Shown here one piece after another: positions 1 through 64,000 of a stretch of 64,000 bases of DNA. The position numbers and the translations under genes are program-made. The DNA lies in IMG/VR virus record IMGVR_UViG_3300045988_151230; one strand, 5' to 3'. How positions within the stretch are numbered: position 1 is the stretch's first letter; each line of letters opens with the position of its first letter. The notes under the pieces were generated by a model that saw only the letters and a list, made by a program, of their open reading frames with translations, was not told the DNA's origin and ran no database searches. The DNA comes from a virus. Taxonomy: Duplodnaviria > Heunggongvirae > Uroviricota > Caudoviricetes.

Positions 1-9295: not shown

Positions 9296-9721
9296 TTAGA
9301 GATAAGCATCCAGTGACAACTGAAGCGCCTGGGCGATCTTTTTCAGTGCCTGCTCTTCTTGTTCACCAATGCCGTCCTGATCGGCAATATCAAGGCACAG
9401 ACACAGAACATCGACCGCCTCTGGAGTACCCGCAATATCAGACAGCTCACGAATAGCCTGTGCATTAGCAGAACGAGGGGACGCTTCGTAACGAGCACGG
9501 ATATTGGCGCTCATTTGGGCAATTTCACCAGCAAACGGAGAAAACGCAGGCAGAGCTGCAATTGTCTTCTCAAGAATGGCAATTTCTTTTGCGTCACATG
9601 TGCCGTCGGCATAGGAGATCATGTACGCGCCCCACACGGTGGCCTCAACCGCATCACGGTTCTCCATTTTTTTGACTTCGATAACTGCTTTACGAGTTTT
9701 CTTTTTGAAGAAACCTAACAT
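9296..9721 (-). CDS. TerB-like (tellurite-resistance TerB domain) protein
   Basis: 141-aa ORF; ADG...DQDGIGEQEEQALKKIAQALQLS resembles TerB helical repeats. Confidence 0.5.
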   Translation of the reverse strand: MLGFFKKKTRKAVIEVKKMENRDAVEATVWGAYMISYADGTCDAKEIAILEKTIAALPAFSPFAGEIAQMSANIRARYEASPRSANAQAIRELSDIAGTPEAVDVLCLCLDIADQDGIGEQEEQALKKIAQALQLSLDAYL

Positions 9722-9742
9722 GTGTTTTCCTTTTGTTATTTG

Positions 9743-9762
9743 TCAAAACAAGTTGTTTTCTA
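9743..9762. promoter_or_regulatory. recurring near-palindromic motif TCAAAACAAGTTGTTTTCTA
   Basis: Upstream of the TerB-like gene start. Confidence 0.45.
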
Positions 9763-9814
9763 GTTACATAAATTGCTTACGCAGAGATGGTCAATGCATA
9801 TGCACTAACAGCCG

Positions 9815-10003
9815 TCAGAAATAACCAAGTACCGAACCAACTGGAAAAACAAAAATCCCAACTACACGAGCCAAGGTCATGCCAGCCTGAAACTGGAGAT
9901 CGCCAGAGCAAACAAGTTTTATAATGTTCGATACCCAACCGGCGGCCATAAGGGCAAGAATTGCCAGCCAAATTTTTCCAAAGTGATTTGAAAACCAGTT
10001 CAT
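9815..10003 (-). CDS. small membrane protein (two predicted TM helices)
   Basis: 62-aa hydrophobic ORF starting right after the upstream stop. Confidence 0.35.
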   Translation of the reverse strand: MNWFSNHFGKIWLAILALMAAGWVSNIIKLVCSGDLQFQAGMTLARVVGIFVFPVGSVLGYF

Positions 10004-10218
10004 ACAACCGCCTTAGTCACAGCATGATCCTGAGTAACTGGATGAACTTGAGGTATCGCATCCACCGCCATCCCATCCAGAGTGACAGGACGCTCCACTG
10101 GAGTGGTGGTAATTGTCGTCGACGAAGGTGTGGTGATGGATGAATCCGGCATCAAAAGGCTCTGACCGGCTGGAACGGCTACCGTCGCCAGTGAAACGAT
10201 AATGAGAACGTAGGCCAT
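10000..10218 (-). CDS. small secreted protein with signal peptide MAYVLIIVSLATVAVPAGQS and Thr/Pro-rich mature part
   Basis: Internal Met of the 83-aa track ORF; overlaps the tail of 10013-10507 in another frame. Confidence 0.3.
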   Translation of the reverse strand: MAYVLIIVSLATVAVPAGQSLLMPDSSITTPSSTTITTTPVERPVTLDGMAVDAIPQVHPVTQDHAVTKAVV

Positions 10219-10507
10219 TGGTTTCAGCCTCTTTCTTTGAAAATTTTCCATTCGAACTGTCCTTGTTGTTTTTCTCCTTCACTAAAGGCCGTGCATTTTT
10301 CGCTTCGCGTGAAGAACCAGAGGCAACAATCGCCCCCACGTTCGCAACAACTGACGCTTGATTATCTAAACGTTCATTCAGCAACCGAACGGTAGTCTCT
10401 AGTTCATCAAGGCGTGACATAACACGACCGCTAAATAATTCGGCCAAAATTTGACGTAAAGAACGAGGACGTTTAGTTACAGAAGTGAAATAGGTTTGAC
10501 GTGCCAT
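10013..10507 (-). CDS. hypothetical protein; N-terminal 85 aa look protein-like, C-terminal S/G/H/C-rich tail may be read-through
   Basis: 164-aa ORF; 3' half overlaps the signal-peptide ORF. Confidence 0.3.
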   Translation of the reverse strand: MARQTYFTSVTKRPRSLRQILAELFSGRVMSRLDELETTVRLLNERLDNQASVVANVGAIVASGSSREAKNARPLVKEKNNKDSSNGKFSKKEAETNGLRSHYRFTGDGSRSSRSEPFDAGFIHHHTFVDDNYHHSSGASCHSGWDGGGCDTSSSSSYSGSCCD

Positions 10508-10655
10508 GTGGACTCCATCCAGTGTCAGAAAGAGTTGCGGCTGGCGATTGCCAGCCGCCTTTCTCGTTCCATCCTGGAACTGTGTCTTACCGACACATTG
10601 TCATCCTGACGCCGATAAGATACATGATTTAAAATGATAGGTAAACACTTACTTA

Positions 10656-11246
10656 CTATTTATTATAAACAAAACCAATATCTTTCTTGTGAGGCATATC
10701 TGCTGCTGAAAAAGCTGCGATCTTCGCGAGTCGATCACATATTTCATTTTCACGATGCCCGGCGTGACCTTTAACCCACTTCCAGCGAACATTATGTCGA
10801 CTTGCGGCCTCATCCAGACGCTTCCACAGATCAACATTCTTTACCGGTTTTTTGTCAGAAGTCATCCATCCATTGCGTTTCCACCATTTCATCCACTGTG
10901 TCATGCCGTTTTTCAGATACTGGCTATCAGAGTGCAAAATAACGTTGCATGGATATTTCAAACGCTCCAGCCCGATAAGTGCCCCCATCATCTCCATGCG
11001 GTTATTGGTGGTGCTATGAAAACCATCTGAGAACTCGCGTTCCTCACCACGATACTGGAGAACGATACCGTAACCGCCCGGGCCACCCGGATTTTTAAGG
11101 CAAGAGCCATCACTAAAGATTTTCACGGTTTTAAGCTGGGGATTGAACTCTACGACAGGCGTTGTGGGATTGGTGCGGGGGGAATTTTTGTTTTTGGCTT
11201 TTTTGCGAGTTTTTGCTTGCGATCGGGCTGGTGTCTTCGTCGTCAT
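10656..11246 (-). CDS. rnhA: ribonuclease HI
   Basis: [38 protein letters not shown] motifs; start taken at MTTKTP with AGGAG RBS; basic N-terminal extension. Confidence 0.85.
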
Positions 11247-11831
11247 ATAAACTCCTGAATCAAGCGCCGCGCCGATTTTTCCTCGCGCGTGCGCACACGC
11301 GTGCGTGTTAATAATTATTAAAATAAACAAATTACTTCCCAGAACAGGTTTTTATAAACCTGAACTGAACGAACGAAGTGAGTGAAGTTCACCTCGAACG
11401 AAGTGAGAGGTTGTCTTTTCAGGTAATACTCTCCCAGGGAGGTGAGTATAAAAATCTCTCACCAACCTGGTCGTTTCATAACCTGAAAAGTTATGGTCTA
11501 AGTCTACTGCCAGCTTAGACTTGGGAAGTTATGGATGACAGCACCCCAGAACCGAGATCTTCCCACACTTTATGAAGGGGAGTACTGGATTCAACCTCTC
11601 TAAACACCCCAGACTCGACAATCATAAAGTGACCCTTGTCTCTGCTCACTTTGGTTCCCCCTTCCCCGACACCTAAACGGCACCAGTTCTACGCTGGTAG
11701 TGAGCTTTTTTAAACCTGACGCCAGTGACGCTTACCCCCACCCATCAGGTCGAGTCTCCAGTCTACGACTGGAAACTATCAGATCTTAGCACTTACAATT
11801 CACTTTATGAATAGTTTGTACTTATCTATCA

Positions 11832-12059
11832 TTATGATTGATTATTTTCTCTACCATGTAGTTGAACATTCAAGGCAAACACCTCATTGATCAACTCACC
11901 TAAAAGCTGTTCAACAAGTTCGCGATGCTCGCCAAGATGCAAGCACTTAATTGCCCATTCGTACAAGTTGAAAGCCTGCTCACGATCTTTCATCATTTCA
12001 CGAGCCTGGGCCAGAAAATCGCTCTCTACGAGCGCAACGACATTAGTCGGGTATGACAT
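11832..12059 (-). CDS. hypothetical small protein
   Basis: Start placed at MSYPTNV, which carries the recurring leader CATGTTGGTTTCCTT. Confidence 0.35.
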   Translation of the reverse strand: MSYPTNVVALVESDFLAQAREMMKDREQAFNLYEWAIKCLHLGEHRELVEQLLGELINEVFALNVQLHGRENNQS

Positions 12060-12244
12060 GTTGGTTTCCTTAAAGTGGTTCATAAAATCGATTTTAAAGC
12101 GTCTGGGAAGGGGTTCTAGTGGATTCTGTAGTGATGTTCAGGTCTGGAGTCTCTGATACAAAACAGCCTTCTTCCGTATATTAATAATTAATATGTAGTT
12201 ATTTATATATACAGAAGCAGGCTAATTACAGACACCAGAACAAA

Positions 12245-12838
12245 CTAAGCAGCCTTCTTTGATGGTCTTTTTTTCCTGATCACATTCGCAGGATCATACC
12301 CTCCCAGACTTTTCATGACGTCCAAAGGGATCTTGCTTATAGAGTGCCCAGCGTCCTGACAGAATCCTCGAAAAACAACGAGCATACTGCCACCTGGGTT
12401 GATGTTTACTTCTACCTGACCCAGATTTACGTCAGGCTCGACAAACGCTACGCGGCCACCAGACAGAATAATCGTCTCATTCGCACACTCTGTTGCACGC
12501 TCATACCACTTTGTATCTAGGGATTGAGGAATTAGCATCACTGTTGTAACTCCGCGAGCCTGCTCACGTATAGCCGCATCAATCCAGGGGTAGATTTTGG
12601 AGTAGGGTGGATTGAGGAAGGCAATTGTACCTGGCTGTCCCCATTCAGATTTCAAAGCATCACGCTCAACGCCTATGAAATTAGGCAGCTTTGCATTGTC
12701 CTTGTTGCAGGCAACGTCAACATCAAATGTCACTCCAAGATAACGTTGAATGGCAGAAAACAGCCAGTCAGGTGTTCTCCAGAGGTCACGAAGAGAGTTG
12801 TCGCGCTTTCGCTGTTTGATTTTTTCGGCTGCAATCAT
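12245..12838 (-). CDS. phage-type DNA N6-adenine methyltransferase (Dam-like)
   Basis: 197-aa ORF; WRTPDWLF and FLNPPYS motifs. Confidence 0.75.
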   Translation of the reverse strand: MIAAEKIKQRKRDNSLRDLWRTPDWLFSAIQRYLGVTFDVDVACNKDNAKLPNFIGVERDALKSEWGQPGTIAFLNPPYSKIYPWIDAAIREQARGVTTVMLIPQSLDTKWYERATECANETIILSGGRVAFVEPDVNLGQVEVNINPGGSMLVVFRGFCQDAGHSISKIPLDVMKSLGGYDPANVIRKKRPSKKAA

Positions 12839-12850
12839 CTTCTTTCTCGA

Positions 12851-12869
12851 TAGGTAAGTATATACCTAT
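12851..12869. repeat. AT-rich palindrome TAGGTAAGTATATACCTAT
   Basis: 13 bp upstream of the Dam-like gene start; near-identical copy at 28404-28423. Confidence 0.45.
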
Positions 12870-13021
12870 TTTTGCATTTGATTTTATGTCTGGCAATCAA
12901 ATAAAACGCGCCAGAAATGCAAACGAGAAGCTCTCTGGCGCGTTTTTGTGGTGCTGGGTATGTGATTGGCTTACCCAGTACTATAAAGCTCTCTATGGGC
13001 TTTATTTTAAGTAGGGGAACG

Positions 13022-13831
13022 TCATCCAATAGTGTACTCCGCGACAAACTTCTTAACGATCGGTGATTCTTCGTTCAATGTTAGATTTCCACCGTCTCTA
13101 ACGGCAATTCCTGTCGCTGGAAATACAGCCATCATTTGCCCAGCCTGAGTTGACGCAGTATTAAGCGGATACGGTTTTTCTGGATTGCTCATTAAAGCAA
13201 TCTTAATACTATTACTTGTAGCCTTCTTTTCTGTGAGAAGGTGTCTCATGGAAATTACCGTGTAAACACTAATATCTGGACCTCCGCTAAACCAATTAAG
13301 AAGGTTTAATATCTTATCCTTTGCTTTGACAGGCGCGTTATCGTAAGCGTCTAAGAAAATATCTTTTTCTAAGCCCGCTTTATTGAAAAACGAATCATCT
13401 TTATCACTTAAAGTAAAACGAGGACCTCTTGCAGTACGAGCTTTTTTATTTGTATTGCTATCATTTGACTGTTGAACTTTTAATTCATCATTAACCTCAA
13501 CACACTCTTCAACCTCAATAAATCCCAATTGTTCTGGCTCGTTTTCGGCAGCTTCAACACTTTCAGCGTTAATTACGTTTATAGGCTCATGCGCTAACTC
13601 CAACTCATTTAAAGCAGAGCTGAAATCACCTGCTTTTTCTTCATTGAACAGTTCTTCGGCAACATCATCAGAACTCATGGCTACGCCAGCATCTAGGCCG
13701 AGCAGCAGATCGTCAATATCATCAGTATTTTCAACCTGTGCAGCTTTTTTTACTGGTTCATCAAGTGATTGCAACATGGCTGTCAGCTCGTCCAGATCAT
13801 CATTTGTCATTACATTTTCAACCGAACTCAT
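13022..13831 (-). CDS. hypothetical acidic protein
   Basis: 269-aa ORF rich in D/E. Confidence 0.45.
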   Translation of the reverse strand: MSSVENVMTNDDLDELTAMLQSLDEPVKKAAQVENTDDIDDLLLGLDAGVAMSSDDVAEELFNEEKAGDFSSALNELELAHEPINVINAESVEAAENEPEQLGFIEVEECVEVNDELKVQQSNDSNTNKKARTARGPRFTLSDKDDSFFNKAGLEKDIFLDAYDNAPVKAKDKILNLLNWFSGGPDISVYTVISMRHLLTEKKATSNSIKIALMSNPEKPYPLNTASTQAGQMMAVFPATGIAVRDGGNLTLNEESPIVKKFVAEYTIG

Positions 13832-13988
13832 GTAAGTCTCCTTCTGTTTGGTTACATTTGCGTTTCGATGGCTGCATTTTGACTAAACCTATCAGGCGGA
13901 AAAGTATTAAATACAGGCAGGAAATGATTGAAAGGCGACTGTTCTTTAAAAAAAGCCTACTTTAAACTTTTTAAAGTAGGCTTTTGTT

Positions 13989-14546
13989 TTACACAATTTC
14001 AGAGGGTAATTTAAAAAATCCGTACTTATTACGTGCCTTAAAGAAGCATTGCATCATTAAGTTTGTGTCATATAAGGCACTATGTGCTTTGGCATGATCG
14101 TATATAAAGCCAAGAGAGAAGGCCAACTCTTCAAGGCGGGGACGTTTACCGTCTTCTGTGGCCCACAATCCCGATAACATAGTATCTATAACAGGAACTT
14201 CTGGCAGTCTTACTCCATACCCTGAAAACTCGTGTCGAATAAATGGTATATCAAATGCTTCGCCGTTATGAGCAACCCACACACTACATGCCCCCATATA
14301 AGCGCCAATTTCGCTGGCATGATTTGACAACAAAGGTTCAGCTGCGAGCTGTTCCAATGAAATGCCATGAACGGCTTGAGCTTTCGGATCTATGTTTCTG
14401 CGAGGGTTAAAACGCATCTCCAGACTATCAATATGTCTCTGTGTCTCCAGTTCATAGCGGGTAATTGCGATTTCAATAATTTTATGACCAGCAAGGAAAT
14501 CCAGTCCCGTAGACTCGATATCGATGCCTGCAACAATCGTTGTCAT
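13989..14546 (-). CDS. DnaQ-like 3'-5' exonuclease (DEDDh family)
   Basis: Exo I DIESTG, Exo II HNGEAFDIPF, Exo III HSALYD. Confidence 0.8.
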   Translation of the reverse strand: MTTIVAGIDIESTGLDFLAGHKIIEIAITRYELETQRHIDSLEMRFNPRRNIDPKAQAVHGISLEQLAAEPLLSNHASEIGAYMGACSVWVAHNGEAFDIPFIRHEFSGYGVRLPEVPVIDTMLSGLWATEDGKRPRLEELAFSLGFIYDHAKAHSALYDTNLMMQCFFKARNKYGFFKLPSEIV

Positions 14547-14555
14547 CAGAACTCC

Positions 14556-14975
14556 TTACAACTTCTTAGCGCCCTTAAGTAGTGCGCTACGTACAAATTG
14601 AGCCGCTTTTTTCAAAGTTTCTTCACTGGTTTCACAGACAATCGGATCTTTCCACTTACCTGACACAGTGTTGAGAATATTGATTTGGTTGCTATCCAGA
14701 CAAACAGAGATATAAAGCACTGTGCCACCAGCCAGCATCAAATGCATAGGAAACAGAGGCTTTTTACTGCCTTCACTGAACTGAGACATGGCGATGTTAA
14801 TGGCTTCACCCACTTGTGTACCAACAAGCCCCTGCGCAGTTTCGAATATGGCACGAATAGCCAGACGAGCCTCTCGATCGCTCATAAGCGACCGGGAATG
14901 TTCGTCCGCTACACGAATCAAAGCCTCTGTTGTTTTCCGATCCAGTTCATCTTCAAGCAACATTTCACTAAACAT
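14556..14975 (-). CDS. hypothetical protein
   Basis: 139-aa ORF. Confidence 0.45.
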   Translation of the reverse strand: MFSEMLLEDELDRKTTEALIRVADEHSRSLMSDREARLAIRAIFETAQGLVGTQVGEAINIAMSQFSEGSKKPLFPMHLMLAGGTVLYISVCLDSNQINILNTVSGKWKDPIVCETSEETLKKAAQFVRSALLKGAKKL

Positions 14976-15036
14976 TTTTTATCCTTAACCCATTTTGAGA
15001 GTTTTATTGTCGCAATGTCGAAGAGGCGAACAATTT

Positions 15037-15681
15037 CTAATGAACGGTCACTCGGCCACAGAACCGGTTTTCTATCTTTTCTACAGCGTTATCTAGCATT
15101 CTCATCACTGATCTGGCTCTTGCTTCAACTGTGCGATACCGGTTGGAAACGACGAAGGTTTGCAGATCTCCCCTTTGCGGATGCAGGTGAATTTTTGTCA
15201 GTTCCCCGCACATCAACGCATCAATACGAGCGACATACAGACGGTCTAATGATGCTCGTTGTGACCGCAAGTAATCTCGCTCTGAGAGAGCGACCCCCGG
15301 GCGTAGGCCAGCAATGGCGTTAAAGTTTGAAATAGCAGTTTTGTGGCAAAACTTTTCGATATCGAGGGCTAACTCAATACACCGATCTTCATTTGTATGG
15401 CCGACCAAATCCAACGTGTAGGCCATAACATCAGCAGGTGTGCGATCGATAACAAAGCCTTCAGCACCACGCGTAAGTAGCTCTATATGCTTTGCTATTT
15501 CCATTTGAATCTGAAGCCGCTCATATAGAGGCATAGAATCACCTACTCGAACACCGAGGCGGCTCATCAAACTTCCGACACCAGCATCCACGTAAGGGAT
15601 TCCGTAATGTTTGTCGATATATTTAGCCAGGGTTGTTTTCCCACTGCCCTGAGCACCAGTGATCCCAATCCGGTAATCCAT
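15037..15681 (-). CDS. P-loop NTPase, possible (deoxy)nucleotide kinase
   Basis: Walker A GAQGSGKTT near the N-terminus; sits among nucleotide-metabolism genes. Confidence 0.5.
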   Translation of the reverse strand: MDYRIGITGAQGSGKTTLAKYIDKHYGIPYVDAGVGSLMSRLGVRVGDSMPLYERLQIQMEIAKHIELLTRGAEGFVIDRTPADVMAYTLDLVGHTNEDRCIELALDIEKFCHKTAISNFNAIAGLRPGVALSERDYLRSQRASLDRLYVARIDALMCGELTKIHLHPQRGDLQTFVVSNRYRTVEARARSVMRMLDNAVEKIENRFCGRVTVH

Positions 15682-16157
15682 TACGACCTTCTGTATACGA
15701 TCTGCGAAAAGCCAGGCTCTTCCTCGCTGGCTCGTTGGGTATAAGCTGTTTCAACAGGCACAAAGCCTAAATTACGCATCATGCTTGCCGGGAAGAATGC
15801 ATCGGCGTTTGGCACATCAACGCCGATGTGGGAGAGCCAAATCTCTTCAACATGCGGCATGAATAGCGAGTAAATTTGTTCCCCGCCAATCACCCACACA
15901 GGCTCTGGTAATCGCAACACATCATCCACACCAGCAGGGTAGAATCCATTTGGTACAAAGCCATGAGAGCGCGTCAAAACGAGGTTATGACGCTCTGGAA
16001 GAGGGCGTTTGAGACTTTCCATCGTTTTACGCCCCATAACGACAGTGGCGTTTTTGGTGAGTCTCTTAAATAGCTTCAGATCGGTAGAACAACGCCAGGG
16101 CAGTTCGTTCGCTATGCCGATCTCATAGTTACGGCCAACAGCAGCTATCATCTTCAT
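15681..16157 (-). CDS. dihydrofolate reductase
   Basis: MIAAVGRNYEIGIANELPW...VVMGRKTMESL...WVIGGEQIY pattern. Confidence 0.85.
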   Translation of the reverse strand: MKMIAAVGRNYEIGIANELPWRCSTDLKLFKRLTKNATVVMGRKTMESLKRPLPERHNLVLTRSHGFVPNGFYPAGVDDVLRLPEPVWVIGGEQIYSLFMPHVEEIWLSHIGVDVPNADAFFPASMMRNLGFVPVETAYTQRASEEEPGFSQIVYRRS

Positions 16158-16564
16158 TTGCTCACCTCATAGATGACCGGTCTATGATGAGAGTCAGCTA
16201 AAGCGGCACGGAGTCGAGGATCGTGCACCAGCGCAGCGATAAGCAGATCGCCTTTATGCTCCGCTAATGTGCGCTTAATATGCTTCTCATAACTAGTGCT
16301 ATTCGGTACGAGGTGAAGCCAGTCGTAATCAACACCAAAATCTTTCAGCCATCGTTTAGTGGGCGCTTCAAGAGTTTCAGAGCGGCTACTGATAAGCACC
16401 ACTTCAGCCCCTGAGCGAGCAAAACCACGCAACATACGGCTGGTGGGGAAAATGAGTTCATCACCGGCAATGAATTGGCCTGCATCCGAGTCAGATACAG
16501 ATTTACGATGGCTGGTATTTGCCAGCACACCTTCAATTTCGCATAAGACATACATACCTCTTGC
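16154..16564 (-). CDS. hypothetical protein
   Basis: Start taken at MARGMYV, overlapping the thymidylate synthase stop by a few bases. Confidence 0.4.
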   Translation of the reverse strand, partial: ARGMYVLCEIEGVLANTSHRKSVSDSDAGQFIAGDELIFPTSRMLRGFARSGAEVVLISSRSETLEAPTKRWLKDFGVDYDWLHLVPNSTSYEKHIKRTLAEHKGDLLIAALVHDPRLRAALADSHHRPVIYEVSK

Positions 16565-16568
16565 CATA

Positions 16569-17699
16569 TCACACCGCCACTGGAACCTTGATCCACGGTA
16601 GAGGGGCATAGCCAAGAATAAGAATCTCGTCCCATTTGAAATCATCCAGCTCAGACCATTCATTAGGGAATATAACGACCGGATCTGAATGCTCTGGAGC
16701 CTGTCGTTGCATTAGCTCACACACACCTTCCATGTGGTTGTTGTACAAATGCACGTCAAAGCCAAAATGCACAAATGCACCGGCCATGTGACCCGTAATC
16801 TTCGCGAGAAAATGAGTGAGAATGCCATAGCCAGCAATATTGAATGGCATACCAACAAAAGTGTCTACGCTACGCTGTACGAGGCAGGAGTTGAGGATGC
16901 GTTTGGGGATTCCAAGTTCATCCAGTTCAGTTTCAGTAACACTGCCGTCCATCTCCAGATCGTATAGCATCTTGGTGTAGATAGACTCATAACCGAGGCG
17001 ACTGTGTTGAAGACCAATGTCAGTTGCCATCGTTAAACGGGTTTCAAAATCCAGTTCACGACTCCACAAAGAGAAGACAAAGTGGCAAGGTGGCAGTTTC
17101 ATATCCTCAAGCTCGCCTACGTTCCATGCGTTAAGCATGATGCGACGATCGGTAGGGTTCGTGCGCAGTGTATCGACAATACGCTGTAGCTGATCGATTT
17201 CACGGGACAGCACTACGCGATCTTCACTGATACCCAGGTATCCCTCGACTTTGTACCCGCGTTCACGGAAAGTAGCGATCTTGCTCAGATATTCACTATG
17301 GCTCACGATGCGGGTATCTTCCCATCGACGCCACTGCTTACCGTAAACCGGCCCCAAATCGCCATTCTCATCGGCCCATGCATCCCAAATCTTAACGCCG
17401 TTATCCTTGAGAAATTGGATGTTGCCCGTGCCTTTCAGATACCACTCAAGTTCGACAAGCAGTGGCTTAAGATTTACCGCCTTTCCAGAAATAAGCGGCA
17501 CAGTCCCACCAGTAAGCATGTAGTAAGAGGGAACGTAGCAGGTGCTTAAAGTACCAGTGCCTGTGCGATCATCAGCCTGCACGCCGCTTTTAAGCACCGT
17601 CTCAATAACTTTTGCATACGATGCGTTTGTTACCTGACCGTTCGTATGCTCACGATTCAAAAGGAGTGACACAAAAACCTCACAAAGATAAGTAACCAC
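16569..17699 (-). CDS. thyA: thymidylate synthase with insertions
   Basis: DRTGTGTLS, WADENGDLGPVYGKQWR, NAWNVGELEDMKLPPCH, PFNIAGY motifs; exact start uncertain (track start is GTG). Confidence 0.85.
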   Translation of the reverse strand: MVTYLCEVFVSLLLNREHTNGQVTNASYAKVIETVLKSGVQADDRTGTGTLSTCYVPSYYMLTGGTVPLISGKAVNLKPLLVELEWYLKGTGNIQFLKDNGVKIWDAWADENGDLGPVYGKQWRRWEDTRIVSHSEYLSKIATFRERGYKVEGYLGISEDRVVLSREIDQLQRIVDTLRTNPTDRRIMLNAWNVGELEDMKLPPCHFVFSLWSRELDFETRLTMATDIGLQHSRLGYESIYTKMLYDLEMDGSVTETELDELGIPKRILNSCLVQRSVDTFVGMPFNIAGYGILTHFLAKITGHMAGAFVHFGFDVHLYNNHMEGVCELMQRQAPEHSDPVVIFPNEWSELDDFKWDEILILGYAPLPWIKVPVAV

Positions 17700-17843
17700 T
17701 TATTCATTGCGTGAGTTTACATTTATTGAGAGAACAAGACCAGACAGATAAAAAAATGGTGGCCATAGGCCACCAAAAACGAATAGTTGTTTCAGAAATT
17801 TAACGCGCCAGCGCAATATACACAGATAGATAACTACCTACAA

Positions 17844-18713
17844 TTATTTTTTGATCATTCCGTACATTGCTGAGGCTTTAGCTTGCTCAACAAAGGAGGA
17901 TAAATCGACATCACTATAGGTTGGAGACTTCAGAATCTTTCCATCGGAAATTCGAAAACCGATCATCTTATCGGTGCCATCAGCATGGCGAAATCCCAGG
18001 TCAGAAGAGTCGTATTTGCAGTTGGCCACAGCATGGCGACGCTCTTCGGCATCTGCAGGCCATAATTTTGTCATGTTGGACCGATGAATTTCGCCAACCA
18101 GCTCGACGACATTGATACCGAGAAAATCAGCCAGTCGATAAGTCATCATGCACGCCACATAGATTTTGTTCATTACACGGCGCAGTTCCTGAATCAGCTC
18201 AGAATCCTTAACAGTCTTCTTCTCAAGTTTATCTGCCAGCTCTTCGAGCATACATGACGCCTCACGAGCTTCCTGAAATGGCATTGCCATATCATCGAAA
18301 ACAGTGTTACCAGGCACAAAAATTGTCTGCATAAAGCGATCAATGCTCTGTTCCTGCGTGTAATAAGTCATGCCGGTAGAAATACCACCTTTGATGGCGA
18401 CCATCGTACCAACACCAACGTATAAAAAGTCGGCCATTGCATCCAGCAGTTGCTCAATATCCCCATTCATTGCGGCTGGAATACCTTCCACTACAGCTTC
18501 TTCATGAATCAGGCTTGCACGGAGACGAAGCAGCTCTGGTGTCGGCATAACGCGTCTCGGATGCTGGAAGAGTTCATGAAACTGATCGACCATCTTGTAA
18601 ATACTTTCAGTGGCTACACCATGGCCTTCATGCAACTCATATGGTTCTGGCTTAAATCCAATGAGTCGATCGGTGGCAAGTTTCAGGTGGTCAGTCAGTT
18701 TGGTAAAGTTCAT
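17844..18713 (-). CDS. possible MazG-like nucleoside triphosphate pyrophosphohydrolase
   Basis: 289-aa ORF with two helical EExxE...D-like segments; weak motif-level call. Confidence 0.4.
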   Translation of the reverse strand: MNFTKLTDHLKLATDRLIGFKPEPYELHEGHGVATESIYKMVDQFHELFQHPRRVMPTPELLRLRASLIHEEAVVEGIPAAMNGDIEQLLDAMADFLYVGVGTMVAIKGGISTGMTYYTQEQSIDRFMQTIFVPGNTVFDDMAMPFQEAREASCMLEELADKLEKKTVKDSELIQELRRVMNKIYVACMMTYRLADFLGINVVELVGEIHRSNMTKLWPADAEERRHAVANCKYDSSDLGFRHADGTDKMIGFRISDGKILKSPTYSDVDLSSFVEQAKASAMYGMIKK

Positions 18714-18790
18714 GCTAGTTTTGCTCCTTCTTAATTCTTGTGATCCATTGTGGCCCAGCGTTGCCAGGCCACATAATGCTTTGTATCGGT

Positions 18791-19933
18791 TTACAGGTCT
18801 GCAAACTGGCTTAGAGAAGCCTTATCCACGGTAGAATCGATCTGACCTACCAGATATGTGCTCTGCTCTGCCTCTTGTGGTGCAATTTGCAGTGTGTCGG
18901 TTAACAACCACTTGTTCATCCAGACCAGCGGATCAGTGGTAACTTCTGGAAATAAAGCCTTCAGGCCAAGACGATTCATAGCCAGATTGGTGCGGTATTT
19001 TACATAGGTTTTGAGAATATCCGCGTTTAAACCAATCATCGAACCGTCTTTGAAGAGATAGTCGGCCCAGTTCATTTCTTGTTCGGCGACTGATTTCATG
19101 GTGTCGTAAATGACGTTTTCTTCATCAGCAGCAATCTCTTTCCACAATAAACCTTCGCGACCGGTACGCATGAAGCGGATCATGCGTTCAGTTCCTTCGC
19201 AATGCAGAGCTTCATCACGGGCAATAAAGCGCATAATTTTGGTGTTACCCTCAAGCAACTTCCGTTCACCAAAGGCAAACGTACATGCAAAACTTACGTA
19301 GAAACGGATCGCCTCAAGCGCATTAATGGACACCAACGTGCGGAAAAGCTGACGATGCAAAGGGTATGGCTCCCAGCCATATTCATTTACGTACAGACGC
19401 TCAAATTCCTTCTCACCTAACGACTGGCGCTCGCAGGTCATCCCATAAAGCCTGTCATATTCAGCAGAGATACTGATCGCTCGGTTGATGATTTCTTCAT
19501 CCGTAACAATACCGTCAAAAACAATGCTCGGATCGTCCACCATGCCACGAATAATGTGGGTGTAGCTGCGGCTATGGATAGTCTCAGAGAAAGACCATGT
19601 TTCAACCCACGTTTCCAGTTCAGGAATAGAGATAAGCGGCAGCAGCGTTGCATTTGGGCTACGTCCCTGAACTGAATCGAGTAACGTTTGATAACGGAGA
19701 TTGCTCAGAAAAATGTGACGTTCGTGGTCCCGCAGCTTCGTGTTGAAGTCGATACGATCGCTCGAAATATCAACTTCTTCCGGCCGCCAGAAGAAAGACA
19801 ATTGACGTTCAATCAACTTTTCAAAATCACGGTATTTTTGCTGATCGTAACGTGCCACGTTGACAGATTGTCCGAGGAACATAGGCTCTTTGGTTGCATC
19901 ATTAGCACCCAAACGGAACGTTGAATATGACAT
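18791..19933 (-). CDS. nrdB: ribonucleotide reductase class Ia beta subunit
   Basis: Collinear with E. coli NrdB ([30 protein letters not shown]-terminal SQFADL). Confidence 0.9.
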
Positions 19934-19962
19934 GTGTTTTTCCTTTTTCTTTTTTGTTGCGT

Positions 19963-19998
19963 TTAAACAAGTTGTTATCTTATGTGTTTAAACAAGGC
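19963..19998. promoter_or_regulatory. recurring motif TTAAACAAGTTGTTATCTTA plus a second half-site GTTTAAACAAGG upstream of nrdB
   Basis: Lies between the nrdB start and the IS left end. Confidence 0.45.
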
Positions 19999-20018
19999 TT
20001 ACAAATCAAAGAGAAGGT

Positions 20019-21338
20019 GGGGATATCCCCTGAGGGATCCCCAGAAAATTTAGTAAACCATTATCATATTGGTATACCGTTGCTGTAGAACTTTCAGCCC
20101 TGCGTCAAGTGACAGTGTGTTTAGTATGAGTGGAGAATGTCGAATCACATTCTCCGCCAGTTTTAATAACGAGATGACTCGCCTGTGCTTCACTGTATTT
20201 GCCTGATATTTATGATGTATCCCTTTGTTTTCCAGGCTGAAACCGCTTAACCACATAATGATACTGGCTAATGTTGCGATCAGACTCAATACCGTGACCC
20301 GCCCGGATGAATGACTGGCACCAAACCGTAGTCCAAATCCCCAGCGAGGATTTTTTTCATCCCTGAAATTTTGCTCAATTTGCATTCTACGGCTGTATAA
20401 TTTCATTACCTGTTTTGGCGAGAACTCAGTACTGTTTGTGAAAATAAACCATGGTGATTTCCCGGCAGTACGAGCTTTAGCCGTCACCGATGGTCTGGTT
20501 GCTCTTTCCTTCGAGCGTTTAAATCTACGACCTTTAGGCTTACTTTTATAAAGATAAAAATGCCCTTCATGTTGTGCATTTTTATCTCGACCCAGCAGGC
20601 CTTCACCTAAATAAATTGCTGTCGTTGATGCTTTTGTGCCTGAGTCCGACACCTTTTCCCAGCCATTACCAACATTGTAATAATGATTGCCCAGTACCCG
20701 GCAAATATAGGTCCAGCCACGGGAGCGGAGCTGTTGGAACCATCGCCCCTGAAAACCGGCATCTGTAATAACAATGACATCAGTCCCGGGGGAAAAGCAC
20801 TCAGCAAGCGATTCCAGAAAACGCTCATGTACATCTGCATTCGCTGTCTGTGATGATGGAACGACACAACTCATCAACGGTAAAGAACGCCCGTCACATG
20901 CCAGGCTTGCCCGCAAAAGCTGAAAACGAGAGGCATGATAAGCACTCCAGTCAATGAGTATCACAACACGAGACATTCCCCGCGTAATCTTTTGGGTAAT
21001 TCGCTGAAAAATGGTGGAAACCTCATTTTGCAAATGTCGATTCCCCAACAGTCGATCCACCCGCTTTATTTTGTTTTTAACTGATGCCGTACCGGTTAAA
21101 TGACGCCCGATACTGGTAAGTGTGAGGGAAGCGCCATTTATTACAGCATTAGTTGCGTCAATCAGTGATTTTTGACGGTAAAGATGCAAAGGGGCCAGTA
21201 TGTTGTTAAGGAAATTTTGGCATAATGAACGTGCAGGCATAGTGGTGATCTCCTTGAAATTGTTAGCACAATCAATTAGATCACATCTCACTATGCCTGT
21301 CTTGTTTTCTGGGGATTCCTCAGGGGATATCCCCCACC
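20019..21338. mobile_element. IS4-family (IS10-like) insertion sequence, about 1.3 kb; exact ends ambiguous
   Basis: Terminal inverted repeats (C)TGAGGGATCCCCAGAAAA and TTTTCTGGGGATTCCTCA(G); both junctions carry GGGGATATCCCC. Confidence 0.7.
20050..21240 (-). CDS. IS4-family DDE transposase
   Basis: KRVDRLLGNRHLQ and YSRRMQIEQNFRDEK (Y-2-R-3-E-6-K) signature close to IS10 transposase; start taken at MPARSL inside the IS. Confidence 0.8.
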   Translation of the reverse strand: MPARSLCQNFLNNILAPLHLYRQKSLIDATNAVINGASLTLTSIGRHLTGTASVKNKIKRVDRLLGNRHLQNEVSTIFQRITQKITRGMSRVVILIDWSAYHASRFQLLRASLACDGRSLPLMSCVVPSSQTANADVHERFLESLAECFSPGTDVIVITDAGFQGRWFQQLRSRGWTYICRVLGNHYYNVGNGWEKVSDSGTKASTTAIYLGEGLLGRDKNAQHEGHFYLYKSKPKGRRFKRSKERATRPSVTAKARTAGKSPWFIFTNSTEFSPKQVMKLYSRRMQIEQNFRDEKNPRWGFGLRFGASHSSGRVTVLSLIATLASIIMWLSGFSLENKGIHHKYQANTVKHRRVISLLKLAENVIRHSPLILNTLSLDAGLKVLQQRYTNMIMVY

Positions 21339-21343
21339 ATATG

Positions 21344-23659
21344 TCAGATTTTGCAGGCTCCGTCGCACTCATCTTCTGGCTCGACGGCTACAGCTTGCGC
21401 CAGTGGATTCTGCGGTTCGTCGTCATCACGCTTTCCTGCACCATCTCTGGTGTTGTGGTAGTAAAGCGTTTTAACTCCCATCTTGTAGGCGAGAAGCAAA
21501 TCTGACAGTAGCGTCATCATTGGGACTTTATCGCCTTCAAAGCGAGAAGGGTCATAGTTGGTATTGGCTGAAATAGCCTGGTCAAAGAACTTCTGGATGA
21601 TCGCCACCTTTGTCAGATAGCCGCGGTTGTCCGGCATATCCCACAGGTATTCATACTGTTCCTTCAGTTTTTCAAACTCAGGCACGACCATCTTAACGAT
21701 GCCGTCCTTAGAAGATTTCACCGACACCGGGCCACGAGGCGGTTCGATGCCGTTGGTGGAATTAGTGATCTGGCTGGAAGTCTCGCATGGCATTTGTGCC
21801 GTCAGTGTGGAGTTGCGAAGGCCGTATTTTGCAATACGTTCACGCAGTTCTTCCCACGGCATCTTTAACTCAAAGTTGGTTTCGCCACTTTCGTCTAATG
21901 AAGAACGGTAATGGTCGATCGGCAACTGACCAATTGCGTACTTGGTCTGCTCAAACCAGTCACACTCACCTTTTGCTTCAGCAAGTCGGCAGCTGGCATC
22001 AAGAAGGTAATACTGGATAGCTTCGAATGTTTCATGCACCAGTTTATTGCCAGCGGTATCAGAATAACGAACGCCATTCTTTGCCAGGTAATAAGCAAAG
22101 TTGGTTACACCAATTCCCAAGCTACGACGAGCTTTGGCAGGCACTTCGGCTGCCTCCATCGGATAGTCTTGATAATCCAGTAACGAATCCAGTGCAGCAA
22201 CGGCATAGAACGCCACCTCTTTAAGAGACTCCAGTGAACGGATGGCTCCGAGGTTAAAAGCGGATAAAGTGCATAGCGCGATCTCACCGTTCGGGTCGTC
22301 GGTAAATGCCAGTGGACGGGTGGGTAGGGTGATCTCCATACACAGGTTTGACTGGCGGACAGGTGCAAGAGCAGGAATGAAAGCGCCATGCTCATTAATA
22401 TGATCGACGTTCGCAATATAAATTCGGCCCGTGGACGCTCGTTCCTGCATCAGAGATGAGAACAGCTCAATGGCAGGTACTGACTTCTTGCGAATTGAAT
22501 CATCGGCTTCGTATTTATGGTACAGCTTTTCAAACAGCTCCTGGTCTGTGAAGAAGGCTTCGTACATATCAGGCACATCATGCGGGCTGAACAGAGTGAT
22601 GTTCTCGCTTCTGACGAGTCGACGGTACATTAGACGGTTACTCATGACGCCGTAATCAAGATGGCGAACGCGGTTTTCATCAATACCACGGTTATTTTTC
22701 ACCACCAGCAGACTTTCAACTTCAAGATGCCAGATCGGGTAAAACGCTGTTGCTGCGCCACCACGAACACCACCTTGCGAACAAGATTTAACAGCCGTCT
22801 GGAAATGCTTCAGGAATGGAATAACTCCGGTATGGGTGGCTTCACCATTGCGGATCTCGCTGCCCAGCGCACGGATACGGCCAAAACCAATACCAATTCC
22901 AGCACGACGTGAAACGTAGTCGATAATTGCGGCTGAAGCTGCACTAATCCCTTTCAGACTATCGCCAGACTCAATCAGCACACAACTGGAGAACTGACGG
23001 GTTGGAGTACGGACGCCGGCCATGATTGGTGTGGGCAGAGACAGTTTGAACGTACTTGTAACGTCATAGAAACCTTTGACCATCTCCATACGTGTTTTGC
23101 CAGCGCAGTCGTCTTCCCAATTCTGGAACAGACACATGCCTACCAGCATATAGATATGTTGCGGCCCCTCATGAATCTCACCAGTAACACGGTTTTGAAC
23201 GAGGTATTTGCTTTGCAACTGCACCGTAGCTGCATAGCCAAAAAGATCGTCACGTTTCGGCTTAATGTAATTGCCGAGTTCTTCGATCTCTTCAAACGAA
23301 TAATGTGTCAGCAAATCCTTGTCATAAACGCCCTTGTTAACGTTCTTGACAATGTGTTGGTAGAAGTTCGGATAGTCGTAACGACCGAAGGCATCTTTGC
23401 GGATTTTAAAAATGTTCAGGCGGGCAGCCACCTGTGAGTAATTTGGTGCTTCTGGTGAGATCAAATCAGCGGCAGATTTAACCAAAGCCTCATGCAACTG
23501 GCTGGTGGTCATCCCATCAAAAATGCTGGCCGCAGCTCCCATTGCTACAGCGGATGCGCTTACACCACGAATGCCTTCTACGCCATACATTACGACGCGG
23601 TTGTATTTTTCTTCGGATAACGGCTCTGTTTGGCCGTTACGTTTTACGATGCTTATCAT
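21344..23659 (-). CDS. nrdA: ribonucleotide reductase class Ia alpha subunit
   Basis: 771 aa, collinear with E. coli NrdA including the C-terminal redox tail ending CDGACKI. Confidence 0.9.
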   Translation of the reverse strand: MISIVKRNGQTEPLSEEKYNRVVMYGVEGIRGVSASAVAMGAAASIFDGMTTSQLHEALVKSAADLISPEAPNYSQVAARLNIFKIRKDAFGRYDYPNFYQHIVKNVNKGVYDKDLLTHYSFEEIEELGNYIKPKRDDLFGYAATVQLQSKYLVQNRVTGEIHEGPQHIYMLVGMCLFQNWEDDCAGKTRMEMVKGFYDVTSTFKLSLPTPIMAGVRTPTRQFSSCVLIESGDSLKGISAASAAIIDYVSRRAGIGIGFGRIRALGSEIRNGEATHTGVIPFLKHFQTAVKSCSQGGVRGGAATAFYPIWHLEVESLLVVKNNRGIDENRVRHLDYGVMSNRLMYRRLVRSENITLFSPHDVPDMYEAFFTDQELFEKLYHKYEADDSIRKKSVPAIELFSSLMQERASTGRIYIANVDHINEHGAFIPALAPVRQSNLCMEITLPTRPLAFTDDPNGEIALCTLSAFNLGAIRSLESLKEVAFYAVAALDSLLDYQDYPMEAAEVPAKARRSLGIGVTNFAYYLAKNGVRYSDTAGNKLVHETFEAIQYYLLDASCRLAEAKGECDWFEQTKYAIGQLPIDHYRSSLDESGETNFELKMPWEELRERIAKYGLRNSTLTAQMPCETSSQITNSTNGIEPPRGPVSVKSSKDGIVKMVVPEFEKLKEQYEYLWDMPDNRGYLTKVAIIQKFFDQAISANTNYDPSRFEGDKVPMMTLLSDLLLAYKMGVKTLYYHNTRDGAGKRDDDEPQNPLAQAVAVEPEDECDGACKI

Positions 23660-23732
23660 GTATCACCAAATAAAGTGGGCCACTTAATATAGTGGCCCAT
23701 GTTAATAGATAAGCACTTACCTATCAATGAAA

Positions 23733-24302
23733 TCAAATGAGAGACTTAAGAACATCGCGCACCTGGCGGAACTGATCTGTTTGCATACCGGTATGGATGG
23801 CAGCCACCGCATCAGCCAAATGTTCGTTTTTGTTCACGAGAACATCCTGTCCAGATTGCTTACGACGCAGCCACGGTGCTTTAGGGTGTTTTTTCGTAGC
23901 CCACTGGATAATCTCTTCTTTCGATGTAGTAAGTTTATTGCCGACAAAATGCTTGATTTCGTTTGGAGTAACCTGGATCAATGGCTTATCCACACACGCA
24001 AGTACACCGATACAAATACCGTAAGACGTCTGCGAACGAGAGTTTTGGCTCCCAACCGGTAGCTCACAAAAAACCATATTTGCCTTATCAATGATTGGCT
24101 TCGCAACACGCCATATTTCACTGGCTCGGCGCAGATCGTCACTGTTCACACGAACGGTCTTTTTGTTACTCCCCGCTTTAGTCTCAACAAGAGTAAGGCC
24201 GTGAATCTCAAGTTCGTCCGTCTCAAGGTCCAAAGTGCCCACAGCAAGCCCAAAGTTGCTCATTGAGGGATCAACACCAACTACGCTGATTTTTTTACTC
24301 AT
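23733..24302 (-). CDS. RuvC-like Holliday junction resolvase
   Basis: VVGVDPS, CELPVG and ADAVAAIHTG motifs. Confidence 0.65.
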   Translation of the reverse strand: MSKKISVVGVDPSMSNFGLAVGTLDLETDELEIHGLTLVETKAGSNKKTVRVNSDDLRRASEIWRVAKPIIDKANMVFCELPVGSQNSRSQTSYGICIGVLACVDKPLIQVTPNEIKHFVGNKLTTSKEEIIQWATKKHPKAPWLRRKQSGQDVLVNKNEHLADAVAAIHTGMQTDQFRQVRDVLKSLI

Positions 24303-24311
24303 ATAGTCTCC

Positions 24312-25070
24312 TTACCATGTTCCCCATATAGGGTTTTCCAATAATCTCGCCTCCAACGAATTGGCTACTATTGCCGTTTGCAACGTTGGTTGGGGATAGT
24401 TTGCAAAGTCTGAATACTCATTTTCCTGCGTGACACGTTTATCTGCGGCATGTTTATCTGCGGTATGTTTAACACCACTTGCTATGAAATGACGCATGAT
24501 GCCCAACAGCCTCCGACTGTCTGCACTATCGTTTGCTAAAACATGAGGGAGCTGAAGTTCGATTTCTACCATTTCTCCATACTTACCAACAAACTGTAGT
24601 TTGTCCGCACTGTACTTTTTATCCCTCCTTTGGATAAGGAAACCAGTAAAAGCATCACCTGGCGATGCCAAACTATCCACCCGCTTATTGGCAAGTCGAA
24701 TAAGGTTCGTGAAAGCCATACAGTGATGCGCACCCATTCCCCCAAAGAACCCTTCGCTATTAATGTTAAGATCTTCAGTTTCATGGGATGCAATAAACCC
24801 AGGCCCGACGTTGGGAAGATATCCCCCCTCAACAAAAGGATTAATCAGGATCGGCGCAATACATCCAGGTGGTAGTGATTTCAAACTTTGCATCAATGGC
24901 GTCTCGGATATTAGACCAAGCAACGCGGCGAATTGTACTCCGTCAATATTGTTGCTGCCCCACAGAATACGTGGAGCCGCACCATTGGAAGTATGCCCAT
25001 TGATCAGTTTTATCGACTGCATCACTGCAAATACCTGCAAAAACTGCGAGCGGCTTAATTTAAACGACAT
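24312..25070 (-). CDS. hypothetical protein
   Basis: 252-aa ORF between the resolvase and SbcC-like genes. Confidence 0.45.
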   Translation of the reverse strand: MSFKLSRSQFLQVFAVMQSIKLINGHTSNGAAPRILWGSNNIDGVQFAALLGLISETPLMQSLKSLPPGCIAPILINPFVEGGYLPNVGPGFIASHETEDLNINSEGFFGGMGAHHCMAFTNLIRLANKRVDSLASPGDAFTGFLIQRRDKKYSADKLQFVGKYGEMVEIELQLPHVLANDSADSRRLLGIMRHFIASGVKHTADKHAADKRVTQENEYSDFANYPQPTLQTAIVANSLEARLLENPIWGTW

Positions 25071-26976
25071 AGCTGCGCCCCTCTTTAACTTCCAGCGTAA
25101 TAGTTTCCCGGAACCATGACTTCATCTCTTTATGGGAAATAATCAGCACAGTACCTCGCTCGCGAGCTTTGGACTCCAGAATACCCATGAGGCGTTCAAG
25201 ACCGGCTGTATCGAGTGCATCGTCAATTTCGTCGCCGATAAACAAATCGATGTTTTTACTCGCCCGGTTACTAACCAGATCCTGCAATGCCAAAGAACAC
25301 GCAATGCGAACCTTCCGCTTCTCACCACCAGAGAGGGTCTGGAACGACTTACTTGAACCTTTCTTCTGCACACTAATGTTGAATTTGTCGCGATACTCAC
25401 CTTTTTTAGTGACATCCATCGTCGACCACTCAGCAGTAATATTCCCGTCAGACAACGTATTGAGATACTCGGCAGTGCGTGTATTCAGGAAAGGCGTAAC
25501 AGACGTCAAAATATGAGAACGCACCCCGGCAGGAGAGTAGACCTGACGAGCTTTTTCCAATAGCAACGTTTGTTCCTGAATAGCCTTCAACTCATCTTTT
25601 AAGGACTTGAAGGTAGACTTACTGGATACCAGGTTATCTTCGTGTCTGGCGATAAGAGCAATAAACGGATTAATCTCTTTTGATATACGATCGACCTCAG
25701 TACGAGCACGAGTCACAAGAGACTCAATAGCAACAACCTCCTTCTCACGATGACGCAAAGATGAGAGTTGTTTCGTAAGCTCTTCAATCCGGGCAATGAT
25801 AGCCGTTACATCAGGTGTCGTTTTAACAAGGGCAGACTCAATGCTTAACGCTTTCTCAAGATTCGTTTTGTGTTTAGCCATTGCCTCTGCAAGTGTCTTC
25901 GCCTGACCAATTTCCTGACGTGCTTGTTCAATGAAATTCTCCTTCACCGTTGATAGATCTTCTTCGCAGTAGGCTTTGCCACAAGTAGGGCATGGTGATC
26001 CCACTTTAGTACCAACCTCTTCTGCTTTGGTCTTAAAATTACGCGCGCGGTTCATTGCATCAGCCTGACTATTTTCTGTAGCTTTGATGCTTGCCCGAAT
26101 ATCAGTTATCGCACCACGAACTTTGAGCAACTTGGCGTCATGTTCTTCTTTTGAGGCTAACTTTTTGCGCTCACTTTCGATTGCCTTCTCGGTATCACGG
26201 ATCTGTTCGGGAAGAGTGCGGATCTCAAGTTCAACTTCCGTTAACTCAACTTCGGCACTGGCCAGCCCAGCCAGGGCATCGTCATAACGTTTAGAACGCT
26301 CTTGCTCCCATGATTCAGAGGAGGCTTTCGCTGACTCAATTTCTGACTGTGTTGCCTCAATGGTCGAGATTGTCGACTCCAATTTGGTTTTAACCACATC
26401 CATACGTGCGGCAGCTGCATTAGCTCGCTCACGAGCAATAGCGTAGGCGCGTGTCAGTCTGTCAACGCCAGCGGCTTCTTCTACGATGGTTTTGAGGTTT
26501 TTGTCGGACATTCCAGGTAAATCTGGCATAGCTTCTTGGCTCGCATAGATGGAAGCCATGAAAACCTCTTTAGATGCACCGATCAGACGCTCGACGAACT
26601 CTTGCGTCAGCGCATCTTTGCCTTTCGTCATATCGCCGTCTTCACCACGAACGATAAGCCGATTTTTGAACTCTTTGTGTTTACGGTGACGAATGATCGC
26701 ATATCTCTTGCCTTCATCCTCGATGGTTACTGCAACACGACAGTTCTTTTCATGGTCGGTAGACAACACATCGTCACCCTTCACACCATGAGCTGTTTCG
26801 CCATAAAGACACCACATCAGGCTATTCATTAGCGTTGACTTTCCAGAGCCATTACTTGATGCGGAACTATCATCACTATTAACACCCTGAATGAGCACTA
26901 AACCACGCTGATCTAACTCGACCTCCGCGCTGGCGATAGCCATAAAATTCTCAACCTGGAGCTTTAAAAACTTCAT
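25060..26976 (-). CDS. sbcC: SbcC/Rad50-like ATPase
   Basis: N-terminal Walker A GSGKST, long coiled coil with CPTCGK hook, C-terminal LSGGEKRK signature and DEIDD Walker B. Confidence 0.8.
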   Translation of the reverse strand: MKFLKLQVENFMAIASAEVELDQRGLVLIQGVNSDDSSASSNGSGKSTLMNSLMWCLYGETAHGVKGDDVLSTDHEKNCRVAVTIEDEGKRYAIIRHRKHKEFKNRLIVRGEDGDMTKGKDALTQEFVERLIGASKEVFMASIYASQEAMPDLPGMSDKNLKTIVEEAAGVDRLTRAYAIARERANAAAARMDVVKTKLESTISTIEATQSEIESAKASSESWEQERSKRYDDALAGLASAEVELTEVELEIRTLPEQIRDTEKAIESERKKLASKEEHDAKLLKVRGAITDIRASIKATENSQADAMNRARNFKTKAEEVGTKVGSPCPTCGKAYCEEDLSTVKENFIEQARQEIGQAKTLAEAMAKHKTNLEKALSIESALVKTTPDVTAIIARIEELTKQLSSLRHREKEVVAIESLVTRARTEVDRISKEINPFIALIARHEDNLVSSKSTFKSLKDELKAIQEQTLLLEKARQVYSPAGVRSHILTSVTPFLNTRTAEYLNTLSDGNITAEWSTMDVTKKGEYRDKFNISVQKKGSSKSFQTLSGGEKRKVRIACSLALQDLVSNRASKNIDLFIGDEIDDALDTAGLERLMGILESKARERGTVLIISHKEMKSWFRETITLEVKEGRSYVV

Positions 26977-27205
26977 ATAACACCTTTGATACCGTGTGTT
27001 AGCTTTTGACCTTCTTTCAATCTGAACTCCGTATGCGCCGGGAAGGATCTGCGCCTCAATACGCCTTTTCTGGTTAACCTTCCAAGATAAAACGCTACGG
27101 GATTTCCTTGTGGCGGGTAGGGCTTGTGAAACATCACCGTCTGGCCTCGTTCAAGTCTTTTCATCGTGATGGCAAAGTCTCGAAAGCTCCCATAACGACT
27201 TTGCC

Positions 27206-28291
27206 TCACACAGCCTCCGAACTCTCCGCTTCGGTGAGGATTTCCTGACACAAAATATCCAACTTGCTCAGATCAAATCCGCCGTCAGTATCGTGGACAA
27301 TCTTGCAATAAGCAGATACCGACTCTCCCAGGCTATCGATTTTGCTGGTTTCCGTTGTGCTTGCTGTCCCTTCCATCATTGATGACTTACGGATGAAGTT
27401 GCACACGACACCTTTTGCACCCATTGTTTTGAGGATGTTCTGGTACTTAATGCCTTCTTCATCGTTCTCAATTACGGCACGGAAACGCACGTAGTTGCCG
27501 CGAATTTGGTCATCGGCAACATAATCTTCCAGGTTAATGAATTTAGGCGCACTGGTTTCGTAGTGACTGAAACTGCCGTCCGGGTTTACGATCATGTAAC
27601 CAGCCAGAGATCCAACATCTCCCCAATTTTGATGGGTCAGCGCACCGACACTGATAACTCCAGGAATGACCTCTTTGTGGTTGTGGTAATGCCCACTAAG
27701 CACGAGACGAAAGCCGATATCCTTTAACTCCTGCGCATCGATACCGACGTCAGGCATTGTTGGAATGGCTTTGTTAATGGATGTATGGATAACAACGTCA
27801 TGATTATCACCTTCTACGCTCTTACGTAATGCTTTCAGATCGCTGATAAGCTCCGCATGATTGTTACGCCAGCTAATCAGGTGGACAGTCACATCACCAA
27901 TTTTTATTGAGTGTGGGCGTTTGCCACATACGATTACCACGCCGATAGAACTCAGCGATGCTGCTGCGTTGGCGCTATATACTGAATCGTTGGTTTCAAG
28001 ATCGTGATTACCGGCCAGCATTACTACTGTCAGATCAAGCTCGTTGATAATCCACTTGTACGTTTCAGTTACGTAATGCAAAACAGAAGGGGACACAGTT
28101 CCTCGGACGTGAAATGTATCACCGGCAACCAACATGTACTTACAACCGGCCTTCTTCATGGCGATGGCTGCTTCTTTCGTTGCTTCCAACTGTATTTCAA
28201 GTCTGGAGTTAAGCCCCTCTGCGTTCGTCGTGGAGAACGCATCCCATTTGTGGTAGTGGCAGTCAGAAATGACGCCGTATGGCAAAGTCAT
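27206..28291 (-). CDS. sbcD: SbcD/Mre11-like nuclease
   Basis: Calcineurin-like motifs SDCHY, GDTFH, GNHD, SGHYH. Confidence 0.85.
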   Translation of the reverse strand: MTLPYGVISDCHYHKWDAFSTTNAEGLNSRLEIQLEATKEAAIAMKKAGCKYMLVAGDTFHVRGTVSPSVLHYVTETYKWIINELDLTVVMLAGNHDLETNDSVYSANAAASLSSIGVVIVCGKRPHSIKIGDVTVHLISWRNNHAELISDLKALRKSVEGDNHDVVIHTSINKAIPTMPDVGIDAQELKDIGFRLVLSGHYHNHKEVIPGVISVGALTHQNWGDVGSLAGYMIVNPDGSFSHYETSAPKFINLEDYVADDQIRGNYVRFRAVIENDEEGIKYQNILKTMGAKGVVCNFIRKSSMMEGTASTTETSKIDSLGESVSAYCKIVHDTDGGFDLSKLDILCQEILTEAESSEAV

Positions 28292-28403
28292 GTGTTTTTC
28301 CTTTGTGGTTATTTTGATACAAATTTTAAGAGCAATGAGAAGGTAAACAACTATGCATAACGGTATGTTAGGAATGAAACGAGCGTCTTAATATACAAAA
28401 TTT

Positions 28404-28423
28404 ATAAGTAAGTATATACCTAT
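28404..28423. repeat. AT-rich palindrome TAAGTAAGTATATACCTAT
   Basis: Near-identical to 12851-12869. Confidence 0.45.
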
Positions 28424-28545
28424 TTATTGTGGCGCAACTTTGCTTGTCTGTATGACTAAAAATAAGACAGGATCACTGTAGAACGCTATGAGAGCTATTT
28501 TGAGGAGGCGTAGATTCTATCTACGCCAATATACGATCTGGAGGG

Positions 28546-29190
28546 TTACAGCGCGTCAGTGGGCTTTTTACGCGCTGCGTTTATGCTTATGACGCCAGCT
28601 TTTGGACGTGGGTCAACAAGGTTAAGCTCTTCTTCGCTGTGGTATTCGAGGTCGAACTCACGTTTTACATGTCTGATGTAGATTGCGGTGAGCAGGCTAT
28701 CTTTGGTCAGAAAGTGTCCGTAGGATTTGCGGATCACTTCTTCTACCTTCTCGATTTTCTCACCACCCATACAGAGATGATTAAACCGGCTGTGTTTCCG
28801 CAACATTTCGTCTACTGGGCCTGAGTAAACCTTGTCTACTTTCCCAAAACGGATGATTTTCCCTGTGTCTGCGGATACGAGGCAAATCAGCTTGTCTGGT
28901 GATAAACGATCTCGCCACGTCACACCTGAACGGAGTGTGTTGAAGTAGGGAGCATCCAATCCGATGATCGGTTTACGAAATGCGAGTAATGGAACGTACC
29001 TGATGCAACTGTTTAAATGAAAATTCACACCAGCCTTATCAAGTTTAATTCTGGTTTCGTAGATCGGGCACTTCGCCGCTATACCGCAGATGTCACAAAG
29101 CAACTTCTGCTTATTCAGGTTGGAATTTGATTCGATAGTGTAGGAGCCGTCTTCAAGACGACGAACCCAGCGCGTGCGTTTTAGATCCAT
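28546..29190 (-). CDS. hypothetical protein
   Basis: 214-aa ORF next to the replicon origin region. Confidence 0.45.
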   Translation of the reverse strand: MDLKRTRWVRRLEDGSYTIESNSNLNKQKLLCDICGIAAKCPIYETRIKLDKAGVNFHLNSCIRYVPLLAFRKPIIGLDAPYFNTLRSGVTWRDRLSPDKLICLVSADTGKIIRFGKVDKVYSGPVDEMLRKHSRFNHLCMGGEKIEKVEEVIRKSYGHFLTKDSLLTAIYIRHVKREFDLEYHSEEELNLVDPRPKAGVISINAARKKPTDAL

Positions 29191-29268
29191 ATGTCATTTT
29201 TCTGTGATTGTTAGCCGAGGCAACGATAACCCACCAGGTGCGCCGAAGGTAGTAAATGCCTGTTTTAA

Positions 29269-29285
29269 TTATTCACATATCCACA
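29269..29285. promoter_or_regulatory. tandem DnaA boxes TTATTCACA and ATATCCACA
   Basis: 9/9 and 8/9 matches to TTATNCACA at the outer edge of the repA origin region. Confidence 0.5.
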
Positions 29286-29290
29286 GGATA

Positions 29291-29349
29291 GATCCTAATA
29301 AAGAGATCCATAGATAGATCCTTATATAGATCAAATAAGATCCCCGATC
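29291..29349. promoter_or_regulatory. cluster of six GATC sites in 59 bp
   Basis: GATC at 29291, 29305, 29317, 29329, 29339, 29346, between DnaA boxes and iterons. Confidence 0.5.
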
Positions 29350-29390
29350 GCTGTAAGCCGCGCCACGACTGGTCTGAAGTCATGTTCATG

Positions 29391-29491
29391 TATGCTGTCA
29401 GCGGTAATTGATAGTCTGTCAGCGGTTCACCGTATGCTGCCAACTGTTTTTGGTATTCTGTCAGCGGCAAATCAAGTATGCTGTCAGCGGT
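29391..29491. repeat. iteron array upstream of repA (five copies of about 15 bp, consensus TATGCTGTCAGCGGT)
   Basis: Copies at 29391, 29412, 29432 (degenerate), 29454, 29476. Confidence 0.75.
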
Positions 29492-29511
29492 TGAATGACA
29501 AAGGTGTCCAC

Positions 29512-30606
29512 ATGTCCACAAAAAATAAAAAAGGTAAAAATAACAAAGAAGTAGAAGATAACATCGACAACTTTGAAGAAGGTTCCCTTGAATTGTACAC
29601 AGGGGAACTTGTCCCTAATAGCAACAATACAGTCCAACCAATTGCGTTGATGCGACTGGGGTTGTTCGTCCCCACGCTTAAGGGAACAAAATACAGTAAA
29701 CGTAACAAGCCAAATGAGATCGATGCTTCAAAGGAGCTTGTCCAGCTCGAAGTAGCCCGTTCTGAAGGCTATTCCGATATCAAGATAACCGGTCCTCGTC
29801 TCGACATGGATCATGATTTCAAAACGTGGGTGGGCGTTGTGCGTTCGCTGGCAGAATACGGCGAACCTAACGGTCGTGTCGAGTTAAGCATCACGAAATT
29901 TGCTAAGTTTTGTGGCTATCCATCGTCACAGATCCGCAAAACACTCCGCGACCGGCTTACAAACAGTCTTTTGAAGATCATGCGTACAACTCTGTCTTTC
30001 CAGAGAACGTATGAAGAAAAGAACGTCGACGGCTCTAACAAGATCTCGCTTCTGATGGTGCACCTCATCAATAGCGTGGACTACAACGAGCAGAAAGATA
30101 CGGTGGTGTTCTATGCAGAACCGAAGCTGGCCGAACTATATCGCTTTGACCATAAGGTTCTTTTGCAGTTAAAGGTTATCAATAAGCTACCACGCAAAGA
30201 AACAGCACAGGCTCTGTACACCTTCATCGAAAGTCTTCCAACCAAGCCTGCGCCGGTATCGCTTGCTCGATTGCGTGCGCGACTCAATTTGAGTAGCAGG
30301 AATGTCAGCTCGCAGAATCAGACTATACGTAACGGCTTAAAAGCTCTCCAAGATTTGGGCTATCTCGAATACAGCGAGATTAAGCGTGGGCGGTCGATCT
30401 ATATCCAGATTCACAGCCGCAATCCAAAACTCAAAGTCGCACCGCCAAAACCTGAAGACATCGAACCCAAAAAACCAGATGAGAAAGCTGGGGAAATTGA
30501 TGCCAAACAGAACATTATCAACAAGATAACCGAACTTTCGCAGAATTTGACGCCTGAAAATATCAAGATGATTGAGATCCTTTCCAATAGTCTCAAACTG
30601 CTTTGA
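29512..30606 (+). CDS. repA: iteron-type plasmid replication initiator
   Basis: 364-aa plus-strand ORF flanked by matching iterons on both sides; start moved to MSTKNKK downstream of the iterons. Confidence 0.7.
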   Translation: MSTKNKKGKNNKEVEDNIDNFEEGSLELYTGELVPNSNNTVQPIALMRLGLFVPTLKGTKYSKRNKPNEIDASKELVQLEVARSEGYSDIKITGPRLDMDHDFKTWVGVVRSLAEYGEPNGRVELSITKFAKFCGYPSSQIRKTLRDRLTNSLLKIMRTTLSFQRTYEEKNVDGSNKISLLMVHLINSVDYNEQKDTVVFYAEPKLAELYRFDHKVLLQLKVINKLPRKETAQALYTFIESLPTKPAPVSLARLRARLNLSSRNVSSQNQTIRNGLKALQDLGYLEYSEIKRGRSIYIQIHSRNPKLKVAPPKPEDIEPKKPDEKAGEIDAKQNIINKITELSQNLTPENIKMIEILSNSLKLL

Positions 30607-30723
30607 TATGCTGTCAGCGGTGAAATGTATGCTATCAGCGGCTATTTTTCTGAAAAGTATGCTGTGAACGGTTAAAGATATGCTACCAGCGGTATAGTGA
30701 GATGAACGTATGCTGTGAGCGGT
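30607..30723. repeat. iteron array downstream of repA, cluster 1 (five copies)
   Basis: Copies of (T)ATGCT(G/A)(T/C)(C/G)A(G/A)CGG(T/C) starting at the repA stop. Confidence 0.75.
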
Positions 30724-30882
30724 AAATCATCTATCACCACTCAATGCTCTGTCATACCTCCCCAGTGGTTACTAACCTCGAAGAGTGCATTCCATATAGG
30801 TTTGCGCTCACTAACATTCTATTGCTATTGCGCTGATTGCTTGTAGTGAAAGGCATTTATTGCCTGCTACTCCCTGATAGAA

Positions 30883-31137
30883 CGTATGCTGTCAGCGGTG
30901 TTTTATTGAGGAATTTTTGTTTGGATATGCTATCAGCGGTAATTAATGGCATATGTCAGACATTCGTATGCTGCCAGCGGTAATTTTGTTCTGGTTATAC
31001 CCATACCGGTACACATTATTCATGCAATGTCTTAAGTATGCTGTCAGCGGTAAAAAATCGAGTAAAGTATGCTGTGAGCGGTGAGATAGACTCTCGATAT
31101 GCTATCAGCGGTAGTTGATTGTGTATGCTGTCAGCGG
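30883..31137. repeat. iteron array downstream of repA, cluster 2 (seven copies)
   Basis: Copies at 30883, 30924, 30965, 31035, 31065, 31096, 31121. Confidence 0.75.
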
Positions 31138-31185
31138 TGACGACTATGAAATATGACTGCGGAACGTGCCGCAGTCAGTTTGCAT

Positions 31186-31398
31186 TTAGTGTATTTTCTT
31201 TAACAGACCCCAAAGTGTTCCGGCTTTTGTAGTCAGTTTTCCTGTTTCTGGATCGTACATACGCCATTCACGCCGCTGGTGGACGATATACCCATCTTCA
31301 CGTTCCAGACGCTCAAGAATGCCAGGCTGCTTGAAACCCTTAGCACGCCAGTAGCCGCTTGTTTTCTCGATTTCCAGACCTGCCAGTGTTAATGCCAT
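31186..31398 (-). CDS. hypothetical small protein
   Basis: 70-aa ORF. Confidence 0.4.
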   Translation of the reverse strand: MALTLAGLEIEKTSGYWRAKGFKQPGILERLEREDGYIVHQRREWRMYDPETGKLTTKAGTLWGLLKKIH

Positions 31399-31733
31399 TA
31401 CCCAACCTCCTTGCAGTCATCGAAAAGGTAGCTTTGCTGAGAAGCGTGAACGCCATAGAAGCCCTTGTATTTGTTGTATACGAAGTGGTCTTCTCCGACG
31501 CCGGTTAATTTGCCATTACGATTTGTGAGATATGGGGATGACAACACTCGATCGTCACGCACAACATAGAACTGGTCGCCGCTGTCTACGACCATCGCTC
31601 CATATGGTGCTTTTATGACGTCGGTAAGAGCGCCATTCTTAACGTCGGCTACAGACATTTCACACTGATAAACAGTGGTGTCGGCCACAACGATCGAAGA
31701 AAGAAACAACAGCGCGAATGGGATGGTCTTCAT
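31398..31733 (-). CDS. secreted protein with N-terminal signal peptide
   Basis: MKTIPFALLFLSSIVVADTTV signal-like N-terminus. Confidence 0.45.
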   Translation of the reverse strand: MKTIPFALLFLSSIVVADTTVYQCEMSVADVKNGALTDVIKAPYGAMVVDSGDQFYVVRDDRVLSSPYLTNRNGKLTGVGEDHFVYNKYKGFYGVHASQQSYLFDDCKEVG

Positions 31734-31948
31734 GCTGCCACCTCTTTGATTACATCAAATGCTGAATTAAATACGAGCACGATAGCCAAAGCGTTTATGA
31801 CTACGTCGTGCACCGGGGAAAAGACTTTACGAATGACACCAGTGAAAATGCAGTCGATGACAAAAGCTATTGAAACGATGAGTAACAAGTATTCAATAAA
31901 AATCTTCATGATAGGTAGATACTAACTTATATAAACTTTACTGTAAAC

Positions 31949-32224
31949 TCACTCAAAAGTGCTGATGCTTAAAATACGCTCAAGATGTTCAGCATCTTCA
32001 TTACTGATTTGTTGAGTCTCTTCTACGTACCAACAGTTGCCGTTATGCCAACAAACACCATCATCATCAACCATCACTGAATCAGCGTCATGACCTGTAT
32101 ATTCAACAAGAGTACGCTGGATCAGCGCGTCAGTTTCTTCATCGTTAAGGCCATCGACTTTGACCATTAAAAGCGGAAACACGTCATAGACAGTGCTGGT
32201 AACGATTCGAACTAAAACTCTCAT
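31949..32224 (-). CDS. hypothetical small protein
   Basis: 91-aa ORF with the recurring leader. Confidence 0.4.
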   Translation of the reverse strand: MRVLVRIVTSTVYDVFPLLMVKVDGLNDEETDALIQRTLVEYTGHDADSVMVDDDGVCWHNGNCWYVEETQQISNEDAEHLERILSISTFE

Positions 32225-32279
32225 GTGTTTTTCCTTTTGTGGTTAGTGTTTACTTATTTTGTTAGTTATGAATAGGCGA

Positions 32280-32705
32280 TCAATCTTCTTGGTTAGGGAA
32301 AAACTGTTCAATAACTCTGTCAACGGCTGTGTCTATATGGAGTAGATGCCACACAACCATATCTTTGCTTCCCATGCCTTGTGTGAATATCACGTCATAC
32401 TTACGCCATGCGCAGTGGAACCAATATGCTGAGTCATCAATTGGTAAATCCTCTCCCGCCTCTTTGAAGTATTTCAGCAGCATTGCCTGCTCTGCCGTTG
32501 GCGTTGGACCTATTTCCTGAGCGTACATACGGATGAATCGCTGCCAGTCTGTCTCGTCGGGGGTTGGATCTGGTGGGGTCATTTCTGCGATAGCGTTTCG
32601 TAGCTGATGCGCCCAATCAGGTTCAGGAAAGCCTTTTGCTACTTCATCATCAATAACATCCAGAGCCACGTTTGCGGCATCGTAGAGTTTCTTAATAACT
32701 GTCAT
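32280..32705 (-). CDS. hypothetical protein
   Basis: 141-aa ORF; recurring upstream palindrome. Confidence 0.45.
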   Translation of the reverse strand: MTVIKKLYDAANVALDVIDDEVAKGFPEPDWAHQLRNAIAEMTPPDPTPDETDWQRFIRMYAQEIGPTPTAEQAMLLKYFKEAGEDLPIDDSAYWFHCAWRKYDVIFTQGMGSKDMVVWHLLHIDTAVDRVIEQFFPNQED

Positions 32706-32719
32706 GTTTTCTTATCCTT

Positions 32720-32739
32720 TTAAACAAATTGTTTTCTTA
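32720..32739. promoter_or_regulatory. recurring near-palindromic motif TTAAACAAATTGTTTTCTTA
   Basis: 15 bp upstream of the start at 32705. Confidence 0.45.
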
Positions 32740-32796
32740 ATAAGATAATTGCGATAAAAAAGGCGTCCAACTGGACGCCTGAACTTTTTAGGGGAG

Positions 32797-33627
32797 TTAT
32801 TTCACTGTAATGAAAGGAGTGTTAGCCCCTTGAGTCATGTACTGCGGTAACTGGCCATTCCATTTATTGATGGCTTCCAGTTCCATAACGTTCGGGTTTT
32901 GACGCAGAGCTTCACCGCGCAGACGAATGGCGTCTGCTTCTGCTTGCGCACGAGCACGGATAGCATCAGCTTCACCATTAGCCTGTTCACGTAGCATATT
33001 CGCCTCAGCTTTACGTTGTTCAACTTCCTGCTGACGTTGCAGAGTACGCTGGTTAGCCGTTACTTTGGCGTTGATAGATTCAATGACGGTTTTTGGGTAA
33101 TCAGGCTTTCCAACCCATGACAGGCTCAGTACCTCAATACCAACCGGAGACATCTCTTTCTGAATGTCTTTCAGTGCGTTGTCCAGCAATTGCGCCTTAC
33201 CACCGTCGATAAATGAGTCAGTGGTCATACGGCTGGCCAAACGGTTTAGAGAGTCGGCAATTTTCTGACGCAGATCTGATTCGGTGATATCGTCTACGCC
33301 TTTGCGATAGGTCTGGAACACCGTCGTTACCTTGTCACGATTAACCAGATACGCAACGCCAATTTTGTGACCAATAGCAGTACCGTCACTCATCTGGAAT
33401 GTGAACGGTTCGTCGTAGGTCTTCATTTGTTTGAAGGTCGGGAATACGTAAAGTTCGGTGTTAAGACCTGTCCATTGGCGACCAACGCCAACCACTTCAC
33501 CGATCCCTTTGTCTTCACCTAATTTGTTTACTTTGATGCCAACGTATCCAGGCTCCACGCGATCACAGCCAGTAAGACCCATTGTGCAAATAGCCGCCAG
33601 AGCAACTGCAAGTAAACCTTTCTTCAT
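32797..33627 (-). CDS. SPFH (band 7/prohibitin) domain lipoprotein
   Basis: Lipobox LTGC after a signal peptide; C-terminal QRKAEANMLREQANGEADAIRARAQAEADAIRLRGEAL coiled region typical of SPFH proteins. Confidence 0.65.
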   Translation of the reverse strand: MKKGLLAVALAAICTMGLTGCDRVEPGYVGIKVNKLGEDKGIGEVVGVGRQWTGLNTELYVFPTFKQMKTYDEPFTFQMSDGTAIGHKIGVAYLVNRDKVTTVFQTYRKGVDDITESDLRQKIADSLNRLASRMTTDSFIDGGKAQLLDNALKDIQKEMSPVGIEVLSLSWVGKPDYPKTVIESINAKVTANQRTLQRQQEVEQRKAEANMLREQANGEADAIRARAQAEADAIRLRGEALRQNPNVMELEAINKWNGQLPQYMTQGANTPFITVK

Positions 33628-33630
33628 TAC

Positions 33631-33831
33631 TTATTTCCCCTTTGCTTTGATTAATGAGTTGATAAACTTACGACCAGCAATAAGACCGATTACAGGAGCA
33701 CCAAAACCAACGATAACTCCAAACATGACGGCTAAATCACTCTTGGTAGAAATCAGCGACGGAACCAGTAAACCGTAGATGAGAGCCACTGAAAGGCCTG
33801 TGGCTACTGCCAATAGATAGATTTTGATCAT
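33631..33831 (-). CDS. small two-TM membrane protein, candidate partner of the SPFH protein
   Basis: 66-aa hydrophobic ORF immediately upstream and coupled to the SPFH gene. Confidence 0.45.
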   Translation of the reverse strand: MIKIYLLAVATGLSVALIYGLLVPSLISTKSDLAVMFGVIVGFGAPVIGLIAGRKFINSLIKAKGK

Positions 33832-33923
33832 GTGTTTTCCTATGTGGTTGTTATGCGAAAATAATAAGTAAGTACTTATATATTTTCAAGAGATAAAAAA
33901 GGCGTCCTGTGGACGCCTTGTGT

Positions 33924-36263
33924 TTACTCTTCTACTGACTCGGTGGGGTTGTCTTTTGCTCTTCGGTCGTCGATTGCCTGCAAAGCCGCAATGATTTCAG
34001 CCAGTGGCTTCTCCCGATACATCTCGACGATCTGCGATTTGGTGTATTTCTTGTCACCAATTTCAACTCGCCCGCTGGCGTTCTTTGGCAGGTATCCTTC
34101 TTCCAGCATGTACTCGACGAGCGATTCGATAACGTCGAGGCCACGAGTAGGATCGAAGTAGAATTTCCAGGTGCATTTGCCATACGGTGGTGCAACTTTG
34201 TTTTTGATGCATTCTGCGCCTACGTCCTGGCCGATCTTCTCTTTACCATCCTTCATCACCGATGCACCAAGACGGATACGTACAGAAGCGTAGAACTTCG
34301 GTGAATCTCCACCTGGCGACGTAGTAGGGTCGCCAAACATTACACCGATTTTTGTGCGAACCTGATTCAAGAAGATGATGCAGGCGTTGTATTTGCGTGC
34401 CCACAAAGCCAGAGTAGGGAAGTTCGCACTTGTCGCACGAGCCAGTGCCGTATTGTCGTTCATGTTTAGCTGATCTTTGTCTTTGGCAGTGCCTTCAGCC
34501 ATCTTTTCGAACTTCTCGGCTTTGGAGTTCGGAACCATAGACGCAAGTGAGTCAGCCACGATACAGATAGGTGCTGATTCAGGGATAAGCTCTTCATCAC
34601 GTACCAATTTAAGTATTGTGCCGATCAACTCTACAGAGTCTTCGAAGGTGTCAGGCTGCTTGTATACCCACTGACCGTCATCCTCATCTGCGTTCAGGCC
34701 ATTGGCTACAGCCAGGCCAACGTCAAAACTGTTTTCATGATCGAGGAATACCGCCAGACCATCTTGTTTTTGAGCGGAGATCATCGCTGCTGTTGCAAGG
34801 AATGTGTTGTGGCTGATAATCCCGTTAGACCAGAAAGAGTGTGTTTCCGGCATCGCTACGTCGAACGTTGGTGCTTCACCTTCCTCAATAGCCACGACTT
34901 CGTCGTAGAACAAGTTAGAGCCAATTACCGCTGCCAGTTGTGCAAACAGATGCTCGTTAAAACGATTCTTTCTGCCAATGAAGGAGACATAGATTTCTCG
35001 CAGTTTGTCTATTCCGACACGATCGCCGCGGCCAATAACGTGGTCTACCAGAGCGTAGTCTTCACGGGTGGTCTTGGTGAGCGACTCGTAGAGTGATTTC
35101 ACTAAGCCGCTGATGTGCGGAACATAGCCTGAGTAAGTGCGGTCAAAACCAATGTCCCGTTTGGTTGCCACTGATAAACGTGCCGGAGATTCGAAACCAA
35201 TCGTTGACAGAAAAAGGTCGTAATTAGAGCCACTGAATGACAGCCGGTAATATGTATTTTCATAACCCGCGACGTGTTTTTCAGAGATAGTTGACGTAAT
35301 CCCCAGATTCAGGAGCATGAGGCGAATTTGCTGTAGCAGCAGCCCACTCGCGCTCACAACCTCAATGCAGCGACCATCATTGACGTGGCATTCCAGCTCA
35401 AAGTAGCCGCGAAGGAATGCAATTTGAGCCTCGCTATTGGCGCGACGCACACTCAACGGAACCTGCTTGCCAGCAGCTTTCTCATACTCCAGACCATATT
35501 CTTTAAAAAGCAGCGAACGCACCTCTTTGCTAAACAGCACATGGTCTTCCGAGCCGTTATGTTTTCTCGTAACTGGCATCTTGTCTGATACCAGCGAAAT
35601 GAGGCGGTAGTACTCATCCTTGATGAAAGGATCTGTGTTAGAAAAATTCACTGAATTTTCAGAGGCCACGTATCCGTCAGCAATTAAATAGCCCATCAGT
35701 TTTGCGATATTGGCATCCAGGTGCTGATCGCCGAATTGATGTGTGCCAACCATTGAAGGAATCGTGTCGCCTACACTGATTTTTTCAGCATGTCGCCAGA
35801 CGACATTACCTAAGTCGTCAACCACACGGATTGGGTGACGGAACGTAGCCTCGATATAACCGCCTGATGCCAGCTTAATACGCTTGAATTTGCGACGGTT
35901 GTTCCATGTCAGGTGTGAGGTCTTCTCTATCACGCCATTTTCATTGATGAGTCCAACGTTATGCTCTACATCGCGAGTAGTGCATGTCGCTTTGTACCCT
36001 TCAATCTCAAACAACTCTTTCACTGTTACCATTCCACGCTCCGTCAGCAGCATGGTGTCTGCGGTAACACATTTCCCTGCACTTGGAGGACCGAATACTT
36101 CGACGATACGACCACATGGGAAGCCGCCATCGTAACGACCGGAAATAGCTTTGTTTAACGGTGGAAAGCCTGTATCAATCCAATGAGTTACTTTCTGAAT
36201 TTCGTCGTTGCTACCGATTTTCTTTTTCAGAGCAAGTGCCAGTGCGGATTTTCCTTTTGCCAT
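33924..36263 (-). CDS. recA: RecA recombinase interrupted by an intein
   Basis: Exteins align with RecA (GRIVEVFGPPSAGK ... IFLNQVRTKIGVMFGDPTTSPGG ... KNKVAPP); the Walker A is split after GK. Confidence 0.8.
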   Translation of the reverse strand: MAKGKSALALALKKKIGSNDEIQKVTHWIDTGFPPLNKAISGRYDGGFPCGRIVEVFGPPSAGKCVTADTMLLTERGMVTVKELFEIEGYKATCTTRDVEHNVGLINENGVIEKTSHLTWNNRRKFKRIKLASGGYIEATFRHPIRVVDDLGNVVWRHAEKISVGDTIPSMVGTHQFGDQHLDANIAKLMGYLIADGYVASENSVNFSNTDPFIKDEYYRLISLVSDKMPVTRKHNGSEDHVLFSKEVRSLLFKEYGLEYEKAAGKQVPLSVRRANSEAQIAFLRGYFELECHVNDGRCIEVVSASGLLLQQIRLMLLNLGITSTISEKHVAGYENTYYRLSFSGSNYDLFLSTIGFESPARLSVATKRDIGFDRTYSGYVPHISGLVKSLYESLTKTTREDYALVDHVIGRGDRVGIDKLREIYVSFIGRKNRFNEHLFAQLAAVIGSNLFYDEVVAIEEGEAPTFDVAMPETHSFWSNGIISHNTFLATAAMISAQKQDGLAVFLDHENSFDVGLAVANGLNADEDDGQWVYKQPDTFEDSVELIGTILKLVRDEELIPESAPICIVADSLASMVPNSKAEKFEKMAEGTAKDKDQLNMNDNTALARATSANFPTLALWARKYNACIIFLNQVRTKIGVMFGDPTTSPGGDSPKFYASVRIRLGASVMKDGKEKIGQDVGAECIKNKVAPPYGKCTWKFYFDPTRGLDVIESLVEYMLEEGYLPKNASGRVEIGDKKYTKSQIVEMYREKPLAEIIAALQAIDDRRAKDNPTESVEE
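34806..36071 (-). other. intein (about 422 aa) with LAGLIDADG-type homing endonuclease, inserted in the RecA P-loop
   Basis: Starts with Cys after GPPSAGK, ends with His-Asn before Thr; internal LMGYLIADGYVA and FLRGYFELE blocks. Confidence 0.7.
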
Positions 36264-36265
36264 GA

Positions 36266-36538
36266 TCAGGCTCCTTTTGTTTCGTTGATTCGTTTTAAAG
36301 CGGCGGATTCGTCGAATACAATCGCATCGTGATTAAGGAGTCTGGATACACGAGCGAGGATTTTTACGACCTGCTCGCTGACTAATCCAAACTCGCGATC
36401 TGTCGCTTTCATTCCGGCAGCGCCCAGAATTGACGGCAGTGCGATGACAGCGTACTCACCGTGATAAAAGACAATCTCTTTTGCCAGTTGGGTGGGGGTG
36501 GTTGTAGCGCCATTAATAATCGATTTAAGCATTAGCAA
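36266..36538 (-). CDS. hypothetical small protein
   Basis: 90-aa ORF between the flap nuclease and RecA. Confidence 0.4.
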   Translation of the reverse strand: MLMLKSIINGATTTPTQLAKEIVFYHGEYAVIALPSILGAAGMKATDREFGLVSEQVVKILARVSRLLNHDAIVFDESAALKRINETKGA

Positions 36539-37527
36539 TACCTTTCGAATGGAAGAACAAACACTTCAAGGTCTTCAAGGAACGAACGGAAATTCAGCTC
36601 GTAGCACAGTTGCTCGAATGCTTTCACGTCACGATTGCCTTTGATTGTTTCGATTTCGGTAGGCGGAAACTTCGTCTCAATCAGGTTCATTAGCGTGATG
36701 TTTCTCTTGAACGCTTCGAGCATTCGACAGCCTGTTTTCTCGTTGAAGGCATTCTTCGCTAGTTTGTTGAAGGCGGTCTTATGGCGTCCTTTGTCAACCA
36801 CGATTGAGCCGTCGTTGATGCCGCGTACCATCGTTGCGACACTTCCCCATTCATGCAGCAGCTCTTTCGCACCGCCAGCACCAATGCCACCAACACCGCT
36901 AATGTTGTCCGATTTATCGCCTTGTAATGCTTTTGCTTCCAAAAATGCGCGAGGAGTAGCGAATCCTGTCAGCTCCGCAAATTGCTCAAAATTAACCTGC
37001 TTGTTTTTGGCGTCTTCACGCAGGCTTACCCAGCTTACGTTTTCGCGAACTAACTGAAGCCAGTCGCTATCGCCTGTTAACAGATAGATGTGTTCAACGG
37101 TTGGCTGCGCTGCCATGCGGGATACCAGCAGCCCGGCCAGATCATCCGCTTCTGCATCTTTTGCAATGAGTTGGGTAACTCCAAGCGCGGTCATCATTTT
37201 GAGGATGTATGGCTTCTGGATAGCAAAGCCTTCCTTCATCTTTTTCATATCAGGATCGTCGTCGCGATTTGCTTTGTAGTCCGGGTAAAAGTCGCGACGC
37301 TTGTCACTAAATCCATCCCAAAGAATCATAGGTCGGGCATGGAGGATGGAGGCATAACGACGGACGTTCTTAACAAAGCCGAAAGCAGCCTGTACTTCCA
37401 TTTCGCCGTTGTGCAATTTGTCAGATTGTTGGTGGTAATAACCCAGGCTATTGCCATCTACGAAGAGATAATTCACCGGTACATTCCTTCCAAAAAGTAA
37501 GGCGTCCGTAGACGCCTTACTGGTCAC
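36532..37527 (-). CDS. 5'-3' exonuclease / flap endonuclease
   Basis: YLFVDGNSL, EADDLAG, LLTGDSDWLQL, GDKSDNISGVGGIG motifs. Confidence 0.8.
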   Translation of the reverse strand: MTSKASTDALLFGRNVPVNYLFVDGNSLGYYHQQSDKLHNGEMEVQAAFGFVKNVRRYASILHARPMILWDGFSDKRRDFYPDYKANRDDDPDMKKMKEGFAIQKPYILKMMTALGVTQLIAKDAEADDLAGLLVSRMAAQPTVEHIYLLTGDSDWLQLVRENVSWVSLREDAKNKQVNFEQFAELTGFATPRAFLEAKALQGDKSDNISGVGGIGAGGAKELLHEWGSVATMVRGINDGSIVVDKGRHKTAFNKLAKNAFNEKTGCRMLEAFKRNITLMNLIETKFPPTEIETIKGNRDVKAFEQLCYELNFRSFLEDLEVFVLPFERYC

Positions 37528-37536
37528 GTAATGGGA

Positions 37537-38565
37537 TTACAGAGAGTCCAGCTCTCTCAGTAGGTCATCCAGACCTTCATCTTCCGTCGCAGATGCGGCT
37601 GCTACAGATGTCGCTGCGACTGCTTCAGACTCTTTGACTGATACTGCAACGGCAGCGGAACTTGCTTCTGGTTTAAATTCAGTTTCAACGGCACGGAGGA
37701 TTTCTTCATCAACCAGACTGGTTGGTTCAGAAGCTGGGGTGTGAGCGGTAGCTACAGCAGTCGCACCCTCCGTATGACCAGTGACAGAGCCAAATCCAGG
37801 TAGTGCCGCAGCCGATGTTTTCGCGGTTGAGGAAATTGCTGGTGCAGATGCTGCGGCAGTTGGTGCAGCGATGCCAATCAGACGACCCATAGTGCGAACT
37901 GTCGACAGAAGACGAGTTTCATCAGCCTGATTTGCGTATGCGATCAGATCATGCTGGGTATTCCAGAATTTATCTTCGATATCGCCTTTGTAGACTTTAC
38001 GCTTAGGCGAGACGTCATATTTGGTATCGCGACCAGAGCCAGTACGTTTAATCAGGAATGCGTAGCCTTCCTCTTTGCTCAGTGGATTGCCGATATCATC
38101 AGCGATGTCTTCGGTGATTGCTTTGCAGATATCATCGAATACAGTAGACGGCAGCTCGATTAACTGGCATTTCTCAGCATCTGCGAAATCCTCACGAGCA
38201 GAAAGAATGCCGTTGACCAGGTAGCGAGGAGTGGCACGCATTTGACCGATGCGTTCTTCCATTGCTTTGTTACCCTTGTGACGAGCGCGACCTTCCATCA
38301 CCATTTCGCATAGCTGACAAGCGCGACCGTGAGTATGTTGCTCACAAATATAAGCGTTGGTTGCTTCTTTACCTTCCTCGTTCTGATACTTAACGTAGTG
38401 CATACCGAAAGTCTGGAAGAACTTACCGTTTGGGTCGTCTTTATTCGGGAAGATGCGGATATAGTTGACGCCGTCTTTTAAGCGAGTCAGATCAACGTTG
38501 TTACCACGTTTGGCGGCAATGTCTTCACGAGTTTTGTTAAGCAAATCAAGTAATGTCTTAGACAT
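37537..38565 (-). CDS. gp32-like single-stranded DNA-binding protein
   Basis: IRIFP, zinc-ligand block CEQHTHGRACQLC, RYLVNG and acidic C-terminal tail DDLLRELDSL. Confidence 0.6.
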   Translation of the reverse strand: MSKTLLDLLNKTREDIAAKRGNNVDLTRLKDGVNYIRIFPNKDDPNGKFFQTFGMHYVKYQNEEGKEATNAYICEQHTHGRACQLCEMVMEGRARHKGNKAMEERIGQMRATPRYLVNGILSAREDFADAEKCQLIELPSTVFDDICKAITEDIADDIGNPLSKEEGYAFLIKRTGSGRDTKYDVSPKRKVYKGDIEDKFWNTQHDLIAYANQADETRLLSTVRTMGRLIGIAAPTAAASAPAISSTAKTSAAALPGFGSVTGHTEGATAVATAHTPASEPTSLVDEEILRAVETEFKPEASSAAVAVSVKESEAVAATSVAAASATEDEGLDDLLRELDSL

Positions 38566-38647
38566 GTGTTTCTCCTTGTTGTGATTTGGCCGATGGCGCT
38601 ATGCGCGTTGGGCTTTCGTTCATTCGTGGCTCTTTCGAGCTGTTAAA

Positions 38648-38678
38648 TGATAGATCAGTACTTACTTATTATCTATCA
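38648..38678. repeat. AT-rich palindrome TGATAGAT...ATCTATCA around a TACTTACTTA core
   Basis: 8-bp inverted arms; upstream of the SSB gene start. Confidence 0.4.
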
Positions 38679-38682
38679 AAAA

Positions 38683-39114
38683 TCAACGGGGAGTAATAAA
38701 GCGTTCAGAGCCTAATCGCTCTAATTCAACGATGGTCATCTTTGACGCCTGAACGATCATGTCTCGGCGATGCGAAAAGGCGGCGACAGCATGTTTGTAT
38801 ATGTCTGCGATGTGCCGTGCTTCATCCAACTTCTGCCTTTTAGACAGATACTGTGGGTTTGTTTTAACCTTAGCGTCCAGTACAGACTCGTTGAACTTAA
38901 TGCCGTTCATACTCAAGTTCTTACGCTCTGTGTCGTATAGCTTTGCTTCAACAGCTTCAAGGTTAAGTTTTGCCTCTGCGACACTTCTTTCTGCATGAGC
39001 GAGTTTTGAGCCATACTCCATTAAAAGGCGGGGTTGTTTACGCCAGACTTCCTCCAGATTGTCTCGGTCAAACTCGAGATCAGACATTATTTTCTCGTAA
39101 ATATCGGTGATCAT
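38683..39114 (-). CDS. hypothetical protein
   Basis: 143-aa ORF between the DnaE-like and SSB genes. Confidence 0.45.
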   Translation of the reverse strand: MITDIYEKIMSDLEFDRDNLEEVWRKQPRLLMEYGSKLAHAERSVAEAKLNLEAVEAKLYDTERKNLSMNGIKFNESVLDAKVKTNPQYLSKRQKLDEARHIADIYKHAVAAFSHRRDMIVQASKMTIVELERLGSERFITPR

Positions 39115-39239
39115 GTGCTTTCCTTTTTACTTATCATCTTATATTGATTATATCATTGTGATGATAAGGCAAGGAGTTCGAGGATAGGGGATATGAGGGG
39201 ATAAGAGAAAACATGGCCATAGAGGCCATGTTTATTGGA

Positions 39240-42200
39240 TCACGACTTAATAGTTTCTGCTACGTCGGCTAATATCGCTTCTAGTCGTTCTCCCTCTTCA
39301 GGTCTGAAGTAAAGAATGTTGGGGTTAAACCCGTAAAAGACAGTAACGTCAAGGTCTGGAAGATACTCCTTCCTGCCGACCAAATCGGATGGCTTGTTTT
39401 TGTTGTTAAACAATGCCGTTGCCCGGCTGCCACACGTCAGCACATAGGTCGGACGCACCAGATTGATCTCTTCACGTATAAAGTCGGTGAACTGGCCGAT
39501 CTCGTCTTTGGTGTAGTCTTTTTCTTTGTCTTTAACCTTCTTGCAAACGCCTGTGACATAGAGATCGCCCATGCGTAAATCTCCAGCCGTCAATAGCTTG
39601 GCCTTAAAGTCGTCGTATCCGTTCTCCATAAAGTAACCGGTTCGAGCATCATTGCCGTTCGCATTGTCCAGAATGATCATGATTTTCGGCTTAATACCAA
39701 TGCTGGGGCGGATTAGTTCATCACCTAAGCCCATTTCAGCCGCCATCCGCGTCATGAGTACGTTAATCTCAGCCGAACGTTTGGGGTTCATCTCAAACGG
39801 ACGTGAGGCTTTAACTGCGTCTATGACAAGGTTTCCCATCAATTCAGCCTGGTCGCGTAGGCGCTCTGGATCAGTTGCTGGCAGACTACCTGGCTCGATG
39901 GATGCAAACGCCCCTACTTTTTGCAGCGATTCGCGCACTCGACTATTACAGGCACGTTTCTCGACAGCTTCTTCGAATTGCGCCAGTGACTCGAATTTGC
40001 CGCCAACTTTTTCTCGCGCTCTCATGATGGCTTGGCAGCCATTCTCAGAACACCCCTTCACAGCAGAGAATGGCGCATACAGCACCTGGCTGCCATCTTC
40101 AAGTGTGCGGATCTCGATTCGGTTAGATGACACGTTAACGTCTGGTGGCAATACGCGAATACCATAGGTCAGCGCATCTTTAACCAGCCCCTGGTGTTTA
40201 TCTTCGCCAAGAATAGTGAGAGCAGCAGCGAAAAACTCTGCGGGATAATGAGTTTTCAACCACATAGATTGATAACTGATTAAGGAGTAAGCAACAGAGT
40301 GTGATTTGTTGAACTGGTAGGCACCATTTTTTTCGAATGCGGTCCAGATCTCCTTCGCTTTCATCTCTGATAGCCCTGGATGTGACACTGTAACGCGTAC
40401 TGCGTTTATAGGTAATTTTGCGCCGTGCTCAAGTGCCTCTTCGACAGTTTTCAGAGTTCCGTCTTCGCATTTAAAATGTTCCGCACGGTGAATGCGCTGT
40501 GTAGTGCCATCTTCCAGCTCAACGTCTATCCAGCCAGCTTGAGCCTGAACGATGAACTTCTCGCCCATGCTCTTCATTTTTTCCATGTCTTTTTTGCCGA
40601 TCGCTTTACGAACGCCGTCAGCTTCAGCCATTGTGAAGCCAGCAAGCAATCGAGTCGCGTTCATCGTCTGTTCCTGATAGAGAATCACGCCATTTGTTTC
40701 TGCGGTAAGTTCATCAAGAACGGGGTGTAATGATTCCGGCGTCATAAAGCCTTTGGCTACAGAAACATAGTCATCCAACATGCCTGACTGAATTGGCCCC
40801 GGCCGGAAGAGCGCAGTCGTAGCAACAACCGTTTTAAAGCTCATTGGCTCAATTCCACCACCTAAATCTTTAAGCAGCTTGCGCATTGGGCCTGATTCAA
40901 GCTGGAAAACACCTTGAGTGTACCCAGCAGCAAAACCATCCAGCACCTTGCGATCTTCAAGAGAAATGGCATCAAGATTGATATCTTCACCTGTGTTCTC
41001 TTTTATGTAGCGTTTTGCACTATCGAGCAAATCGAGAGTTGCCAGACCAAGTACGTCCAGTTTAATTAGGCCCATAGCCTCGCAGTAACGCTTGTCAAAT
41101 GCGATACAACGCGCGTCACCACGGCGTTCAACCGGTGTACGTTCTGTCAGAGGAACACCTGCTACGATCATCCCTGCCGCATGTCTACCAAAGCCACGCA
41201 TAAGACTTTGTAACTTGCAGGCTGCATTGAATGCATCAGGATATTTTGTTGCGTATTTGTCGAGACTTGCCAGTTGTTCGCGCAGCTCTTCCAATGGAAG
41301 GCTATCATCCTCGACGTTCTTCAGTTCTTTTGATACCGCCATATCTGCGGACTCCACACCATAAATACGAGCGGTGTCACGTAGTGCAGAGGCCGCGCCC
41401 AGGTAGGTGAAGTTCGGAATGCCTGCAACGTAATCTTCGCCGTAGCGTTCATTCAGATACTCGATCACCTCATGGCGACGTGCCTGGCTGAAGTCCAAGT
41501 CCGCATCCGGCAAGTCGAGACGCTCAGGGTTGATGAAACGCTCAAACAGAAGACCGTGACGGATTGGGTCGACGTTGGTTATGCCTATGCACCACGCCAC
41601 CAGAGAACCGGCAGAGGAACCGCGACCAGGCCCGACAGGAATGCCAGTTTCACGGCTGTGATTCATCAGATCGCGTACCATCAGGAAGTAACCACAGAAT
41701 CCCAGGCGAGTCAGCGTGTCCATTTCGTACTTTAGCCGCTCAACATAAACCCTGTTCTCAGAAGCAGGTGGTGTGTATCCAAACTCTTTTGTGGTAAGAC
41801 GTTTACGCAGCCCTGCAACAGCCAGTTTCATCAGCGTTGCAGGTTCGTCGTCTGCCATCTTGGGCAGTGCTGGTGGCAATTCATGCCAGCGCCATGTGCA
41901 GGCATCGATAATGGAGTCCTGCGTTGTTGAGGCCATTGCAGCTGTTACCGGCACATCCATGCGAACGGAGAAGGCTTTAAGCGCCTCAAGGAGATGGCGA
42001 CGACCATTGATGGCGTTATCTCGCTGGTGGGGGATACGCAGACGATGCGGCTGGTCGATTTTTATGTTGTTCGTAACCATGTGCGCAATGTCTTTAATGT
42101 CTGCATCGTCGATCGATTCGTAATAAGCGGGATAGAACGCTACTGGCTCTATTTTCAGTGCGCTGGCGACTTTCATCGCTCGGACGTTAATCTGGTCGTA

Positions 42201-42758
42201 GAATGGGGTAGGGTGCGGATAAACCACACTATAGAAGTTGTCTTTCCCGCCCGCTGTAATCAGTGAGCTTATGATTTTTGCAAAATCGTTGCGTTGGAAC
42301 ACGCTACCGATGTCGGAAGTGAGCAGGATGATGTTGCCTTTGGCATATGTAGAAACCAACTGTTCGAGCGAGAGACGCGGTACAAAGTAGAACTGTTCTC
42401 GTGTGTTGGCCACCGTCATTAGTTCGCAGATGTCGCGATATCCTTGCTCATTTTTAATTAGAGCGGTAAACGAGTAGTTACGTCCCCGCTCTAATGATTC
42501 CATACATCTCATAGATTCTTTAGCAAGTTTAGCCCGGTGCTCGTATGTGGGATCATCAACAATGTTTAGTTTCACACCACAAATAACCGCCATGTCGTCA
42601 CCAGCGGCACGTTGTAGTGGAATAACGCTCGCAATATTCATGCTATCTGCTGAAATTACAGCGGTGTAGCCAGCTTCTCTGGCAATCTTCACCGCGTTTT
42701 CTGCTTTTAGAGCCGACTCCCCAAGTGAGAAGTCAGTTCGAACCATCAGTGCCTTCAT
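39240..42758 (-). CDS. dnaE: DNA polymerase III alpha-like replicative polymerase (DnaE family)
   Basis: 1172 aa; N-terminal PHP domain; catalytic GPGRGSSAGSLVAWCIGITNVDP...LLFERFINPERLDLPDADLDF. Confidence 0.9.
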   Translation of the reverse strand: MKALMVRTDFSLGESALKAENAVKIAREAGYTAVISADSMNIASVIPLQRAAGDDMAVICGVKLNIVDDPTYEHRAKLAKESMRCMESLERGRNYSFTALIKNEQGYRDICELMTVANTREQFYFVPRLSLEQLVSTYAKGNIILLTSDIGSVFQRNDFAKIISSLITAGGKDNFYSVVYPHPTPFYDQINVRAMKVASALKIEPVAFYPAYYESIDDADIKDIAHMVTNNIKIDQPHRLRIPHQRDNAINGRRHLLEALKAFSVRMDVPVTAAMASTTQDSIIDACTWRWHELPPALPKMADDEPATLMKLAVAGLRKRLTTKEFGYTPPASENRVYVERLKYEMDTLTRLGFCGYFLMVRDLMNHSRETGIPVGPGRGSSAGSLVAWCIGITNVDPIRHGLLFERFINPERLDLPDADLDFSQARRHEVIEYLNERYGEDYVAGIPNFTYLGAASALRDTARIYGVESADMAVSKELKNVEDDSLPLEELREQLASLDKYATKYPDAFNAACKLQSLMRGFGRHAAGMIVAGVPLTERTPVERRGDARCIAFDKRYCEAMGLIKLDVLGLATLDLLDSAKRYIKENTGEDINLDAISLEDRKVLDGFAAGYTQGVFQLESGPMRKLLKDLGGGIEPMSFKTVVATTALFRPGPIQSGMLDDYVSVAKGFMTPESLHPVLDELTAETNGVILYQEQTMNATRLLAGFTMAEADGVRKAIGKKDMEKMKSMGEKFIVQAQAGWIDVELEDGTTQRIHRAEHFKCEDGTLKTVEEALEHGAKLPINAVRVTVSHPGLSEMKAKEIWTAFEKNGAYQFNKSHSVAYSLISYQSMWLKTHYPAEFFAAALTILGEDKHQGLVKDALTYGIRVLPPDVNVSSNRIEIRTLEDGSQVLYAPFSAVKGCSENGCQAIMRAREKVGGKFESLAQFEEAVEKRACNSRVRESLQKVGAFASIEPGSLPATDPERLRDQAELMGNLVIDAVKASRPFEMNPKRSAEINVLMTRMAAEMGLGDELIRPSIGIKPKIMIILDNANGNDARTGYFMENGYDDFKAKLLTAGDLRMGDLYVTGVCKKVKDKEKDYTKDEIGQFTDFIREEINLVRPTYVLTCGSRATALFNNKNKPSDLVGRKEYLPDLDVTVFYGFNPNILYFRPEEGERLEAILADVAETIKS

Positions 42759-42938
42759 GTGTTTTTACCTTTCTGGTTTTTTTGATTTTGTCATTGGGGA
42801 AGCCTACGAACTTCCCATGCATCGAAATCGCAACTTCTTTTGCTGATTGGTGACAATCGGGCTTGTCTGGACACACCAGACAAGCCTTACCAGTTTCAGA
42901 AGCAGCGATAAGAGAGCCGAAACATCCTTTACGCACGA

Positions 42939-44174
42939 TTAACCAAATATTTTTTGAACAACTTCACGAGCCGCTTGTGCAGAAGCTGAAGGGAGTTTGT
43001 TAATGAAAGAACGCTCAATACCTGTCACAAAGTCGCCTCGCATCATTCCAATCTTGGCCGACAACAAAAGTTCACGAGGGCCAATTGGCTGACTAATGAG
43101 GTGTTCTTCGTATCCATCGCGAACGATACCGGCAAACTTAACCATCTTTTCAGCGTATTCATCCACGATGCCTGCATTTGTCAACATGTTGATCTCTGCG
43201 TCTTTGCTCATGTATTTCACATTCGAAACGATGCCAAAACGCGAAAAGTTCGCGGCGTTCTGGATGTTTGTACCCTGGTACAAGCCGGTTTCATCACCAG
43301 ATCCGTTCGTGTTGCCAGTGCCAATGAAAGCAAACCGTTCATGCGGAGTAATGCGACGCCATTCTGGAGTTGCCTCTTTGATGACCAACGCTTCACCTTC
43401 CAGCACTGGCTGATACACGCCAAGAATTTGTGGAAACGCAAAGTCGTATTCATCCGCGAGGTAAACCCAGCCATGCTTCATTGCGAGCGCAAGCAAGCCA
43501 GGTTCGAAATACGTAGAGCCATCACGCGCCAGAATTTGCCCCGTAACATGTGCCTCTTCCATTGATGCTGTATGTTGGGCACGGATCAACGGACGATTGA
43601 GCAAAGCACATAGCTGTGTAGGCAATGACGATTTGCCTGTTCCTGCATGACCCCACAAATAGCCAGGTATGCCAAGTTCAAGCATCATGAAAATATCTTT
43701 GATCAGTTCGAAGTCGCCATATACGTAGCCTTTCTTCACTTCGGGAACGAACTCTGGATACGGCGTATTGACGTTGACGCTAACCATGAGCGGCGTCCCA
43801 CGTTTTGTTCCGAGTTCTTCCACCGTTACGTTTAGCAGTTCGTGAGCTGCGACCAGATCTGTCTTGTACTCAACTGTGCCTGTGTAGCCAGGGCTACTGG
43901 TCAAGCCAGAAGATTTGGCCATTTCGCTTTTTTGCTCGGCACGTTTAGCTTGAATTGCATCAAGTGCCTTTTTCGATAGCGTTGGTTCATCTGGAAACTG
44001 CGTTGTGTACATTTTCAGTACGGTGTCAGGATCGGCATCTTTTACTGACTCAGGAATGCCCTCGCAATTACCATTGGCTACATGGGACTTAAAATAGTGA
44101 AATGATTTGCCGCACCACTTGCAAACAAGGTAATCAGAAGGATTTTTTTCATTTTGCAGTGCAGTAGTCGTCAT
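42939..44174 (-). CDS. CobS/MoxR-like AAA+ ATPase
   Basis: Walker A GHAGTGKSS, Walker B-like VYLADEYDF; N-terminal CxxC...C zinc-ribbon-like segment. Confidence 0.6.
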   Translation of the reverse strand: MTTTALQNEKNPSDYLVCKWCGKSFHYFKSHVANGNCEGIPESVKDADPDTVLKMYTTQFPDEPTLSKKALDAIQAKRAEQKSEMAKSSGLTSSPGYTGTVEYKTDLVAAHELLNVTVEELGTKRGTPLMVSVNVNTPYPEFVPEVKKGYVYGDFELIKDIFMMLELGIPGYLWGHAGTGKSSLPTQLCALLNRPLIRAQHTASMEEAHVTGQILARDGSTYFEPGLLALAMKHGWVYLADEYDFAFPQILGVYQPVLEGEALVIKEATPEWRRITPHERFAFIGTGNTNGSGDETGLYQGTNIQNAANFSRFGIVSNVKYMSKDAEINMLTNAGIVDEYAEKMVKFAGIVRDGYEEHLISQPIGPRELLLSAKIGMMRGDFVTGIERSFINKLPSASAQAAREVVQKIFG

Positions 44175-44269
44175 GCGTTTTTCCTTTGTTCTCTAATGAG
44201 CGTTCAACTTCTTATATAAATATATCATTATATATCGTAAGTGGTTACTTATCGTTAAGGCTGTTTTGT

Positions 44270-46378
44270 TCACTTTAAAATGATACGAGATAGTTCAGTA
44301 ACTACAGATGAACCAAGACTATCAACGCTCGTTACCAGGGCATGATTTGAGTAAAATCTCTCCGGTGCGTCAGTCATGATGCCAATTGCCATCAAATCAA
44401 TATCAGTCTGCGTTTCAATTTGCTTCGCAACTGAACGCAAATGAGCGTCAAAACCTCTCCCAACAGCCCACGGCGCGCCATCACTCAGAACAAGCATGAT
44501 CTTCCTGTCCTCCATGCGACCGGAAAATAACGATGCAAGGCTGGCTATGCTTTCACCATCCACGTTATTAAGAAGTGGGAATGTGTAGCCTACGCACCCC
44601 ATACGTGAGCGAACTTCGCGAGAATTTACCTTTTCATTCCAATTTTTGATGATAGGTAGCATTAAAGATTCAAAGCGAGAGAACTCATACTTGACAGCCT
44701 TAAGTTCTCCTGCCGCCATATGACTACCAAATGTAGTGAAGCCGGTGATAATGTTGGGAACATTTATTCGATCAAGGGCATCGGCGATGGTATATGCACT
44801 TGCAAGAGCCAGTTTAATCGTTATACCACTCATTGAACCTGATAAATCAATCACTTGTTGAACACAGGCGTTAACGGCTTTAGATTCTTCTTTTTTACGA
44901 AACACGCGAGCATCATTCATTGCTAATCTGTAGATACTAGAACCATGAATGCGCCCCCGACGCTGGCCCGGTATAAACTGAACTCTGTTTCTGCTTGCTA
45001 TTGCTCGCTCCAGGTCTTTTGCCAGCGTCGACGAAACACCTGACGAAAGATGCTTTTCAATATATTTGTCGAAGAGCTGGTTGCCTTCAGGAACGATGCG
45101 ATAGCGGCTGATTGGATATCCTCCCAAATCAATATCGGAGAATGTTTTAATAAGCCGTTTGATATGGGCTTCTGCCTGATCAATCGAGCCGATGAAGTCG
45201 TATGAGCGATTGTATGGCCTGTATTCGCTTTTCGAGCTTTCTGTTAACTCGCTTTTAATCGTTTCGGATAGCGCATCTTCTGTCATGCCTCCGACTTCAT
45301 CTTCCATGCTATCCAACTCCTCTAAAGCCTCTTCCAGACTCATTTTTGACGGAGTTGGGATATCTGAAGAGCCGTCTTCTGTCGTTTTTCTTTTTTCGTG
45401 GTCAGCGGTTAATGATTCTGACGCCGCGTTATCAGAAGCATCAGAATCTGATACCTCTTTATCATTTTCTGTATCATCGAATATTGTTTCTGATGATTCA
45501 GAATTATCTGAATCATCACTGTCGTTATTATCATGTTTGTACTTACTATGTGATTCTGATTTGATAGATTTGTGATTATCTAACACTGAGGGAGTCTCAT
45601 GATCTTCGTTGTCTTCATTGTTTTCTCCAGAGGCATCCGTCTGGTCAGCGTCTGAAGGATCGGAAGTTTTTCCCGGAGCTGACTCCTTACCTTTGCTTTC
45701 ACTTTCAGTGTCTTTGAGGATCTTAGCTATGGTCGCAGCCACCTTTACACAATCCTCGGTGCAAGACATGTTACGCACGGCCACATCGATACCATGTTCT
45801 TTTAATAATGAAATTGGTTTCTCAATGACAGGCCAATGTTCATCCATGAAATCTACGAACGGTGCTTGGCCATCCCAGGCTCTTACAACCGGACAGAGAA
45901 AGAAGTTTAGAAAAAGCGCGCGCTGATCTTTGCCACAATAAGCAATAGCCTCTGAAGCCTTTGGTTTAAAGACTTTTTCGATTATAAGGCGCTGAGTTGC
46001 CATCAGATTACGTCTTGTTCCGTTAAAGACCTGACCCATTTTTCGCTCGATGAACACGTCTTCTAAGGCATTCCATAGCGACCAGGAAGGAACGCGTCCT
46101 TTTTCTCTCATTTTGTTGGACACACGAATATCGGTAAACAAAATGTGAGCAACCTCATGATCGAGAAATCCGCGCACAGCATTCATCAATGCCGGTGTTG
46201 CGTTATCCGGGATTGATGGGATGTTTACGAGAATTGGCTCTCCATCATCGTTATAGCGTACATAAGCGTCGTCCCCTCGTTCTGCAACAGGGATGTTTTT
46301 ACCTGAAAGGAGAGCGACTACTCGTTTTACACTGTCACGGAAGTCCTGAACCTCTTTGATGGAACGTTTTTTAGACAT
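44270..46378 (-). CDS. vWA-domain protein (CobT-like partner) with a long acidic Ser/Asp-rich region
   Basis: MIDAS motif VIDLSGSMSG in the C-terminal vWA domain; 702 aa. Confidence 0.6.
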   Translation of the reverse strand: MSKKRSIKEVQDFRDSVKRVVALLSGKNIPVAERGDDAYVRYNDDGEPILVNIPSIPDNATPALMNAVRGFLDHEVAHILFTDIRVSNKMREKGRVPSWSLWNALEDVFIERKMGQVFNGTRRNLMATQRLIIEKVFKPKASEAIAYCGKDQRALFLNFFLCPVVRAWDGQAPFVDFMDEHWPVIEKPISLLKEHGIDVAVRNMSCTEDCVKVAATIAKILKDTESESKGKESAPGKTSDPSDADQTDASGENNEDNEDHETPSVLDNHKSIKSESHSKYKHDNNDSDDSDNSESSETIFDDTENDKEVSDSDASDNAASESLTADHEKRKTTEDGSSDIPTPSKMSLEEALEELDSMEDEVGGMTEDALSETIKSELTESSKSEYRPYNRSYDFIGSIDQAEAHIKRLIKTFSDIDLGGYPISRYRIVPEGNQLFDKYIEKHLSSGVSSTLAKDLERAIASRNRVQFIPGQRRGRIHGSSIYRLAMNDARVFRKKEESKAVNACVQQVIDLSGSMSGITIKLALASAYTIADALDRINVPNIITGFTTFGSHMAAGELKAVKYEFSRFESLMLPIIKNWNEKVNSREVRSRMGCVGYTFPLLNNVDGESIASLASLFSGRMEDRKIMLVLSDGAPWAVGRGFDAHLRSVAKQIETQTDIDLMAIGIMTDAPERFYSNHALVTSVDSLGSSVVTELSRIILK

Positions 46379-46476
46379 GGCTAATCCTTTGTTATGAAAA
46401 CAAATTATTTACTAGTGTGTTTAATGTAGCACTGCGCGAACAGGGAACTAAGCCATTCGCGCAGGGAGAAGAGGGG

Positions 46477-46689
46477 TTAACAGATTCTGACGGCTAAAGA
46501 CCCGGAGCCGATATTGAGAAGCGTGAAGCGTTTGTTGTTAAGTTCGAATATAAAGCCAGTTGTGTCATTCACACCAACCTGAATCTGCTCATTCGGTAGA
46601 TCGGTGAGGATGTCAGCTACACACTCATCAGCTAATTTCTGTACGTGTCCGATCTCAAGAGCGATTAGGCTGGAAATAGTGGTGTTCAT
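46477..46689 (-). CDS. hypothetical small protein
   Basis: 70-aa ORF. Confidence 0.35.
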   Translation of the reverse strand: MNTTISSLIALEIGHVQKLADECVADILTDLPNEQIQVGVNDTTGFIFELNNKRFTLLNIGSGSLAVRIC

Positions 46690-46939
46690 TCAATCAATCC
46701 ATTCTAACTTATACTATGGTAAGGAATACTACTAAAATTTATATCAATACTGAATACATTCATATCATATGCAAGTTAATTTTCTTACCTGTTTTGGGCT
46801 AATTTTTCTCCGTGCAATGGCCTTTAACCGGTCTTTTAAGTGCCTATCGAAAAAATGATAATAGCTTTACAACCCTAACCTTTGATGTAATATCGGTAAG
46901 CACTTACCAGAGAGAATTGAACGCGCAAAGGTTGTAACA

Positions 46940-47326
46940 ATGTCTGACAACAAGATTGAATTTATAGAAAGTCGCTATGCTGCTTTTATCGCAGGGCTGA
47001 TTGAATCCTCACCTATGAGTCAGGCCCAAATAGCCAGACTTATTGGTTATAAAAATGCCAACAACCTTTCTTTAATTAAAAGTGGCAAAATTCCTTTGCC
47101 TATCGATAAGGTTCGTCCGTTGGCGCTGGCGCTGGGTATTGAGCCAAGTCGTCTTATGATGATGGTGCTGGAAGAACGCCAACCTGAACTCGCAGCATTT
47201 TTATACAAAGAAGGCACCGCTCCTCTTAACGAGGACGAAAAACAGGTTCTTGCTGCATATAACGAGCGATTCGGTAAAGAGAAAGGCGCATCACAAAAGG
47301 TTGTTGAGGCCATAAAGTCTCTATGA
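46940..47326 (+). CDS. helix-turn-helix DNA-binding protein, candidate regulator
   Basis: MSQAQIARLIGYKNANNLSLIKSG helix-turn-helix-like segment; candidate promoter TTTACA-16 bp-TAATAT with a GGTAAGcacTTACC palindrome upstream. Confidence 0.5.
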   Translation: MSDNKIEFIESRYAAFIAGLIESSPMSQAQIARLIGYKNANNLSLIKSGKIPLPIDKVRPLALALGIEPSRLMMMVLEERQPELAAFLYKEGTAPLNEDEKQVLAAYNERFGKEKGASQKVVEAIKSL

Positions 47327-48424
47327 AAAATTTACACGAATAAGCTCTGTTGATAGACGATCTCCCTTGAATTTGTGGTCAATTTCGTCTAAATCCGGTT
47401 GCTCTACGATTGATGCGATGTACGTCGAGAAACTTTCTAAGGCGTCTCGCATCTCGTCCATATAATCGTGCCGGTCGTAGACTCGATCTATCCCCTCAAG
47501 ACTGTGGTTCATGATTTTGCGTGATACCTCCTGGCTTATGCCTAATGCTGGGAAGTAACTACGCGCAGTACGGCGCAAGTCTCGGGGTGTAAATGGCTCA
47601 AGCTCCATCAGTTCTGGTCGTTCCAGGATACGACGTAATGCCTGGGCTATTGCCACTTTAGACATAGGAAGGTCTTTCCCGATTTTTTTATTCGAAGGCA
47701 CGAGCCACTGGCTGCCTTTACCGTATTCGAACAACTCTTCAATACATGTGCGCATTAATGTGCTTAAAGGCAGCGAATGCTCACGGGCAGATTTGTTCCT
47801 CTTGCCTTGATTCCAAACCCCACGCTTAAGATTGAACTCACTTTTTTTAGCCCGCAGTACTTCGTCAGGTCGTCTTGCGGATACAAGACACAGCCTGGCC
47901 GCCCATTTTGTACCAGCGCACACATTGAAGTAGTCCCATATATTCCAGAACACCCATACCTCTGCGTCGGTCAGCTTCCGCTCGCGAGGTGTGGGCTTTG
48001 CGCCACCGGCAACTTTGTTTAGTGACATATCGTTTAACGGTGACACGTCTATCATCCCCTGGAAGGCGCACCAGCTAAGGAACTGCTTCATCAGAGAGAA
48101 AACGCGGCGGCCCATAACAATTTTGCCATCCAGTATTAGTGGGTTGACCAGTTGGTTCACCATGAACCTATTAATGTCACTTACTTTTACATCGGCAATG
48201 TGCGGCAAAACATGTATCAAAATACAATGAACAGCGATCTCTGGCCGACGTCTTGTTATCAGCAGAGATAAGCGAGTGAATAACATGAATGCGTCCGAGA
48301 ATCTCATGTCATTGCTGACCTGCGAGATCATAACGGCCTGCATTTGAGATGCTCTTTCGAGATACTCAATCGCCTCTTTTGAGGTGTTCTCCGCAGCGCG
48401 TGCTCTGTCAAAGCTATTTTTCAT
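47321..48424 (-). CDS. tyrosine site-specific recombinase / integrase
   Basis: C-terminal catalytic region with R (LRRTARS), H (MNHS) and Y (YDRHDY). Confidence 0.8.
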   Translation of the reverse strand: MKNSFDRARAAENTSKEAIEYLERASQMQAVMISQVSNDMRFSDAFMLFTRLSLLITRRRPEIAVHCILIHVLPHIADVKVSDINRFMVNQLVNPLILDGKIVMGRRVFSLMKQFLSWCAFQGMIDVSPLNDMSLNKVAGGAKPTPRERKLTDAEVWVFWNIWDYFNVCAGTKWAARLCLVSARRPDEVLRAKKSEFNLKRGVWNQGKRNKSAREHSLPLSTLMRTCIEELFEYGKGSQWLVPSNKKIGKDLPMSKVAIAQALRRILERPELMELEPFTPRDLRRTARSYFPALGISQEVSRKIMNHSLEGIDRVYDRHDYMDEMRDALESFSTYIASIVEQPDLDEIDHKFKGDRLSTELIRVNFS

Positions 48425-48451
48425 ATGACAATCACCGAGTTACGCCGATTC

Positions 48452-48470
48452 ACTGTATAAGTAAACAGTA
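48452..48470. promoter_or_regulatory. LexA-box-like palindrome ACTGTATAAGTAAACAGTA
   Basis: CTGT-N8-ACAG with AT-rich spacer, 28 bp upstream of the recombinase start. Confidence 0.4.
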
Positions 48471-48522
48471 TATTAGGCATAGATTCTTATAGGATCAAGA
48501 GTAAAAGTAACTCATTTTCAGT

Positions 48523-48555
48523 AATGATTCCATACATAGTAGGTATGGAATCATT
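48523..48555. repeat. lox-like site: 13-bp perfect inverted arms AATGATTCCATAC / GTATGGAATCATT around a 7-bp spacer
   Basis: Same 13-7-13 geometry as a Cre/lox-type site, about 100 bp upstream of the recombinase; single arms recur at 51542 and 52555. Confidence 0.45.
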
Positions 48556-48634
48556 TAGACGTTGTTTTTTGAATTTTAAGGGAAACAGGAGTGAGTTTGG
48601 TGGGAATAAAAACGGCTCTTGTGAGCCGTTTAAA

Positions 48635-48883
48635 TCAGAGGGTGCTGACGTATGCAGCCAGTTCTGTGTATCCGCCAATCGGTTGGCCATTGATCAGTAC
48701 CTGGGGGATAGTCTCTACCGGTTTACCAACAATTTCACTAAGTTTTTCCTTGTCGATACCGGCAGTGGTGATGTCGATGTACTCATAATCACCGTAGCCA
48801 TGTCCCTTTAGTTGCTTCGCCAGCTCGACCGCACGTTTGCAGTATGAACAGTTATCTCGTCCGTAGATAACGACTTTCATCAC
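48635..48883 (-). CDS. glutaredoxin / NrdH-like redoxin
   Basis: 82 aa with the CSYC active site in VVIYGRDNCSYCKRA. Confidence 0.75.
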   Translation of the reverse strand: MMKVVIYGRDNCSYCKRAVELAKQLKGHGYGDYEYIDITTAGIDKEKLSEIVGKPVETIPQVLINGQPIGGYTELAAYVSTL

Positions 48884-49047
48884 TTCACCTCGTGCAACTG
48901 CTGTTCATTAACGATGATTGTGCCAATTTCGCAGTAGTGGATACATGGTTTTGACTTCAGTGCCTGATGAGCTGCGCGACGCGCCTGTTTACGTTTGTTT
49001 CCCATATTGAGTCCTTTTAAGTGAATAATGAAAGAACTATACCGACA

Positions 49048-49075
49048 AATAATAGGTAAGTCATTACCTATTATT
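49048..49075. repeat. AT-rich palindrome AATAATAGGTAA-gtca-TTACCTATTATT
   Basis: 12-bp perfect inverted arms in the intergenic region. Confidence 0.45.
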
Positions 49076-49117
49076 TGTGCATTATCCCTCTACATAGTAG
49101 AGGGATATCGTCATGAC

Positions 49118-49930
49118 TCACGGCAGTTTTGCTCTAATTTCGAGTAATTTCTGTGCCGTTATGCTGATTTCATACGCCAGATCTTGTGTTTGGTTAATGA
49201 TTCCGTAATAGCGCTCAACCTGATCAGGATAAAAACGTCTGATATGGGGGATATCGATATAATCATAATACCCAAGCCCTCCAGCAGAATGTTCTCTGAA
49301 CAGCGCCCAAAAGTTGTTCACTTTCCCGACCAACTCCATACGGATTGTTTCTAAAACAACATCATTGAAGCTGTAAAAGGGGTTATGGGCAATATTATCA
49401 AATGCGTAGAGAGGGTCGGTAATGTCGGTGCTAACTTTTGCCCGGAACTGTTCGCTCTTCAGCATTTGGAGGTAGTTGTAATTAAAAATATCAGTAATGG
49501 CTTTTAAAACACCGACGTCTCTTTCTGAGTAATTGTTCTGACTCACCTGGTGCGTCATCTGTAGCAGAAGAGATTGTTGAGTTTCGGCCAGCTGCTTCCA
49601 GTTTTTCAATTGCTCAACGGAATAGATAGTGTAGTCAGAGTCAATGAGTGCGCCATGTGAACGACACATCCATATACCGTTATCAATCGAGCTTCGCTGT
49701 TCTGGGGTTAAGCTAGGATCATATCTCGGTCCACCTGGCGCTGCTGCTGTAATATGTGCCGCAATACCATTATTAATCCTGCTGTTTGTATCACTGCTAT
49801 CTGGACCTACAGTTGTCTGGTTGCAGCCAGGATAAGAGCACTTCCAGCCTACGCGTTCGGCTAGTGTTCGCTTCACCGATGGGGAAAAATCATCTCTGTT
49901 ACTCACATTTAACCTCGCAGTGTTAAACAA
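49118..49930 (-). CDS. HNH-motif nuclease-domain protein with a C-terminal domain of unknown function
   Basis: GWKCSYPGC ... AAHITAAAPGG ... NGIWMCRSH pattern. Confidence 0.5.
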   Translation of the reverse strand: MFNTARLNVSNRDDFSPSVKRTLAERVGWKCSYPGCNQTTVGPDSSDTNSRINNGIAAHITAAAPGGPRYDPSLTPEQRSSIDNGIWMCRSHGALIDSDYTIYSVEQLKNWKQLAETQQSLLLQMTHQVSQNNYSERDVGVLKAITDIFNYNYLQMLKSEQFRAKVSTDITDPLYAFDNIAHNPFYSFNDVVLETIRMELVGKVNNFWALFREHSAGGLGYYDYIDIPHIRRFYPDQVERYYGIINQTQDLAYEISITAQKLLEIRAKLP

Positions 49931-49937
49931 TCTATGG

Positions 49938-50492
49938 CTATTTGCGTTTGTCTTCTTTCAAGCGTGAAACTTTAATCATCTTATCGGTGATAGAAAGCAA
50001 TGTTACACCCTCTTTTTCGTTCACAAAGCCTGCACCGTTAATCACCATTACTAAACGATCCTTCCCTCGATAGACTTCATAATACTTGCCTGCACCACAG
50101 GTCTTTGTCTCAATACAGTCCATACCTGAGATAGCTTCTTGGTCGAAAATTCTGTCTTTCGTTGCTACCGGTTTTCCGTACTCCCTTGTCATCATTTCAC
50201 CGATCTGCATGAACGTATACTTACCGACATTTGTCGTTAAAGACGATTCAACCTTTCCATCAATGAGATTTCCATGCGTATGTGGTTCCTGTTCATTCGG
50301 TGCATTTTTATCTTGAAGAGCGAATACCTCAATACTGGGTGTTTGCTCTTGGAACTGGGCTTTATAGTTCTGTGCAAGATCGCTTTTATCTCTACCTATT
50401 AAGGTAATTTTGTCGATCTCCGATTCGTTACATCCCGTCAGAGCGAGCATGATTACCAGAGAGGCAAGAATATTGAGGTTGCGCTTATTCAT
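49938..50492 (-). CDS. lipoprotein
   Basis: Signal peptide MNKRNLNILASLVIMLALTGC with lipobox; start taken at the internal Met. Confidence 0.5.
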   Translation of the reverse strand: MNKRNLNILASLVIMLALTGCNESEIDKITLIGRDKSDLAQNYKAQFQEQTPSIEVFALQDKNAPNEQEPHTHGNLIDGKVESSLTTNVGKYTFMQIGEMMTREYGKPVATKDRIFDQEAISGMDCIETKTCGAGKYYEVYRGKDRLVMVINGAGFVNEKEGVTLLSITDKMIKVSRLKEDKRK

Positions 50493-50796
50493 TGGCTTAT
50501 CTCCATGTTTTTCTGCCACATCCTGTCACCCACATGCAGGCAGTCTAATGCTGCCGTTGCTAAATGAAGACCCAAAAGTGGTAAAACCATACCTGGAAAT
50601 ATTCTGGAGTCAACCCAGTAAAAAAGGGGCCGAAGCCCCTTTGAATTTTGCGCTGAAAAAAGTGTTGCTAGGATGTTAGCAAGCTATGGTTAAGAACGTC
50701 TGCCGTAATTGTCTATCACAGCGTTGAGCGGTCTGGTTTATGTTAGCGGAGTCTTAATCTGGGTGATTAAAAGGCCAAACCGCTCAACGCTGTGTC

Positions 50797-50883
50797 TGGC
50801 GGAGAGTAATGGAATCGAACCATCATCGCTTGCGCAATGGGACGGTTTTCAAGACCGCTTGAGCACCATGCTCCCTACTCTCC
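50797..50883 (-). tRNA. tRNA-Ser (anticodon UGA), class II with long variable arm
   Basis: GGAGAGT/ACTCTCC acceptor stem, anticodon loop CTTGAAA, T-loop TTCGATT, encoded CCA. Confidence 0.8.
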
Positions 50884-51100
50884 AATTGTTGTGGTTACCG
50901 GTACTGATCTCCGGCTTAGCGACCCCGGCTACTGACTGCATTGCAGTGTGTGAACTCGCCTCGTGTGTCGCTGGGGCATTTCTTTCCGCGCATCAGTCTG
51001 CGCATCAACCACAACGAAAAGAGCACTGTATGACGTTTGCACGGACTTACGCTTAAAACAGGGCAGTCTCGGCGGTTTTCAATGCTCTTTCCTGTTGTGT

Positions 51101-51176
51101 TGGTGCCGGTTAACGGACTCGAACCGCTGACATCCTGCTTACAAGGCAGGCGCTCTACCAACTGAGCTAAACCGGC
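51101..51176 (-). tRNA. tRNA-Thr (anticodon UGU)
   Basis: GCCGGTT/AACCGGC acceptor stem, D-arm GCTCAGTTGGTAGAGC, anticodon loop CTTGTAA, encoded CCA. Confidence 0.85.
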
Positions 51177-51180
51177 AATT

Positions 51181-51267
51181 TGGTGGGGAGTGATGGAGTC
51201 GAACCACCCGAGTCGCAATGACAGTAGATTTACAGTCTACACCGCTACCTCTACGGACTAACTCCCC
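51181..51267 (-). tRNA. tRNA-Tyr (anticodon GUA), class II
   Basis: GGGGAGT/ACTCCCC acceptor stem, anticodon loop CTGTAAA, long variable arm, T-loop TTCGACT, encoded CCA. Confidence 0.8.
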
Positions 51268-51272
51268 TAAAT

Positions 51273-51347
51273 TGGCGATGGTGGGTGGATTCGAACCACC
51301 GACCAGTTGGTTAACAGCCAACTGCTCTACCGCTGAGCTACACCATC
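51273..51347 (-). tRNA. tRNA-Asn (anticodon GUU)
   Basis: GATGGTG/CACCATC acceptor stem, anticodon loop CTGTTAA, T-arm GGTGGTTCGAATCCACC, encoded CCA. Confidence 0.85.
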
Positions 51348-51896
51348 AATTCAGCACTGCCAGTATTTATTACTCAACAGTGCCAATCGCGACGGTTTAG
51401 TTTCTGCCAGGAAACGCACCGCTACTTGCACTTTTCGTTAGTGCCAGACGCTTTCGACTTCGCTCAATAGTAGAAGGCAAAATCTTTAAGTAGATGATGT
51501 TTCTGAGGACAGCACCTACTTTGTAATTTATACAATGTGATGTATGGAATCATTTGTTGTGAAAACAGGCACCAATGGCAACAGTGGTTAAACCTACACA
51601 ACAATCCCGTCTTCACAACGTTGAGGCCACTACTCCGATTGAATGTTTGCCCAACATGTTACATATCAACGCTCGCCGGTATCTCTGTGAATAGAACCTT
51701 AGAATTGATAAAAATGTAATGGCCTCAACGCTGTGTGCTGGCTAACCATACCAGCCGGGCTACGTCGCCGCTTTTTAACCCAGTATAAACGACATAATTG
51801 AACAAAATGACGTAACAGGATGGGCGGTCAGTGGCTAAGAATCCGGGAGTCATATGGAGTTGAAAATATACCAACCGCCCATTCTGTTACTTCATC

Positions 51897-51920
51897 GGAG
51901 GGAACATGAATGTTCCCTCC
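51897..51920. repeat. 24-bp perfect palindrome GGAGGGAACAT-ga-ATGTTCCCTCC
   Basis: 11-bp arms with a 2-nt centre, in the ORF-free region beside the tRNA cluster. Confidence 0.45.
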
Positions 51921-52125
51921 TGCGTTCTGCAATCACACTCGCTCAGTGTGTCCCATTTCGGTAACGAGGCTGGAAACTGACCTCGCTGGTGTTTGGCTTA
52001 TTAGGCTACTGCCAGATAGACTTCTTCGTTTGCACTTGTATTTAAGTTCAAACAGTCGCGTCTCAACGAAAACAAAGTCATCTTATACACAAAAGATAAG
52101 TAAGTAAATACTTATCAATATGTTT

Positions 52126-52416
52126 TTATTCGGTTGTGACTTTTTTGATCAAGGCCACTCTACGACTAGGTGTTCTTGTAATGGTGGCAGTGAATCGTTT
52201 CGCTTGGATAGTAATGGTTTCGTTCTCCTTAAGTTGCCCGTAGCGAGTTTCCACTAGGGTGCCAAGACGCCACAGACCATCATCGATACGTTTATGACTA
52301 GCAAATTTAATCAGCAACAGTTTTACGACTAACTGACCTACGTAAAAGGCGAATGCGACTCCGGCCGCTAAGAAATAGGTGGCCAACCACCATTCCCAAG
52401 AAGTTAAATTGCTCAT
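52126..52416 (-). CDS. small membrane protein
   Basis: 96-aa ORF with N-terminal TM segment WWLATYFLAAGVAFAFYVGQLVV. Confidence 0.45.
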   Translation of the reverse strand: MSNLTSWEWWLATYFLAAGVAFAFYVGQLVVKLLLIKFASHKRIDDGLWRLGTLVETRYGQLKENETITIQAKRFTATITRTPSRRVALIKKVTTE

Positions 52417-52561
52417 TTTTTCACCTTTGTTTCATGAACTACCCGATACACACGCTTTCCGATGCACAGTGTTTTGGTTTTAAGTTCCTGCTTAATTAAA
52501 TCACGACAGATGCCGAAGCCGATAAGGAAGCCACCCATAAAAGCTAATGAGATGTATGGAA

Positions 52562-52777
52562 TCATTTTAACACTCCTGATTCTACTAATTGCTGTAGCAA
52601 TACTTTCCCTTTATCAGTTAACTGGTAGTTGGCCGAACACCACGTTTCAGAAACGTTTGCAACCAACCCTAAACGCTCTAACTTAGCTCGCGTTTTAGGC
52701 TTCCAGTACTCAGGGAACTCCGGCCACTTACTGATTTCATGAAGCGTTTCCTTCTCCCGTTTACTTAATACGATCAT
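52562..52777 (-). CDS. hypothetical small protein
   Basis: 71-aa ORF; flanked by further sub-60-aa hydrophobic ORFs at about 52417-52565 and 52777-52935. Confidence 0.4.
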   Translation of the reverse strand: MIVLSKREKETLHEISKWPEFPEYWKPKTRAKLERLGLVANVSETWCSANYQLTDKGKVLLQQLVESGVLK

Positions 52778-52936
52778 CCTTAATCTCCTTCAGGGTGTTG
52801 GTTATTTCTACAATGCGATAAATACGACCGCGTCTTTCTATAACACCGCTTTTAATGTAGTCATTGATGCAACTGGACATCACCACAATACCTATGAAAA
52901 AACCAACTGCTAAAAATGCAATCATCCAGCCGAGCA

Positions 52937-54259
52937 TCATTCTTTATCTCCGATTCGATCTTCTGTATCGCGTAAGCAACGCGGCCATTTCAGTCGTGGG
53001 TGGCGTAAGCTGCCGTCCGGTGTTTTCTCGTGACAATGAACCTCGACAATACGACCACGGTACTTCTCTTTGTTGTTCCAGATCTCATCCAGATATTTAT
53101 GCTTAATGCCGCTCGCACGAACGATGACGCCGTTTTCAAGACGAATAACAATTTTTCCAAGTGTGTTGGCAAAACCAGAGTCCGGGTCGCCCGGCTCAAA
53201 GTCGATAATTTCACCATCTTCTGAATCTTCGTCTTTTAACTTCCACCAGCTGCGGGTACGTTTAAACTCGTAAACAGAGTTCGGATCTTTGCCCATCTCC
53301 CCTTCTTCGTTATCGTCCAGGCGTTTCATGAAGCGTTCGATGAAGTCTTCGTGGCTATGGATGATATAGAACGGATGCAGGTGAATGTCTTGTGTGTAGC
53401 CTTCACTGCGATCGTTTTTGAACAACGCCACCAGCATAGCCAGGCGCTCTTTCAGCTTCATACCTGTCTTTGCATACTCTTTGGATTTAGCCTGTGCTCG
53501 CCATTCCGGTAGGAAGAAGTCGAAAACATGATAAATAGCGCCAATTGCCTGCACGTTCTTTTTGCGCAATGCAGATACGGACTGGTTAAATGAACCGGCA
53601 GTTCCTTCACCATCGAAGAAGATGTGTTTGTGGCCTGAAAGTTTGCCTAATTCGAGCATTGCTGGCTTTAGGTGATCGAGAGACGTGATTGGATTACCAG
53701 TACGAGAAAGGAAGTTAACCTCTTCCTCGTCAACAATAACCTCGCAAATTACTCGCAAACCATCGAGCTTAAGACTGCCAATCATCGGCCATTTTGCTTT
53801 AGGATTTGGCTTGAAGGGGTATTTGTCGCCTTTTTCTTTATACGGTGACGCCAGCTGCACCTCGAATTTCGGAATGGGATTTTCAAAAACCTTGTTGCAT
53901 AGGCTAATCCCAACACCTGCTTTCGGGTCTTTTAAGAGGAAACGACGGAACACGTCCTGCCCATCGGCGCACATTGACGCCACGATAGACTCAACAGCTG
54001 CTATTGCTGCGTTCCCCGTTAGCTCGCGAGAGGCCAGCTTATTCAGTACATCAATGGCTTTTTCGTCACTTGGGATGGACTCACTAAGCGGCTCTGCCAC
54101 TTTGTATTTCTTTACCCCAAAACGGATGAAAGGGTTGAGCATCAATGAAACCATGCTTTGCTCGAAGTCATCCATGTTGGCCAATGCCTCTTTTTTTGCA
54201 TTGGTTCCCATAGCTTTCATTTCGTCCAGCTTATGCTTAAGTGCGATCAACTTTTTCAT
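52937..54259 (-). CDS. ATP-dependent DNA ligase
   Basis: Adenylation motif I GSLKLDGLRV (KxDG); 440 aa. Confidence 0.75.
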   Translation of the reverse strand: MKKLIALKHKLDEMKAMGTNAKKEALANMDDFEQSMVSLMLNPFIRFGVKKYKVAEPLSESIPSDEKAIDVLNKLASRELTGNAAIAAVESIVASMCADGQDVFRRFLLKDPKAGVGISLCNKVFENPIPKFEVQLASPYKEKGDKYPFKPNPKAKWPMIGSLKLDGLRVICEVIVDEEEVNFLSRTGNPITSLDHLKPAMLELGKLSGHKHIFFDGEGTAGSFNQSVSALRKKNVQAIGAIYHVFDFFLPEWRAQAKSKEYAKTGMKLKERLAMLVALFKNDRSEGYTQDIHLHPFYIIHSHEDFIERFMKRLDDNEEGEMGKDPNSVYEFKRTRSWWKLKDEDSEDGEIIDFEPGDPDSGFANTLGKIVIRLENGVIVRASGIKHKYLDEIWNNKEKYRGRIVEVHCHEKTPDGSLRHPRLKWPRCLRDTEDRIGDKE

Positions 54260-54738
54260 TGTTGTTTTACCTCCATATGTTGATCGATTTGCTCATGTGT
54301 TTCTTTTGTTGTTTCTTCAAGCAACGCCGCATACACGTCAGTGATCGCTGTTTGTGATGTGGTGCTCTTCTTAACCATGCTATTAATCGTTACACTGTCA
54401 CGTTTTCGTTTTAAAGTTCTGGCTTGTTTATTCCGTTCTTCAACCTCCTTAATGAGCACGGTCATATCTTCGAAATACAGAGATTCTCCTTTACGAATCT
54501 CTTCAACCATCATTTTTAACGCCTTGCATTTGCCTGCTTTGATAGCGGTTGCGCACGACTGGAATGAAGTTCGAGGAAGACGGTTTTCTTTGAAGGCAAG
54601 AATGGTGTGCTGGCAAACGGAGTAGCTGCAATATGCCGACTCACCGTTTATCTTTACTTCCTCACAACGAAGTGAATAACCATTATTTCCTGAAATAGAG
54701 GGGATTTTTGACAAATCAGCTTTCACAACTACCGCCAT
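54256..54738 (-). CDS. hypothetical Cys-rich protein
   Basis: 160-aa ORF coupled to the ligase gene. Confidence 0.45.
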   Translation of the reverse strand: MAVVVKADLSKIPSISGNNGYSLRCEEVKINGESAYCSYSVCQHTILAFKENRLPRTSFQSCATAIKAGKCKALKMMVEEIRKGESLYFEDMTVLIKEVEERNKQARTLKRKRDSVTINSMVKKSTTSQTAITDVYAALLEETTKETHEQIDQHMEVKQQ

Positions 54739-54793
54739 AAATAATCTTGTACTTACCTATCGTTATTTGCGTAAAAAACGACGCGCGGAGAGA

Positions 54794-55576
54794 TTACCAA
54801 CTTCCCCAGCTAATCATCTTGCGCTGATTGCTTTCTAAGCGATAGGGGGCAAGAAGCTCTGTGACATGATTGGTGGCGTATGATTTAGCCTCTTGCTCTA
54901 TCATCGGTAATTCGTTAGCAATCCTGACCATCTTCCCAGCAAACTCCGCCATTACGCCATCACATGCCTTCCCAGCATCAATAACGATATGCACCAGATC
55001 CAACTGGCTTTTGCACATGTCGCAAAGAGACGCATACTCACTCTCTCTGATTACATTTACGGCATCATTAGCCCCTTTATTAAGCAAGACTTCCAACAGG
55101 TTTGTCGGGGTAACGAAATCGGCTTTAAGTGACAATGTTCTCTCACCTTTTATCGACCGTAAGTACTCTTCGTAGTTTTGCTTGTCTTCCAGCAAAAATA
55201 AGCTATGCATAGTTAGAAGTGATTCTTGAATAGCCTCTTCAATAATACTGTCATTTGACGCACAAAAAACGGTATTTGTGTAGATCACTTTGCCATCCAT
55301 CCATGCCCCAACCTGCACTTTAAGACTGATCGGGTTTTCTTTGCTAATAAAAACAACTAATGCAGAACGCCGTGCACAAGAAGGTTCACCCCATACGTGT
55401 AACTTAACCTTCAGATAAGGTAGCCCCGGTAGCGGGATCTCGACCAAACGAGTGGCGATATGATCCATTGCTGTTTTTACGGCTTTTTCAATGATGTCTA
55501 GCCGATTGCTCTCGCTGATTTCTAAACCAGTTTTATCAATGATGTCGCAGGCTAATTTCTGAATTTCGTCTTTCAT
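54794..55576 (-). CDS. hypothetical protein
   Basis: 260-aa ORF. Confidence 0.45.
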   Translation of the reverse strand: MKDEIQKLACDIIDKTGLEISESNRLDIIEKAVKTAMDHIATRLVEIPLPGLPYLKVKLHVWGEPSCARRSALVVFISKENPISLKVQVGAWMDGKVIYTNTVFCASNDSIIEEAIQESLLTMHSLFLLEDKQNYEEYLRSIKGERTLSLKADFVTPTNLLEVLLNKGANDAVNVIRESEYASLCDMCKSQLDLVHIVIDAGKACDGVMAEFAGKMVRIANELPMIEQEAKSYATNHVTELLAPYRLESNQRKMISWGSW

Positions 55577-55654
55577 ACCAACTCCTAGCTAACAGATGAA
55601 AGTATTCTCACAGAAAGATAAGTAATCATCTACTTATTTTAAAGGTGATTGTTA

Positions 55655-56833
55655 TCATAGAGCCTTAATGCCCAAAACCTTGCTTTGTAACTCCAACTGC
55701 TTGGTATACGGTTTTGCCCGATAATAGGCTTTGATGATTTGCTCTGGCGTTGCATCGCCCGGGTCGAGTCCTTCCTCGCCCAAACACGCCACTTTGACAT
55801 TAAGACCAATACTGGTCAGTCGCCTGGCTGCGGCCATCGTGTTGCGTATAGCTTGCTTTTCACTATCCCACATCATGATCACATTACGTAATCCACGCGC
55901 CTTGAGCGTCAGGAACGCGCCTAACTGATCTTCTGCATCCTGAGTGGTGTTACCAGATAGATGCATCCCGAACGTTCCTATTGGTTCCACGTAATCACGT
56001 AATGTTTCTTCGTCAAAAATAGCTCGTTTAACCCCCATAACATCGAACGCCCCCTCACAGACAACTACAGTCTGTTTGCCGACTGCATTATGGCCGTTGT
56101 AGAGAAACTTACCTGAAGCTGGAAGTTGCATTGGAAAGAGGTAGCGGCGTTCTGCTGTACCGGTAATGTCTCGTCCCTGAAATGTCTTCATTACCCCATC
56201 CAGATCGTAAACCGGTATCAGTATTCGCATATCGAATATCTGTCCTTTAACCTGATCTGTATACGGATCTACATAGGCGTGCTTGCCTTCGACGCAGTAT
56301 CGTAGGTCAAAATACTTTGCCATTTCAGGCGATATGTTTCGTTCAACCAGATAGTCTGGAAGACGGCCATCTATAGGAAGCTCGTAATGACGAGGGAGTG
56401 CAACTGGCTCCTCTAACTCGACTGTGCTTGCAAGCACTAGCTCTTCTTTCTTTGGTGCCCACCCCTGGGAAAGAAGGGCGTTCTGCACATATTCCTCGAA
56501 CTGTCGTCGTGATTTGCCGCTGTAGTGCTTGAGGAAGACCAGCTTATTGAACTGAATCTCTTCGGGATGATCACCAGCGAAGCATTTACCGACGCCACTG
56601 GTCAGATTGAAATATACCTTCCAGTTGGAGCTGCCGCATACCGGACACTCCTTGATATTCACTTCACGACCGCGAGTACTCACGCCTCCACGTCGATAAA
56701 CGATACCTTCAGTATCCAACCATTGTTCAAAATCTAATTCGGTAATTAGCTCTTTCAGCTCGCTCACGATAATTCCACTTTTAACAGGCAATATTGTGAC
56801 CAACCTAAATGTTGATATAACATAAAGGCTCAT
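55655..56833 (-). CDS. DNA primase (zinc-ribbon plus TOPRIM)
   Basis: CPVCGSSNW...C zinc ribbon; TOPRIM VVVCEGAFDVM and MMWDSEKQ; start taken at MSLYVI, which carries the recurring leader. Confidence 0.7.
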   Translation of the reverse strand: MSLYVISTFRLVTILPVKSGIIVSELKELITELDFEQWLDTEGIVYRRGGVSTRGREVNIKECPVCGSSNWKVYFNLTSGVGKCFAGDHPEEIQFNKLVFLKHYSGKSRRQFEEYVQNALLSQGWAPKKEELVLASTVELEEPVALPRHYELPIDGRLPDYLVERNISPEMAKYFDLRYCVEGKHAYVDPYTDQVKGQIFDMRILIPVYDLDGVMKTFQGRDITGTAERRYLFPMQLPASGKFLYNGHNAVGKQTVVVCEGAFDVMGVKRAIFDEETLRDYVEPIGTFGMHLSGNTTQDAEDQLGAFLTLKARGLRNVIMMWDSEKQAIRNTMAAARRLTSIGLNVKVACLGEEGLDPGDATPEQIIKAYYRAKPYTKQLELQSKVLGIKAL

Positions 56834-56914
56834 GTGTTTTTCTTTTGTGGTTTGGCAAAAGAAAAGTTGTTTCACCAATGAATCAAGCGTGGAGGTGTTC
56901 TCCACGCTTATTTT

Positions 56915-58255
56915 TTAGGTAACGTCTAAGATTCGCTCAATGAAGCGCATTTGTTCGAGGTTTTGTTTAACGCGAATGCTGATCCCTCCCTGCTGGTTAC
57001 GTGAACCAGCAAAGTAGAGACGAGCCTCTCCTTTCGCTTCTTCTTCTTCGGTTTTGTTGATCGTTATTACCAGGTCAGCAATACGTACTTTTTCGATGTT
57101 GTCGGCAGCGTGCATCATTGTGGCAACTTCTGACGCGCCACCTTCACGGTTTGTCTGCGATGCCGTGATCCCAGCAACGTTATGCTTGTCATAAAGAGCA
57201 CGTAAATCGGTGTAGATACTACGAATGTTGGCGCGATCATCACGAAGGTCATAACTGGCACGCATCAAATCTGCGTAGTCGACAACAACCATGTCAGGCA
57301 CCATGCCATTGGCTTTCATGCTGTTAAGCATACGGTCCAGATCTGCCGGTGACATACTTCCTGACGGACGCTCAACCACCCACAAACTACCAATCCCCTT
57401 CGTGGCTCCCAACTCTGCCAACTTACGATGAACCTCATCGCGCCGTTCCACCAGCTTGGACATTTCTGTCTCCGACAATCTTGCATCAAAACGGTCGGAT
57501 AAAATGGTGGTGTGAACCTCCAGCGAGAGATACAGAACATTGTAGCCAGCAAGCGTTGCGTTTATGGAAAACTCACCCATTGCGGTCGATTTACCGGATT
57601 TAGCGAACCCCATGAAGAGCACCATTTCGCGCTTTGCCCAGCCTTTTTGGTACAGCAACCTATCGAGAAGAGGGAGTCCAGTTGTAATACTGTTTGGTAC
57701 ATACTCCTCTGAAGCCTCATATTCACGCGCTTTCAATCGCTCACTTGCGGAGGTGTAGTAGTCATAGATTCCGGTCGCTTCGTTCGATCCAATCTGCTGA
57801 ACCTTGGCCATGATTGCCATCGCCCCCTGAAAGTCGCCTTTCTCTTTCAGTTCAGCAGCCTTAATCAGAGCATCATCAAACGCTACACTTTTTGCGAAGG
57901 TTGATACCTGGTCAACCATGTACGAGGTATCGGACAATTTTTCTGCAAGAATGCGCTTAAACGCAGCAACAACATCGGCGAATAGTTCCTCACGGATAGT
58001 CTTATCGCGTTTCGCACGCTTAAGCATATCCAGAATTGCAGATGAAGAGGGCGCGCTCTTGTACATACGATAATAGCCCGAAACCATATTAACCAATATG
58101 GCATTGGCCGCATTGGCAAACTGGCTAGGCACAACCAGATCTCCCGCACGAGTAAGAAACTCGTGATCACGACAAAAATATGCCGTCAGTCTGTTCTGGA
58201 AATCTTCATCAAACTCTTCGGACAGCCCGCGTCCTGTATGGCAAAGTTCGGTCAT
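56915..58255 (-). CDS. DnaB-like replicative DNA helicase
   Basis: Walker A GFAKSGKST, Walker B VVVDYADL, RecA-fold C-terminal domain; 446 aa. Confidence 0.8.
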   Translation of the reverse strand: MTELCHTGRGLSEEFDEDFQNRLTAYFCRDHEFLTRAGDLVVPSQFANAANAILVNMVSGYYRMYKSAPSSSAILDMLKRAKRDKTIREELFADVVAAFKRILAEKLSDTSYMVDQVSTFAKSVAFDDALIKAAELKEKGDFQGAMAIMAKVQQIGSNEATGIYDYYTSASERLKAREYEASEEYVPNSITTGLPLLDRLLYQKGWAKREMVLFMGFAKSGKSTAMGEFSINATLAGYNVLYLSLEVHTTILSDRFDARLSETEMSKLVERRDEVHRKLAELGATKGIGSLWVVERPSGSMSPADLDRMLNSMKANGMVPDMVVVDYADLMRASYDLRDDRANIRSIYTDLRALYDKHNVAGITASQTNREGGASEVATMMHAADNIEKVRIADLVITINKTEEEEAKGEARLYFAGSRNQQGGISIRVKQNLEQMRFIERILDVT

Positions 58256-58272
58256 GTGCTTTCCTTTGTTTT

Positions 58273-58291
58273 TTAAACAAATTGTTTTCTA
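58273..58291. promoter_or_regulatory. recurring near-palindromic motif TTAAACAAATTGTTTTCTA
   Basis: 18 bp upstream of the helicase start. Confidence 0.45.
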
Positions 58292-58298
58292 GTATTAG

Positions 58299-64000: not shown

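Follow-up and report, generated by a model that had tools for sequence, protein, structure and literature searches.

Two separable accessory modules, one with a conserved out-of-frame overlap of reading frames, in an SSU5-like phage-plasmid of Escherichia coli

The DNA analyzed here is a window of 64,000 nucleotides, and the element that carries its open reading frames (ORFs) is an SSU5-like E. coli phage-plasmid. The element in the window is 99.8% identical to E. coli plasmids of about 110 kb and shows 96-98% identity to the Escherichia phages Cyrano, CMS-2020a and PhiR41_1, and SSU5 matched the query at 79% over the RNase H end. This phage-plasmid family is clinically common in Enterobacterales, and about 680 PLSDB plasmids carry the locus of two overlapping ORFs, orf164 and orf83, that is described below. 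All ORFs of the interval (those for the TerB protein, orf62, orf83, orf164 and a DUF3927 peptide) are carried by the minus strand, and the order of transcription is RNase H, orf164/orf83, orf62 and TerB. The neighbors of the locus encode RNase H, a DUF4942 methyltransferase, a Dam methylase, orf184 and hypothetical proteins; as a first-pass annotation of this DNA had stated, no ATPase or helicase partner is found among them. The four ORFs which that annotation had called were all present in the ORF list at the coordinates it gave, although its description of the TerB gene as being followed by the small proteins is reversed by the direction of transcription, which puts TerB downstream of them. 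The features of the locus are as follows, in order of position.

9114-9135, minus strand: GC-rich, terminator-like hairpin directly 3' of the tciB-like gene
9138-9296, minus strand: DUF3927/TciB-like membrane peptide of 52 aa with two hydrophobic segments (Pfam, PHROG, hydropathy)
9296-9721, minus strand: TerB-domain protein of 141 aa, orthologue of P1 TciA (Pfam TerB, phrog_632, identity to P1 TciA)
9746-9760, minus strand: palindrome GAAAACAACTTGTTT, a candidate operator or promoter element that precedes the tciA-like start by 24 nt
9815-10003, minus strand: orf62, small two-TM membrane protein of 62 aa (phrog_6006; two TM segments by hydropathy)
10000-10251, minus strand: orf83, 83 aa, in the +1 frame of orf164 (phrog_15659)
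10013-10507, minus strand: orf164, 164 aa, the frame referred to as F0 (ORF list; phrog_10411)
10260-10264, minus strand: AAGGA, resembling a Shine-Dalgarno sequence, 8 nt before the ATG of orf83
10537-10558, either strand: GC-rich 9-bp hairpin between the RNase H gene and orf164

The interval is made up of two independent accessory modules, module A (9138-9721) and module B (9815-10507). It had been read as one TerB-centered cluster; instead, TerB and DUF3927 form a separate module, the tciA/tciB module of P1, and this module is absent from SSU5 and other relatives in which orf164/orf83 are retained. In SSU5, an Ant gene stands in place of TerB/DUF3927, and two further loci (L093 and L097) are without TerB. 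Across about 77 loci, orf164 lies directly after RNase H wherever the upstream flank was recovered, and TciA/TciB are found in about 53 of them. TerB/DUF3927 is present without orf164/orf83 in P1 and in lambdoid phages, in one of which the tciA/tciB pair sits between Q and the holin gene. TerB/DUF3927 and orf164/orf83 thus each occur without the other.

For module A, a profile search bore out the proposed TerB similarity: the match to Pfam TerB (PF05099) scored 31.5 bits (E 2.4e-7) against a gathering cut-off of 24.4 and covered profile positions 9-109 of 118. The protein also matched phrog_632, ‘tellurite resistance’ (E 4.8e-63), and is 78.7% identical to P1 TciA over its full length (residues 1-141). 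The 52-aa peptide matched Pfam DUF3927 at 46.6 bits, above the cut-off, and phrog_1470, ‘TciB-like’; the interval of the first-pass annotation stopped at 9296 and therefore missed this partner of TerB. The two genes meet in a TAATG junction, in which the ATG of the DUF3927 peptide overlaps the TerB stop, and P1 has the same tciA-tciB order, likewise with an overlapping stop and start. The pair is therefore the P1 tciA/tciB module, which is widespread in phages and already named in public annotation. It is carried in both cases by a phage-plasmid; the locus here differs from that of P1 in being without tciC, the flanking tRNA genes and the ban helicase, and in being preceded by the palindrome typical of the element, whereas the ban operon of P1 is preceded by the C1 operator. 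A phmmer search of TciA against PDB sequences returned no solved TerB relative.

For P1 TciA, a role in tellurite or colicin resistance, or in the inhibition of phages or of cell division, has been assigned by homology alone (GenBank notes; PMC9603915; PMC6799933). Published accounts cite the TerB of the ter operon as membrane-associated and link that operon to tellurite and colicin resistance and to phage inhibition (10.1101/2022.05.11.491447, PMC9603915, PMC8123226). The locus shares the TerB domain PF05099 with the ter operon (terZABCDE) of IncHI2 plasmids and pathogenic E. coli, but no TerC, TerD, TerZ or TerE genes are near it, and where that operon has the multi-pass TerC, TerB is partnered here by a peptide of 52 aa. 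In the defense systems Shango (SngABC), Bunzi and Dionysus (DinABC), the TerB domain is thought to survey the membrane (10.1101/2022.05.11.491447; 10.1101/2025.09.30.679545). Compared to these systems, of which Dionysus was compared by domain content only, the locus has no ATPase, helicase or pore-forming partner, and its element is a phage rather than a host defense island. PADLOC models gave no match for any of the six locus proteins at E<=0.01, and the link to phage conflict that had been suggested for the cluster is not borne out by any PADLOC defense model.

Module A would comprise a soluble TerB-fold protein, translationally coupled to the 52-aa peptide, whose two hydrophobic segments probably tether the TerB protein to the inner membrane. 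The module is a mobile phage ‘moron’, and comparison with ter operons and TerB-containing defense systems makes the cytoplasmic membrane its most likely site of action, where it might serve in envelope or ion stress or exclude colicins or phages. TerB domains have recently been met in several anti-phage systems; the TerB/DUF3927 part, a widespread phage pair that already bears a name in public annotation, adds nothing new.

Module B contains orf164, orf83 and orf62. The N-terminal ~60 aa of orf164 are conserved and consist of a basic segment and a long helix; a variable linker follows the helix and leads into a tail rich in Ser, Gly, His, Asp and Cys that ends in CCD. The AF2 model of orf164 has helices at residues 17-25 and 28-70 and a pLDDT below 50 over residues 67-164, and the tail is thus predicted to be disordered. 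Hydropathy analysis found no TM segment in orf164, with a maximum 17-residue hydropathy of 1.03, and a GGAG motif lies 5 nt upstream of its ATG. The orf83 frame begins with MENFQRKRLKP, which is followed by a hydrophobic helix of ~20 aa, a Pro/Thr-rich region and an LDGMxxDxI motif; its hydropathy profile has one TM-like segment (residues 9-34), and the AF2 model has a helix at residues 3-24, with the rest at low confidence. A two-TM peptide and a signal-peptide protein had been proposed from the sequence; the hydropathy profiles bear out the two TM segments of orf62 and the hydrophobic N-terminal segment of orf83, which may be either a membrane anchor or a signal peptide with candidate cleavage near VPA|GQ. 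The different-frame overlap noted between this ORF and the one at 10013-10507 is likewise found, with orf83 in the +1 frame of orf164; the two overlap by 239 nt. The stop of orf83 is in turn overlapped by the ATG of orf62 in the sequence ATGA, and ATGA or GTGA is kept wherever orf62 is present, orf62 itself being absent from three loci (L093, L114 and L118).

None of orf164, orf83 and orf62 was matched by a family of known function in Pfam, NCBIfam, PADLOC, PHROGs or PDB sequence profiles, or when 1.84 billion representatives were searched exhaustively with profiles, and beyond their own family the database searches gave only weak coiled-coil matches. The orf164 family was found solely in SSU5-like phage-plasmids, word-index searches with orf83 and orf62 found nothing beyond this phage-plasmid family, and a scan of genome contigs added only three loci.

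Both frames of the overlap are conserved and kept open, and the orf83 frame carries a coding-type substitution signature. Both were open in all of the intact distinct sequences (54/54), which represent at least eight lineages, and also in two remote relatives that were reached by profile search only (E 1.7e-4), one of which has GTG as the +1 start. In the 54 intact sequences, the +1 stop always lies 13 nt beyond the F0 stop. The first-pass annotation had left the choice between a frameshift and two real nested genes; these sequences speak for the nested genes, and the frameshift half of that alternative was not upheld. Consistent with this, because both frames are open in the 54 sequences and in the two remote relatives, the overlap is not a sequencing frameshift. 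Homopolymer indels do occur in other assemblies, at the T4 run of 10154-10157 (L002 and P0011), and could suggest that an assembly or sequencing error has split one gene in the window. However, the arrangement of the window is the majority state, the 54 distinct sequences come from independent sources, and the same arrangement is seen in divergent lineages with in-frame indels; the comparative data refute such an error, to which we assign a negligible probability.

The start of orf83 (ATG or GTG) is conserved in all lineages, as is a GGA(G) 5-9 nt upstream of it, at which the F0 residues vary (KD, ME, GK, KE). The TM helix after the basic N-terminus is conserved with conservative replacements. 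Within the overlap, position 1 of the F0 codon, which is position 3 of the +1 codon, is the most variable (165:139:117 for the three positions), compared to counts of 170:114:286 in the non-overlapping part of orf164. In 24 of 28 lineage pairs, conservation was higher for the +1 protein than for the F0 tail. At 0.44, the amino-acid divergence of the +1 protein is the same as in the unique part of F0; for F0 within the overlap, the amino-acid divergence is 0.54 and synonymous differences are only 0.17. Codon-usage scores in the overlap were 0.190 for +1, 0.095 for F0 and -0.32 for the third frame, relative to a non-coding 95th percentile of about 0.02. Any +1-synonymous change alters both other frames, so the third frame is no clean control; it was discarded as a control for F0 conservation and explicit simulations were used in its place. 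Substitution classes among close relatives (MST edges of <=6% divergence) were all near neutral and uninformative. Across the lineages, the coding-type substitution pattern in the overlap belongs to the orf83 frame.

These measurements bear on the reading in which only orf164 is a gene and the +1 ORF is an untranslated by-product of the Ser/Gly/His-rich composition of its tail. In synonymous-codon and codon-order shuffles, an open +1 frame was expected given the orf164 protein (P 0.1-0.9), as this reading would have it, and RefSeq and most phage records annotate orf164 alone. The length of the orf83 ORF was dropped as evidence on account of the shuffles, and since openness is unsurprising, the case for orf83 rests on its start, its ribosome-binding motif, its TM helix and the substitutions. 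Each of these speaks against orf164 as the only gene: the substitutions follow the +1 frame and leave its protein more conserved than the F0 tail, the start codon and GGA(G) persist while the F0 residues vary, a 20-residue hydrophobic helix is conserved after a basic N-terminus, and orf83 and orf62 share nucleotides at their stop-start junction. In addition, simulation of selection on F0 alone did not reproduce the observed divergence values, and the +1 start or ORF was lost in most runs, the probability that both were kept being only about 0.6 x 0.12-0.2 per pairwise distance. We therefore consider it very unlikely that orf164 is the only gene.

The converse reading, that only orf83 matters in the overlap, requires that orf164 be functional in its first ~70-90 residues and that its tail be functionless, tolerated read-through over orf83, left open by chance and composition. 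When selection was simulated on the 21 invariant orf83 codons alone, the F0 tail diverged in amino-acid sequence by 0.56, in agreement with the observed 0.54, and the tail is therefore without detectable amino-acid constraint. The predicted disorder of the tail fits this reading, as does its composition, in which His, Asp, Asn and Tyr correspond to NAC/NAT codons where the +1 frame needs Thr or Ile. Nonetheless, F0 in the overlap is stop-free more often than expected, with codon usage above the non-coding range. Given the +1 protein, the probability of an open F0 was 0.02-0.19 in each of 10 representative sequences, which is weak evidence for any single lineage, and the simulated probability that F0 stays open was 0.15 per pairwise distance. 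Fisher combination of one value per lineage, over eight lineages, gave ~3e-4 if the lineages are independent; this combined value and the comparison of nucleotide identity between the overlap and the non-overlapping part are optimistic, given the relatedness of the lineages and the mosaicism of these phages, L099 being a recombinant. T was found before a ‘risk’ codon at 0 of 579 positions, compared to 33% T at other +1 third positions, and in eight alignment columns T occurred solely in lineages whose next codon is harmless. The F0 end position is identical in all lineages, including remote ones without orf62, and the remote homologues P0052 and P0059 still end in the Ser-rich ...C(C)D motif. 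Against these observations, we regard an overlap in which orf83 is the only functional frame as possible, but rather unlikely.

Frameshifts in the overlap were present in a number of database sequences (L002, L084, L109, P0010, P0011, P0013, P0014 and P0018, and further in P0024, P0048, P0050 and P0053), which would mean that the module can be dispensed with or that this stretch is prone to assembly errors. Some of these sequences raise the question of whether the main product is a bitopic fusion made by programmed +1 frameshifting, in which the orf164 helix is joined to the TM and extracytoplasmic part of orf83. Fusions of exactly this kind exist at the DNA level in several lineages (P0024, P0050 and P0053), with partial fusions in others (P0011, P0013, P0014, P0018, P0048, L084 and L109), and the open +1 frame reaches back beyond the orf83 start by 9-79 codons in different lineages. 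However, the fusion points differ among the database variants in the manner of indels, and inspection of the aligned sequences found no slippery site or prfB-type 0-frame stop conserved at one position. F0 also stays open for ~80 codons past any plausible shift site, which frameshifting does not require, and orf83 has its own conserved start and ribosome-binding motif. A frameshift fusion as the main product is accordingly highly improbable in our estimate.

The arrangement of module B recalls that of lambda Rz/Rz1, in which the 3' part of a longer gene, for a coiled-coil protein of a tailed phage, likewise holds the +1 reading frame of a short Pro-rich envelope protein. The differences are several: orf164 has no TM domain, whereas an i-spanin has one at its N-terminus; no lineage has a conserved Cys after the hydrophobic segment of orf83, whereas an o-spanin is a lipobox lipoprotein; and orf83 runs 13 nt past the end of orf164, whereas Rz1 is fully embedded in Rz. 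Moreover, orf164/orf83 belong to the early/replication region, and about 51 kb separate them from the lysis genes of SSU5; in the SSU5 genome the holin, endolysin and Rz-like genes are at 27.5-29.0 kb and the orf164 homologue, SSU5_091, is at 80.0-80.5 kb. A spanin pair was considered for orf164/orf83 and is ruled out by the hydropathy of orf164, the missing lipobox Cys and the distance from the lysis cassette. In phiX174 D/E and in hok/mok, the gene for a small membrane protein is overlapped by another reading frame. As in those cases, an ORF here covers, in another frame, the gene of a small protein (roughly 50-90 aa) that begins with a TM helix, whose synthesis could conceivably be coupled to translation upstream; the sequences are not similar, and the element has its own full lysis cassette. 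An Rfam scan of the whole window at gathering thresholds returned only tRNAs, and thus no family of the hok/mok-sok type I toxin loci.

We therefore return to the reading that we favor, and hold with moderate confidence to be the probable one: the interval contains two independent modules, and module B consists of two genuine genes that overlap out of frame, with a third gene coupled behind them. We infer that both frames are translated, and likewise how their products are oriented in the membrane and that they have an accessory role directed at the envelope. The orf164 product would be a cytoplasmic protein with a conserved basic segment and long helix (residues 1-70) and a disordered tail, and the 3' half of its gene would also encode orf83 in the +1 frame, from its own conserved ribosome-binding motif and start. 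The small orf83 product may consist of a signal or anchor helix at its N-terminus and an extracytoplasmic part rich in Pro and Thr. As the orf83 stop and the orf62 start overlap (ATGA), both small envelope proteins are probably made in fixed proportion. The role of module B might be, for instance, superinfection exclusion or modulation of the envelope, a suggestion that is purely conjectural.

A further proposal, which we consider unlikely, is that orf164/orf83 are dual-coding and that their products cooperate across the inner membrane as a previously undescribed phage-plasmid envelope module. Its parts would be a coiled-coil protein in the cytoplasm, whose His/Cys-rich tail may bind metal, an envelope-anchored Pro/Thr-rich protein and the two-TM orf62; examples of what it could be are a new superinfection-exclusion system, or a toxin-like system regulated by overlapping-frame translation. 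If this were true, the overlap would enforce co-inheritance and co-expression, as in Rz/Rz1.

A literature search found no description of the orf164/orf83 overlap, and the phage-plasmid survey papers are silent on the genes of the locus. The overlap is annotated as a single gene in SSU5, Cyrano, pJN2-26, ST13-OXA48phi12.3 and the E. coli plasmid records examined. To our knowledge, large tailed phages rarely have long out-of-frame overlaps that are conserved, spanins excepted. If both frames are confirmed to be translated, the overlap would be a clean second example beside the spanins, and a missing small envelope-protein gene would be added to the annotation of these phage-plasmids. The diagnostic Arg-C/tryptic peptide of orf83 is PVTLDGMAVDAIPQVHPVTQDHAVTK, and the F0 tail is devoid of Lys and Arg beyond residue 114. 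With respect to regulation, the palindromic motif that precedes module A occurs in 11 copies in the window, compared to 0.2 expected, some of them just upstream of the starts of orf184 (8998) and the DUF4942 methyltransferase (8290).

The 3.1-kb stretch around the overlapping genes shares 99.8% identity with non-mobilizable E. coli plasmids of ~110 kb, 96-98% with the Escherichia phages Cyrano, CMS-2020a and PhiR41_1, and ~77% with Klebsiella phage-plasmids; a 79% match to Salmonella phage SSU5 covers only the RNase H end of the 3.1-kb query. By these identities, the window is an SSU5-like phage-plasmid. The minus strand carries every gene of the studied region. The ORFs of the first-pass annotation (named here by length in amino acids) were all found at their coordinates, and the interval it delimited proved one gene short, leaving out a 52-aa DUF3927 peptide.

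Genes and features of the studied region, in transcription order
10656-11330, minus strand, RNase H gene, first
10013-10507, minus strand, orf164, second
10000-10251, minus strand, orf83, in the +1 frame of orf164
9815-10003, minus strand, orf62, third
9296-9721, minus strand, TerB protein gene, fourth
9138-9296, minus strand, DUF3927 peptide gene (52 aa), fifth
9114-9135, terminator-like hairpin after the DUF3927 peptide gene
8444-8998, minus strand, orf184, last

A second GC-rich hairpin separates orf164 from the RNase H gene. In its longest ORF, RNase H carries ~60 extra N-terminal residues, a Lys/Arg-rich stretch among them, ahead of the RNase H domain at residues 68-206; public records start this gene further in (196-197 aa). 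The region is flanked by two minus-strand genes of DNA methyltransferase type, one for a DUF4942 protein with a weak N6_Mtase match (6605-8290) and one for a phage Dam family protein (12245-12838). Such genes are typical of the SSU5-like early region. An Rfam scan of the window returned tRNAs only; a four-tRNA cluster lies at 50797-51347 on the minus strand (Ser-TGA, Thr-TGT, Tyr-GTA and Asn-GTT, the Ser tRNA by ARAGORN only).

The overlap of orf164 and orf83 had been read as either a frameshift or two real nested genes. Homologous loci were collected from IMG/VR, GTDB genomes, phage and plasmid records and metagenome contigs. Both frames are intact in 54 of the 57 distinct nucleotide versions, which refutes a frameshift error, and in these 54 the +1 ORF ends 13 nt past the orf164 stop; where orf62 is present, its junction is ATGA or GTGA. 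At least six lineages are represented; protein identity between them falls as low as 40-50%, and in-frame indels occur. Two remote relatives, P0052 and P0059 (E 1.7e-4), were reached by exhaustive profile search only, and they again show the RNase H ... TerB context with both frames present, one of them with GTG in place of ATG as the +1 start. The overlap is thus not a sequence error. Frameshifted variants are a minority and differ in position (for example the homologues L084, L109, P0024, P0048, P0050 and P0053); locus L002 has one extra base in the run at 10154-10157.

This run of four T residues, on the minus strand within the overlap and directly followed by TGA in the –1 frame, is an indel hot spot in public sequences. 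One extra base truncates orf164 at 118 aa in NZ_CP024264, and one base fewer fuses the orf164 N-terminus to the orf83 C-terminus in four homologues (P0011, P0013, P0014 and P0018); these indels may be sequencing errors, pseudogenes or real variation. On inspection of the aligned sequences, no conserved slippery site for programmed frameshifting was evident. In a Cronobacter-type lineage (L085-L091 and L095), the +1 frame is open across nearly the whole orf164 homologue in most sequences (162 codons; 119 in L095), where translation from an upstream ATG would yield 115 aa; we take this lineage-specific openness as chance.

The length of the orf83 ORF is itself uninformative, since the +1 frame was usually open when the orf164 protein was fixed and its synonymous codons shuffled (P 0.1-0.9). 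The substitutions are more telling. Changes at codon positions 1:2:3 number 170:114:286 in the unique 5' part of orf164, a normal coding pattern, and 165:139:117 at the orf164 positions in the overlap, which is what coding in the +1 frame normally gives (orf164 position 1 being third in that frame). In independent pairwise alignments the orf83 protein is better conserved than the orf164 tail (the C-terminal part encoded in the overlap) in 24 of 28 lineage pairs. Amino acid divergence is 0.44 for both orf83 and the unique part of orf164; for orf164 in the overlap it reaches 0.54, with synonymous differences of only 0.17, and this semblance of omega above 1 is typical of a non-selected frame. 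Simulation under selection on orf164 alone did not reproduce the observed values: it predicted an orf83 divergence of 0.50-0.54, and per pairwise distance it kept the orf83 start in ~60% of runs and the ORF open in ~12-20%. The start codon is kept despite N/H/D/R replacements in orf164 (xAT GGA or CGT GGA), as is a GGA(G) motif 5-9 nt upstream, where the orf164 residues vary, and the 20-residue hydrophobic helix of orf83 shows conservative changes only. Together, the substitution pattern, the simulation misfit, the kept start, the GGA(G) motif and the conservative helix changes argue that orf83 is a real gene.

For the orf164 tail the evidence is mixed, and the tail could lack a function of its own. 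When selection in a model acts on just 21 invariant orf83 codons and the rest drift, the tail diverges by 0.56, against 0.54 observed; AlphaFold predicts helices at residues 17-25 and 28-70 of orf164 and nothing confident past residue 67; and the His, Asn, Asp and Tyr residues of the tail are the product of NAC/NAT codons where the +1 frame needs Thr or Ile. However, the frame stays open more often than expected. Conditional on the orf83 protein, the probability that orf164 runs to its usual stop is 0.02-0.19, taking 10 representative sequences one by one (Fisher combination of one value per lineage for eight lineages, ~3e-4 if independent, which they are only partially), and the simulated chance of its staying open is 0.15 per pairwise distance. 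At the +1 third position, T precedes a codon starting with AA, AG or GA in 0 of 579 cases, whereas elsewhere it makes up 33%; in eight alignment columns, T occurs only in lineages with a harmless next codon. Remote homologues keep both the position of the stop and the Ser-rich ...C(C)D terminus. Scored for codon usage within the overlap, orf164 reaches 0.095, orf83 0.190 and the third frame –0.32, the first two exceeding the range of the non-coding frames of the element's long genes (95th percentile ~0.02). Our reading is that orf164 is probably translated to its end, with the frame kept open, and that the role of the tail depends on composition, not on exact sequence. The overlap is real and conserved and most likely dual-coding, orf83 being the better supported frame.

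No library searched gave a function for orf164, orf83 or orf62, whose families occur only in SSU5-like phage-plasmids of Enterobacterales (Escherichia, Shigella, Klebsiella, Enterobacter, Salmonella, Citrobacter, Cronobacter, Kluyvera and Buttiauxella). By hydropathy, orf62 has two hydrophobic segments, in agreement with its first description as a two-TM peptide, orf164 has none, and orf83, described as a signal-peptide protein, has one after a basic N-terminus. From this anatomy, orf164 would be a cytoplasmic helical protein accompanied by two small proteins of the inner membrane or periplasm whose synthesis is coupled, and an envelope-directed accessory role, such as superinfection exclusion or envelope modulation, seems likeliest. 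The layout recalls Rz/Rz1, where a Pro-rich envelope protein lies in the +1 frame of a coiled-coil gene. A spanin identity was rejected on three defining features: orf164 lacks a TM domain, orf83 lacks a lipobox cysteine, and in SSU5 a separate set of holin, endolysin and Rz-like genes, together with the Cor exclusion gene, lies ~51 kb away. With phiX174 D/E and hok/mok the likeness is in architecture only.

The TerB assignment held on profile search (Pfam PF05099, 31.5 bits against a gathering score of 24.4; phrog_632, E 4.8e-63). Along its whole length the protein shares 78.7% identity with phage P1 TciA, and its stop overlaps the start of the DUF3927 peptide, which has two hydrophobic segments, as TAATG; tciA-tciB are arranged likewise inside the P1 ban operon. 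By homology, the pair is identified as P1 tciA/tciB, in which the small membrane peptide TciB would hold TciA at the membrane. The TerB reading was correct but already known, with no link to the overlapping genes, and this part is ordinary apart from its function, which the papers mentioning tciA/tciB describe as untested (PMC9603915, PMC6799933). TerB domains also occur in the Shango, Bunzi and Dionysus defence systems, for which membrane surveillance has been proposed (10.1101/2022.05.11.491447; 10.1101/2025.09.30.679545). The partner genes of those systems are absent at this locus, where the first-pass annotation had already noted no ATPase or helicase partner; no ter operon partners lie near the TerB gene, and PADLOC defence models gave no match. 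By tblastn, the TerB protein has matches in 100 phage records, among them P1-like and SSU5-like phage-plasmids, temperate phages of Klebsiella and Escherichia, Erwinia jumbo phages and Pseudomonas and Vibrio phages. Phage Fostie carries the pair in the classical place for a moron, flanked by a Q-like antiterminator and the holin gene.

Comparison of loci shows that the TerB/DUF3927 pair and orf164/orf83/orf62 are separable modules. Among ~77 loci, RNase H is followed by orf164 in each whose upstream flank was recovered (the three without an RNase H match start within ~400 nt of orf164), and TciA/TciB are present in ~53. TerB is absent from lineages L093 and L097, and orf62 from L093, L114 and L118. 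SSU5 keeps orf164/orf83/orf62 and carries the Ant gene in place of TerB/DUF3927. This anti-repressor gene (2491-3225 in NC_018843.1) occupies exactly the place of tciA/tciB (window 9138-9721), and the site between orf62 and the orf184 homologue is a cargo-exchange point in the SSU5-like family.

The palindrome GAAAACAACTTGTTT is found 24 nt ahead of the TerB start. Its form is GAAAACAA(C/T)TTGTTT, i.e. AAACAA-N-TTGTTT, and the window holds 11 copies against 0.2 expected, including the following.

Copies of the palindrome
5394-5408, plus strand
8303-8317, minus strand
9017-9031, minus strand
9746-9760, minus strand
19965-19979, minus strand
32722-32736, minus strand
46396-46410, plus strand
58275-58289, minus strand
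61511-61525, minus strand

Within the studied region there are three, which precede the starts of the DUF4942 methyltransferase gene, orf184 and tciA by 12-25 nt. Because copies stand upstream of both TerB and neighbouring gene starts, the TerB pair appears to have its own regulatory element, and the palindrome is a candidate for an operator or promoter in SSU5-like phage-plasmids. Divergent relatives show it ahead of the homologous genes as well.

Follow-up and report, generated by a model that had tools for sequence, protein, structure and literature searches.

A predicted large pseudoknotted RNA encoded by SSU5-like phage-plasmids

The minus strand from ~11777 to ~11332 of the 64,000-nucleotide stretch analysed here (the window) is very probably the gene for a structured RNA. 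The region is predicted to give an RNA of ~445 nt with at least 10 helices and a long-range pseudoknot, a model backed by compensatory changes between relatives. On balance we lean towards reading it as a gene in its own right, giving a stable ~445-nt trans-acting RNA that is a core component of SSU5-like phage-plasmids.

Sequence comparison identified the window as an SSU5-like phage-plasmid. Identity of the region was 99.5% with Escherichia phage CMS-2020a, 97–98% with PhiR41_1 and Cyrano (pLF82), and 87% with Salmonella phage SSU5. The whole element is ~108 kb, and searches for targets of the RNA covered the window and the remaining 45 kb. The surroundings are a long one-directional block of minus-strand genes for nucleotide metabolism and DNA functions, including RNR, ThyA, DHFR, a Pol III epsilon-like exonuclease, Dam and RNase HI.

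Conservation, covariation and strand

The core of the region (11308–11754) is present in 687 PLSDB plasmids, mostly at 80–99% identity, carried by Klebsiella, Escherichia, Enterobacter, Salmonella, Citrobacter and Cronobacter. The RNA is also found in 232 of 5426 complete E. coli genomes (4.3%), with nothing annotated at the locus (PGAP leaves it blank). Compared with the window, the RNA region is 91.5% identical in Klebsiella and 92.4% identical in Salmonella (SSU5), against 75–78% for rnhA, the 83-aa ORF and Dam in the same comparison. The neighbouring coding DNA at 13022–14546 has only 60–80% identity in 541 of 717 plasmids. The RNA changes ~3 times more slowly than the neighbouring genes.

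Divergent relatives were reached by two routes: a match of 67% identity in Cronobacter sp. JZ38, and the small protein encoded next to the RNA, which led to further contigs. Clade 1 is the SSU5 clade, which includes L167 (79% identical to the window). The JZ38 clade has ~60% identity to the window and the L169 clade ~51% (nhmmer, 57.6 bits). In all clades the homology extends over the whole 11332–11777 span (nhmmer/BLAST). A protein-based locus search of genome contigs gave no further loci. A pattern scan of genome contigs returned two Kluyvera phage-plasmids and ~40 unrelated matches, roughly half of which we take to be coincidental, falling in the P-loop of a prkA-like gene. A restricted scan of viral contigs returned the Klebsiella clade only, and a metagenome scan for clade-3 relatives gave 0 matches.

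A sequence-only reading of this DNA had described the region as its longest ORF-free stretch, with tandem repeats, a palindrome, three AACCTGA copies and several hairpins. The features it listed are present; the claims of length and of tandem arrangement did not stand. There is no ORF of ≥60 aa on either strand in 11331–11831 (501 bp), where the largest has 46 aa. This gap is only the third longest, being exceeded by 2205–2796 (592 bp) and by 30607–31185 (579 bp), the latter being the iteron origin. The repeat CGAACGAAGTGAG occurs exactly twice (11370–11382 and 11395–11407), the copies being 25 nt apart rather than in tandem. By our own estimate, the chance of an exact 13-mer repeat within 490 bp is ~0.002. 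On the minus strand both copies are the loops of two adjacent 3′ hairpins. The palindrome GTGAAGTTCAC lies at 11382–11392 and the AACCTGA copies at 11357, 11480 and 11713; neither is kept in divergent clades. The palindrome falls in an arm of P10 and the AACCTGA copies fall in arms of P11, P7 and P2 and, since these are different helices, we regard both as coincidental when taken as motifs. We found 24 inverted repeats in the region, and its fold stood out from those of shuffled sequences on both strands (z = −4.9 minus, z = −4.4 plus), with none of 100 shuffles as good.

Covariation was tested on the tool alignments in minus orientation, with 500 shuffles and slid partners as controls. Over the three tests combined, 93.8–99.2% of cells were paired in P2 and the 3′ domain and 92.3% in P3, and slid controls were 3–6 times lower. 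For the 3′ 310 nt (P4, P4a, P5, P5a, P6, P7, P8, P10, P11 and the long-range pairing), 93.8% of cells were paired and covariation was 0.323, compared with ≤0.105 for slid partners. Here 33 of 76 pairs had changed on both sides, compared with 17.9 ± 2.0 in shuffles. For P2, 99.2% of cells were paired, 7/12 pairs had changed on both sides, and covariation was 0.381 (≤0.06 in slid controls). For P2 and for the 3′ domain, none of the 500 shuffles matched the cells paired, the double changes or the covariation. P3 was 92.3% paired with a covariation of 0.433 (≤0.18 slid), values again matched by 0/500 shuffles; its count of pairs changed on both sides (3/7) was not above shuffles. Most of the double changes separate only three clades and thus represent few independent events per pair. 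The P3 inner hairpin and helix P4a have no column scores because the MAFFT register differs between clades. Three candidate elements, a pairing of the P7 loop with 11415–11427, the P9 hairpin and a P12 hairpin, were compatible with the sequences but had zero covariation and were set aside; P9 also competes with the long-range pairing.

There was a marked asymmetry in the wobble pairs. The curated helices have G:U in 128 cells (25 pairs) compared with A:C in 11 cells (7 pairs). For helices predicted on both strands, G:U on the minus reading was seen 61 times and A:C, which is G:U on the plus strand, 6 times. This large excess of G:U on the minus reading assigns the RNA to that strand. No clear coding frame was found in the homologous sequences, no ORF keeping its frame or its extent across lineages; a 44-aa ORF annotated as CYRAN_81 is cut short or missing in the Enterobacter, Klebsiella and JZ38 relatives. 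The earlier suggestion of a structured non-coding RNA is thus strongly supported: the helices covary, the G:U pairs are asymmetric, no ORF is conserved, the region is better conserved than the genes on either side, and published RNA-seq data give a signal for it.

Predicted architecture and flanking sequences

Table 1. Positions in the window of the predicted RNA, its parts, its flanks and the adjacent genes
Feature	Coordinates	Strand	Basis or remark
rnhA (RNase HI; Pfam RNase_H)	10656–11246	−	Gene on one side of the RNA
3′ flank: AT-rich spacer, tract and CCTCGCGCG	11281–11331		Kept with the RNA in all clades
Whole predicted RNA, ~445 nt	11332–11777	−	5′ end placed from the promoter; 3′ end predicted
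3′ end region: variable hairpin P11, then conserved UUCUGGGAAGUAA	11332–11360	−	P11 only 54.7% paired
Twin 3′ hairpins P9 (weak) and P10	11361–11410	−	CGAACGAAGTGAG repeats read on the opposite strand
Predicted pseudoknot (LR) partner CAACCUCUC of the P4a loop	11405–11413	−	94.7% paired
P8 hairpin (CCAGG..GGUGAG / CUCACC..CCUGG)	11434–11470	−	94.1% paired; 3/11 pairs changed on both sides
P7 hairpin	11477–11495	−	98% paired; 2/6 pairs changed on both sides
P6 hairpin, loop CUGGCAGU	11496–11520	−	99.4% paired; 8/10 pairs changed on both sides
P5 and P5a, conserved internal loop GAUCUCGGUUCUG	11522–11565	−	100% paired; 3/7 and 2/5 pairs changed on both sides
P4 (10 bp) and P4a hairpin	11566–11631	−	P4: 6/10 pairs changed on both sides
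P3 domain: closing helix GCUCACU/AGUGAGC and inner hairpin	11644–11705	−	Covariation
P2, 12-bp helix with GG bulge, conserved G-rich strand GAUGGGUGGRGG	11714–11750	−	Covariation
P1, 11-bp hairpin at the predicted 5′ end (+1)	11753–11777	−	Structure in variants
Extended −10, TGcTAAGAT	11783–11791	−	Clade alignments
−35-like hexamer, TTCATA	11806–11811	−	17-nt spacer to the −10
83-aa ORF, small helical protein gene (75–83 aa, phrog_5343)	11832–12083	−	Directly upstream of the RNA in every case

The −10 region reads GTGnTAAnAT in clades 1 and 2 and TATGAT in the L169 clade. In a promoter scan the homologous L169 site was listed as promoter-like (TTTACT-17-TATGAT); the window's own site scores 8/12 and is absent from the scan's list. 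The sequence of P1 is free to vary, with at least 13 versions found, every one of which folds as a hairpin. The P3 domain carries the invariant unpaired runs ACCAGCG and GGGGAAGGGGGAACCAAAG. One of its base pairs is gone from L167, with both sides lost, and the register of its inner hairpin is ambiguous.

The apical loop of P4a is GAGAGGUUG at 11592–11600, and P4a itself was found in three sequence versions. The LR pairing GAGAGGUUG/CAACCUCUC is replaced by GAGAGUUUG/AAACUCUC in L167 and by UUGGGUUUUG/CAAAACCCAA in L169. As the two sides change in step across three clades, they are predicted to form a covarying pseudoknot. In P6, almost every member of clades 1 and 2 keeps the sequence CUGGCA; it is not found in L169.

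P9 and P10 share the loop motif UCAC..CUUCGUUCG. The stems of these twin hairpins covary (UGAACU/AGUUCA, GAAACC/GGUUUC, CAAACC/GGUUUG) and the loops hold UCAC..CUUCG(U/C)UCG. P10 is 100% paired, 3/6 of its pairs having changed on both sides, and the loops stay conserved. At the end of the RNA, a small hairpin (CCY-NUUCU-GGG) followed by a U-rich tail may be a weak terminator. Beyond it, the 3′ flank contains CCTCGCGCG at 11281–11289, a 25-nt alternating pyrimidine–purine tract at 11284–11308, and an element, CGCGCGAGG, common to all clades. As a repeated regulatory motif CGCGCGAGG was rejected, as it occurs once only in the window. Across the RNA, the invariant nucleotides cluster in junctions, internal loops and hairpin loops.

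Neighbouring genes and transcription

The association between the RNA and the small protein gene upstream is syntenic only. The 83-aa protein has no Pfam domain and no PDB sequence match, and belongs to a PHROG without an assigned function; its three-helix AF2 model has no fold match and so offers no clue to a partner of the RNA.

RNase HI is encoded next after the RNA in L169, L171 and the SSU5 clade; this position is taken by a Tad2-like gene (Pfam PF11195) in JZ38 and L172, and by a gene for a 196–207-aa protein without a Pfam domain in L173 and L175. Buttiauxella has a convergent UvrD-like helicase gene after the RNA, and a stub of the rnhA start remains. In JZ38, L172, L173, L174 and L175, rnhA is not next to the RNA. 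As the downstream genes differ by lineage, the slot is a cargo hotspot for which RNase HI is no fixed partner. In some relatives (L168), a second, unrelated folded RNA was observed in the same slot as the RNA described here, which hints at exchangeable RNA modules. In SSU5, an anti-repressor gene lies 2 kb downstream of the RNA. Three tRNAs are located at 51.1–51.3 kb, 40 kb from the RNA (Rfam scan of the window), and a tRNA/tmRNA scan found none within the RNA region.

The conserved promoter, the terminators of the JZ38 plasmid and the varying downstream gene, convergent in Buttiauxella, favour an independent transcription unit. The JZ38 plasmid has a terminator-like site at the 3′ end of the RNA and a strong terminator ahead of the next gene. 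No terminator was called at the homologous 3′ hairpin in the window, where the hairpin is too weak for such a call and read-through into rnhA is therefore possible.

The phage-plasmid Cyrano of E. coli LF82 is 97% identical to the window at this locus, and CYRAN_81, a 44-aa ‘hypothetical protein’, is annotated inside the RNA (window ~11516–11650). In published RNA-seq data from LB culture, CYRAN_81 exceeds the prophage background 12-fold and is counted with the ‘morons’ (PMC9928086, Table 1). Its log2 fpkm values, from libraries whose strandedness is unstated in the methods, are 6.8–6.9 in stationary LB culture, 9.0–9.3 in B1 and 6.9 in B6 (PMC9928086, S1). In macrophages they are 8.2–9.0 at 1 h and highest, at 10.3–10.35, at 6 h, and the flanking genes CYRAN_80 and CYRAN_82 (RNase H) have values of 2.6–5.8 (PMC9928086). 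From the RNA to rnhA the published signal falls ~14-fold in LB and up to ~45-fold in macrophages. The signal in the lysogen is discrete and far above both flanking genes.

Known RNAs, alternative readings and possible function

Over the whole window, the Rfam 15 covariance models at gathering score gave the three tRNAs only. Within 11000–12300, at E up to 10, there were chance miRNA/snoRNA matches far below threshold, and the homologous loci L003, L167, L168 and L169 gave no matches. No description of the element or of its sequences turned up in the literature searched. On these comparisons we rate the predicted RNA as a new family, matching no described RNA family. It belongs to the descriptive class of large ornate structured ncRNAs, being >300 nt long and ORF-free and having many covarying helices, a pseudoknot and unpaired nucleotides that are conserved. 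It resembles GOLLD, ROOL, OLE, raiA and HEARO in its several hundred nt, covarying helices, pseudoknot, invariant unpaired nucleotides, lack of an ORF and mobile or phage carrier. It differs from them in giving no sequence or structure match (Rfam, E up to 10), in its narrow host range (Enterobacteriaceae phage-plasmids) and in not lying beside tRNAs.

The hok/sok-type toxin mRNAs are also highly folded plasmid RNAs of ~400 nt with long-range pairing that are abundant in the carrier cell; unlike these, the RNA described here has no conserved small hydrophobic ORF and no antisense unit. A type III toxin–antitoxin system (ToxI-like) does not fit, as there is no tandem array of ~36-nt repeats and the neighbours are the 83-aa helical protein and variable cargo rather than an endoribonuclease toxin.

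The sequence-only reading had proposed an RNA-primed origin beside rnhA. In such an origin, resembling those of ColE1 RNA II or T4 R-loops and perhaps serving lytic replication, the transcript would form a persistent hybrid in the downstream AT-rich stretch, and cleavage by RNase HI would turn it into a primer. The order of a promoter, a ~445-nt folded RNA and a ~30-bp AT-rich stretch is consistent with this, as are the conserved G-rich strands and the fact that rnhA comes immediately after the RNA in L169, L171 and the SSU5 clade; to our knowledge, the lytic origin of SSU5-like elements is unmapped. ColE1 RNA II is ~550 nt long and is similar in its size of hundreds of nt, the importance of a conserved fold, a link to RNase H and an AT-rich stretch after the RNA. 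However, ColE1 is a replicon without an initiator protein, whereas the plasmid origin here is at 29.4–31.2 kb, with a Rep3/WH1 initiator (29392–30606) followed by at least 11 iterons TATGCTGTCAGCGGT at 30605–31158. Near the RNA there is no iteron-type array (≥3 direct repeats of 17–22 bp beside rep), only two 13-nt copies and no rep. There is also no GC-skew turn at 11.5 kb, the cumulative skew falling steadily through 10–14 kb, a weak indication given that every gene here runs in the same direction. No conserved antisense unit of the ColE1 RNA I type overlaps the 5′ ~110 nt. The one plus-strand promoter-like site at the 5′ edge (11770–11799, window scan) points away from the RNA body, and a plus-strand hairpin with a T6 run (11683–11712) is lost in the JZ38 clade. 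The wobble pairs fit one strand only, and the RNA accumulates to high levels in uninduced lysogens, which release few virions. As the downstream gene varies (Tad2-like, unassigned or a convergent helicase in place of rnhA) and the iteron origin is elsewhere, the RNA-primed origin is not supported and we consider it improbable, a primer role in lytic replication included. The same neighbours bear on a cis-acting leader, in which the RNA would be a stable fragment processed from the 5′ end of the downstream cargo mRNA and would control its expression or stability. In most lineages the RNA and the gene after it share a strand, the window has no strong terminator called between the RNA and rnhA, and CGCGCGAGG is in the 3′ flank of all clades. 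Yet the downstream genes are mutually unrelated and one is convergent, the JZ38 plasmid has its strong terminator between the RNA and the Tad2-like gene, the RNA-seq signal drops sharply before rnhA, and 445 nt with a pseudoknotted core far exceeds known leaders, leaving a leader a poor prospect.

It seems unlikely that the RNA acts by base pairing in immunity or regulation, as do P1 c4, P4 CI and N15 CA, with the identical loops pairing to two sites in an mRNA of the element or of the host. Like those RNAs, this one is a plasmid or prophage product expressed in lysogeny with short conserved sequences repeated in loops; two hairpins show the same conserved 9–11-nt loop, and in SSU5 the anti-repressor gene lies nearby. 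The P1 c4, P4 CI and N15 CA RNAs are ~80 nt, making the present RNA ~5 times longer, and they are processed from an operon leader with complementary sites nearby, whereas here the RNA has its own promoter. There was no match to the Rfam C4 family and, in the window and the remaining 45 kb, no site complementary to the loops beyond chance. Within the ~108-kb element, complementary targets of ≥11 nt for the conserved loops and strands did not exceed chance: a loop-complement search gave four matches, two being the repeats themselves, where 1.4 were expected. A catalytic or self-assembling RNA, either a ribozyme or an RNA-only complex, overlaps with the explanation that we favour. Size, the many helices, the pseudoknot, the invariant nucleotides in junctions and internal loops, and evolution slower than that of the neighbouring genes would all suit it, but there is no likeness to any known ribozyme or large RNA family and we give it little credence. 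Finally, the direct repeats and dyads, one of which overlaps the −35, might mark a DNA-level site (operator array, partition or packaging), or the region might be a decaying pseudogene, with no RNA function in either case. This reading is largely refuted, and we regard it as highly improbable: the helices are maintained by compensatory changes, the excess of G:U over A:C is unexpected in duplex DNA, no frame is conserved, and the region is transcribed.

For the favoured trans-acting RNA, transcription would start at the conserved extended −10 sigma-70 promoter, and the first nucleotides would fold as P1, a protective 5′ hairpin. The RNA would end near UUCUGGGAAGUAA, through weak termination or processing. 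The folded core (P2–P8 and the pseudoknot) would present conserved unpaired elements as binding surfaces: the G-rich strands, the CUGGCA loop, and CUUCG(U/C)UCG in each loop of the twin 3′ hairpins. The conserved partner would be a protein, possibly dimeric, or else an RNA supplied by the host or by the element itself. The slow change of the RNA and the location of its conserved nucleotides in loops and junctions suggest contact with such a partner, and the presence of two identical loops points to a dimeric protein or to RNA pairing at two sites. The RNA would then be a scaffold, decoy or regulator in the plasmid–prophage life of the element, and neither a primer nor the leader of a downstream gene. 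We hold this partner-binding, trans-acting mode of action tentatively, as a plausible one. By analogy with sequestering RNAs such as CsrB/RsmZ and 6S RNA, we think that repeated loops shown to a conserved partner would be the most likely working mode. Among the loop sequences are UCACUUCGUUC (twice), CUGGCAGU and GAGAGGUUG. Unlike in CsrB/RsmZ and 6S RNA, GGA-loop arrays and a 6S-like central bubble are absent, the loop motif is present in two copies only, and Rfam gave no match. An RNA machine or RNP hub with a precedent-free mechanism, for example host-factor sequestration or a plasmid/lytic switch, is conceivable but doubtful.

SSU5-like phage-plasmids are common in clinical Enterobacteriaceae, and phage-plasmids have been reported in the literature to carry resistance genes. 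An RNA that is kept better than the replication and nucleotide-metabolism genes of its element, and that rises in macrophages, likely matters for life in the host, and annotation pipelines leave its region blank. Large structured RNAs newly found in such well-studied bacteria are rare. The hosts, E. coli K-12 lysogens of PhiR41_1 and strain LF82, are genetically tractable. On the reading as an RNA machine or RNP hub, this would be a new class of large pseudoknotted RNA, forming a slowly evolving core of clinically widespread phage-plasmids.

Sequences flanking the predicted structured RNA

On its 3′ side, the RNA is followed by a slot that forms a hotspot for cargo. Depending on the locus, this slot holds RNase HI, a Tad2-like gene (Thoeris anti-defence), unknown proteins of 196–207 amino acids or a convergent UvrD-like helicase. 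CGCGCGAG with its A-run is retained in all clades regardless of the identity of the downstream gene, and occurs only once in the window. One public contig, L170 (Logan SRR8137545), was left out of the alignments; its sequence is that of the same locus assembled after what looks like bisulfite-like C-to-T conversion.

Between the RNA and rnhA, positions 11281–11308 contain a perfectly alternating pyrimidine-purine tract of 25 nt, which we judged to be Z-DNA-prone, together with CCTCGCGCG. The RNase HI of the phage-plasmid (10656–11246) carries a basic N-terminal extension of ∼40 amino acids ahead of the RNase_H domain, the Pfam match to which begins at residue 40. On the other side of the RNA, a dyad symmetry (∼11811–11829) lies immediately past the stop codon of the 83-aa ORF and overlaps the −35 element of the RNA promoter; in SSU5 its sequence is GGTAAGTACTTACC. 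The symmetry is retained between clades though the sequence differs, and the dyad could either terminate transcription of the upstream gene or serve as an operator.

Plasmid origin and other features of the window

The Rep3/WH1 initiator ORF and the iterons that follow it (29392–31185) are the real plasmid origin. The longest gap lacking an ORF in the window is 592 bp in length (2205–2796); it separates a 208-aa ORF from a UmuD-like gene, and a 20-nt repeat occurs twice within it (2391–2410 and 2564–2583). Four tRNA genes (Ser-tga, Thr-tgt, Tyr-gta and Asn-gtt) are clustered at 50797–51347 on the minus strand.

Plasmid-origin features and loci with cargo downstream of the RNA (L loci in their own coordinates)
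Feature	Source	Position	Strand	Context
Rep3/WH1 initiator ORF	window	29392–30606	+	
Iterons TATGCTGTCAGCGGT, at least 11 copies	window	30605–31158		after Rep3/WH1 ORF, in 579-bp ORF-free gap
Downstream-slot cargo	L003	2458–2769		
Downstream-slot cargo	L172	2438–2743		
Downstream-slot cargo	L173	2345–2935		
Downstream-slot cargo	L174	2395–3231		

Other candidate RNAs

In the RNA-seq table for strain LF82 (PMC9928086), CYRAN_43 of the related phage-plasmid Cyrano (OV696614), a small ‘hypothetical protein’, stands at 723× the prophage background. CYRAN_43, which was not assigned a position in the window, may represent a further RNA or encode a toxin.

At the related locus L168 (Logan SRR28417476), where the small protein is 70% identical, the slot of the RNA is occupied by an unrelated ORF-free sequence of ∼470 nt (2745–3215). 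An nhmmer comparison of this sequence with the RNA found no match. It folds very well (z = −5.6), and may be a different RNA module at the same place.

Follow-up and report, generated by a model that had tools for sequence, protein, structure and literature searches.

The replication and nucleotide-metabolism half of an SSU5-supergroup phage-plasmid with a P1-type replicon

Two replication modes belong to the standard description of phage-plasmids (PMC11652158), and for relatives of the DNA analysed here the literature has shown plasmid copy number, inducible virions and a replication toolkit that is silent in the lysogen. The plasmid form of Escherichia phage Cyrano (pLF82) is found at 5.5 copies per cell, its virions were detected at 32-fold over contamination with a 39-fold rise under ciprofloxacin, and siphovirus particles were seen (PMC9928086); in E. 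cloacae, mitomycin C led to the induction and packaging of four SSU5-like elements (PMC9600943). In the Cyrano lysogen transcriptome (normalised counts, median background of 9.8), the expressed genes include those for RepA (133, i.e. ~14-fold over background), the repressor (96), the ParA partner (89), ParA (50) and the recombinase (50). Background levels were found for DnaE (10), NrdA (7.6), NrdB (12.9), primase (10.6), ligase (5.9), gp32 (9.1), RecA (10.2) and the major capsid protein (7.4); ThyA and DHFR, like DnaE, primase, ligase, gp32 and NrdAB, are near the floor together with the capsid and tail genes, and the DnaB-like helicase is ~2-fold over background.

The window, by which we mean the whole 64-kb stretch analysed, matches sequenced ~110-kb phage-plasmids of the SSU5 supergroup from E. 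coli and Shigella at 97-99.6% identity: 98% to Cyrano, 98.5-99.6% to phage CMS-2020a, and within the same overall range to Escherichia phage PhiR41_1. More than 250 plasmid records match it at 95% identity or above, and the remainder of the window also matches these same phage-plasmids. We therefore read it as ~64 kb of a ~110-kb SSU5-supergroup phage-plasmid, from the E. coli/Shigella lineage to which p09EL50, PhiR41_1, CMS-2020a and pLF82 (phage Cyrano) belong, with a probability of about 85%, a joint figure covering the supergroup identity, the P1-type plasmid state and the toolkit-driven lytic state. It represents the half devoted to replication and nucleotide metabolism, in a familiar type of E. 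coli element that exists as a low-copy plasmid but is also able to become a tailed phage.

The plasmid functions are the following.

29269-29349 (+), origin auxiliary region: DnaA box TTATTCACA at 29269 and six GATC sites within 59 bp
29391-29490 (+), five iterons, core TATGCTGTCAGCGG, incC/origin-like, upstream of repA
29512-30606 (+), RepA initiator (Rep3/RepFIB, P1 RepA family), PF01051 5.2e-9
30607-31137 (+), twelve iterons, incA/copy-control-like array, downstream of repA
60448-60807 (-), 119-aa ParA partner adjoining ParA
60807-61475 (-), ParA partition ATPase, NF041546 ParA_partition 1.9e-33, also MipZ and AAA_31

The repA ORF extends over 29392-30606 (+), with the ATG at 29512 as probable start; its product is 43.5% identical to P1/P7 RepA (E 2e-64) and 100% identical to CMS-2020a RepA, and the gene is 100% identical in nucleotides to that of p09EL50. 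At two mismatches or fewer, 16 matches to TATGCTGTCAGCGG were observed against 0.37 expected by chance, the GATC cluster beside the DnaA box is the densest of the window, and the layout is that of P1 oriR. Origins of this P1 type, with RepA, iterons and DnaA box, are of the kind relying on the host replisome.

Profile scans of the window ORFs (Pfam, PHROG, NCBIfam) and ARAGORN gave the following further genes.

10656-11330 (-), RNase H, PF00075 1e-44, phrog_531
12245-12838 (-), Dam-family N6-adenine DNA methyltransferase, PF05869 2.9e-38
13989-14546 (-), DnaQ-like 3'-5' exonuclease, 185 aa, PF00929 6e-22
15037-15681 (-), P-loop nucleotide-kinase-like protein, weak: AAA_28 3.4e-10, (d)CMP kinase TIGR02173 2.7e-6 (score below curated cut-off)
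15681-16157 (-), dihydrofolate reductase (DHFR), DfrA51-like, PF00186 1.6e-34
16154-16663 (-), HAD/PNKP-phosphatase-like protein, weak: PF25109 1.5e-4, below cut-off
16569-17699 (-), ThyA, thymidylate synthase carrying an insertion, 376 aa as listed from a GTG start, PF00303 2.8e-78 split over two stretches
17844-18713 (-), MazG-like NTP pyrophosphohydrolase, PF01503 1.3e-8
18791-19933 (-), NrdB, ribonucleotide reductase small subunit, PF00268 4.5e-46
20019-21334 (-), ISEc60-like IS4-family insertion sequence between nrdA and nrdB, DDE_Tnp_1 2.3e-20, NF033591 1.2e-107
21344-23659 (-), NrdA, large subunit with ATP cone, PF02867 3e-131, PF00317, PF03477
23733-24302 (-), RuvC-like Holliday junction resolvase, phrog_159 3e-57
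25060-26976 (-), SbcC-like nuclease subunit, AAA_23, SMC_N, SbcC_Walker_B
27206-28291 (-), SbcD-like nuclease subunit, Metallophos
33924-36263 (-), RecA-family recombinase with intein, PF00154 3.3e-36, PF14528 2.4e-17, PF14890 2.1e-11
36532-37527 (-), 5'-3' exonuclease/flap endonuclease (FEN), PF02739 1.1e-24, PF01367 5e-12
37537-38565 (-), T4 gp32-type single-strand DNA-binding protein (SSB), acidic C-terminal tail, PF08804 1.7e-66
38683-39114 (-), UvsY-like recombination mediator, weak: phrog_231 8.4e-5; phrog_2058 (function unknown) 3.3e-69
39240-42758 (-), DnaE-type DNA polymerase III alpha subunit, PF07733 1.3e-73, PF17657, PF14579, PF02811
42939-44174 (-), CobS-like AAA+ ATPase, PF07728
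44270-46378 (-), CobT-like VWA protein, PF11775 3.3e-82, PF06213
48635-48883 (-), glutaredoxin, CSYC motif, PF00462 3.8e-11
50797-51347 (-), tRNA cluster Asn, Tyr, Thr, Ser (ARAGORN; three confirmed by Rfam)
52937-54259 (-), ATP-dependent DNA ligase, PF01068 5.8e-13
55655-56905 (-), DnaG-type primase, Zn finger and Toprim, CPVC motif, PF08275, PF13155, TIGR01391 2.6e-9
56915-58255 (-), DnaB-family replicative helicase, PF03796 3.6e-13, TIGR03600 phage_DnaB 4.9e-14

A sequence-only reading of positions 12245-58255 had announced a complete dNTP and replisome toolkit on an iteron replicon. Its NrdA/NrdB, glutaredoxin, ThyA, DHFR, MazG-like, DnaE, helicase, primase, ligase, SSB, flap nuclease, SbcCD and RuvC assignments all agree with the profile scans, as does its iteron RepA with the repeats described above; RNase H and ParA exist too, but outside that interval. 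The nucleotide kinase which it listed as a candidate corresponds to the P-loop protein, whose match is weak. DnaE and DnaQ, named as a couple, are both encoded, but 25 kb separate them; the DnaQ-like protein, with 83% aa identity to SSU5_086, has no more than the exonuclease domain. RecA was correctly recognised, but it carries an intein of ~422 aa, which interrupts the Walker A motif and contains a LAGLIDADG endonuclease; in SSU5 the recombinase gene measures 1077 bp, and its best match spans only the C-terminal part of the window protein, residues 487-779. The word "complete" was an overstatement, because none of the Pfam, PHROG and NCBIfam scans of the 64-kb window revealed a sliding clamp, clamp loader, topoisomerase or helicase loader; lytic replication would therefore still depend on host factors.

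The PF00303 match identifies the thymidylate synthase as ThyA and rules out ThyX. The DHFR is 90.5% identical to that of SSU5 (DfrA51) and has A6, I13, D26 and S48 at the residues compared with PMC12217456. The RuvC-like translation shows the motifs VGVDPS, FCELP and EHLADA (pattern DPS...E...HxxD); its profile support is from PHROG, with no match in Pfam or PDB sequences. Between nrdA and nrdB, both rightly called, lies the insertion sequence, which that reading did not mention: bounded by terminal inverted repeats, it lies 9 bp past the nrdA stop codon, within the dNTP operon. It is absent from this site in Cyrano, and neither PLSDB nor a set of 5,426 E. coli genomes had it there. It could exert polar effects on nrdB and, further downstream, on the thyA, DHFR and dnaQ-like genes.

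Candidate control elements are grouped around a regulator and a recombinase, with a further LexA box near the start of the window.

1606-1995 (-), UmuD'-like S24 peptidase gene, PF00717 1.6e-9, phrog_811 UmuD-like 2.7e-54
2012-2031 (-), LexA box CACTGTATGTGTATACAGTA, directly upstream of the UmuD'-like gene
46477-46689 (-), orf70, small conserved protein of unknown function adjoining the regulator, phrog_2627 4.9e-40
46690-46939 (unstranded), divergent control region between orf70 and the regulator: conserved promoter-like TTTACA-N16-TAATAT and palindrome GGTAAG-CA-CTTACC
46940-47326 (+), HTH regulator, putative lysogeny repressor without S24 domain, phrog_8 6.6e-12, HTH_19 weak
47321-48424 (-), tyrosine recombinase, PF00589 6.8e-10, phrog_1 1.1e-46
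48451-48470 (-), LexA box TACTGTTTACTTATACAGTG, 26 bp upstream of the recombinase ATG
48523-48555 (unstranded), lox/dif-like palindrome AATGATTCCATAC-ATAGTAG-GTATGGAATCATT, 13-bp arms and 7-bp spacer, upstream of the recombinase

The regulator corresponds to the "putative repressor" CYRAN_45 of Cyrano, expressed in the lysogen at ~10 times background. The recombinase gene is convergent with it and overlaps its 3' end by 6 bp. Box TACTGTTTACTTATACAGTG adjoins a promoter-like TTGATC-N17-TAATAT, and in six diverged relatives its arms are unchanged and its centre varies; likewise, the palindrome keeps its arms in six relatives and varies in its spacer. Box CACTGTATGTGTATACAGTA is identical in Cyrano. 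The palindrome occurs in 252 of 5,426 complete E. coli genomes, on plasmids only, with no chromosomal copy among them. The candidate LexA box and lox-like palindrome upstream of the recombinase are conserved across the supergroup and may provide an SOS input to the switch.

Two genes at the end of the window open the phage half.

62997-63329 (-), Rz-like spanin, start of the phage late region, phrog_1275 2.8e-25
63398-63949 (-), endolysin of the lysis cassette, phrog_873 3.3e-57

The sequence-only reading had made its case dependent on virion genes downstream and on particles. The window's 64 kb stops at the lysis cassette, and this copy's virion half lies outside it; the near-identical Cyrano and p09EL50 carry a full terminase-portal-capsid-tail module, SSU5 has virion modules as well, and Cyrano produces the ciprofloxacin-inducible virions mentioned above.

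What we observe directly is the gene content, the anatomy of the origin and the near-identity to known elements, and these can be put together as follows. As a plasmid, the P1-type replicon (DnaA box, GATC cluster, five iterons, RepA and twelve control iterons) would probably maintain few copies per cell and would be expected to draw on the host replisome, backed up by ParA partition and by the tyrosine recombinase with its adjacent lox-like site, with the long leftward operons remaining silent. Upon induction, for which DNA damage is a known trigger in relatives, these operons would be switched on. The element would then make its own dNTPs through NrdAB and glutaredoxin, ThyA and DHFR, and the kinase-like and MazG-like proteins; it would replicate with DnaE, the DnaQ-like exonuclease, the DnaB-like helicase, primase, gp32-type SSB, FEN, RNase H and ligase, and recombine with RecA and the UvsY-like, SbcCD and RuvC-like proteins, so that machinery largely of its own would multiply the genome to be packaged into siphovirus particles. 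Such a switch between plasmid and phage modes, as the sequence-only reading had supposed, fits the Cyrano lysogen transcriptome and the standard description of phage-plasmids. Three points about lytic replication are inferred: that it runs on the phage replisome, that it can do without RepA, and which lytic origin, if any, it uses; in the literature on the SSU5 group we found no genetic test of the phage replisome versus RepA and the host replisome in lytic replication.

This copy could instead be a domesticated or decaying phage-like plasmid, which has retained the SSU5-type genes and its plasmid replication but no longer completes the lytic cycle and carries the toolkit as silent cargo. The insertion inside the dNTP operon may be a sign of decay, the virion half is beyond the window, one E. 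coli SSU5-like element was not induced, mitomycin C treatment yielding no virion DNA from it (PMC9600943), and for a Klebsiella SSU5-like plasmid the prediction was an intact prophage, which the abstract of that paper begins to qualify (PMC8969562). However, the insertion falls between genes and leaves the ORFs uninterrupted, the lysis genes are intact ORFs, and every toolkit ORF is full length, with products that share 96-100% identity with their counterparts in the inducible Cyrano (92% for DnaE); we hold decay to be unlikely.

It is also conceivable that the switch is not sharp, the element's replisome and dNTP genes serving the plasmid state too, e.g. as a buffer for dNTP pools or a substitute for host Pol III. 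The modest expression of the helicase in the Cyrano lysogen goes in this direction, and since SSU5-family DHFRs expressed from vectors confer trimethoprim resistance (PMC12217456), a phenotype in the plasmid state can be imagined. But the near-floor levels of the other toolkit genes in that lysogen, beside a strongly expressed RepA, and the host-replisome-using kind of origin make this quite improbable. As for a strictly virulent SSU5-like phage, SSU5 was isolated as a phage and is termed virulent in one abstract (PMC5427195), and close relatives are deposited as phage genomes; against this, the window has RepA and iterons, ParA, the regulator and the recombinase, the last two forming with orf70 the very module that is missing from SSU5, and the more than 250 near-identical records, like the carriers of the palindrome, are bacterial plasmids, which leaves such an origin barely credible.

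The phage-plasmid reading thus preferred is that of a known kind of element. Salmonella phage SSU5 is syntenic with the window gene by gene, with toolkit proteins at 80-95% amino-acid identity and the CobS-like/CobT-like pair conserved, but it is without the recombinase, regulator and orf70 module: the recombinase has counterparts at 83-86% aa identity in pMT1, pHCM2 and Enterobacter and Klebsiella relatives, and orf70 at 53% identity in pHCM2, pMT1 and an Enterobacter plasmid. Given the near-identity to known phage-plasmids and the published Cyrano data, the finding is already known, and the element is ordinary for its kind.

Judging from its sequence, the element belongs to a well-described kind of phage-plasmid that is already known. 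Over the segment 12245-37000, nucleotide identity is 98% with Escherichia phage Cyrano, whose plasmid form is pLF82 from E. coli LF82, 98.5-99.6% with the close relative CMS-2020a and about 77% with Salmonella phage SSU5. Many plasmids of ~110 kb from E. coli and Shigella reach 98-99.6%, and over 250 records stand at 95% or above; both flanks of the segment match the same elements. The entire window is collinear with positions 27166-91305 of Cyrano (OV696614.1). Almost all of the proteins for dNTP synthesis, replication and recombination share 96-100% amino-acid identity with their Cyrano counterparts (92% for DnaE), and 80-95% with those of SSU5, where the gene order is kept. Both sequence and gene repertoire relate the element to the reference members of the SSU5 supergroup, i.e. 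SSU5, the S. Typhi plasmid pHCM2 and pLF82/Cyrano. E. coli elements such as Cyrano have been placed in this supergroup, whose phage-plasmids are IncFIB siphoviruses of ~110 kb and include the pSLy3 group of Escherichia and Shigella (PMC7969092; PMC11652158; bioRxiv 10.1101/2025.09.12.675607). The SSU5/pHCM2-like phage-plasmid proposed by the sequence-only reading is supported, the element being a near-identical member of a published and widespread group, in its E. coli/Shigella lineage. To our knowledge, the SSU5 supergroup is the largest known phage-plasmid group.

The window ends on the right with a Rz-like spanin and an endolysin, and holds no virion genes. In Cyrano, p09EL50 (NC_018651.1) and SSU5, a block of terminase, portal, capsid, tape-measure, tail-fibre and lysis genes lies next to the point that corresponds to the window end; in Cyrano this block occupies 1-28 kb. 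For Cyrano, Misson et al. (PMC9928086) reported 5.5 plasmid copies per cell, DNase-protected genomes 32-fold above contamination, a 39-fold rise after ciprofloxacin, and siphovirus particles. Four SSU5-like elements of E. cloacae were induced and their virions sequenced, while one E. coli element was unresponsive (Pfeifer et al., PMC9600943). Extrachromosomal maintenance and inducible virions have been shown for Cyrano and the E. cloacae elements.

From ~2 to 63 kb, nearly all long ORFs are encoded on the - strand, GC skew is negative almost throughout the window and four tRNA genes are found at 50797-51347. The genes for dNTP supply, replication and recombination are the following.

Genes for dNTP supply, replication and recombination in the window
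NrdA, with an ATP cone, and NrdB (profile searches): dNTP synthesis
ThyA-family thymidylate synthase, ORF as listed 376 aa, with an insertion: dNTP synthesis
15681-16157, DHFR: dNTP synthesis
MazG-like pyrophosphohydrolase: dNTP synthesis
P-loop kinase-like protein, scores below curated cut-offs
Glutaredoxin, CSYC motif
DnaE, C-family polymerase
DnaQ-like exonuclease, 185 aa
DnaB-family helicase, adjoining a DnaG-type primase
ATP-dependent DNA ligase
T4 gp32-type SSB, with an acidic tail
5'-3' exonuclease/FEN and RNase H: replisome parts
SbcC and SbcD: recombination
RuvC-like protein, PHROG support only, plus the catalytic-looking motifs VGVDPS, FCELP and EHLADA
UvsY-like mediator, weak match (8.4e-5)
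33924-36263, RecA-family protein, 779 aa

Profile searches (Pfam, PHROG, NCBIfam) bore out the gene list of the sequence-only reading, including RNase H (10656-11330) and ParA (60807-61475), which are present but fall just outside the range 12245-58255 in which they had been placed. To call the replisome complete, as was done there, is too strong, because no sliding clamp, clamp loader, topoisomerase or helicase loader was recognised in the Pfam, PHROG and NCBIfam scans or in the annotations of the relatives Cyrano and SSU5. No beta-clamp-binding motif was found by regular expression in DnaE, the DnaQ-like exonuclease, the ligase, FEN or other proteins. The thymidylate synthase is of the ThyA family, and the Cyrano record mislabels it 'ThyX'. 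The RecA-family gene encodes 779 aa because it is interrupted by an intein of ~422 aa, which carries a LAGLIDADG homing endonuclease and is located inside the Walker A motif (GPPSAGK/C...HN/T); the intein is present in Cyrano too, whereas the SSU5 recombinase gene is only 1077 bp long and lacks it. For the RuvC-like protein, single-sequence AlphaFold2 gave an unusable model (mean pLDDT 42), and PDB sequence searches with this protein and with RepA as queries returned no meaningful match.

Several other features of these operons may be recorded here. The DHFR (15681-16157) is 100% identical to that of Cyrano and 90.5% identical to DfrA51, the SSU5 enzyme published as a trimethoprim-resistance determinant; it has A6, I13, D26 and S48, the four residues mutated by the DfrA51 authors (PMC12217456). 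A pair of genes for CobS-like AAA+ and CobT-like VWA proteins (42939-46378), located in a replication operon between the switch region and dnaE, is kept across the supergroup and annotated 'porphyrin biosynthesis'. The translation-start context AAGGAAAAACACATG recurs on the - strand at 5318, 19931, 28288, 32221, 42755 and 56830, three of these sites being the listed start codons of nrdB (19933), sbcD (28291) and dnaE (42758).

The plasmid replicon is of the P1 type. RepA, a protein with a Rep3 WH1 domain (Rep3_N match), is encoded on the + strand; the listed ORF starts at 29392, but as its first 100 bp are iterons, translation probably begins at 29512, where there is an ATG in frame. The iteron sequence TATGCTGTCAGCGG, with 2 mismatches or fewer, is matched 16 times where 0.37 matches would be expected by chance; all 16 are on one strand and adjoin repA. 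With one more degenerate copy the total is 17, five upstream (29391-29490) and 12 downstream (30607-31137). Directly upstream of the first array are a DnaA box, TTATTCACA, at 29269 and six GATC sites in 59 bp (29291-29349), the densest GATC cluster in the window. In P1, oriR consists, in this order, of DnaA boxes, GATC repeats, the five incC iterons, repA and the incA iterons. The protein itself is 43.5% identical to P1/P7 RepA over 76% of its length (tblastn, E 2e-64), so that RepA homology is found together with two flanking iteron arrays, a DnaA box and a GATC cluster. By analogy, we infer that copy number would be controlled by RepA titration or handcuffing at the downstream array. For partition, there is a ParA (ParA_partition NF041546, 1.9e-33, 115.7 bits, which is below the 180-bit equivalog cut-off) with a 119-aa partner; no convincing centromere-like repeats were found around parA.

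This replicon differs from that of Cyrano. The stretch 29379-31185, which holds RepA and the iterons, has no megablast match in Cyrano, and RepA shares only 48-50% of its amino acids with the Cyrano and SSU5 proteins, compared to 85-87% with those of Klebsiella phage-plasmids, 99.7% with PhiR41_1 and 100% with CMS-2020a. Over the 2 kb that hold RepA and the iterons, p09EL50 and the window are 100% identical; p09EL50 is typed rep_cluster_488 by PLSDB, and relatives are typed IncFIB. To either side of this replicon, the phage genes share about 99% identity with Cyrano, the backbone otherwise about 98%. Since a divergent RepA/iteron allele sits in a ~98% identical backbone, the alignments indicate that the replicon was swapped relative to Cyrano. 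Such a swap amid near-identical phage genes agrees with, and illustrates, a pattern described in the literature, in which phage genes are conserved and plasmid genes vary (PMC7969092).

The switch between plasmid-mode and phage-mode replication foreseen by the sequence-only reading is supported by the published transcriptome of the LF82 lysogen, in which the Cyrano genes fall into two classes.

Normalised counts of Cyrano genes in the LF82 lysogen (floor 4.99; Cyrano median 9.8)
Expressed: RepA 133; putative repressor 96; ParA partner 89; ParA 50; recombinase 50
Background, replication: DnaE 10; primase 10.6; ligase 5.9; gp32 9.1; FEN 6.6
Background, recombination: RecA 10.2; SbcD 7.5; SbcC 11.8
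Background, dNTP synthesis: NrdA 7.6; NrdB 12.9; ThyA 11.3; DHFR 8.2
Background, virion: major capsid protein 7.4

In the plasmid state, the P1-type origin and RepA would, as can be extrapolated from P1, recruit the host replisome, ParA would segregate the copies and the long leftward operons would be silent. After induction, dNTPs and much of the machinery for replication and recombination would come from the element itself, with lytic replication still relying on host clamp functions. The presence of gp32, RecA and UvsY-like proteins suggests that lytic replication may be recombination-dependent. Having its own dNTP supply and much of a replisome probably lowers the dependence of lytic growth on the state of the host.

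How the element would pass from one mode to the other is a separate question, for which the region at 46.4-48.6 kb deserves attention.

The recombinase region and the second LexA box
46477-46689, - strand: orf70
Between orf70 and the regulator: control region of 250 bp
46940-47326, + strand: HTH regulator
47321-48424, - strand: tyrosine recombinase
48451-48470: candidate LexA box, TACTGT-N8-ACAGT
48523-48555: 13-7-13 palindrome, AATGATTCCATAC-N7-GTATGGAATCATT
1606-1995: UmuD'-like gene
2012-2031: second LexA box, preceding the UmuD'-like gene

The recombinase gene is convergent with that of the HTH regulator, which it overlaps by 6 bp at the regulator 3' end. The regulator, called 'putative repressor' in the Cyrano paper (PMC9928086), has no S24 cleavage domain. 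The region upstream of the recombinase was compared in six elements, i.e. the window, Cyrano, an E. hormaechei plasmid, pHCM2, a pMT1-type plasmid of Y. pestis and a K. pneumoniae plasmid, which share only about 71-75% nucleotide identity there. Against this divergence, three elements stand out: a promoter-like TTGATC-N17-TAATAT with invariant -35 and -10 hexamers; the LexA box at 48451-48470, with invariant arms and a variable centre; and the palindrome, with invariant arms and a variable spacer, which ends 98 bp upstream of the recombinase ATG (48424). The LexA box overlaps this promoter-like sequence and is conserved in relatives. Cyrano has both LexA boxes. The UmuD'-like protein is a stand-alone S24 peptidase with a strong candidate LexA box upstream of its gene, and P1 humD is an analogous UmuD'-like gene preceded by a LexA box. 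With 2 LexA boxes found in the window against 0.9 expected, the count alone is not significant, and so the case for LexA rests on position and cross-lineage conservation. In the published transcriptome, the Cyrano recombinase gene is up ~19-fold and the UmuD-like gene ~9-fold in macrophages at 6 h relative to the medium control. The authors of these data regard macrophages as an SOS-inducing setting, and the two rises are consistent with SOS-dependent LexA control of both genes.

As to the palindrome, a tyrosine recombinase (PF00589) lying next to inverted arms with a spacer of 7 bp makes it a candidate recombination site. Of the 5,426 complete E. coli genomes, 252 (about 4.6%) carry it, always on a plasmid and never on the chromosome; this distribution is more in keeping with a site for resolution or cyclisation, of the lox/dif kind, than with an attP/attB pair. 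We also considered the 15-mer AATGATTCCATACAT as a dispersed operator, since it has five near-exact copies and, when up to 3 mismatches are allowed, 7 matches where 2.6 would be expected. This idea was rejected, because the copies beyond the recombinase upstream region are all within coding sequence or listed ORFs: one at the start (MIPYI) of a small ORF, one at an internal MIPYI of a second listed ORF, and one antisense in dnaE. Two of these coding-region copies are conserved in SSU5 also. Only the inverted pair at 48523-48555 was kept as a candidate site. An Rfam scan of the window at gathering thresholds yielded tRNAs only, with no c4-like or other regulatory RNA.

One may then ask if the recombinase module (recombinase, regulator and orf70) is the real lysis-lysogeny input of SSU5-supergroup phage-plasmids. 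The LexA-box promoter-like site, kept from E. coli to pMT1 and pHCM2, would drive the recombinase, with orf70 further downstream on the same strand. SOS derepression would provide more recombinase to act on the adjacent lox-like palindrome, and would also lead either to antisense transcription into the repressor gene or to the switching on of orf70 as an antirepressor; by one route or the other, the phage replisome and dNTP operons would be released. A correlation speaks for such a role, since SSU5, called virulent in one abstract (PMC5427195), lacks exactly this module: nowhere in its genome is there a counterpart of the recombinase, the HTH regulator, orf70 or the glutaredoxin, and at the syntenic spot tRNA-Asn is directly followed by the cobT-like gene. 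pHCM2, pMT1 and other plasmid-state relatives keep the module. However, macrophages show the recombinase up but the lytic genes of Cyrano still low, and virion output does not increase (PMC9928086), which disfavours the idea that the recombinase promoter is sufficient for induction. On balance, we consider it unlikely that the module is this input. The literature search found no paper tying LexA to SSU5-type elements, the single matching paper discussing N15 and GIL01 instead, and a mechanism leading from DNA damage to induction in the SSU5 group is absent from the literature searched. The conserved LexA box and the lox-like site provide a concrete hypothesis for such a link.

The remaining differences from relatives concern insertions and cargo. 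An ISEc60-like element of the IS4 family (~1.3 kb, 20019-21334) has inserted into the palindrome GGTGGGGATATCCCCCACC, 9 bp past the stop codon of nrdA, with what looks like a duplication of 12 bp. Between nrdA on one side and nrdB with the mazG-like, thyA, DHFR and dnaQ-like genes downstream on the other, it forms a break in the gene series. Neither PLSDB nor the 5,426 complete E. coli genomes gave a record with the IS at this site. Cargo is replaced relative to Cyrano at 48870-50619, 59217-60445 and 61583-63016, where Cyrano has, among others, a KacT toxin-antitoxin pair. The first of these, a variable hot spot adjoining the tRNA cluster and absent from Cyrano, holds a gene for a protein of 270 aa whose N-terminus resembles an HNH endonuclease (PADLOC PDC-M68A, 8e-25; CBASS-effector and Shedu-like matches) and a 193-aa lipoprotein-like ORF, and may be defence cargo. 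In the other two, the ORFs (one of 357 aa on the + strand, two of 250 and 127 aa on the - strand) have no PADLOC match, and their sole matches are to PHROG families without an assigned function. At the left edge, the 5' end of metG (methionyl-tRNA synthetase, - strand) runs off the window start, divergent from a gene for an ApbC/Mrp iron-sulfur carrier (468-1568; PF10609 at 342 bits), a pair that we take to be neighbours on the E. coli chromosome as well. The latter gene is labelled 'MinD' in the Cyrano record and 'ParA-like' by PHROG; it is probably not a partition gene. Finally, the C-terminal part of a 561-aa DUF4942 protein (6605-8290) resembles a methyltransferase (matches to PADLOC mad2, 5e-15, and to type II MTase models), and the SSU5 homologue of this protein is annotated as a DNA methyltransferase.

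What these results bring is mostly of use to the annotator, who is told what the window is; they add nothing to the field. The practical points, i.e. the DfrA51-like DHFR, the replicon swap and the element's own dNTP supply and replisome, are already published for relatives or are minor, and only the lead on the recombinase promoter might be worth an experiment.

Compared to known systems, the closest are Cyrano, CMS-2020a, PhiR41_1 and p09EL50, with 97-99.6% nucleotide identity over most of the window and a shared gene order. The intein-bearing RecA, the recombinase, regulator and orf70 module and both LexA boxes are common to the window and Cyrano; the window differs by its replaced cargo, the IS between nrdA and nrdB, a fourth tRNA (Tyr) and a partly mosaic DnaE (92% amino-acid identity). 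With SSU5 and pHCM2, the general architecture is alike and the replication, recombination and dNTP module is syntenic (80-95% amino-acid identity; ParA 91%), but nucleotide identity is only about 77-85% and RepA is 49% identical. P1 resembles the element in its DnaA box, GATC cluster, five iterons, repA and downstream iteron array, in having a tyrosine recombinase beside an inverted-repeat site with a short spacer, and in the Cra-like ORF annotated in Cyrano. However, P1 belongs to the myoviruses, its virion module is unrelated and it lacks the NrdAB, ThyA, DHFR and DnaE toolkit; its lytic replicon is repL/oriL under C1 control, while no repL-like function was identified in the window. The likeness to T4 lies in NrdAB, glutaredoxin, thymidylate synthase and DHFR occurring together, in the gp32-type SSB (1.7e-66), in the RecA/UvsX-class recombinase and, weakly, in the UvsY-like mediator (8.4e-5); a UvsW-like helicase is annotated in Cyrano outside the window extent. 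In contrast to T4, which has the B-family polymerase gp43 with its own gp45 clamp and gp44-62 loader, the window has a bacterial C-family DnaE, no such clamp system and no dCMP hydroxymethylase, and the element is temperate and plasmid-borne.

Follow-up and report, generated by a model that had tools for sequence, protein, structure and literature searches.

Introduction

IS10, which serves as type member for the IS10 group within the IS4 family of insertion sequences (IS), inserts into a 9-bp NGCTNAGCN target, encodes RNA-OUT, and is subject to fold-back inhibition and to Dam control, as established in the literature of the Kleckner laboratory. IS are also found in phage-plasmids. Members of the SSU5 group often differ from public sequences only by the gain or loss of an IS, and recent surveys name the entry of host IS during the plasmid state as a main source of variation in these elements (bioRxiv 10.1101/2025.09.12.675607). 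One SSU5-like phage-plasmid, Cyrano, produces virions (PMC9928086). In the searched text of the work on IS of the SSU5 group, neither the site between nrdA and nrdB nor ISEc60 is described (bioRxiv 10.1101/2025.09.12.675607; PMC9928086).

The DNA analysed here is a stretch of 64,000 nucleotides (the window), in which an IS lies between nrdA and nrdB. The best explanation overall, which we consider very probable, is that a complete and apparently active ISEc60 moved from a replicon of an Escherichia host into a resident phage-plasmid of the SSU5/pLF82 type. The event is real but ordinary, i.e., a catalogued IS in a well-known type of phage-plasmid. It nonetheless draws attention to the regulatory layout of the locus and to the target preference of the IS, both of which are considered below.

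The nrdA-nrdB Locus and Its IS-Free Relatives

The features of the locus are collected in Table 1. On the minus strand, the order is nrdA, IS, nrdB, with 20 nt between the nrdA stop codon and the IS end. Comparison with IS-free relatives, a check that the initial annotation had proposed, finds 1304 bp of extra DNA, and comparison with further ISEc60 copies (see below) places the ends of the IS at 20030 and 21323, with a 10-bp target duplication; the span first given for the element, 19934-21343, is the entire nrdA-nrdB intergenic region. The mechanically listed ORF of 440 aa (20050-21372) starts outside the IS, at an ATG within the end of nrdA, and copies identical to this one that are annotated in RefSeq give a transposase of 396 aa, preceded by AAGGAG. 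A MazG-like gene and a thymidylate synthase gene are present downstream of nrdA/nrdB.

Table 1. Features of the nrdA-nrdB locus (positions are those of the window).
Feature	Position	Strand	Basis or remark
nrdA, class Ia ribonucleotide reductase alpha, 771 aa, intact	21344-23659	-	Pfam RNR large-chain domains
Upstream half of the hairpin of the putative former nrdA terminator, GGTGGGGGATATCCC, including the right duplication copy	21324-21338	-	
Complete ISEc60, 1294 bp, transposase oriented like nrdA and nrdB	20030-21323	-	Copy comparison
Transposase-proximal inverted repeat, CTGAGGAATCCCCAGAAAA, without GATC; equivalent to the IS10 "outside" end	21305-21323	-	
Hairpin, 66 nt, with the Shine-Dalgarno sequence (AAGGAG) and AUG of the transposase in its 3' arm	21234-21299	-	
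Transposase gene, 396 aa, DDE type	20050-21240	-	Profiles; alignment with IS10A; RefSeq annotation
Transposase-distal inverted repeat, CTGAGGGATCCCCAGAAAA; equivalent to the IS10 "inside" end	20030-20048	+	Dam site GATC at 20036-20039
Left duplication copy (20020-20029), downstream terminator arm CCCCACC and T-rich tail TTCTCTTTGATTT	20003-20029	-	
Putative nrdB promoter, intact: -35 TTGTAA (20004-19999), 16-nt spacer, -10 TAAGAT (19982-19977)	19977-20004	-	
Two exact CTTGTTTAAAC repeats, 25 bp apart, overlapping the putative nrdB promoter	19961-19996	-	
nrdB, class Ia ribonucleotide reductase beta, 380 aa, intact	18791-19933	-	Pfam RNR small chain

Almost the whole window is collinear with NZ_CP024264.1, from E. 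coli O169:H41, in blocks that are 97.2-99.9% identical, and this homology includes RepB, DnaB, dnaE, and tail genes. Collinearity extends to a circular 111-kb plasmid and to phage Cyrano (the same as pLF82); the backbone is 98-99% identical to this plasmid and, in the region compared, to Cyrano/pLF82. Judged from its sequence, the host replicon is a phage-plasmid of the SSU5/pLF82 type. Integration into a chromosome, to which apbC and metG at the start of the window might have pointed, was ruled out, as the circular 111-kb plasmid has the same genes. A composite transposon was ruled out as well, since the window holds only two ISEc60 ends and, relative to NZ_CP024264.1, no other insertion of the IS type.

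At an identity of at least 95%, the nrdA-nrdB flanks find a match in more than 200 E. coli plasmids, and in IS-free plasmids of this species the spacing of the two genes is about 106 bp. Over the relatives examined (E. coli plasmids, Cyrano, and 74 IMG/VR loci), the gap is 93-131 bp, or 512-513 bp in one subgroup, and none of them has an IS between nrdA and nrdB; the earlier reading that a normally adjacent nrdAB pair has been split is thus confirmed. A query of 3801 bp across the insertion spans 2496-2497 bp in all 50 matches listed, top-scoring records included, and relative to IS-free DNA the insertion adds 1304 bp (3801 versus 2497), i.e., 1294 bp of IS and 10 bp of duplicated target. The empty site, AAGGTGGGGATATCCCCCACCATATG, was seen in Cyrano and in two E. 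coli plasmids, and it contains the sequence GGGATATCCC in a single copy. No record that covers at least 80% of the query across the insertion was found in INPHARED, PLSDB, or the complete E. coli genomes of RefSeq, and the exact IS junction is absent from IMG/VR and from the GTDB representatives; the 25 metagenome contigs that carry an ISEc60 end all have other flanks.

Identity, Ends, and Origin of the Inserted Element

In a megablast search of complete E. coli genomes, the segment 20020-21333 proved identical at 1314 of 1314 positions to the chromosome of FDAARGOS_943 (NZ_CP065615.1), and other copies of the element, in chromosomes and plasmids, are 99.7-99.9% identical to that of the window. 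RefSeq labels the matching copies "IS4-like element ISEc60 family transposase", in annotations that cover E. coli, Shigella, and E. albertii genomes. The search for the transposase among known IS, another of the checks initially suggested, thereby ended with ISEc60 as annotated in RefSeq, the protein being 100% identical by tblastn to the product of a gene annotated as ISEc60 transposase. Under the usual naming practice, copies belong to the same element if their DNA identity is above about 95%, and the window copy is above this threshold. By these matches the element is ISEc60, a name that follows the RefSeq annotation. Near-full-length copies occur in only 15 of 5426 complete E. coli genomes and reach 38-39 per genome, so that ISEc60 is rare overall but has multiplied in some few lineages.

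The assignment of the transposase to the IS4 family, with a likeness to IS10, had been made from the sequence by the initial annotation, which named the lack of a DDE transposase fold as the observation that would speak against it. At the level of sequence, both relevant models score above their cut-offs, namely DDE_Tnp_1 of Pfam (PF01609; E=2e-20, 73.6 bits, cut-off 23) and the IS4-family model of NCBIfam (NF033591; 360.5 bits, cut-off 152). Over 93% of its length, the protein also aligns with the IS10A transposase at 35-36% identity, and it is 36% identical to that of ISVsa5. In the alignment with IS10A, D97, D160, and E289 are invariant, as is the set Y282-R285-E289-K296; from the IS10 literature, we take the D, D, E triad and the residues of the Y-(2)-R-(3)-E-(6)-K motif to be catalytic. 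A sequence search of the PDB with the transposase returned no significant match, and hence no solved relative of the Tn5 type, and we infer a DDE (RNase-H-like) fold from the profile matches and from the homology to IS10A. Further characters of the IS4 family (IS10 group) are the 5'-CTGA with which the inverted repeats start and a duplication whose length falls within 9-12 bp.

The ends of the IS could be defined by comparison with 12 further complete copies. All 13 share the termini CTGAGGGATCCCC...GGGGATTCCTCAG, and 12 of them are 1294 bp long, the remaining, frameshifted copy measuring 1292 bp. The inverted repeats are 19 bp long and match at 18 positions, and the single mismatch produces a GATC in the transposase-distal end only. 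On either side of the IS stands the 10-bp duplication GGGATATCCC (20020-20029 and 21324-21333), a 10-mer that occurs nowhere else in the window (0.01 chance matches expected). Duplications at complete ISEc60 copies are likewise 10 bp long, with 11 bp at one site. The two junctions had been noticed at the outset to share a palindrome, on account of which the target duplication and the inverted-repeat ends were held to be inseparable by eye. The first part of this observation stands, the 12-mer GGGGATATCCCC being found at 20019-20030 and at 21323-21334, where it consists of the 10-bp direct repeat, one terminal base of the IS (C or G), and one flanking base; the second part has been overtaken, as the 12 further copies and an empty site in mscL now separate the two. 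At the mscL insertion, the uninterrupted reading frame of the gene is known, and this requires C as the first base of the IS, G as its last, and a duplication of exactly 10 bp. The same boundary follows at an insertion in a fimbrial operon, because it is fixed there by the lengths of the G-run and the C-run.

These flanks bear directly on the possibility that the position of the IS is an assembly artefact, i.e., that a repeat was misplaced. The high copy number that ISEc60 can reach in a genome is a classic cause of misassembly, and the junction was present in no other record searched. However, the IS is bounded by an exact direct repeat whose sequence is single-copy in the empty site, and this sequence also agrees with the target consensus that the other ISEc60 sites give (see below), whereas a misjoin would not make a target duplication. 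We therefore hold an artefact to be highly improbable. Even less can be said for the 1294 bp being ancestral phage-plasmid DNA that the relatives have lost, which had been named beforehand as a finding that would overturn the IS reading. No point in its support was found, while all relatives have an uninterrupted hairpin at the site and the same 1294 bp recurs in chromosomes and plasmids, at many sites that are unrelated to one another, each time with a duplication of its own; its probability is close to nil.

Acquisition of ISEc60 from a host replicon is thus retained as the explanation, and the insertion is recent, because no difference separates the window flanks from those of the closest IS-free relative (NZ_CP024264.1 for the nrdA flank), or the IS from a chromosomal copy (100% identity in both cases). 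The earlier description of the insertion as recent and host-derived holds on these grounds, the chromosomal match extending over 1314 bp and the ORF, both inverted repeats, and the duplication being intact. Insertion would have followed a cut-and-paste mechanism catalysed by the DDE transposase, with a 10-bp stagger between the cuts, like that of IS10 and Tn5.

Target Preference of ISEc60

The target preference of ISEc60 was examined on 33 distinct left flanks, taken from 12 annotated copies, 25 metagenome contigs, and one Erwinia contig; many of these 33 come from one metagenome sample, probably from a single strain, and represent distinct sites in one genetic background. The consensus over the 33 sites is G-GGG-A-W-W-N-CCC. 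Base by base, the last 10 positions of the flank are G (32/33), G (29), G (28), A (18), T or A (30), A or T (28), N, C (33), C (26), and C (29), and position -11 is a G in 27 of the 33. These frequencies show a strong preference of ISEc60 for GGG-N4-CCC sites. Several sites for which both flanks are known form longer palindromes.

The backbone of the window, i.e., the 62.7 kb left after removal of the IS and of one duplication copy, contains exactly one GGGNNNNCCC, versus 5.5 expected from shuffles and 9 from base composition, and this one occurrence is the putative terminator hairpin described in the next section. That the hairpin was hit would need no further reason than its G4/C4 stem, as the backbone offers ISEc60 no other good target. 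In another plasmid, pCFSAN029787_01, two copies of ISEc60 lie head to tail with only a 10-mer between them; GGTAAATCCC is present there three times, which would be expected had the duplication served as a target again.

From these observations, we tentatively propose, as a possibility that we rate somewhat below even, that ISEc60 is near-site-specific for a symmetric G(3-4)-N4-C(3-4) target. Such a target would match the GC stem plus tetraloop found in many intrinsic terminators and other short palindromes, thereby steering the IS to gene ends; in addition, its terminal C and G would rebuild GGGG-N4-CCCC at both junctions, so that each insertion would create two new targets and could seed head-to-tail arrays. 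No description of a GGG-N4-CCC target rule, or of target rebuilding by ISEc60, was found in the papers searched. This preference, strong and apparently unreported, could be used to predict insertion sites.

Putative Terminator and nrdB Promoter, and Predicted Effects of the Insertion

In the empty site of Cyrano, the nrdA strand reads as a hairpin, GGTGGGGGATATCCCCACC, with 6 GC pairs among the 8 of its stem, and then TTCTCTTTGA, and is terminator-like in a terminator scan. Conservation of this structure was followed in loci around NrdB relatives, 80 of which were fetched from IMG/VR; 74 are SSU5-like and reduce to 34 distinct sequences, with 63-100% NrdB identity, and many of these relatives have an nrdB that is 100% identical to that of the window. 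Hairpins were folded for each sequence separately, as a MAFFT alignment put the 5' arms of the subgroups out of structural register. In all 34, the stop codon of nrdA is followed within a few bases by a GC-rich hairpin (-11.5 to -17.3 kcal/mol), with stems that vary by subgroup (GGTGGGG, GTGGGG, GGTGGGGC, GGTGGGC, and GGTGAGC), and then by a T-rich tail, which in 29 of them has 5-7 T in its first 10 nt. The conserved hairpin and T-run look like the intrinsic terminator of nrdA. The IS splits the hairpin through its loop, and the terminator scan of the window no longer detects it.

Directly after the terminator tail, 32 of the 34 distinct relatives have TTGNNN, exactly 16 nt, and TANNNT (CAAAAT in one). 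Among relatives whose NrdB is 88-100% identical, every second hexamer is TAAGAT, with one TAGGAT as the exception, and the spacer is otherwise variable. This promoter-like element is intact in the window, 25 nt beyond the IS end. It matches the consensus at 8 of 12 positions, and a generic sigma-70 scan of the empty site with a threshold of 9/12 found no nrdB promoter; the promoter call comes from comparison across relatives. The CTTGTTTAAAC repeats that overlap the element, initially described as a promoter-proximal motif, are partly kept in relatives.

Transcript levels in a relative without the IS point in the same direction. With Cyrano in E. coli LF82, RNA of nrdB (CYRAN_70) exceeds that of nrdA (CYRAN_69) in 10 of 10 samples, with values such as 5.91 versus 3.68 log2(FPKM+5), these RNA-seq values being near background in lysogens (PMC9928086 S1 Table). 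Differential RNA stability could be an alternative cause of this excess. An independent nrdB promoter fits the data, because the downstream gene is expressed above nrdA across a terminator. Judged from sequence conservation, nrdB thus probably keeps its own promoter in the IS-bearing element.

The one less secure part of the initial interpretation is that the insertion may alter nrdB expression. A substantial change in this expression was considered, either through polarity, should nrdB normally rely on read-through from nrdA, or through an outward promoter at the nrdB-proximal end of the IS. The insertion adds 1.3 kb between the two genes and destroys the hairpin, and a promoter-like TCTACA-18-GATAAT on the minus strand (20089-20060), a match to the consensus only, points to nrdB. 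In addition, a new hairpin of -16.1 kcal/mol can arise at the junction from the end of the IS and the duplication, with 3 nt separating it from the former T-run, and it could terminate read-through. However, the 5 promoter-like sites of the region are within the shuffled expectation of 3.1 +/- 1.7, and the conserved element, with its fixed 16-nt spacing, is untouched. The excess of nrdB over nrdA RNA in IS-free Cyrano also argues that nrdB does not depend on read-through (PMC9928086). A substantial change is therefore rather unlikely, although it deserves more weight than the two alternatives discussed above.

According to the reading that we prefer, nrdB would be driven by its own conserved promoter and its output would be little changed; we infer that nrdB expression is largely preserved and expect no large effect. 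The main predicted effect of the insertion is the loss of the nrdA terminator. Lacking it, nrdA transcripts would enter the IS at its transposase-proximal end, in the orientation of the transposase gene. The hairpin at the transposase start, which buries the ribosome-binding site and the AUG, would then block fortuitous translation of nrdA read-through, by analogy with the fold-back logic of IS10, and the new junction hairpin, together with the old T-run, could end read-through transcripts before the nrdB promoter.

The insertion reveals a regulatory layout that is conserved across the family, with nrdA followed by a probable terminator, a probable separate nrdB promoter, and nrdB, and it is this layout that would explain why an insertion is tolerated here. 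It also offers a clean, datable case of a host IS entering a phage-plasmid during residence in the plasmid state. The current understanding of IS elements and of phage-plasmids is left unchanged.

Comparison With IS10 and Other Known Systems

The insertion is the same kind of event as the IS gain and loss described for the SSU5 group (bioRxiv 10.1101/2025.09.12.675607). Compared with ISEc60 elsewhere, which has the same ends, length, and sequence, the window copy differs in location only.

With IS10A, the element shares a single transposase of the DDE type (about 400 aa, with the D, D, E and Y-R-E-K residues conserved), ends of the form CTGA-GAATCCCC (in IS10A, CTGAAGAATCCCC outside and CTGAAGGATCCCC inside), and a GATC in the transposase-distal end only, which suggests a control by Dam methylation analogous to that of IS10. 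Both also have a symmetric target consensus and a long hairpin over the transposase start, which in ISEc60 lies within the first 90 nt of the IS. In ISEc60, the 124-nt region around this start folds with -38.9 kcal/mol (z -5.9) on the minus strand and with -43.7 kcal/mol (z -4.8) on the plus strand. Across five related IS, down to 50% protein identity, the hairpin is paired in 90% of cells, versus 28-48% with slid partners, and it includes two compensatory pairs, a covariation support that comes from these 5 sequences. The Rfam model of RNA-OUT (RF00240) scores 16.8 bits at 21233-21303 (+), against a gathering threshold of 41, whereas IS10A, as a positive control, scores 85.9 bits at the equivalent place. 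The match is not significant, 16.8 bits being no better than what generic hairpin families give, and the 66-nt hairpin is therefore regarded not as a member of the RNA-OUT family but as a positional and structural analogue of the RNA-OUT/fold-back region of IS10, which it resembles in place, strand, and shape. A generic sigma-70 scan of the window found no transposase promoter.

The two elements are otherwise clearly distinct. The amino acid identity of their transposases is only 35-36%, ISEc60 duplicates 10 bp whereas IS10 duplicates 9 bp, the target is GGG-N4-CCC in ISEc60 and GCTNAGC in IS10, and the ISEc60 hairpin has no significant Rfam RNA-OUT match. Closer to ISEc60 are ISSfl1 of Shigella flexneri and a relative in Salmonella, whose transposases are 50-52% identical to its own (52% for ISSfl1). 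Both have an identical transposase-proximal end, CTGAGGAATCCCCAG, and the same hairpin at the start codon, with compensatory changes, yet they are different elements.

Mobile elements and backbone of the phage-plasmid

The ISEc60 copy is not the only recent mobile-element gain in the window: an intein of roughly 421 aa, with LAGLIDADG-type motifs, interrupts the phage-plasmid's RecA-like gene within the Walker A motif (GPPSAGK|C...HN|T). The corresponding 1263-bp insert is missing from the IS-free E. coli O169:H41 relative NZ_CP024264.1, which is otherwise 99% identical to the window, and this absence identifies it as a second recent acquisition. Elsewhere, 154 bp of the window (39153-39306) stand in place of 1083 bp of NZ_CP024264.1 (28093-29176), a segment containing a hypothetical gene of 196 aa. 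The adjoining block, 36072-39152, displays 97.2% identity to the same relative, versus more than 99.3% elsewhere. Taken together, the replaced segment and its less conserved neighbor suggest a recombination patch.

The metG and apbC genes at the window start could have marked a junction with a chromosome. This possibility was rejected because both genes also occur on NZ_CP083480.1, a circular plasmid of 111 kb whose metG copy is a pseudogene; their presence there indicates that these copies are part of the phage-plasmid backbone.

Features of the window and their coordinates
Feature	Position	Strand	Description
RecA-like gene	33924-36263	-	779 aa, with intein; insert at 34809-36071
metG and apbC	~1-1570		metG partial, cut by window edge; adjoining S24 peptidase gene
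CTTGTTTAAAC repeats	19961-19971, 19986-19996	-	two exact copies, 25 bp apart, overlapping putative nrdB promoter

ISEc60 at other sites and in other hosts

Two ISEc60 copies lie head-to-tail in NZ_CP011417.1 (64100-67100; positions 205-2822 of this locus, L127), separated solely by the 10-bp sequence GGTAAATCCC. This 10-mer is also found at each outer flank, and its three copies altogether imply that the second element used the first one's target duplication as its own insertion site. A hairpin of F-type plasmids near yubG, GGCGGGGATTTTCCCCGCC, is an independent hot spot: it carries ISEc60 in either orientation depending on the record (L006, L008, L009, L029, L030, and L035), with an 11-bp duplication, the only departure from 10 bp seen. 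An exact ISEc60 end is present in Candidatus Erwinia dacicola, an olive-fly symbiont (NZ_MAYS01000218.1, L042), with the same flank as in the metagenome contig L033; judging from this match, the element is evidently not restricted to Escherichia and Shigella.

The nrdA-nrdB spacer and the putative nrdB promoter

In one subgroup of IMG/VR relatives (L101, L108, L110, and similar loci), whose NrdB identity is about 80%, the nrdA-nrdB spacer reaches 512-513 bp, and an additional small ORF appears to separate the terminator from nrdB. Within the window, the first of the CTTGTTTAAAC repeats includes a 10-bp palindrome, TGTTTAAACA. These repeats, which are partially conserved among relatives, could constitute an operator but show no resemblance to an NrdR box.

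Follow-up and report, generated by a model that had tools for sequence, protein, structure and literature searches.

Features of the locus

The window, i.e., the whole 64,000-nt stretch of viral DNA analysed here, contains a replicon made of an origin, an initiator gene (repA) and two downstream arrays of iterons, as well as a pair of partition genes. The features are the following (coordinates, strand, description):

29269..29285, + strand: tandem DnaA boxes, TTATTCACA + ATATCCACA, at the left edge of the origin
29291..29349, no strand assigned: six GATC (Dam) sites in AGATCC-type heptamers, A+T-rich, homologous to P1 oriR
29357..29367, + strand: GC-rich spacer GCCGCGCCACG, conserved with P1 oriR
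29391..29491, + strand: five origin iterons (incC equivalent), core TATGCTGTCAGCGGT
29450..29479, + strand: putative repA promoter, TTGGTA-18 nt-AAGTAT, over iterons 4 and 5, placed by homology to P1 PrepA
29504..29520, + strand: two DnaA-box-like 9-mers, GTGTCCACA and ATGTCCACA, with 2 mismatches each, over the repA start codon
29512..30606, + strand: repA, iteron-binding initiator of 364 aa, assigned by homology to P1 RepA and by its Rep3 WH1 domain
30607..30723, + strand: proximal downstream block, five iterons, spacing 21, 30, 21, 30
30885..31138, + strand: distal downstream block, seven iterons, spacing 41, 41, 70, 31, 30, 26
31154..31177, found on both strands: GC-rich hairpin with a 9-bp stem, closing the replicon
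60448..60807, - strand: gene for a 119-aa partner of ParA, its start overlapping the parA stop
60807..61475, - strand: parA, Walker-type partition ATPase of 222 aa, assigned by NCBIfam/Pfam, about 30 kb from repA

An earlier note on this DNA had listed tandem DnaA boxes, six GATC sites, five iterons, repA and twelve downstream iterons, all of which were recovered, positions included. In the DnaA pair, the TTATTCACA box (29269-29277) perfectly matches TTWTNCACA, and the ATATCCACA box (29277-29285), which has one base in common with it, carries one mismatch. Single DnaA boxes are not enriched across the 64-kb window (8 seen versus 7.4 expected); what makes the pair significant is that its boxes are in tandem and are positionally homologous to the tandem pair of P1: it aligns with the annotated P1 oriR pair TTATCCACATTATCCACT, and is also present in the Klebsiella relative used for comparison. 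The GATC sites, at 29291, 29305, 29317, 29329, 29339 and 29346, all lie within 60 nt. Nowhere else in the window are there at least four such sites per 60 nt, and the Poisson expectation for at least six per 60 nt anywhere in the window is about 0.02. This cluster, which corresponds in alignment to the five Dam sites annotated in P1 oriR, is presumed, by analogy, to be the opening and SeqA/Dam-sensing region. The 11-mer GCCGCGCCACG is identical in P1, the window and the Klebsiella relative. As for the two 9-mers over the repA start codon, their sequence makes them weak candidates for DnaA boxes; a better box stands immediately 5' of the repA ATG in each of P1, JK004 and the Klebsiella relative.

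Iterons were searched for with the 15-nt core TATGCTGTCAGCGGT, allowing up to 3 mismatches, over the whole 64-kb window and in shuffles of it. The window holds 21 matches versus 1.37 expected, a count equalled by no shuffle, and 17 of the 21 fall in 29391-31138, every one on the + strand. The origin iterons start at 29391, 29412, 29433, 29454 and 29477 (spacing 21, 21, 21 and 23), i.e., they are direct repeats spaced by about two helical turns, in an array that ends 21 nt before the repA ATG. The first downstream iteron starts at 30607, the base that follows the end of the repA ORF (30606); the other starts are 30628, 30658, 30679 and 30709 in the proximal block, and 30885, 30926, 30967, 31037, 31068, 31098 and 31124 in the distal one.

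The RepA initiator and the expression of repA

The kinship of RepA with the P1 and RepFIB initiators, which the earlier note had put forward for comparison, is borne out. Identity to P1 RepA is 46% over 278 aa, which is the whole P1 protein (E 3e-86), tblastn of RepA to P1 and P7 gives E values of about 1e-64, and identity to the RepFIB initiators, present in thousands of IncF plasmids, is about 50% over aa 24-309. The Rep3 WH1 domain is recognized by Pfam (Rep3_N, 37.5 bits versus a cut-off of 22.4, E 3.9e-09), and no NCBIfam model matches the protein. PDB sequence searches with RepA alone and with a five-sequence RepA profile found no meaningful relative, so that the winged-helix assignment is that of Pfam. 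The sole PDB match was to an aldo/keto reductase (E = 1.9).

RefSeq sets the start of repA at 29392, within iteron 1, probably too far upstream. The ATG at 29512, which gives the 364-aa protein, is also used in the record of phage PhiR41_1; an AGG Shine-Dalgarno lies at 29502-29504, and homology to P1 RepA starts at aa 32 of the 364-aa form. No + strand sigma-70 promoter was flagged 5' of repA in a scan for the consensus. With the annotated P1 PrepA (TTGCTA/TAGGAT) as a guide, however, a putative promoter can be placed at 29450..29479, where by analogy it would be subject to autorepression. At the other end of the replicon, the hairpin at 31154..31177 is terminator-like and faces a convergent gene (31186-31398, - strand). 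Rfam, at gathering thresholds, matches only tRNAs elsewhere in the window and nothing in 29-31.5 kb, and thus gives no support for an antisense or regulatory RNA in the replicon.

Relationship to the P1 replicon

The earlier note had recognized an oriR/incC-repA-incA layout like that of P1, and the order of the elements, i.e., DnaA boxes, GATC cluster, GC-rich spacer, five 21-bp-spaced iterons, repA and downstream array, indeed agrees with the annotated P1 record at every feature. The same layout is found in Cronobacter JK004, SSU5 and Klebsiella pJN2-26, and the downstream array begins at the repA stop codon in P1, JK004, SSU5 and the Klebsiella relative, as here. At the nucleotide level, the origin is 73% identical to P1 oriR overall, with a visibly closer match in the DnaA/GATC/GC-spacer half.

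Several differences are nonetheless clear. There are six GATC sites here versus five in P1, and the iteron core is TATGCTGTCAGCGGT whereas that of P1 is ATGTGTGCTGGAGGG, so that incompatibility specificity is expected to differ. The repeats here do not have the P1 iteron sequence GATGTGTGCTGGAGGGAAA that would be expected with P1/IncY specificity; given its iteron core, this replicon is a relative of the P1 replicon rather than the P1 replicon proper (IncY). In addition, P1 has nine downstream iterons, three direct and six inverted, an incA layout also found in JK004, while the twelve of the window are all direct and form two blocks; the geometry of iteron pairing may differ from that of P1 as a result. 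Finally, compared with P1 RepA, the protein is extended by about 12 residues at the N terminus and by a 55-aa tail at the C terminus, and carries an internal insertion of 8 aa.

Relatives among plasmids and phage-plasmids

Over the 2001 nt from 29200 to 31200, p09EL50 and several further plasmids from E. coli and Shigella match the window at 100% identity. The same replicon DNA recurs in complete records of circular ~110-kb plasmids, more than 100 in all, in keeping with the view of the earlier note that the element is maintained as a plasmid. More broadly, over positions 21323-44000 the window matches ~110-kb E. coli plasmids, p09EL50 among them, at 98-99% identity. MOB-suite types the replicon in the ~110-kb plasmids as rep_cluster_488, and the replicon type bears the PlasmidFinder name IncFIB(H89-PhagePlasmid) (PMC12838234). 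The element pECOH89 was isolated as a plasmid and encodes the same RepA protein as p09EL50 (PMC3999498); the pECOH89/p09EL50 type is, for practical purposes, the same replicon as the one described here. Strains that hold IncFIB(AP001918) and IncFIB(H89-PhagePlasmid) plasmids together have been reported (PMC12838234), and from this co-carriage the two IncFIB types appear to be compatible.

The SSU5 supergroup of phage-plasmids has been described previously (PMC7969092, PMC8085198), and the replication genes of SSU5 (IncFIB) are included in typing tools (10.1101/2025.09.12.675607). The window shows synteny around repA with SSU5, Cyrano (pLF82) and Klebsiella IncpKPHS1, and SSU5-type RepAs have the C-terminal tail in common with the RepA described here. 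In contrast, matches to RepFIB initiators stop at aa 307-309, leaving the tail without detectable similarity. Some records label close Klebsiella homologues 'RepFIB replication protein A'. SSU5 RepA is only 48% identical to that of the window, its iteron is approximately CTATCCACTGTAGAGAG and the orientations of its downstream iterons are mixed. The Klebsiella type shares the iteron core of the window, and its five origin iterons occupy identical positions, at the same offsets from the repA ATG. Its downstream iterons are arranged as 4 + 4, not 5 + 7. The paper on IncpKPHS1 gives only four iterons 3' of repA (PMC6735626); pJN2-26, as counted here, has 5 + 8 iterons, i.e., more than four downstream. 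Among the relatives compared, the iteron core is constant at 85% RepA identity and changed at 48% or less.

Conservation and variation of the iterons

Comparison with the Klebsiella relative separates iteron cores from the DNA between them. In the origin, 69 of 75 core positions are identical versus 27 of 46 in the spacers; in the proximal block, where four of the five iterons are positionally conserved, the figures are 53/60 and 13/27. Pooled, cores are identical at 122 of 135 positions (90%) and spacers at 40 of 73 (55%; Fisher p = 1.2e-8), for a nucleotide identity of 76% between the E. coli and Klebsiella repA genes. As judged from this pattern, the iteron cores are under purifying selection. 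The TATGCTGTCAGCGGT iterons are putative binding sites for RepA.

The number of distal iterons, on the other hand, differs by isolate. The replicon of phage PhiR41_1, 99.3% identical to that of the window, lacks 31036-31122 and thereby three iterons, while p4_0.2 has a 26-nt duplication in the distal block, equivalent to one iteron more. Downstream totals in otherwise near-identical isolates are thus 9, 12 or 13, and the distal block is recombination-prone. The gap between the two blocks (30724-30884, ~160-165 nt) has no ORF of note; as it holds 8 of the 14 substitutions relative to PhiR41_1, it is treated as a presumably unconstrained spacer.

Partition and replication genes

The earlier note also called on parA and a partner gene in support of low-copy maintenance. 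Both genes are present, but they lie 30 kb from repA and are not of the P1 type. P1 par is a type Ia system that adjoins the replicon; it comprises a large ParA, whose N-terminal domain binds DNA, together with a parS site and a ParB of about 330 aa. Here, ParA has 222 aa and its partner 119 aa, and no convincing repeats came to light when the surroundings of the par genes were searched for a centromere. ParA matches the NCBIfam ParA_partition model (E 1.9e-33) at 115.7 bits, under the curated cut-off of 180 bits, as well as Pfam MipZ/CbiA/AAA_31, and is annotated as ParA in PhiR41_1. The 119-aa protein matches no Pfam family and is presumed, from the position of its gene, to be the centromere-binding protein.

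The phage-type replisome reported in the earlier note is confirmed by the flanks of the replicon, which encode Pol III alpha, RecA, a 5'-3' exonuclease and a DnaB-like helicase (56915-58255), in addition to an SbcCD-like pair and NrdAB; the element also encodes a primase.

Proposed mode of replication and copy-number control

The explanation that we favour, with a probability of about 0.9, is that this is the plasmid-prophage replicon of an SSU5-supergroup E. coli phage-plasmid of the pECOH89/p09EL50 lineage, an iteron replicon of the P1/RepFIB type. Following the P1 model, RepA monomers would bind the five 21-bp-phased origin iterons and host DnaA the tandem boxes at the left edge of the origin, and the A+T-rich GATC region would open once fully Dam-methylated, allowing loading of the replicative helicase. 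RepA bound to the origin iterons would also cover its own promoter and so repress its own synthesis, while the twelve downstream iterons, as the incA equivalent, would restrain copy number both by titrating RepA and by RepA-mediated pairing with the origin iterons (handcuffing). Copies would then be segregated by the unlinked small ParA and its 119-aa partner. By analogy with P1 and RepFIB, we infer that replication depends on DnaA and Dam, that repA is autorepressed, that handcuffing takes place, that copy number is low and that the downstream arrays control it. For Cyrano, a relative, 5.5 copies per chromosome have been reported (PMC9928086).

Two further ideas, both unlikely, stem from the absence of the 55-aa tail from P1 RepA and from the all-direct, variable nature of the distal block: the tail might couple the initiator to the element's own DnaB-like helicase/replisome or to the lysis-lysogeny switch, and the distal block might act as a reversible copy-number rheostat. 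If true, such an iteron rheostat could underlie gene-dosage phenotypes reported for such phage-plasmids.

Some iteron plasmids have extra iterons with roles besides control. The downstream blocks could likewise be a second origin, a replication enhancer or the missing partition site rather than mainly a copy-control element, and the lack of centromere repeats beside parA would fit the last of these. This is nevertheless very improbable, since the blocks have the same core as the origin iterons, and should thus bind RepA rather than the ParA partner, have neither DnaA boxes nor a GATC/A+T-rich region, and sit at the repA stop in a position homologous to P1 incA, an annotated incompatibility/control locus. 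Their copy number of 9, 12 or 13 by isolate also fits tunable control better than an essential origin.

The fairly complete replication toolkit encoded in the window (DnaB-like helicase, primase, Pol III alpha) could also mean that the RepA/iteron unit is a vestige, and that the element, as a prophage, uses a different origin and its own phage-type replisome. We give this very little credence: repA is intact and near-invariant, with 3 differing positions over 1095 nt in PhiR41_1 versus 8 substitutions in the ~165-nt inter-array spacer, and the purifying selection on the iteron cores, the conservation of the whole architecture from P1 to SSU5 and the MOB-suite typing of the ~110-kb plasmids by this very replicon (rep_cluster_488) all argue against a vestige.

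Lastly, the record of Klebsiella phage pJN2-26 labels two 20-nt copies of the repeats attR and attL, but an att identity of the repeats flanking repA is rejected as next to impossible on the grounds of their number (13 copies in pJN2-26, 17 here), their phasing at 21 to 41 bp and their position on either side of a Rep3-family initiator exactly as in P1; the elements are moreover deposited as circular plasmids, and the label appears to stem from automated calling, which would flag any pair of direct repeats.

Annotation and significance

The window thus represents an SSU5-supergroup phage-plasmid, a prophage most probably kept as a plasmid by a replicon of the P1/RepFIB type. This replicon is already known, i.e., sequenced, typed and catalogued, and raises no new biological question. 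The main value of the analysis is one of annotation, namely a base-level map (5 + 5 + 7 iterons, DnaA boxes, GATC cluster and likely repA start) that is missing from database records. Two of these records appear to be wrong, the RefSeq one in starting repA inside an iteron and the phage one in calling iterons att. The control iterons and their variable number are useful background for work on copy number and incompatibility, and such elements carry ESBL genes, e.g., blaCTX-M-15, in clinical E. coli (PMC3999498, PMC12838234). Outside the replicon, p09EL50-type plasmids differ from the window only at the level of isolates, by an IS insertion beside nrdA and an intein in recA.

Relationship to known phage-plasmids

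The segment 29200-31200, which carries an origin, repA (29512-30606, + strand) and two downstream blocks of iterons, shares 100% identity with the E. coli O104:H4 plasmid p09EL50, as well as with further circular plasmids of E. coli and Shigella, mostly about 110 kb in size. A coverage of 80% or more is reached by 121 plasmid records, the replicon is 99.3% identical to that of the sequenced phage PhiR41_1, and positions 21323-44000 match such plasmids at 98-99%. These plasmids form part of the SSU5 supergroup of phage-plasmids (PMC7969092; PMC8085198). One of this kind, pECOH89, was recovered as a non-conjugative plasmid with the same RepA as p09EL50 (PMC3999498). The plasmid type is named IncFIB(H89-PhagePlasmid) (PMC12838234) and, according to a 2025 preprint, SSU5 (IncFIB) replication genes are already in typing tools. 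The replicon is a member of a known family, already sequenced, typed and widely distributed. Its interpretation as a plasmid replicon, proposed in the earlier note, is supported by RepA homology, by the P1-like layout and by this identity to circular plasmids. For the relative Cyrano, 5.5 copies per chromosome have been measured (PMC9928086).

The RepA initiator

RepA is an initiator of the Rep3 family (Pfam Rep3_N, WH1, 37.5 bits versus a cut-off of 22.4). Comparison with the P1 and RepFIB initiators, which the note had called for, revealed homology to both: 46% identity over 278 aa with P1 RepA, i.e., nearly the whole 286-aa protein (E 3e-86), and about 50% with the initiators of thousands of IncF plasmids. 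Identity reaches 48% with the SSU5 and Cyrano proteins and 85% with those of Klebsiella phage-plasmids. Relative to P1 RepA, the protein is longer by about 12 residues at the N terminus, by an internal insertion of 8 aa and by a C-terminal tail of 55 aa (aa 310-364, positions 30439-30603), in which a Pro/Lys/Glu-rich part precedes a hydrophobic-rich one; this tail is present in the Klebsiella and SSU5 RepAs, but absent from those of P1 and Cronobacter JK004.

RefSeq places the start of the identical gene at 29392 (WP_001348683.1, 404 aa), inside the first origin iteron. Several lines favour instead the ATG at 29512 (364 aa), since the PhiR41_1 record starts there, the region homologous to P1 RepA starts at residue 32 of the 364-aa protein, and an AGG Shine-Dalgarno motif (29502-29504) lies 7 nt upstream.

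Organization of the replicon

The tandem DnaA boxes, six GATC sites, five iterons and two downstream arrays totalling twelve more that had been claimed are all present, at the following positions read from the sequence.

29269-29277: DnaA box 1, TTATTCACA
29277-29285: DnaA box 2, ATATCCACA, abutting box 1
29291, 29305, 29317, 29329, 29339, 29346: six GATC sites
Upstream of repA, + strand: five origin iterons, spaced by 21, 21, 21 and 23
From 30607, after the repA stop codon, + strand: proximal block, five iterons
30885-31138, + strand: distal block, seven iterons

Taken singly, DnaA boxes are about as frequent in the window as expected (8 versus 7.4), so that the weight of these two comes from their tandem arrangement and P1 homology, not from statistics. 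Two weak DnaA-like 9-mers lie across the repA start codon, a position where P1, JK004 and the Klebsiella relative (phage-plasmid pJN2-26) have a better box. Nowhere else in the window are there at least four GATC sites per 60 nt, and a Poisson estimate for clusters of six or more is about 0.02 per window. The iteron core TATGCTGTCAGCGGT, with up to three mismatches, occurs 21 times versus 1.37 expected, a number that none of the shuffles reached; 17 of these 21 copies fall within 29391-31138, all on the + strand. Downstream spacings are mostly close to multiples of the helical turn (21, 30, 31, 41), as in P1 incA, with 26 and 70 as exceptions.

In P1, as judged from the annotated record and sequence, tandem DnaA boxes are followed by five Dam sites, then five incC iterons that are 21 to 22 bp apart and have PrepA among them, repA, and nine incA iterons, the first of which ends at the repA stop codon. 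The order is the same here, and the half made up of DnaA boxes, GATC sites and GC-rich spacer can be aligned to P1 oriR in nucleotide sequence, including an identical GCCGCGCCACG. The proposed oriR/incC-repA-incA layout thus holds for the order of elements but not for downstream orientation: the twelve iterons are all direct and split into two blocks by a 160-nt spacer, whereas those of P1 and JK004 are three direct, then inverted.

A de novo search in five replicons found this architecture in all, with an iteron core that follows RepA divergence. The core of the Klebsiella relative (RepA 85% identical) is the same as here, that of SSU5 (48%) is different, about CTATCCACTGTAGAGAG, and P1 and JK004 have yet another, ATGTGTGCTGGAGGG. 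The joint presence of IncFIB(AP001918) and IncFIB(H89-PhagePlasmid) plasmids in the same Hungarian isolates (PMC12838234) fits with distinct iteron specificity. In the pJN2-26 record (MZ779062), two iterons flanking repA (1378-1397 and 2648-2667) are labelled attR and attL, almost certainly through an error of automated annotation.

Between the E. coli and Klebsiella replicons, iteron cores are identical at 122 of 135 positions and inter-iteron spacers at 40 of 73 (Fisher p = 1.2e-8), with 76% nucleotide identity in repA. The higher conservation of cores than of spacers shows that the repeats are under purifying selection, as would be expected for protein-binding sites. The 160-nt spacer looks unconstrained, and holds 8 of the 14 substitutions relative to PhiR41_1. 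The distal block varies in iteron number: three iterons are missing from PhiR41_1 through an 87-nt deletion between repeats (31036-31122), and p4_0.2, whose origin iteron 3 also has a point change, gained one more via a 26-nt duplication.

A likely mode of replication control

The established functions of P1 oriR, incC and incA agree with what the P1 record notes and, by homology, the replicon most likely operates in the same way. RepA monomers would bind the five phased origin iterons and DnaA the tandem boxes, and the methylated GATC/A+T-rich region would melt. RepA on iterons 4 and 5 would repress its own promoter, for which a candidate by position is TTGGTA-18-AAGTAT (29450-29479), a weak match unflagged by a promoter scan. 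The downstream iterons may restrict copy number, both by titration of RepA and through RepA-mediated pairing with origin iterons.

Partition genes and genomic surroundings

The note had also invoked parA and its partner. Both genes are real, on the - strand:

60807-61475, - strand: parA, 222-aa small Walker ATPase
60448-60807, - strand: parA partner, 119 aa, no family

They lie, however, about 30 kb from the replicon, and a P1 type Ia parAB-parS module, which in P1 directly follows incA, is ruled out. ParA matches NCBIfam ParA_partition with E 1.9e-33 and 115.7 bits, below the curated cut-off of 180 bits. No centromere-like repeat array was found near the operon (60380-61680); hairpins bracket it at 61624-61651 and 60405-60442.

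The claimed phage replication module around the replicon was recovered, with Pol III alpha, a DnaB-like helicase, an annotated primase and a 5'-3' exonuclease, together with an SbcCD-like ATPase and nuclease, NrdAB and an intein-containing RecA. Immediately flanking genes (28546-29190 and 31186-31398, both - strand) are kept beside repA in SSU5 and the Klebsiella relative; one product, of 214 aa, contains Cys and matches no Pfam family, and the other, of 70 aa, has the label 'putative Cre-associated protein' in SSU5.

A DDE transposase (Pfam DDE_Tnp_1, 440 aa; 20050-21372, - strand) adjoins nrdA, and this IS insertion is particular to this copy, because the best-matching plasmids align only from about 21323 on. 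Four clustered tRNAs (50797-51347, - strand) are Ser-TGA, Thr-TGT, Tyr-GTA and Asn-GTT; for pECOH89, Thr and Asn tRNAs only were described (PMC3999498). Finally, the RecA-like gene (33924-36263, - strand; 779 aa) harbours an intein that carries a LAGLIDADG homing endonuclease, whereas p09EL50 has at the same place an intein-free recA of 1074 nt (about 357 aa).
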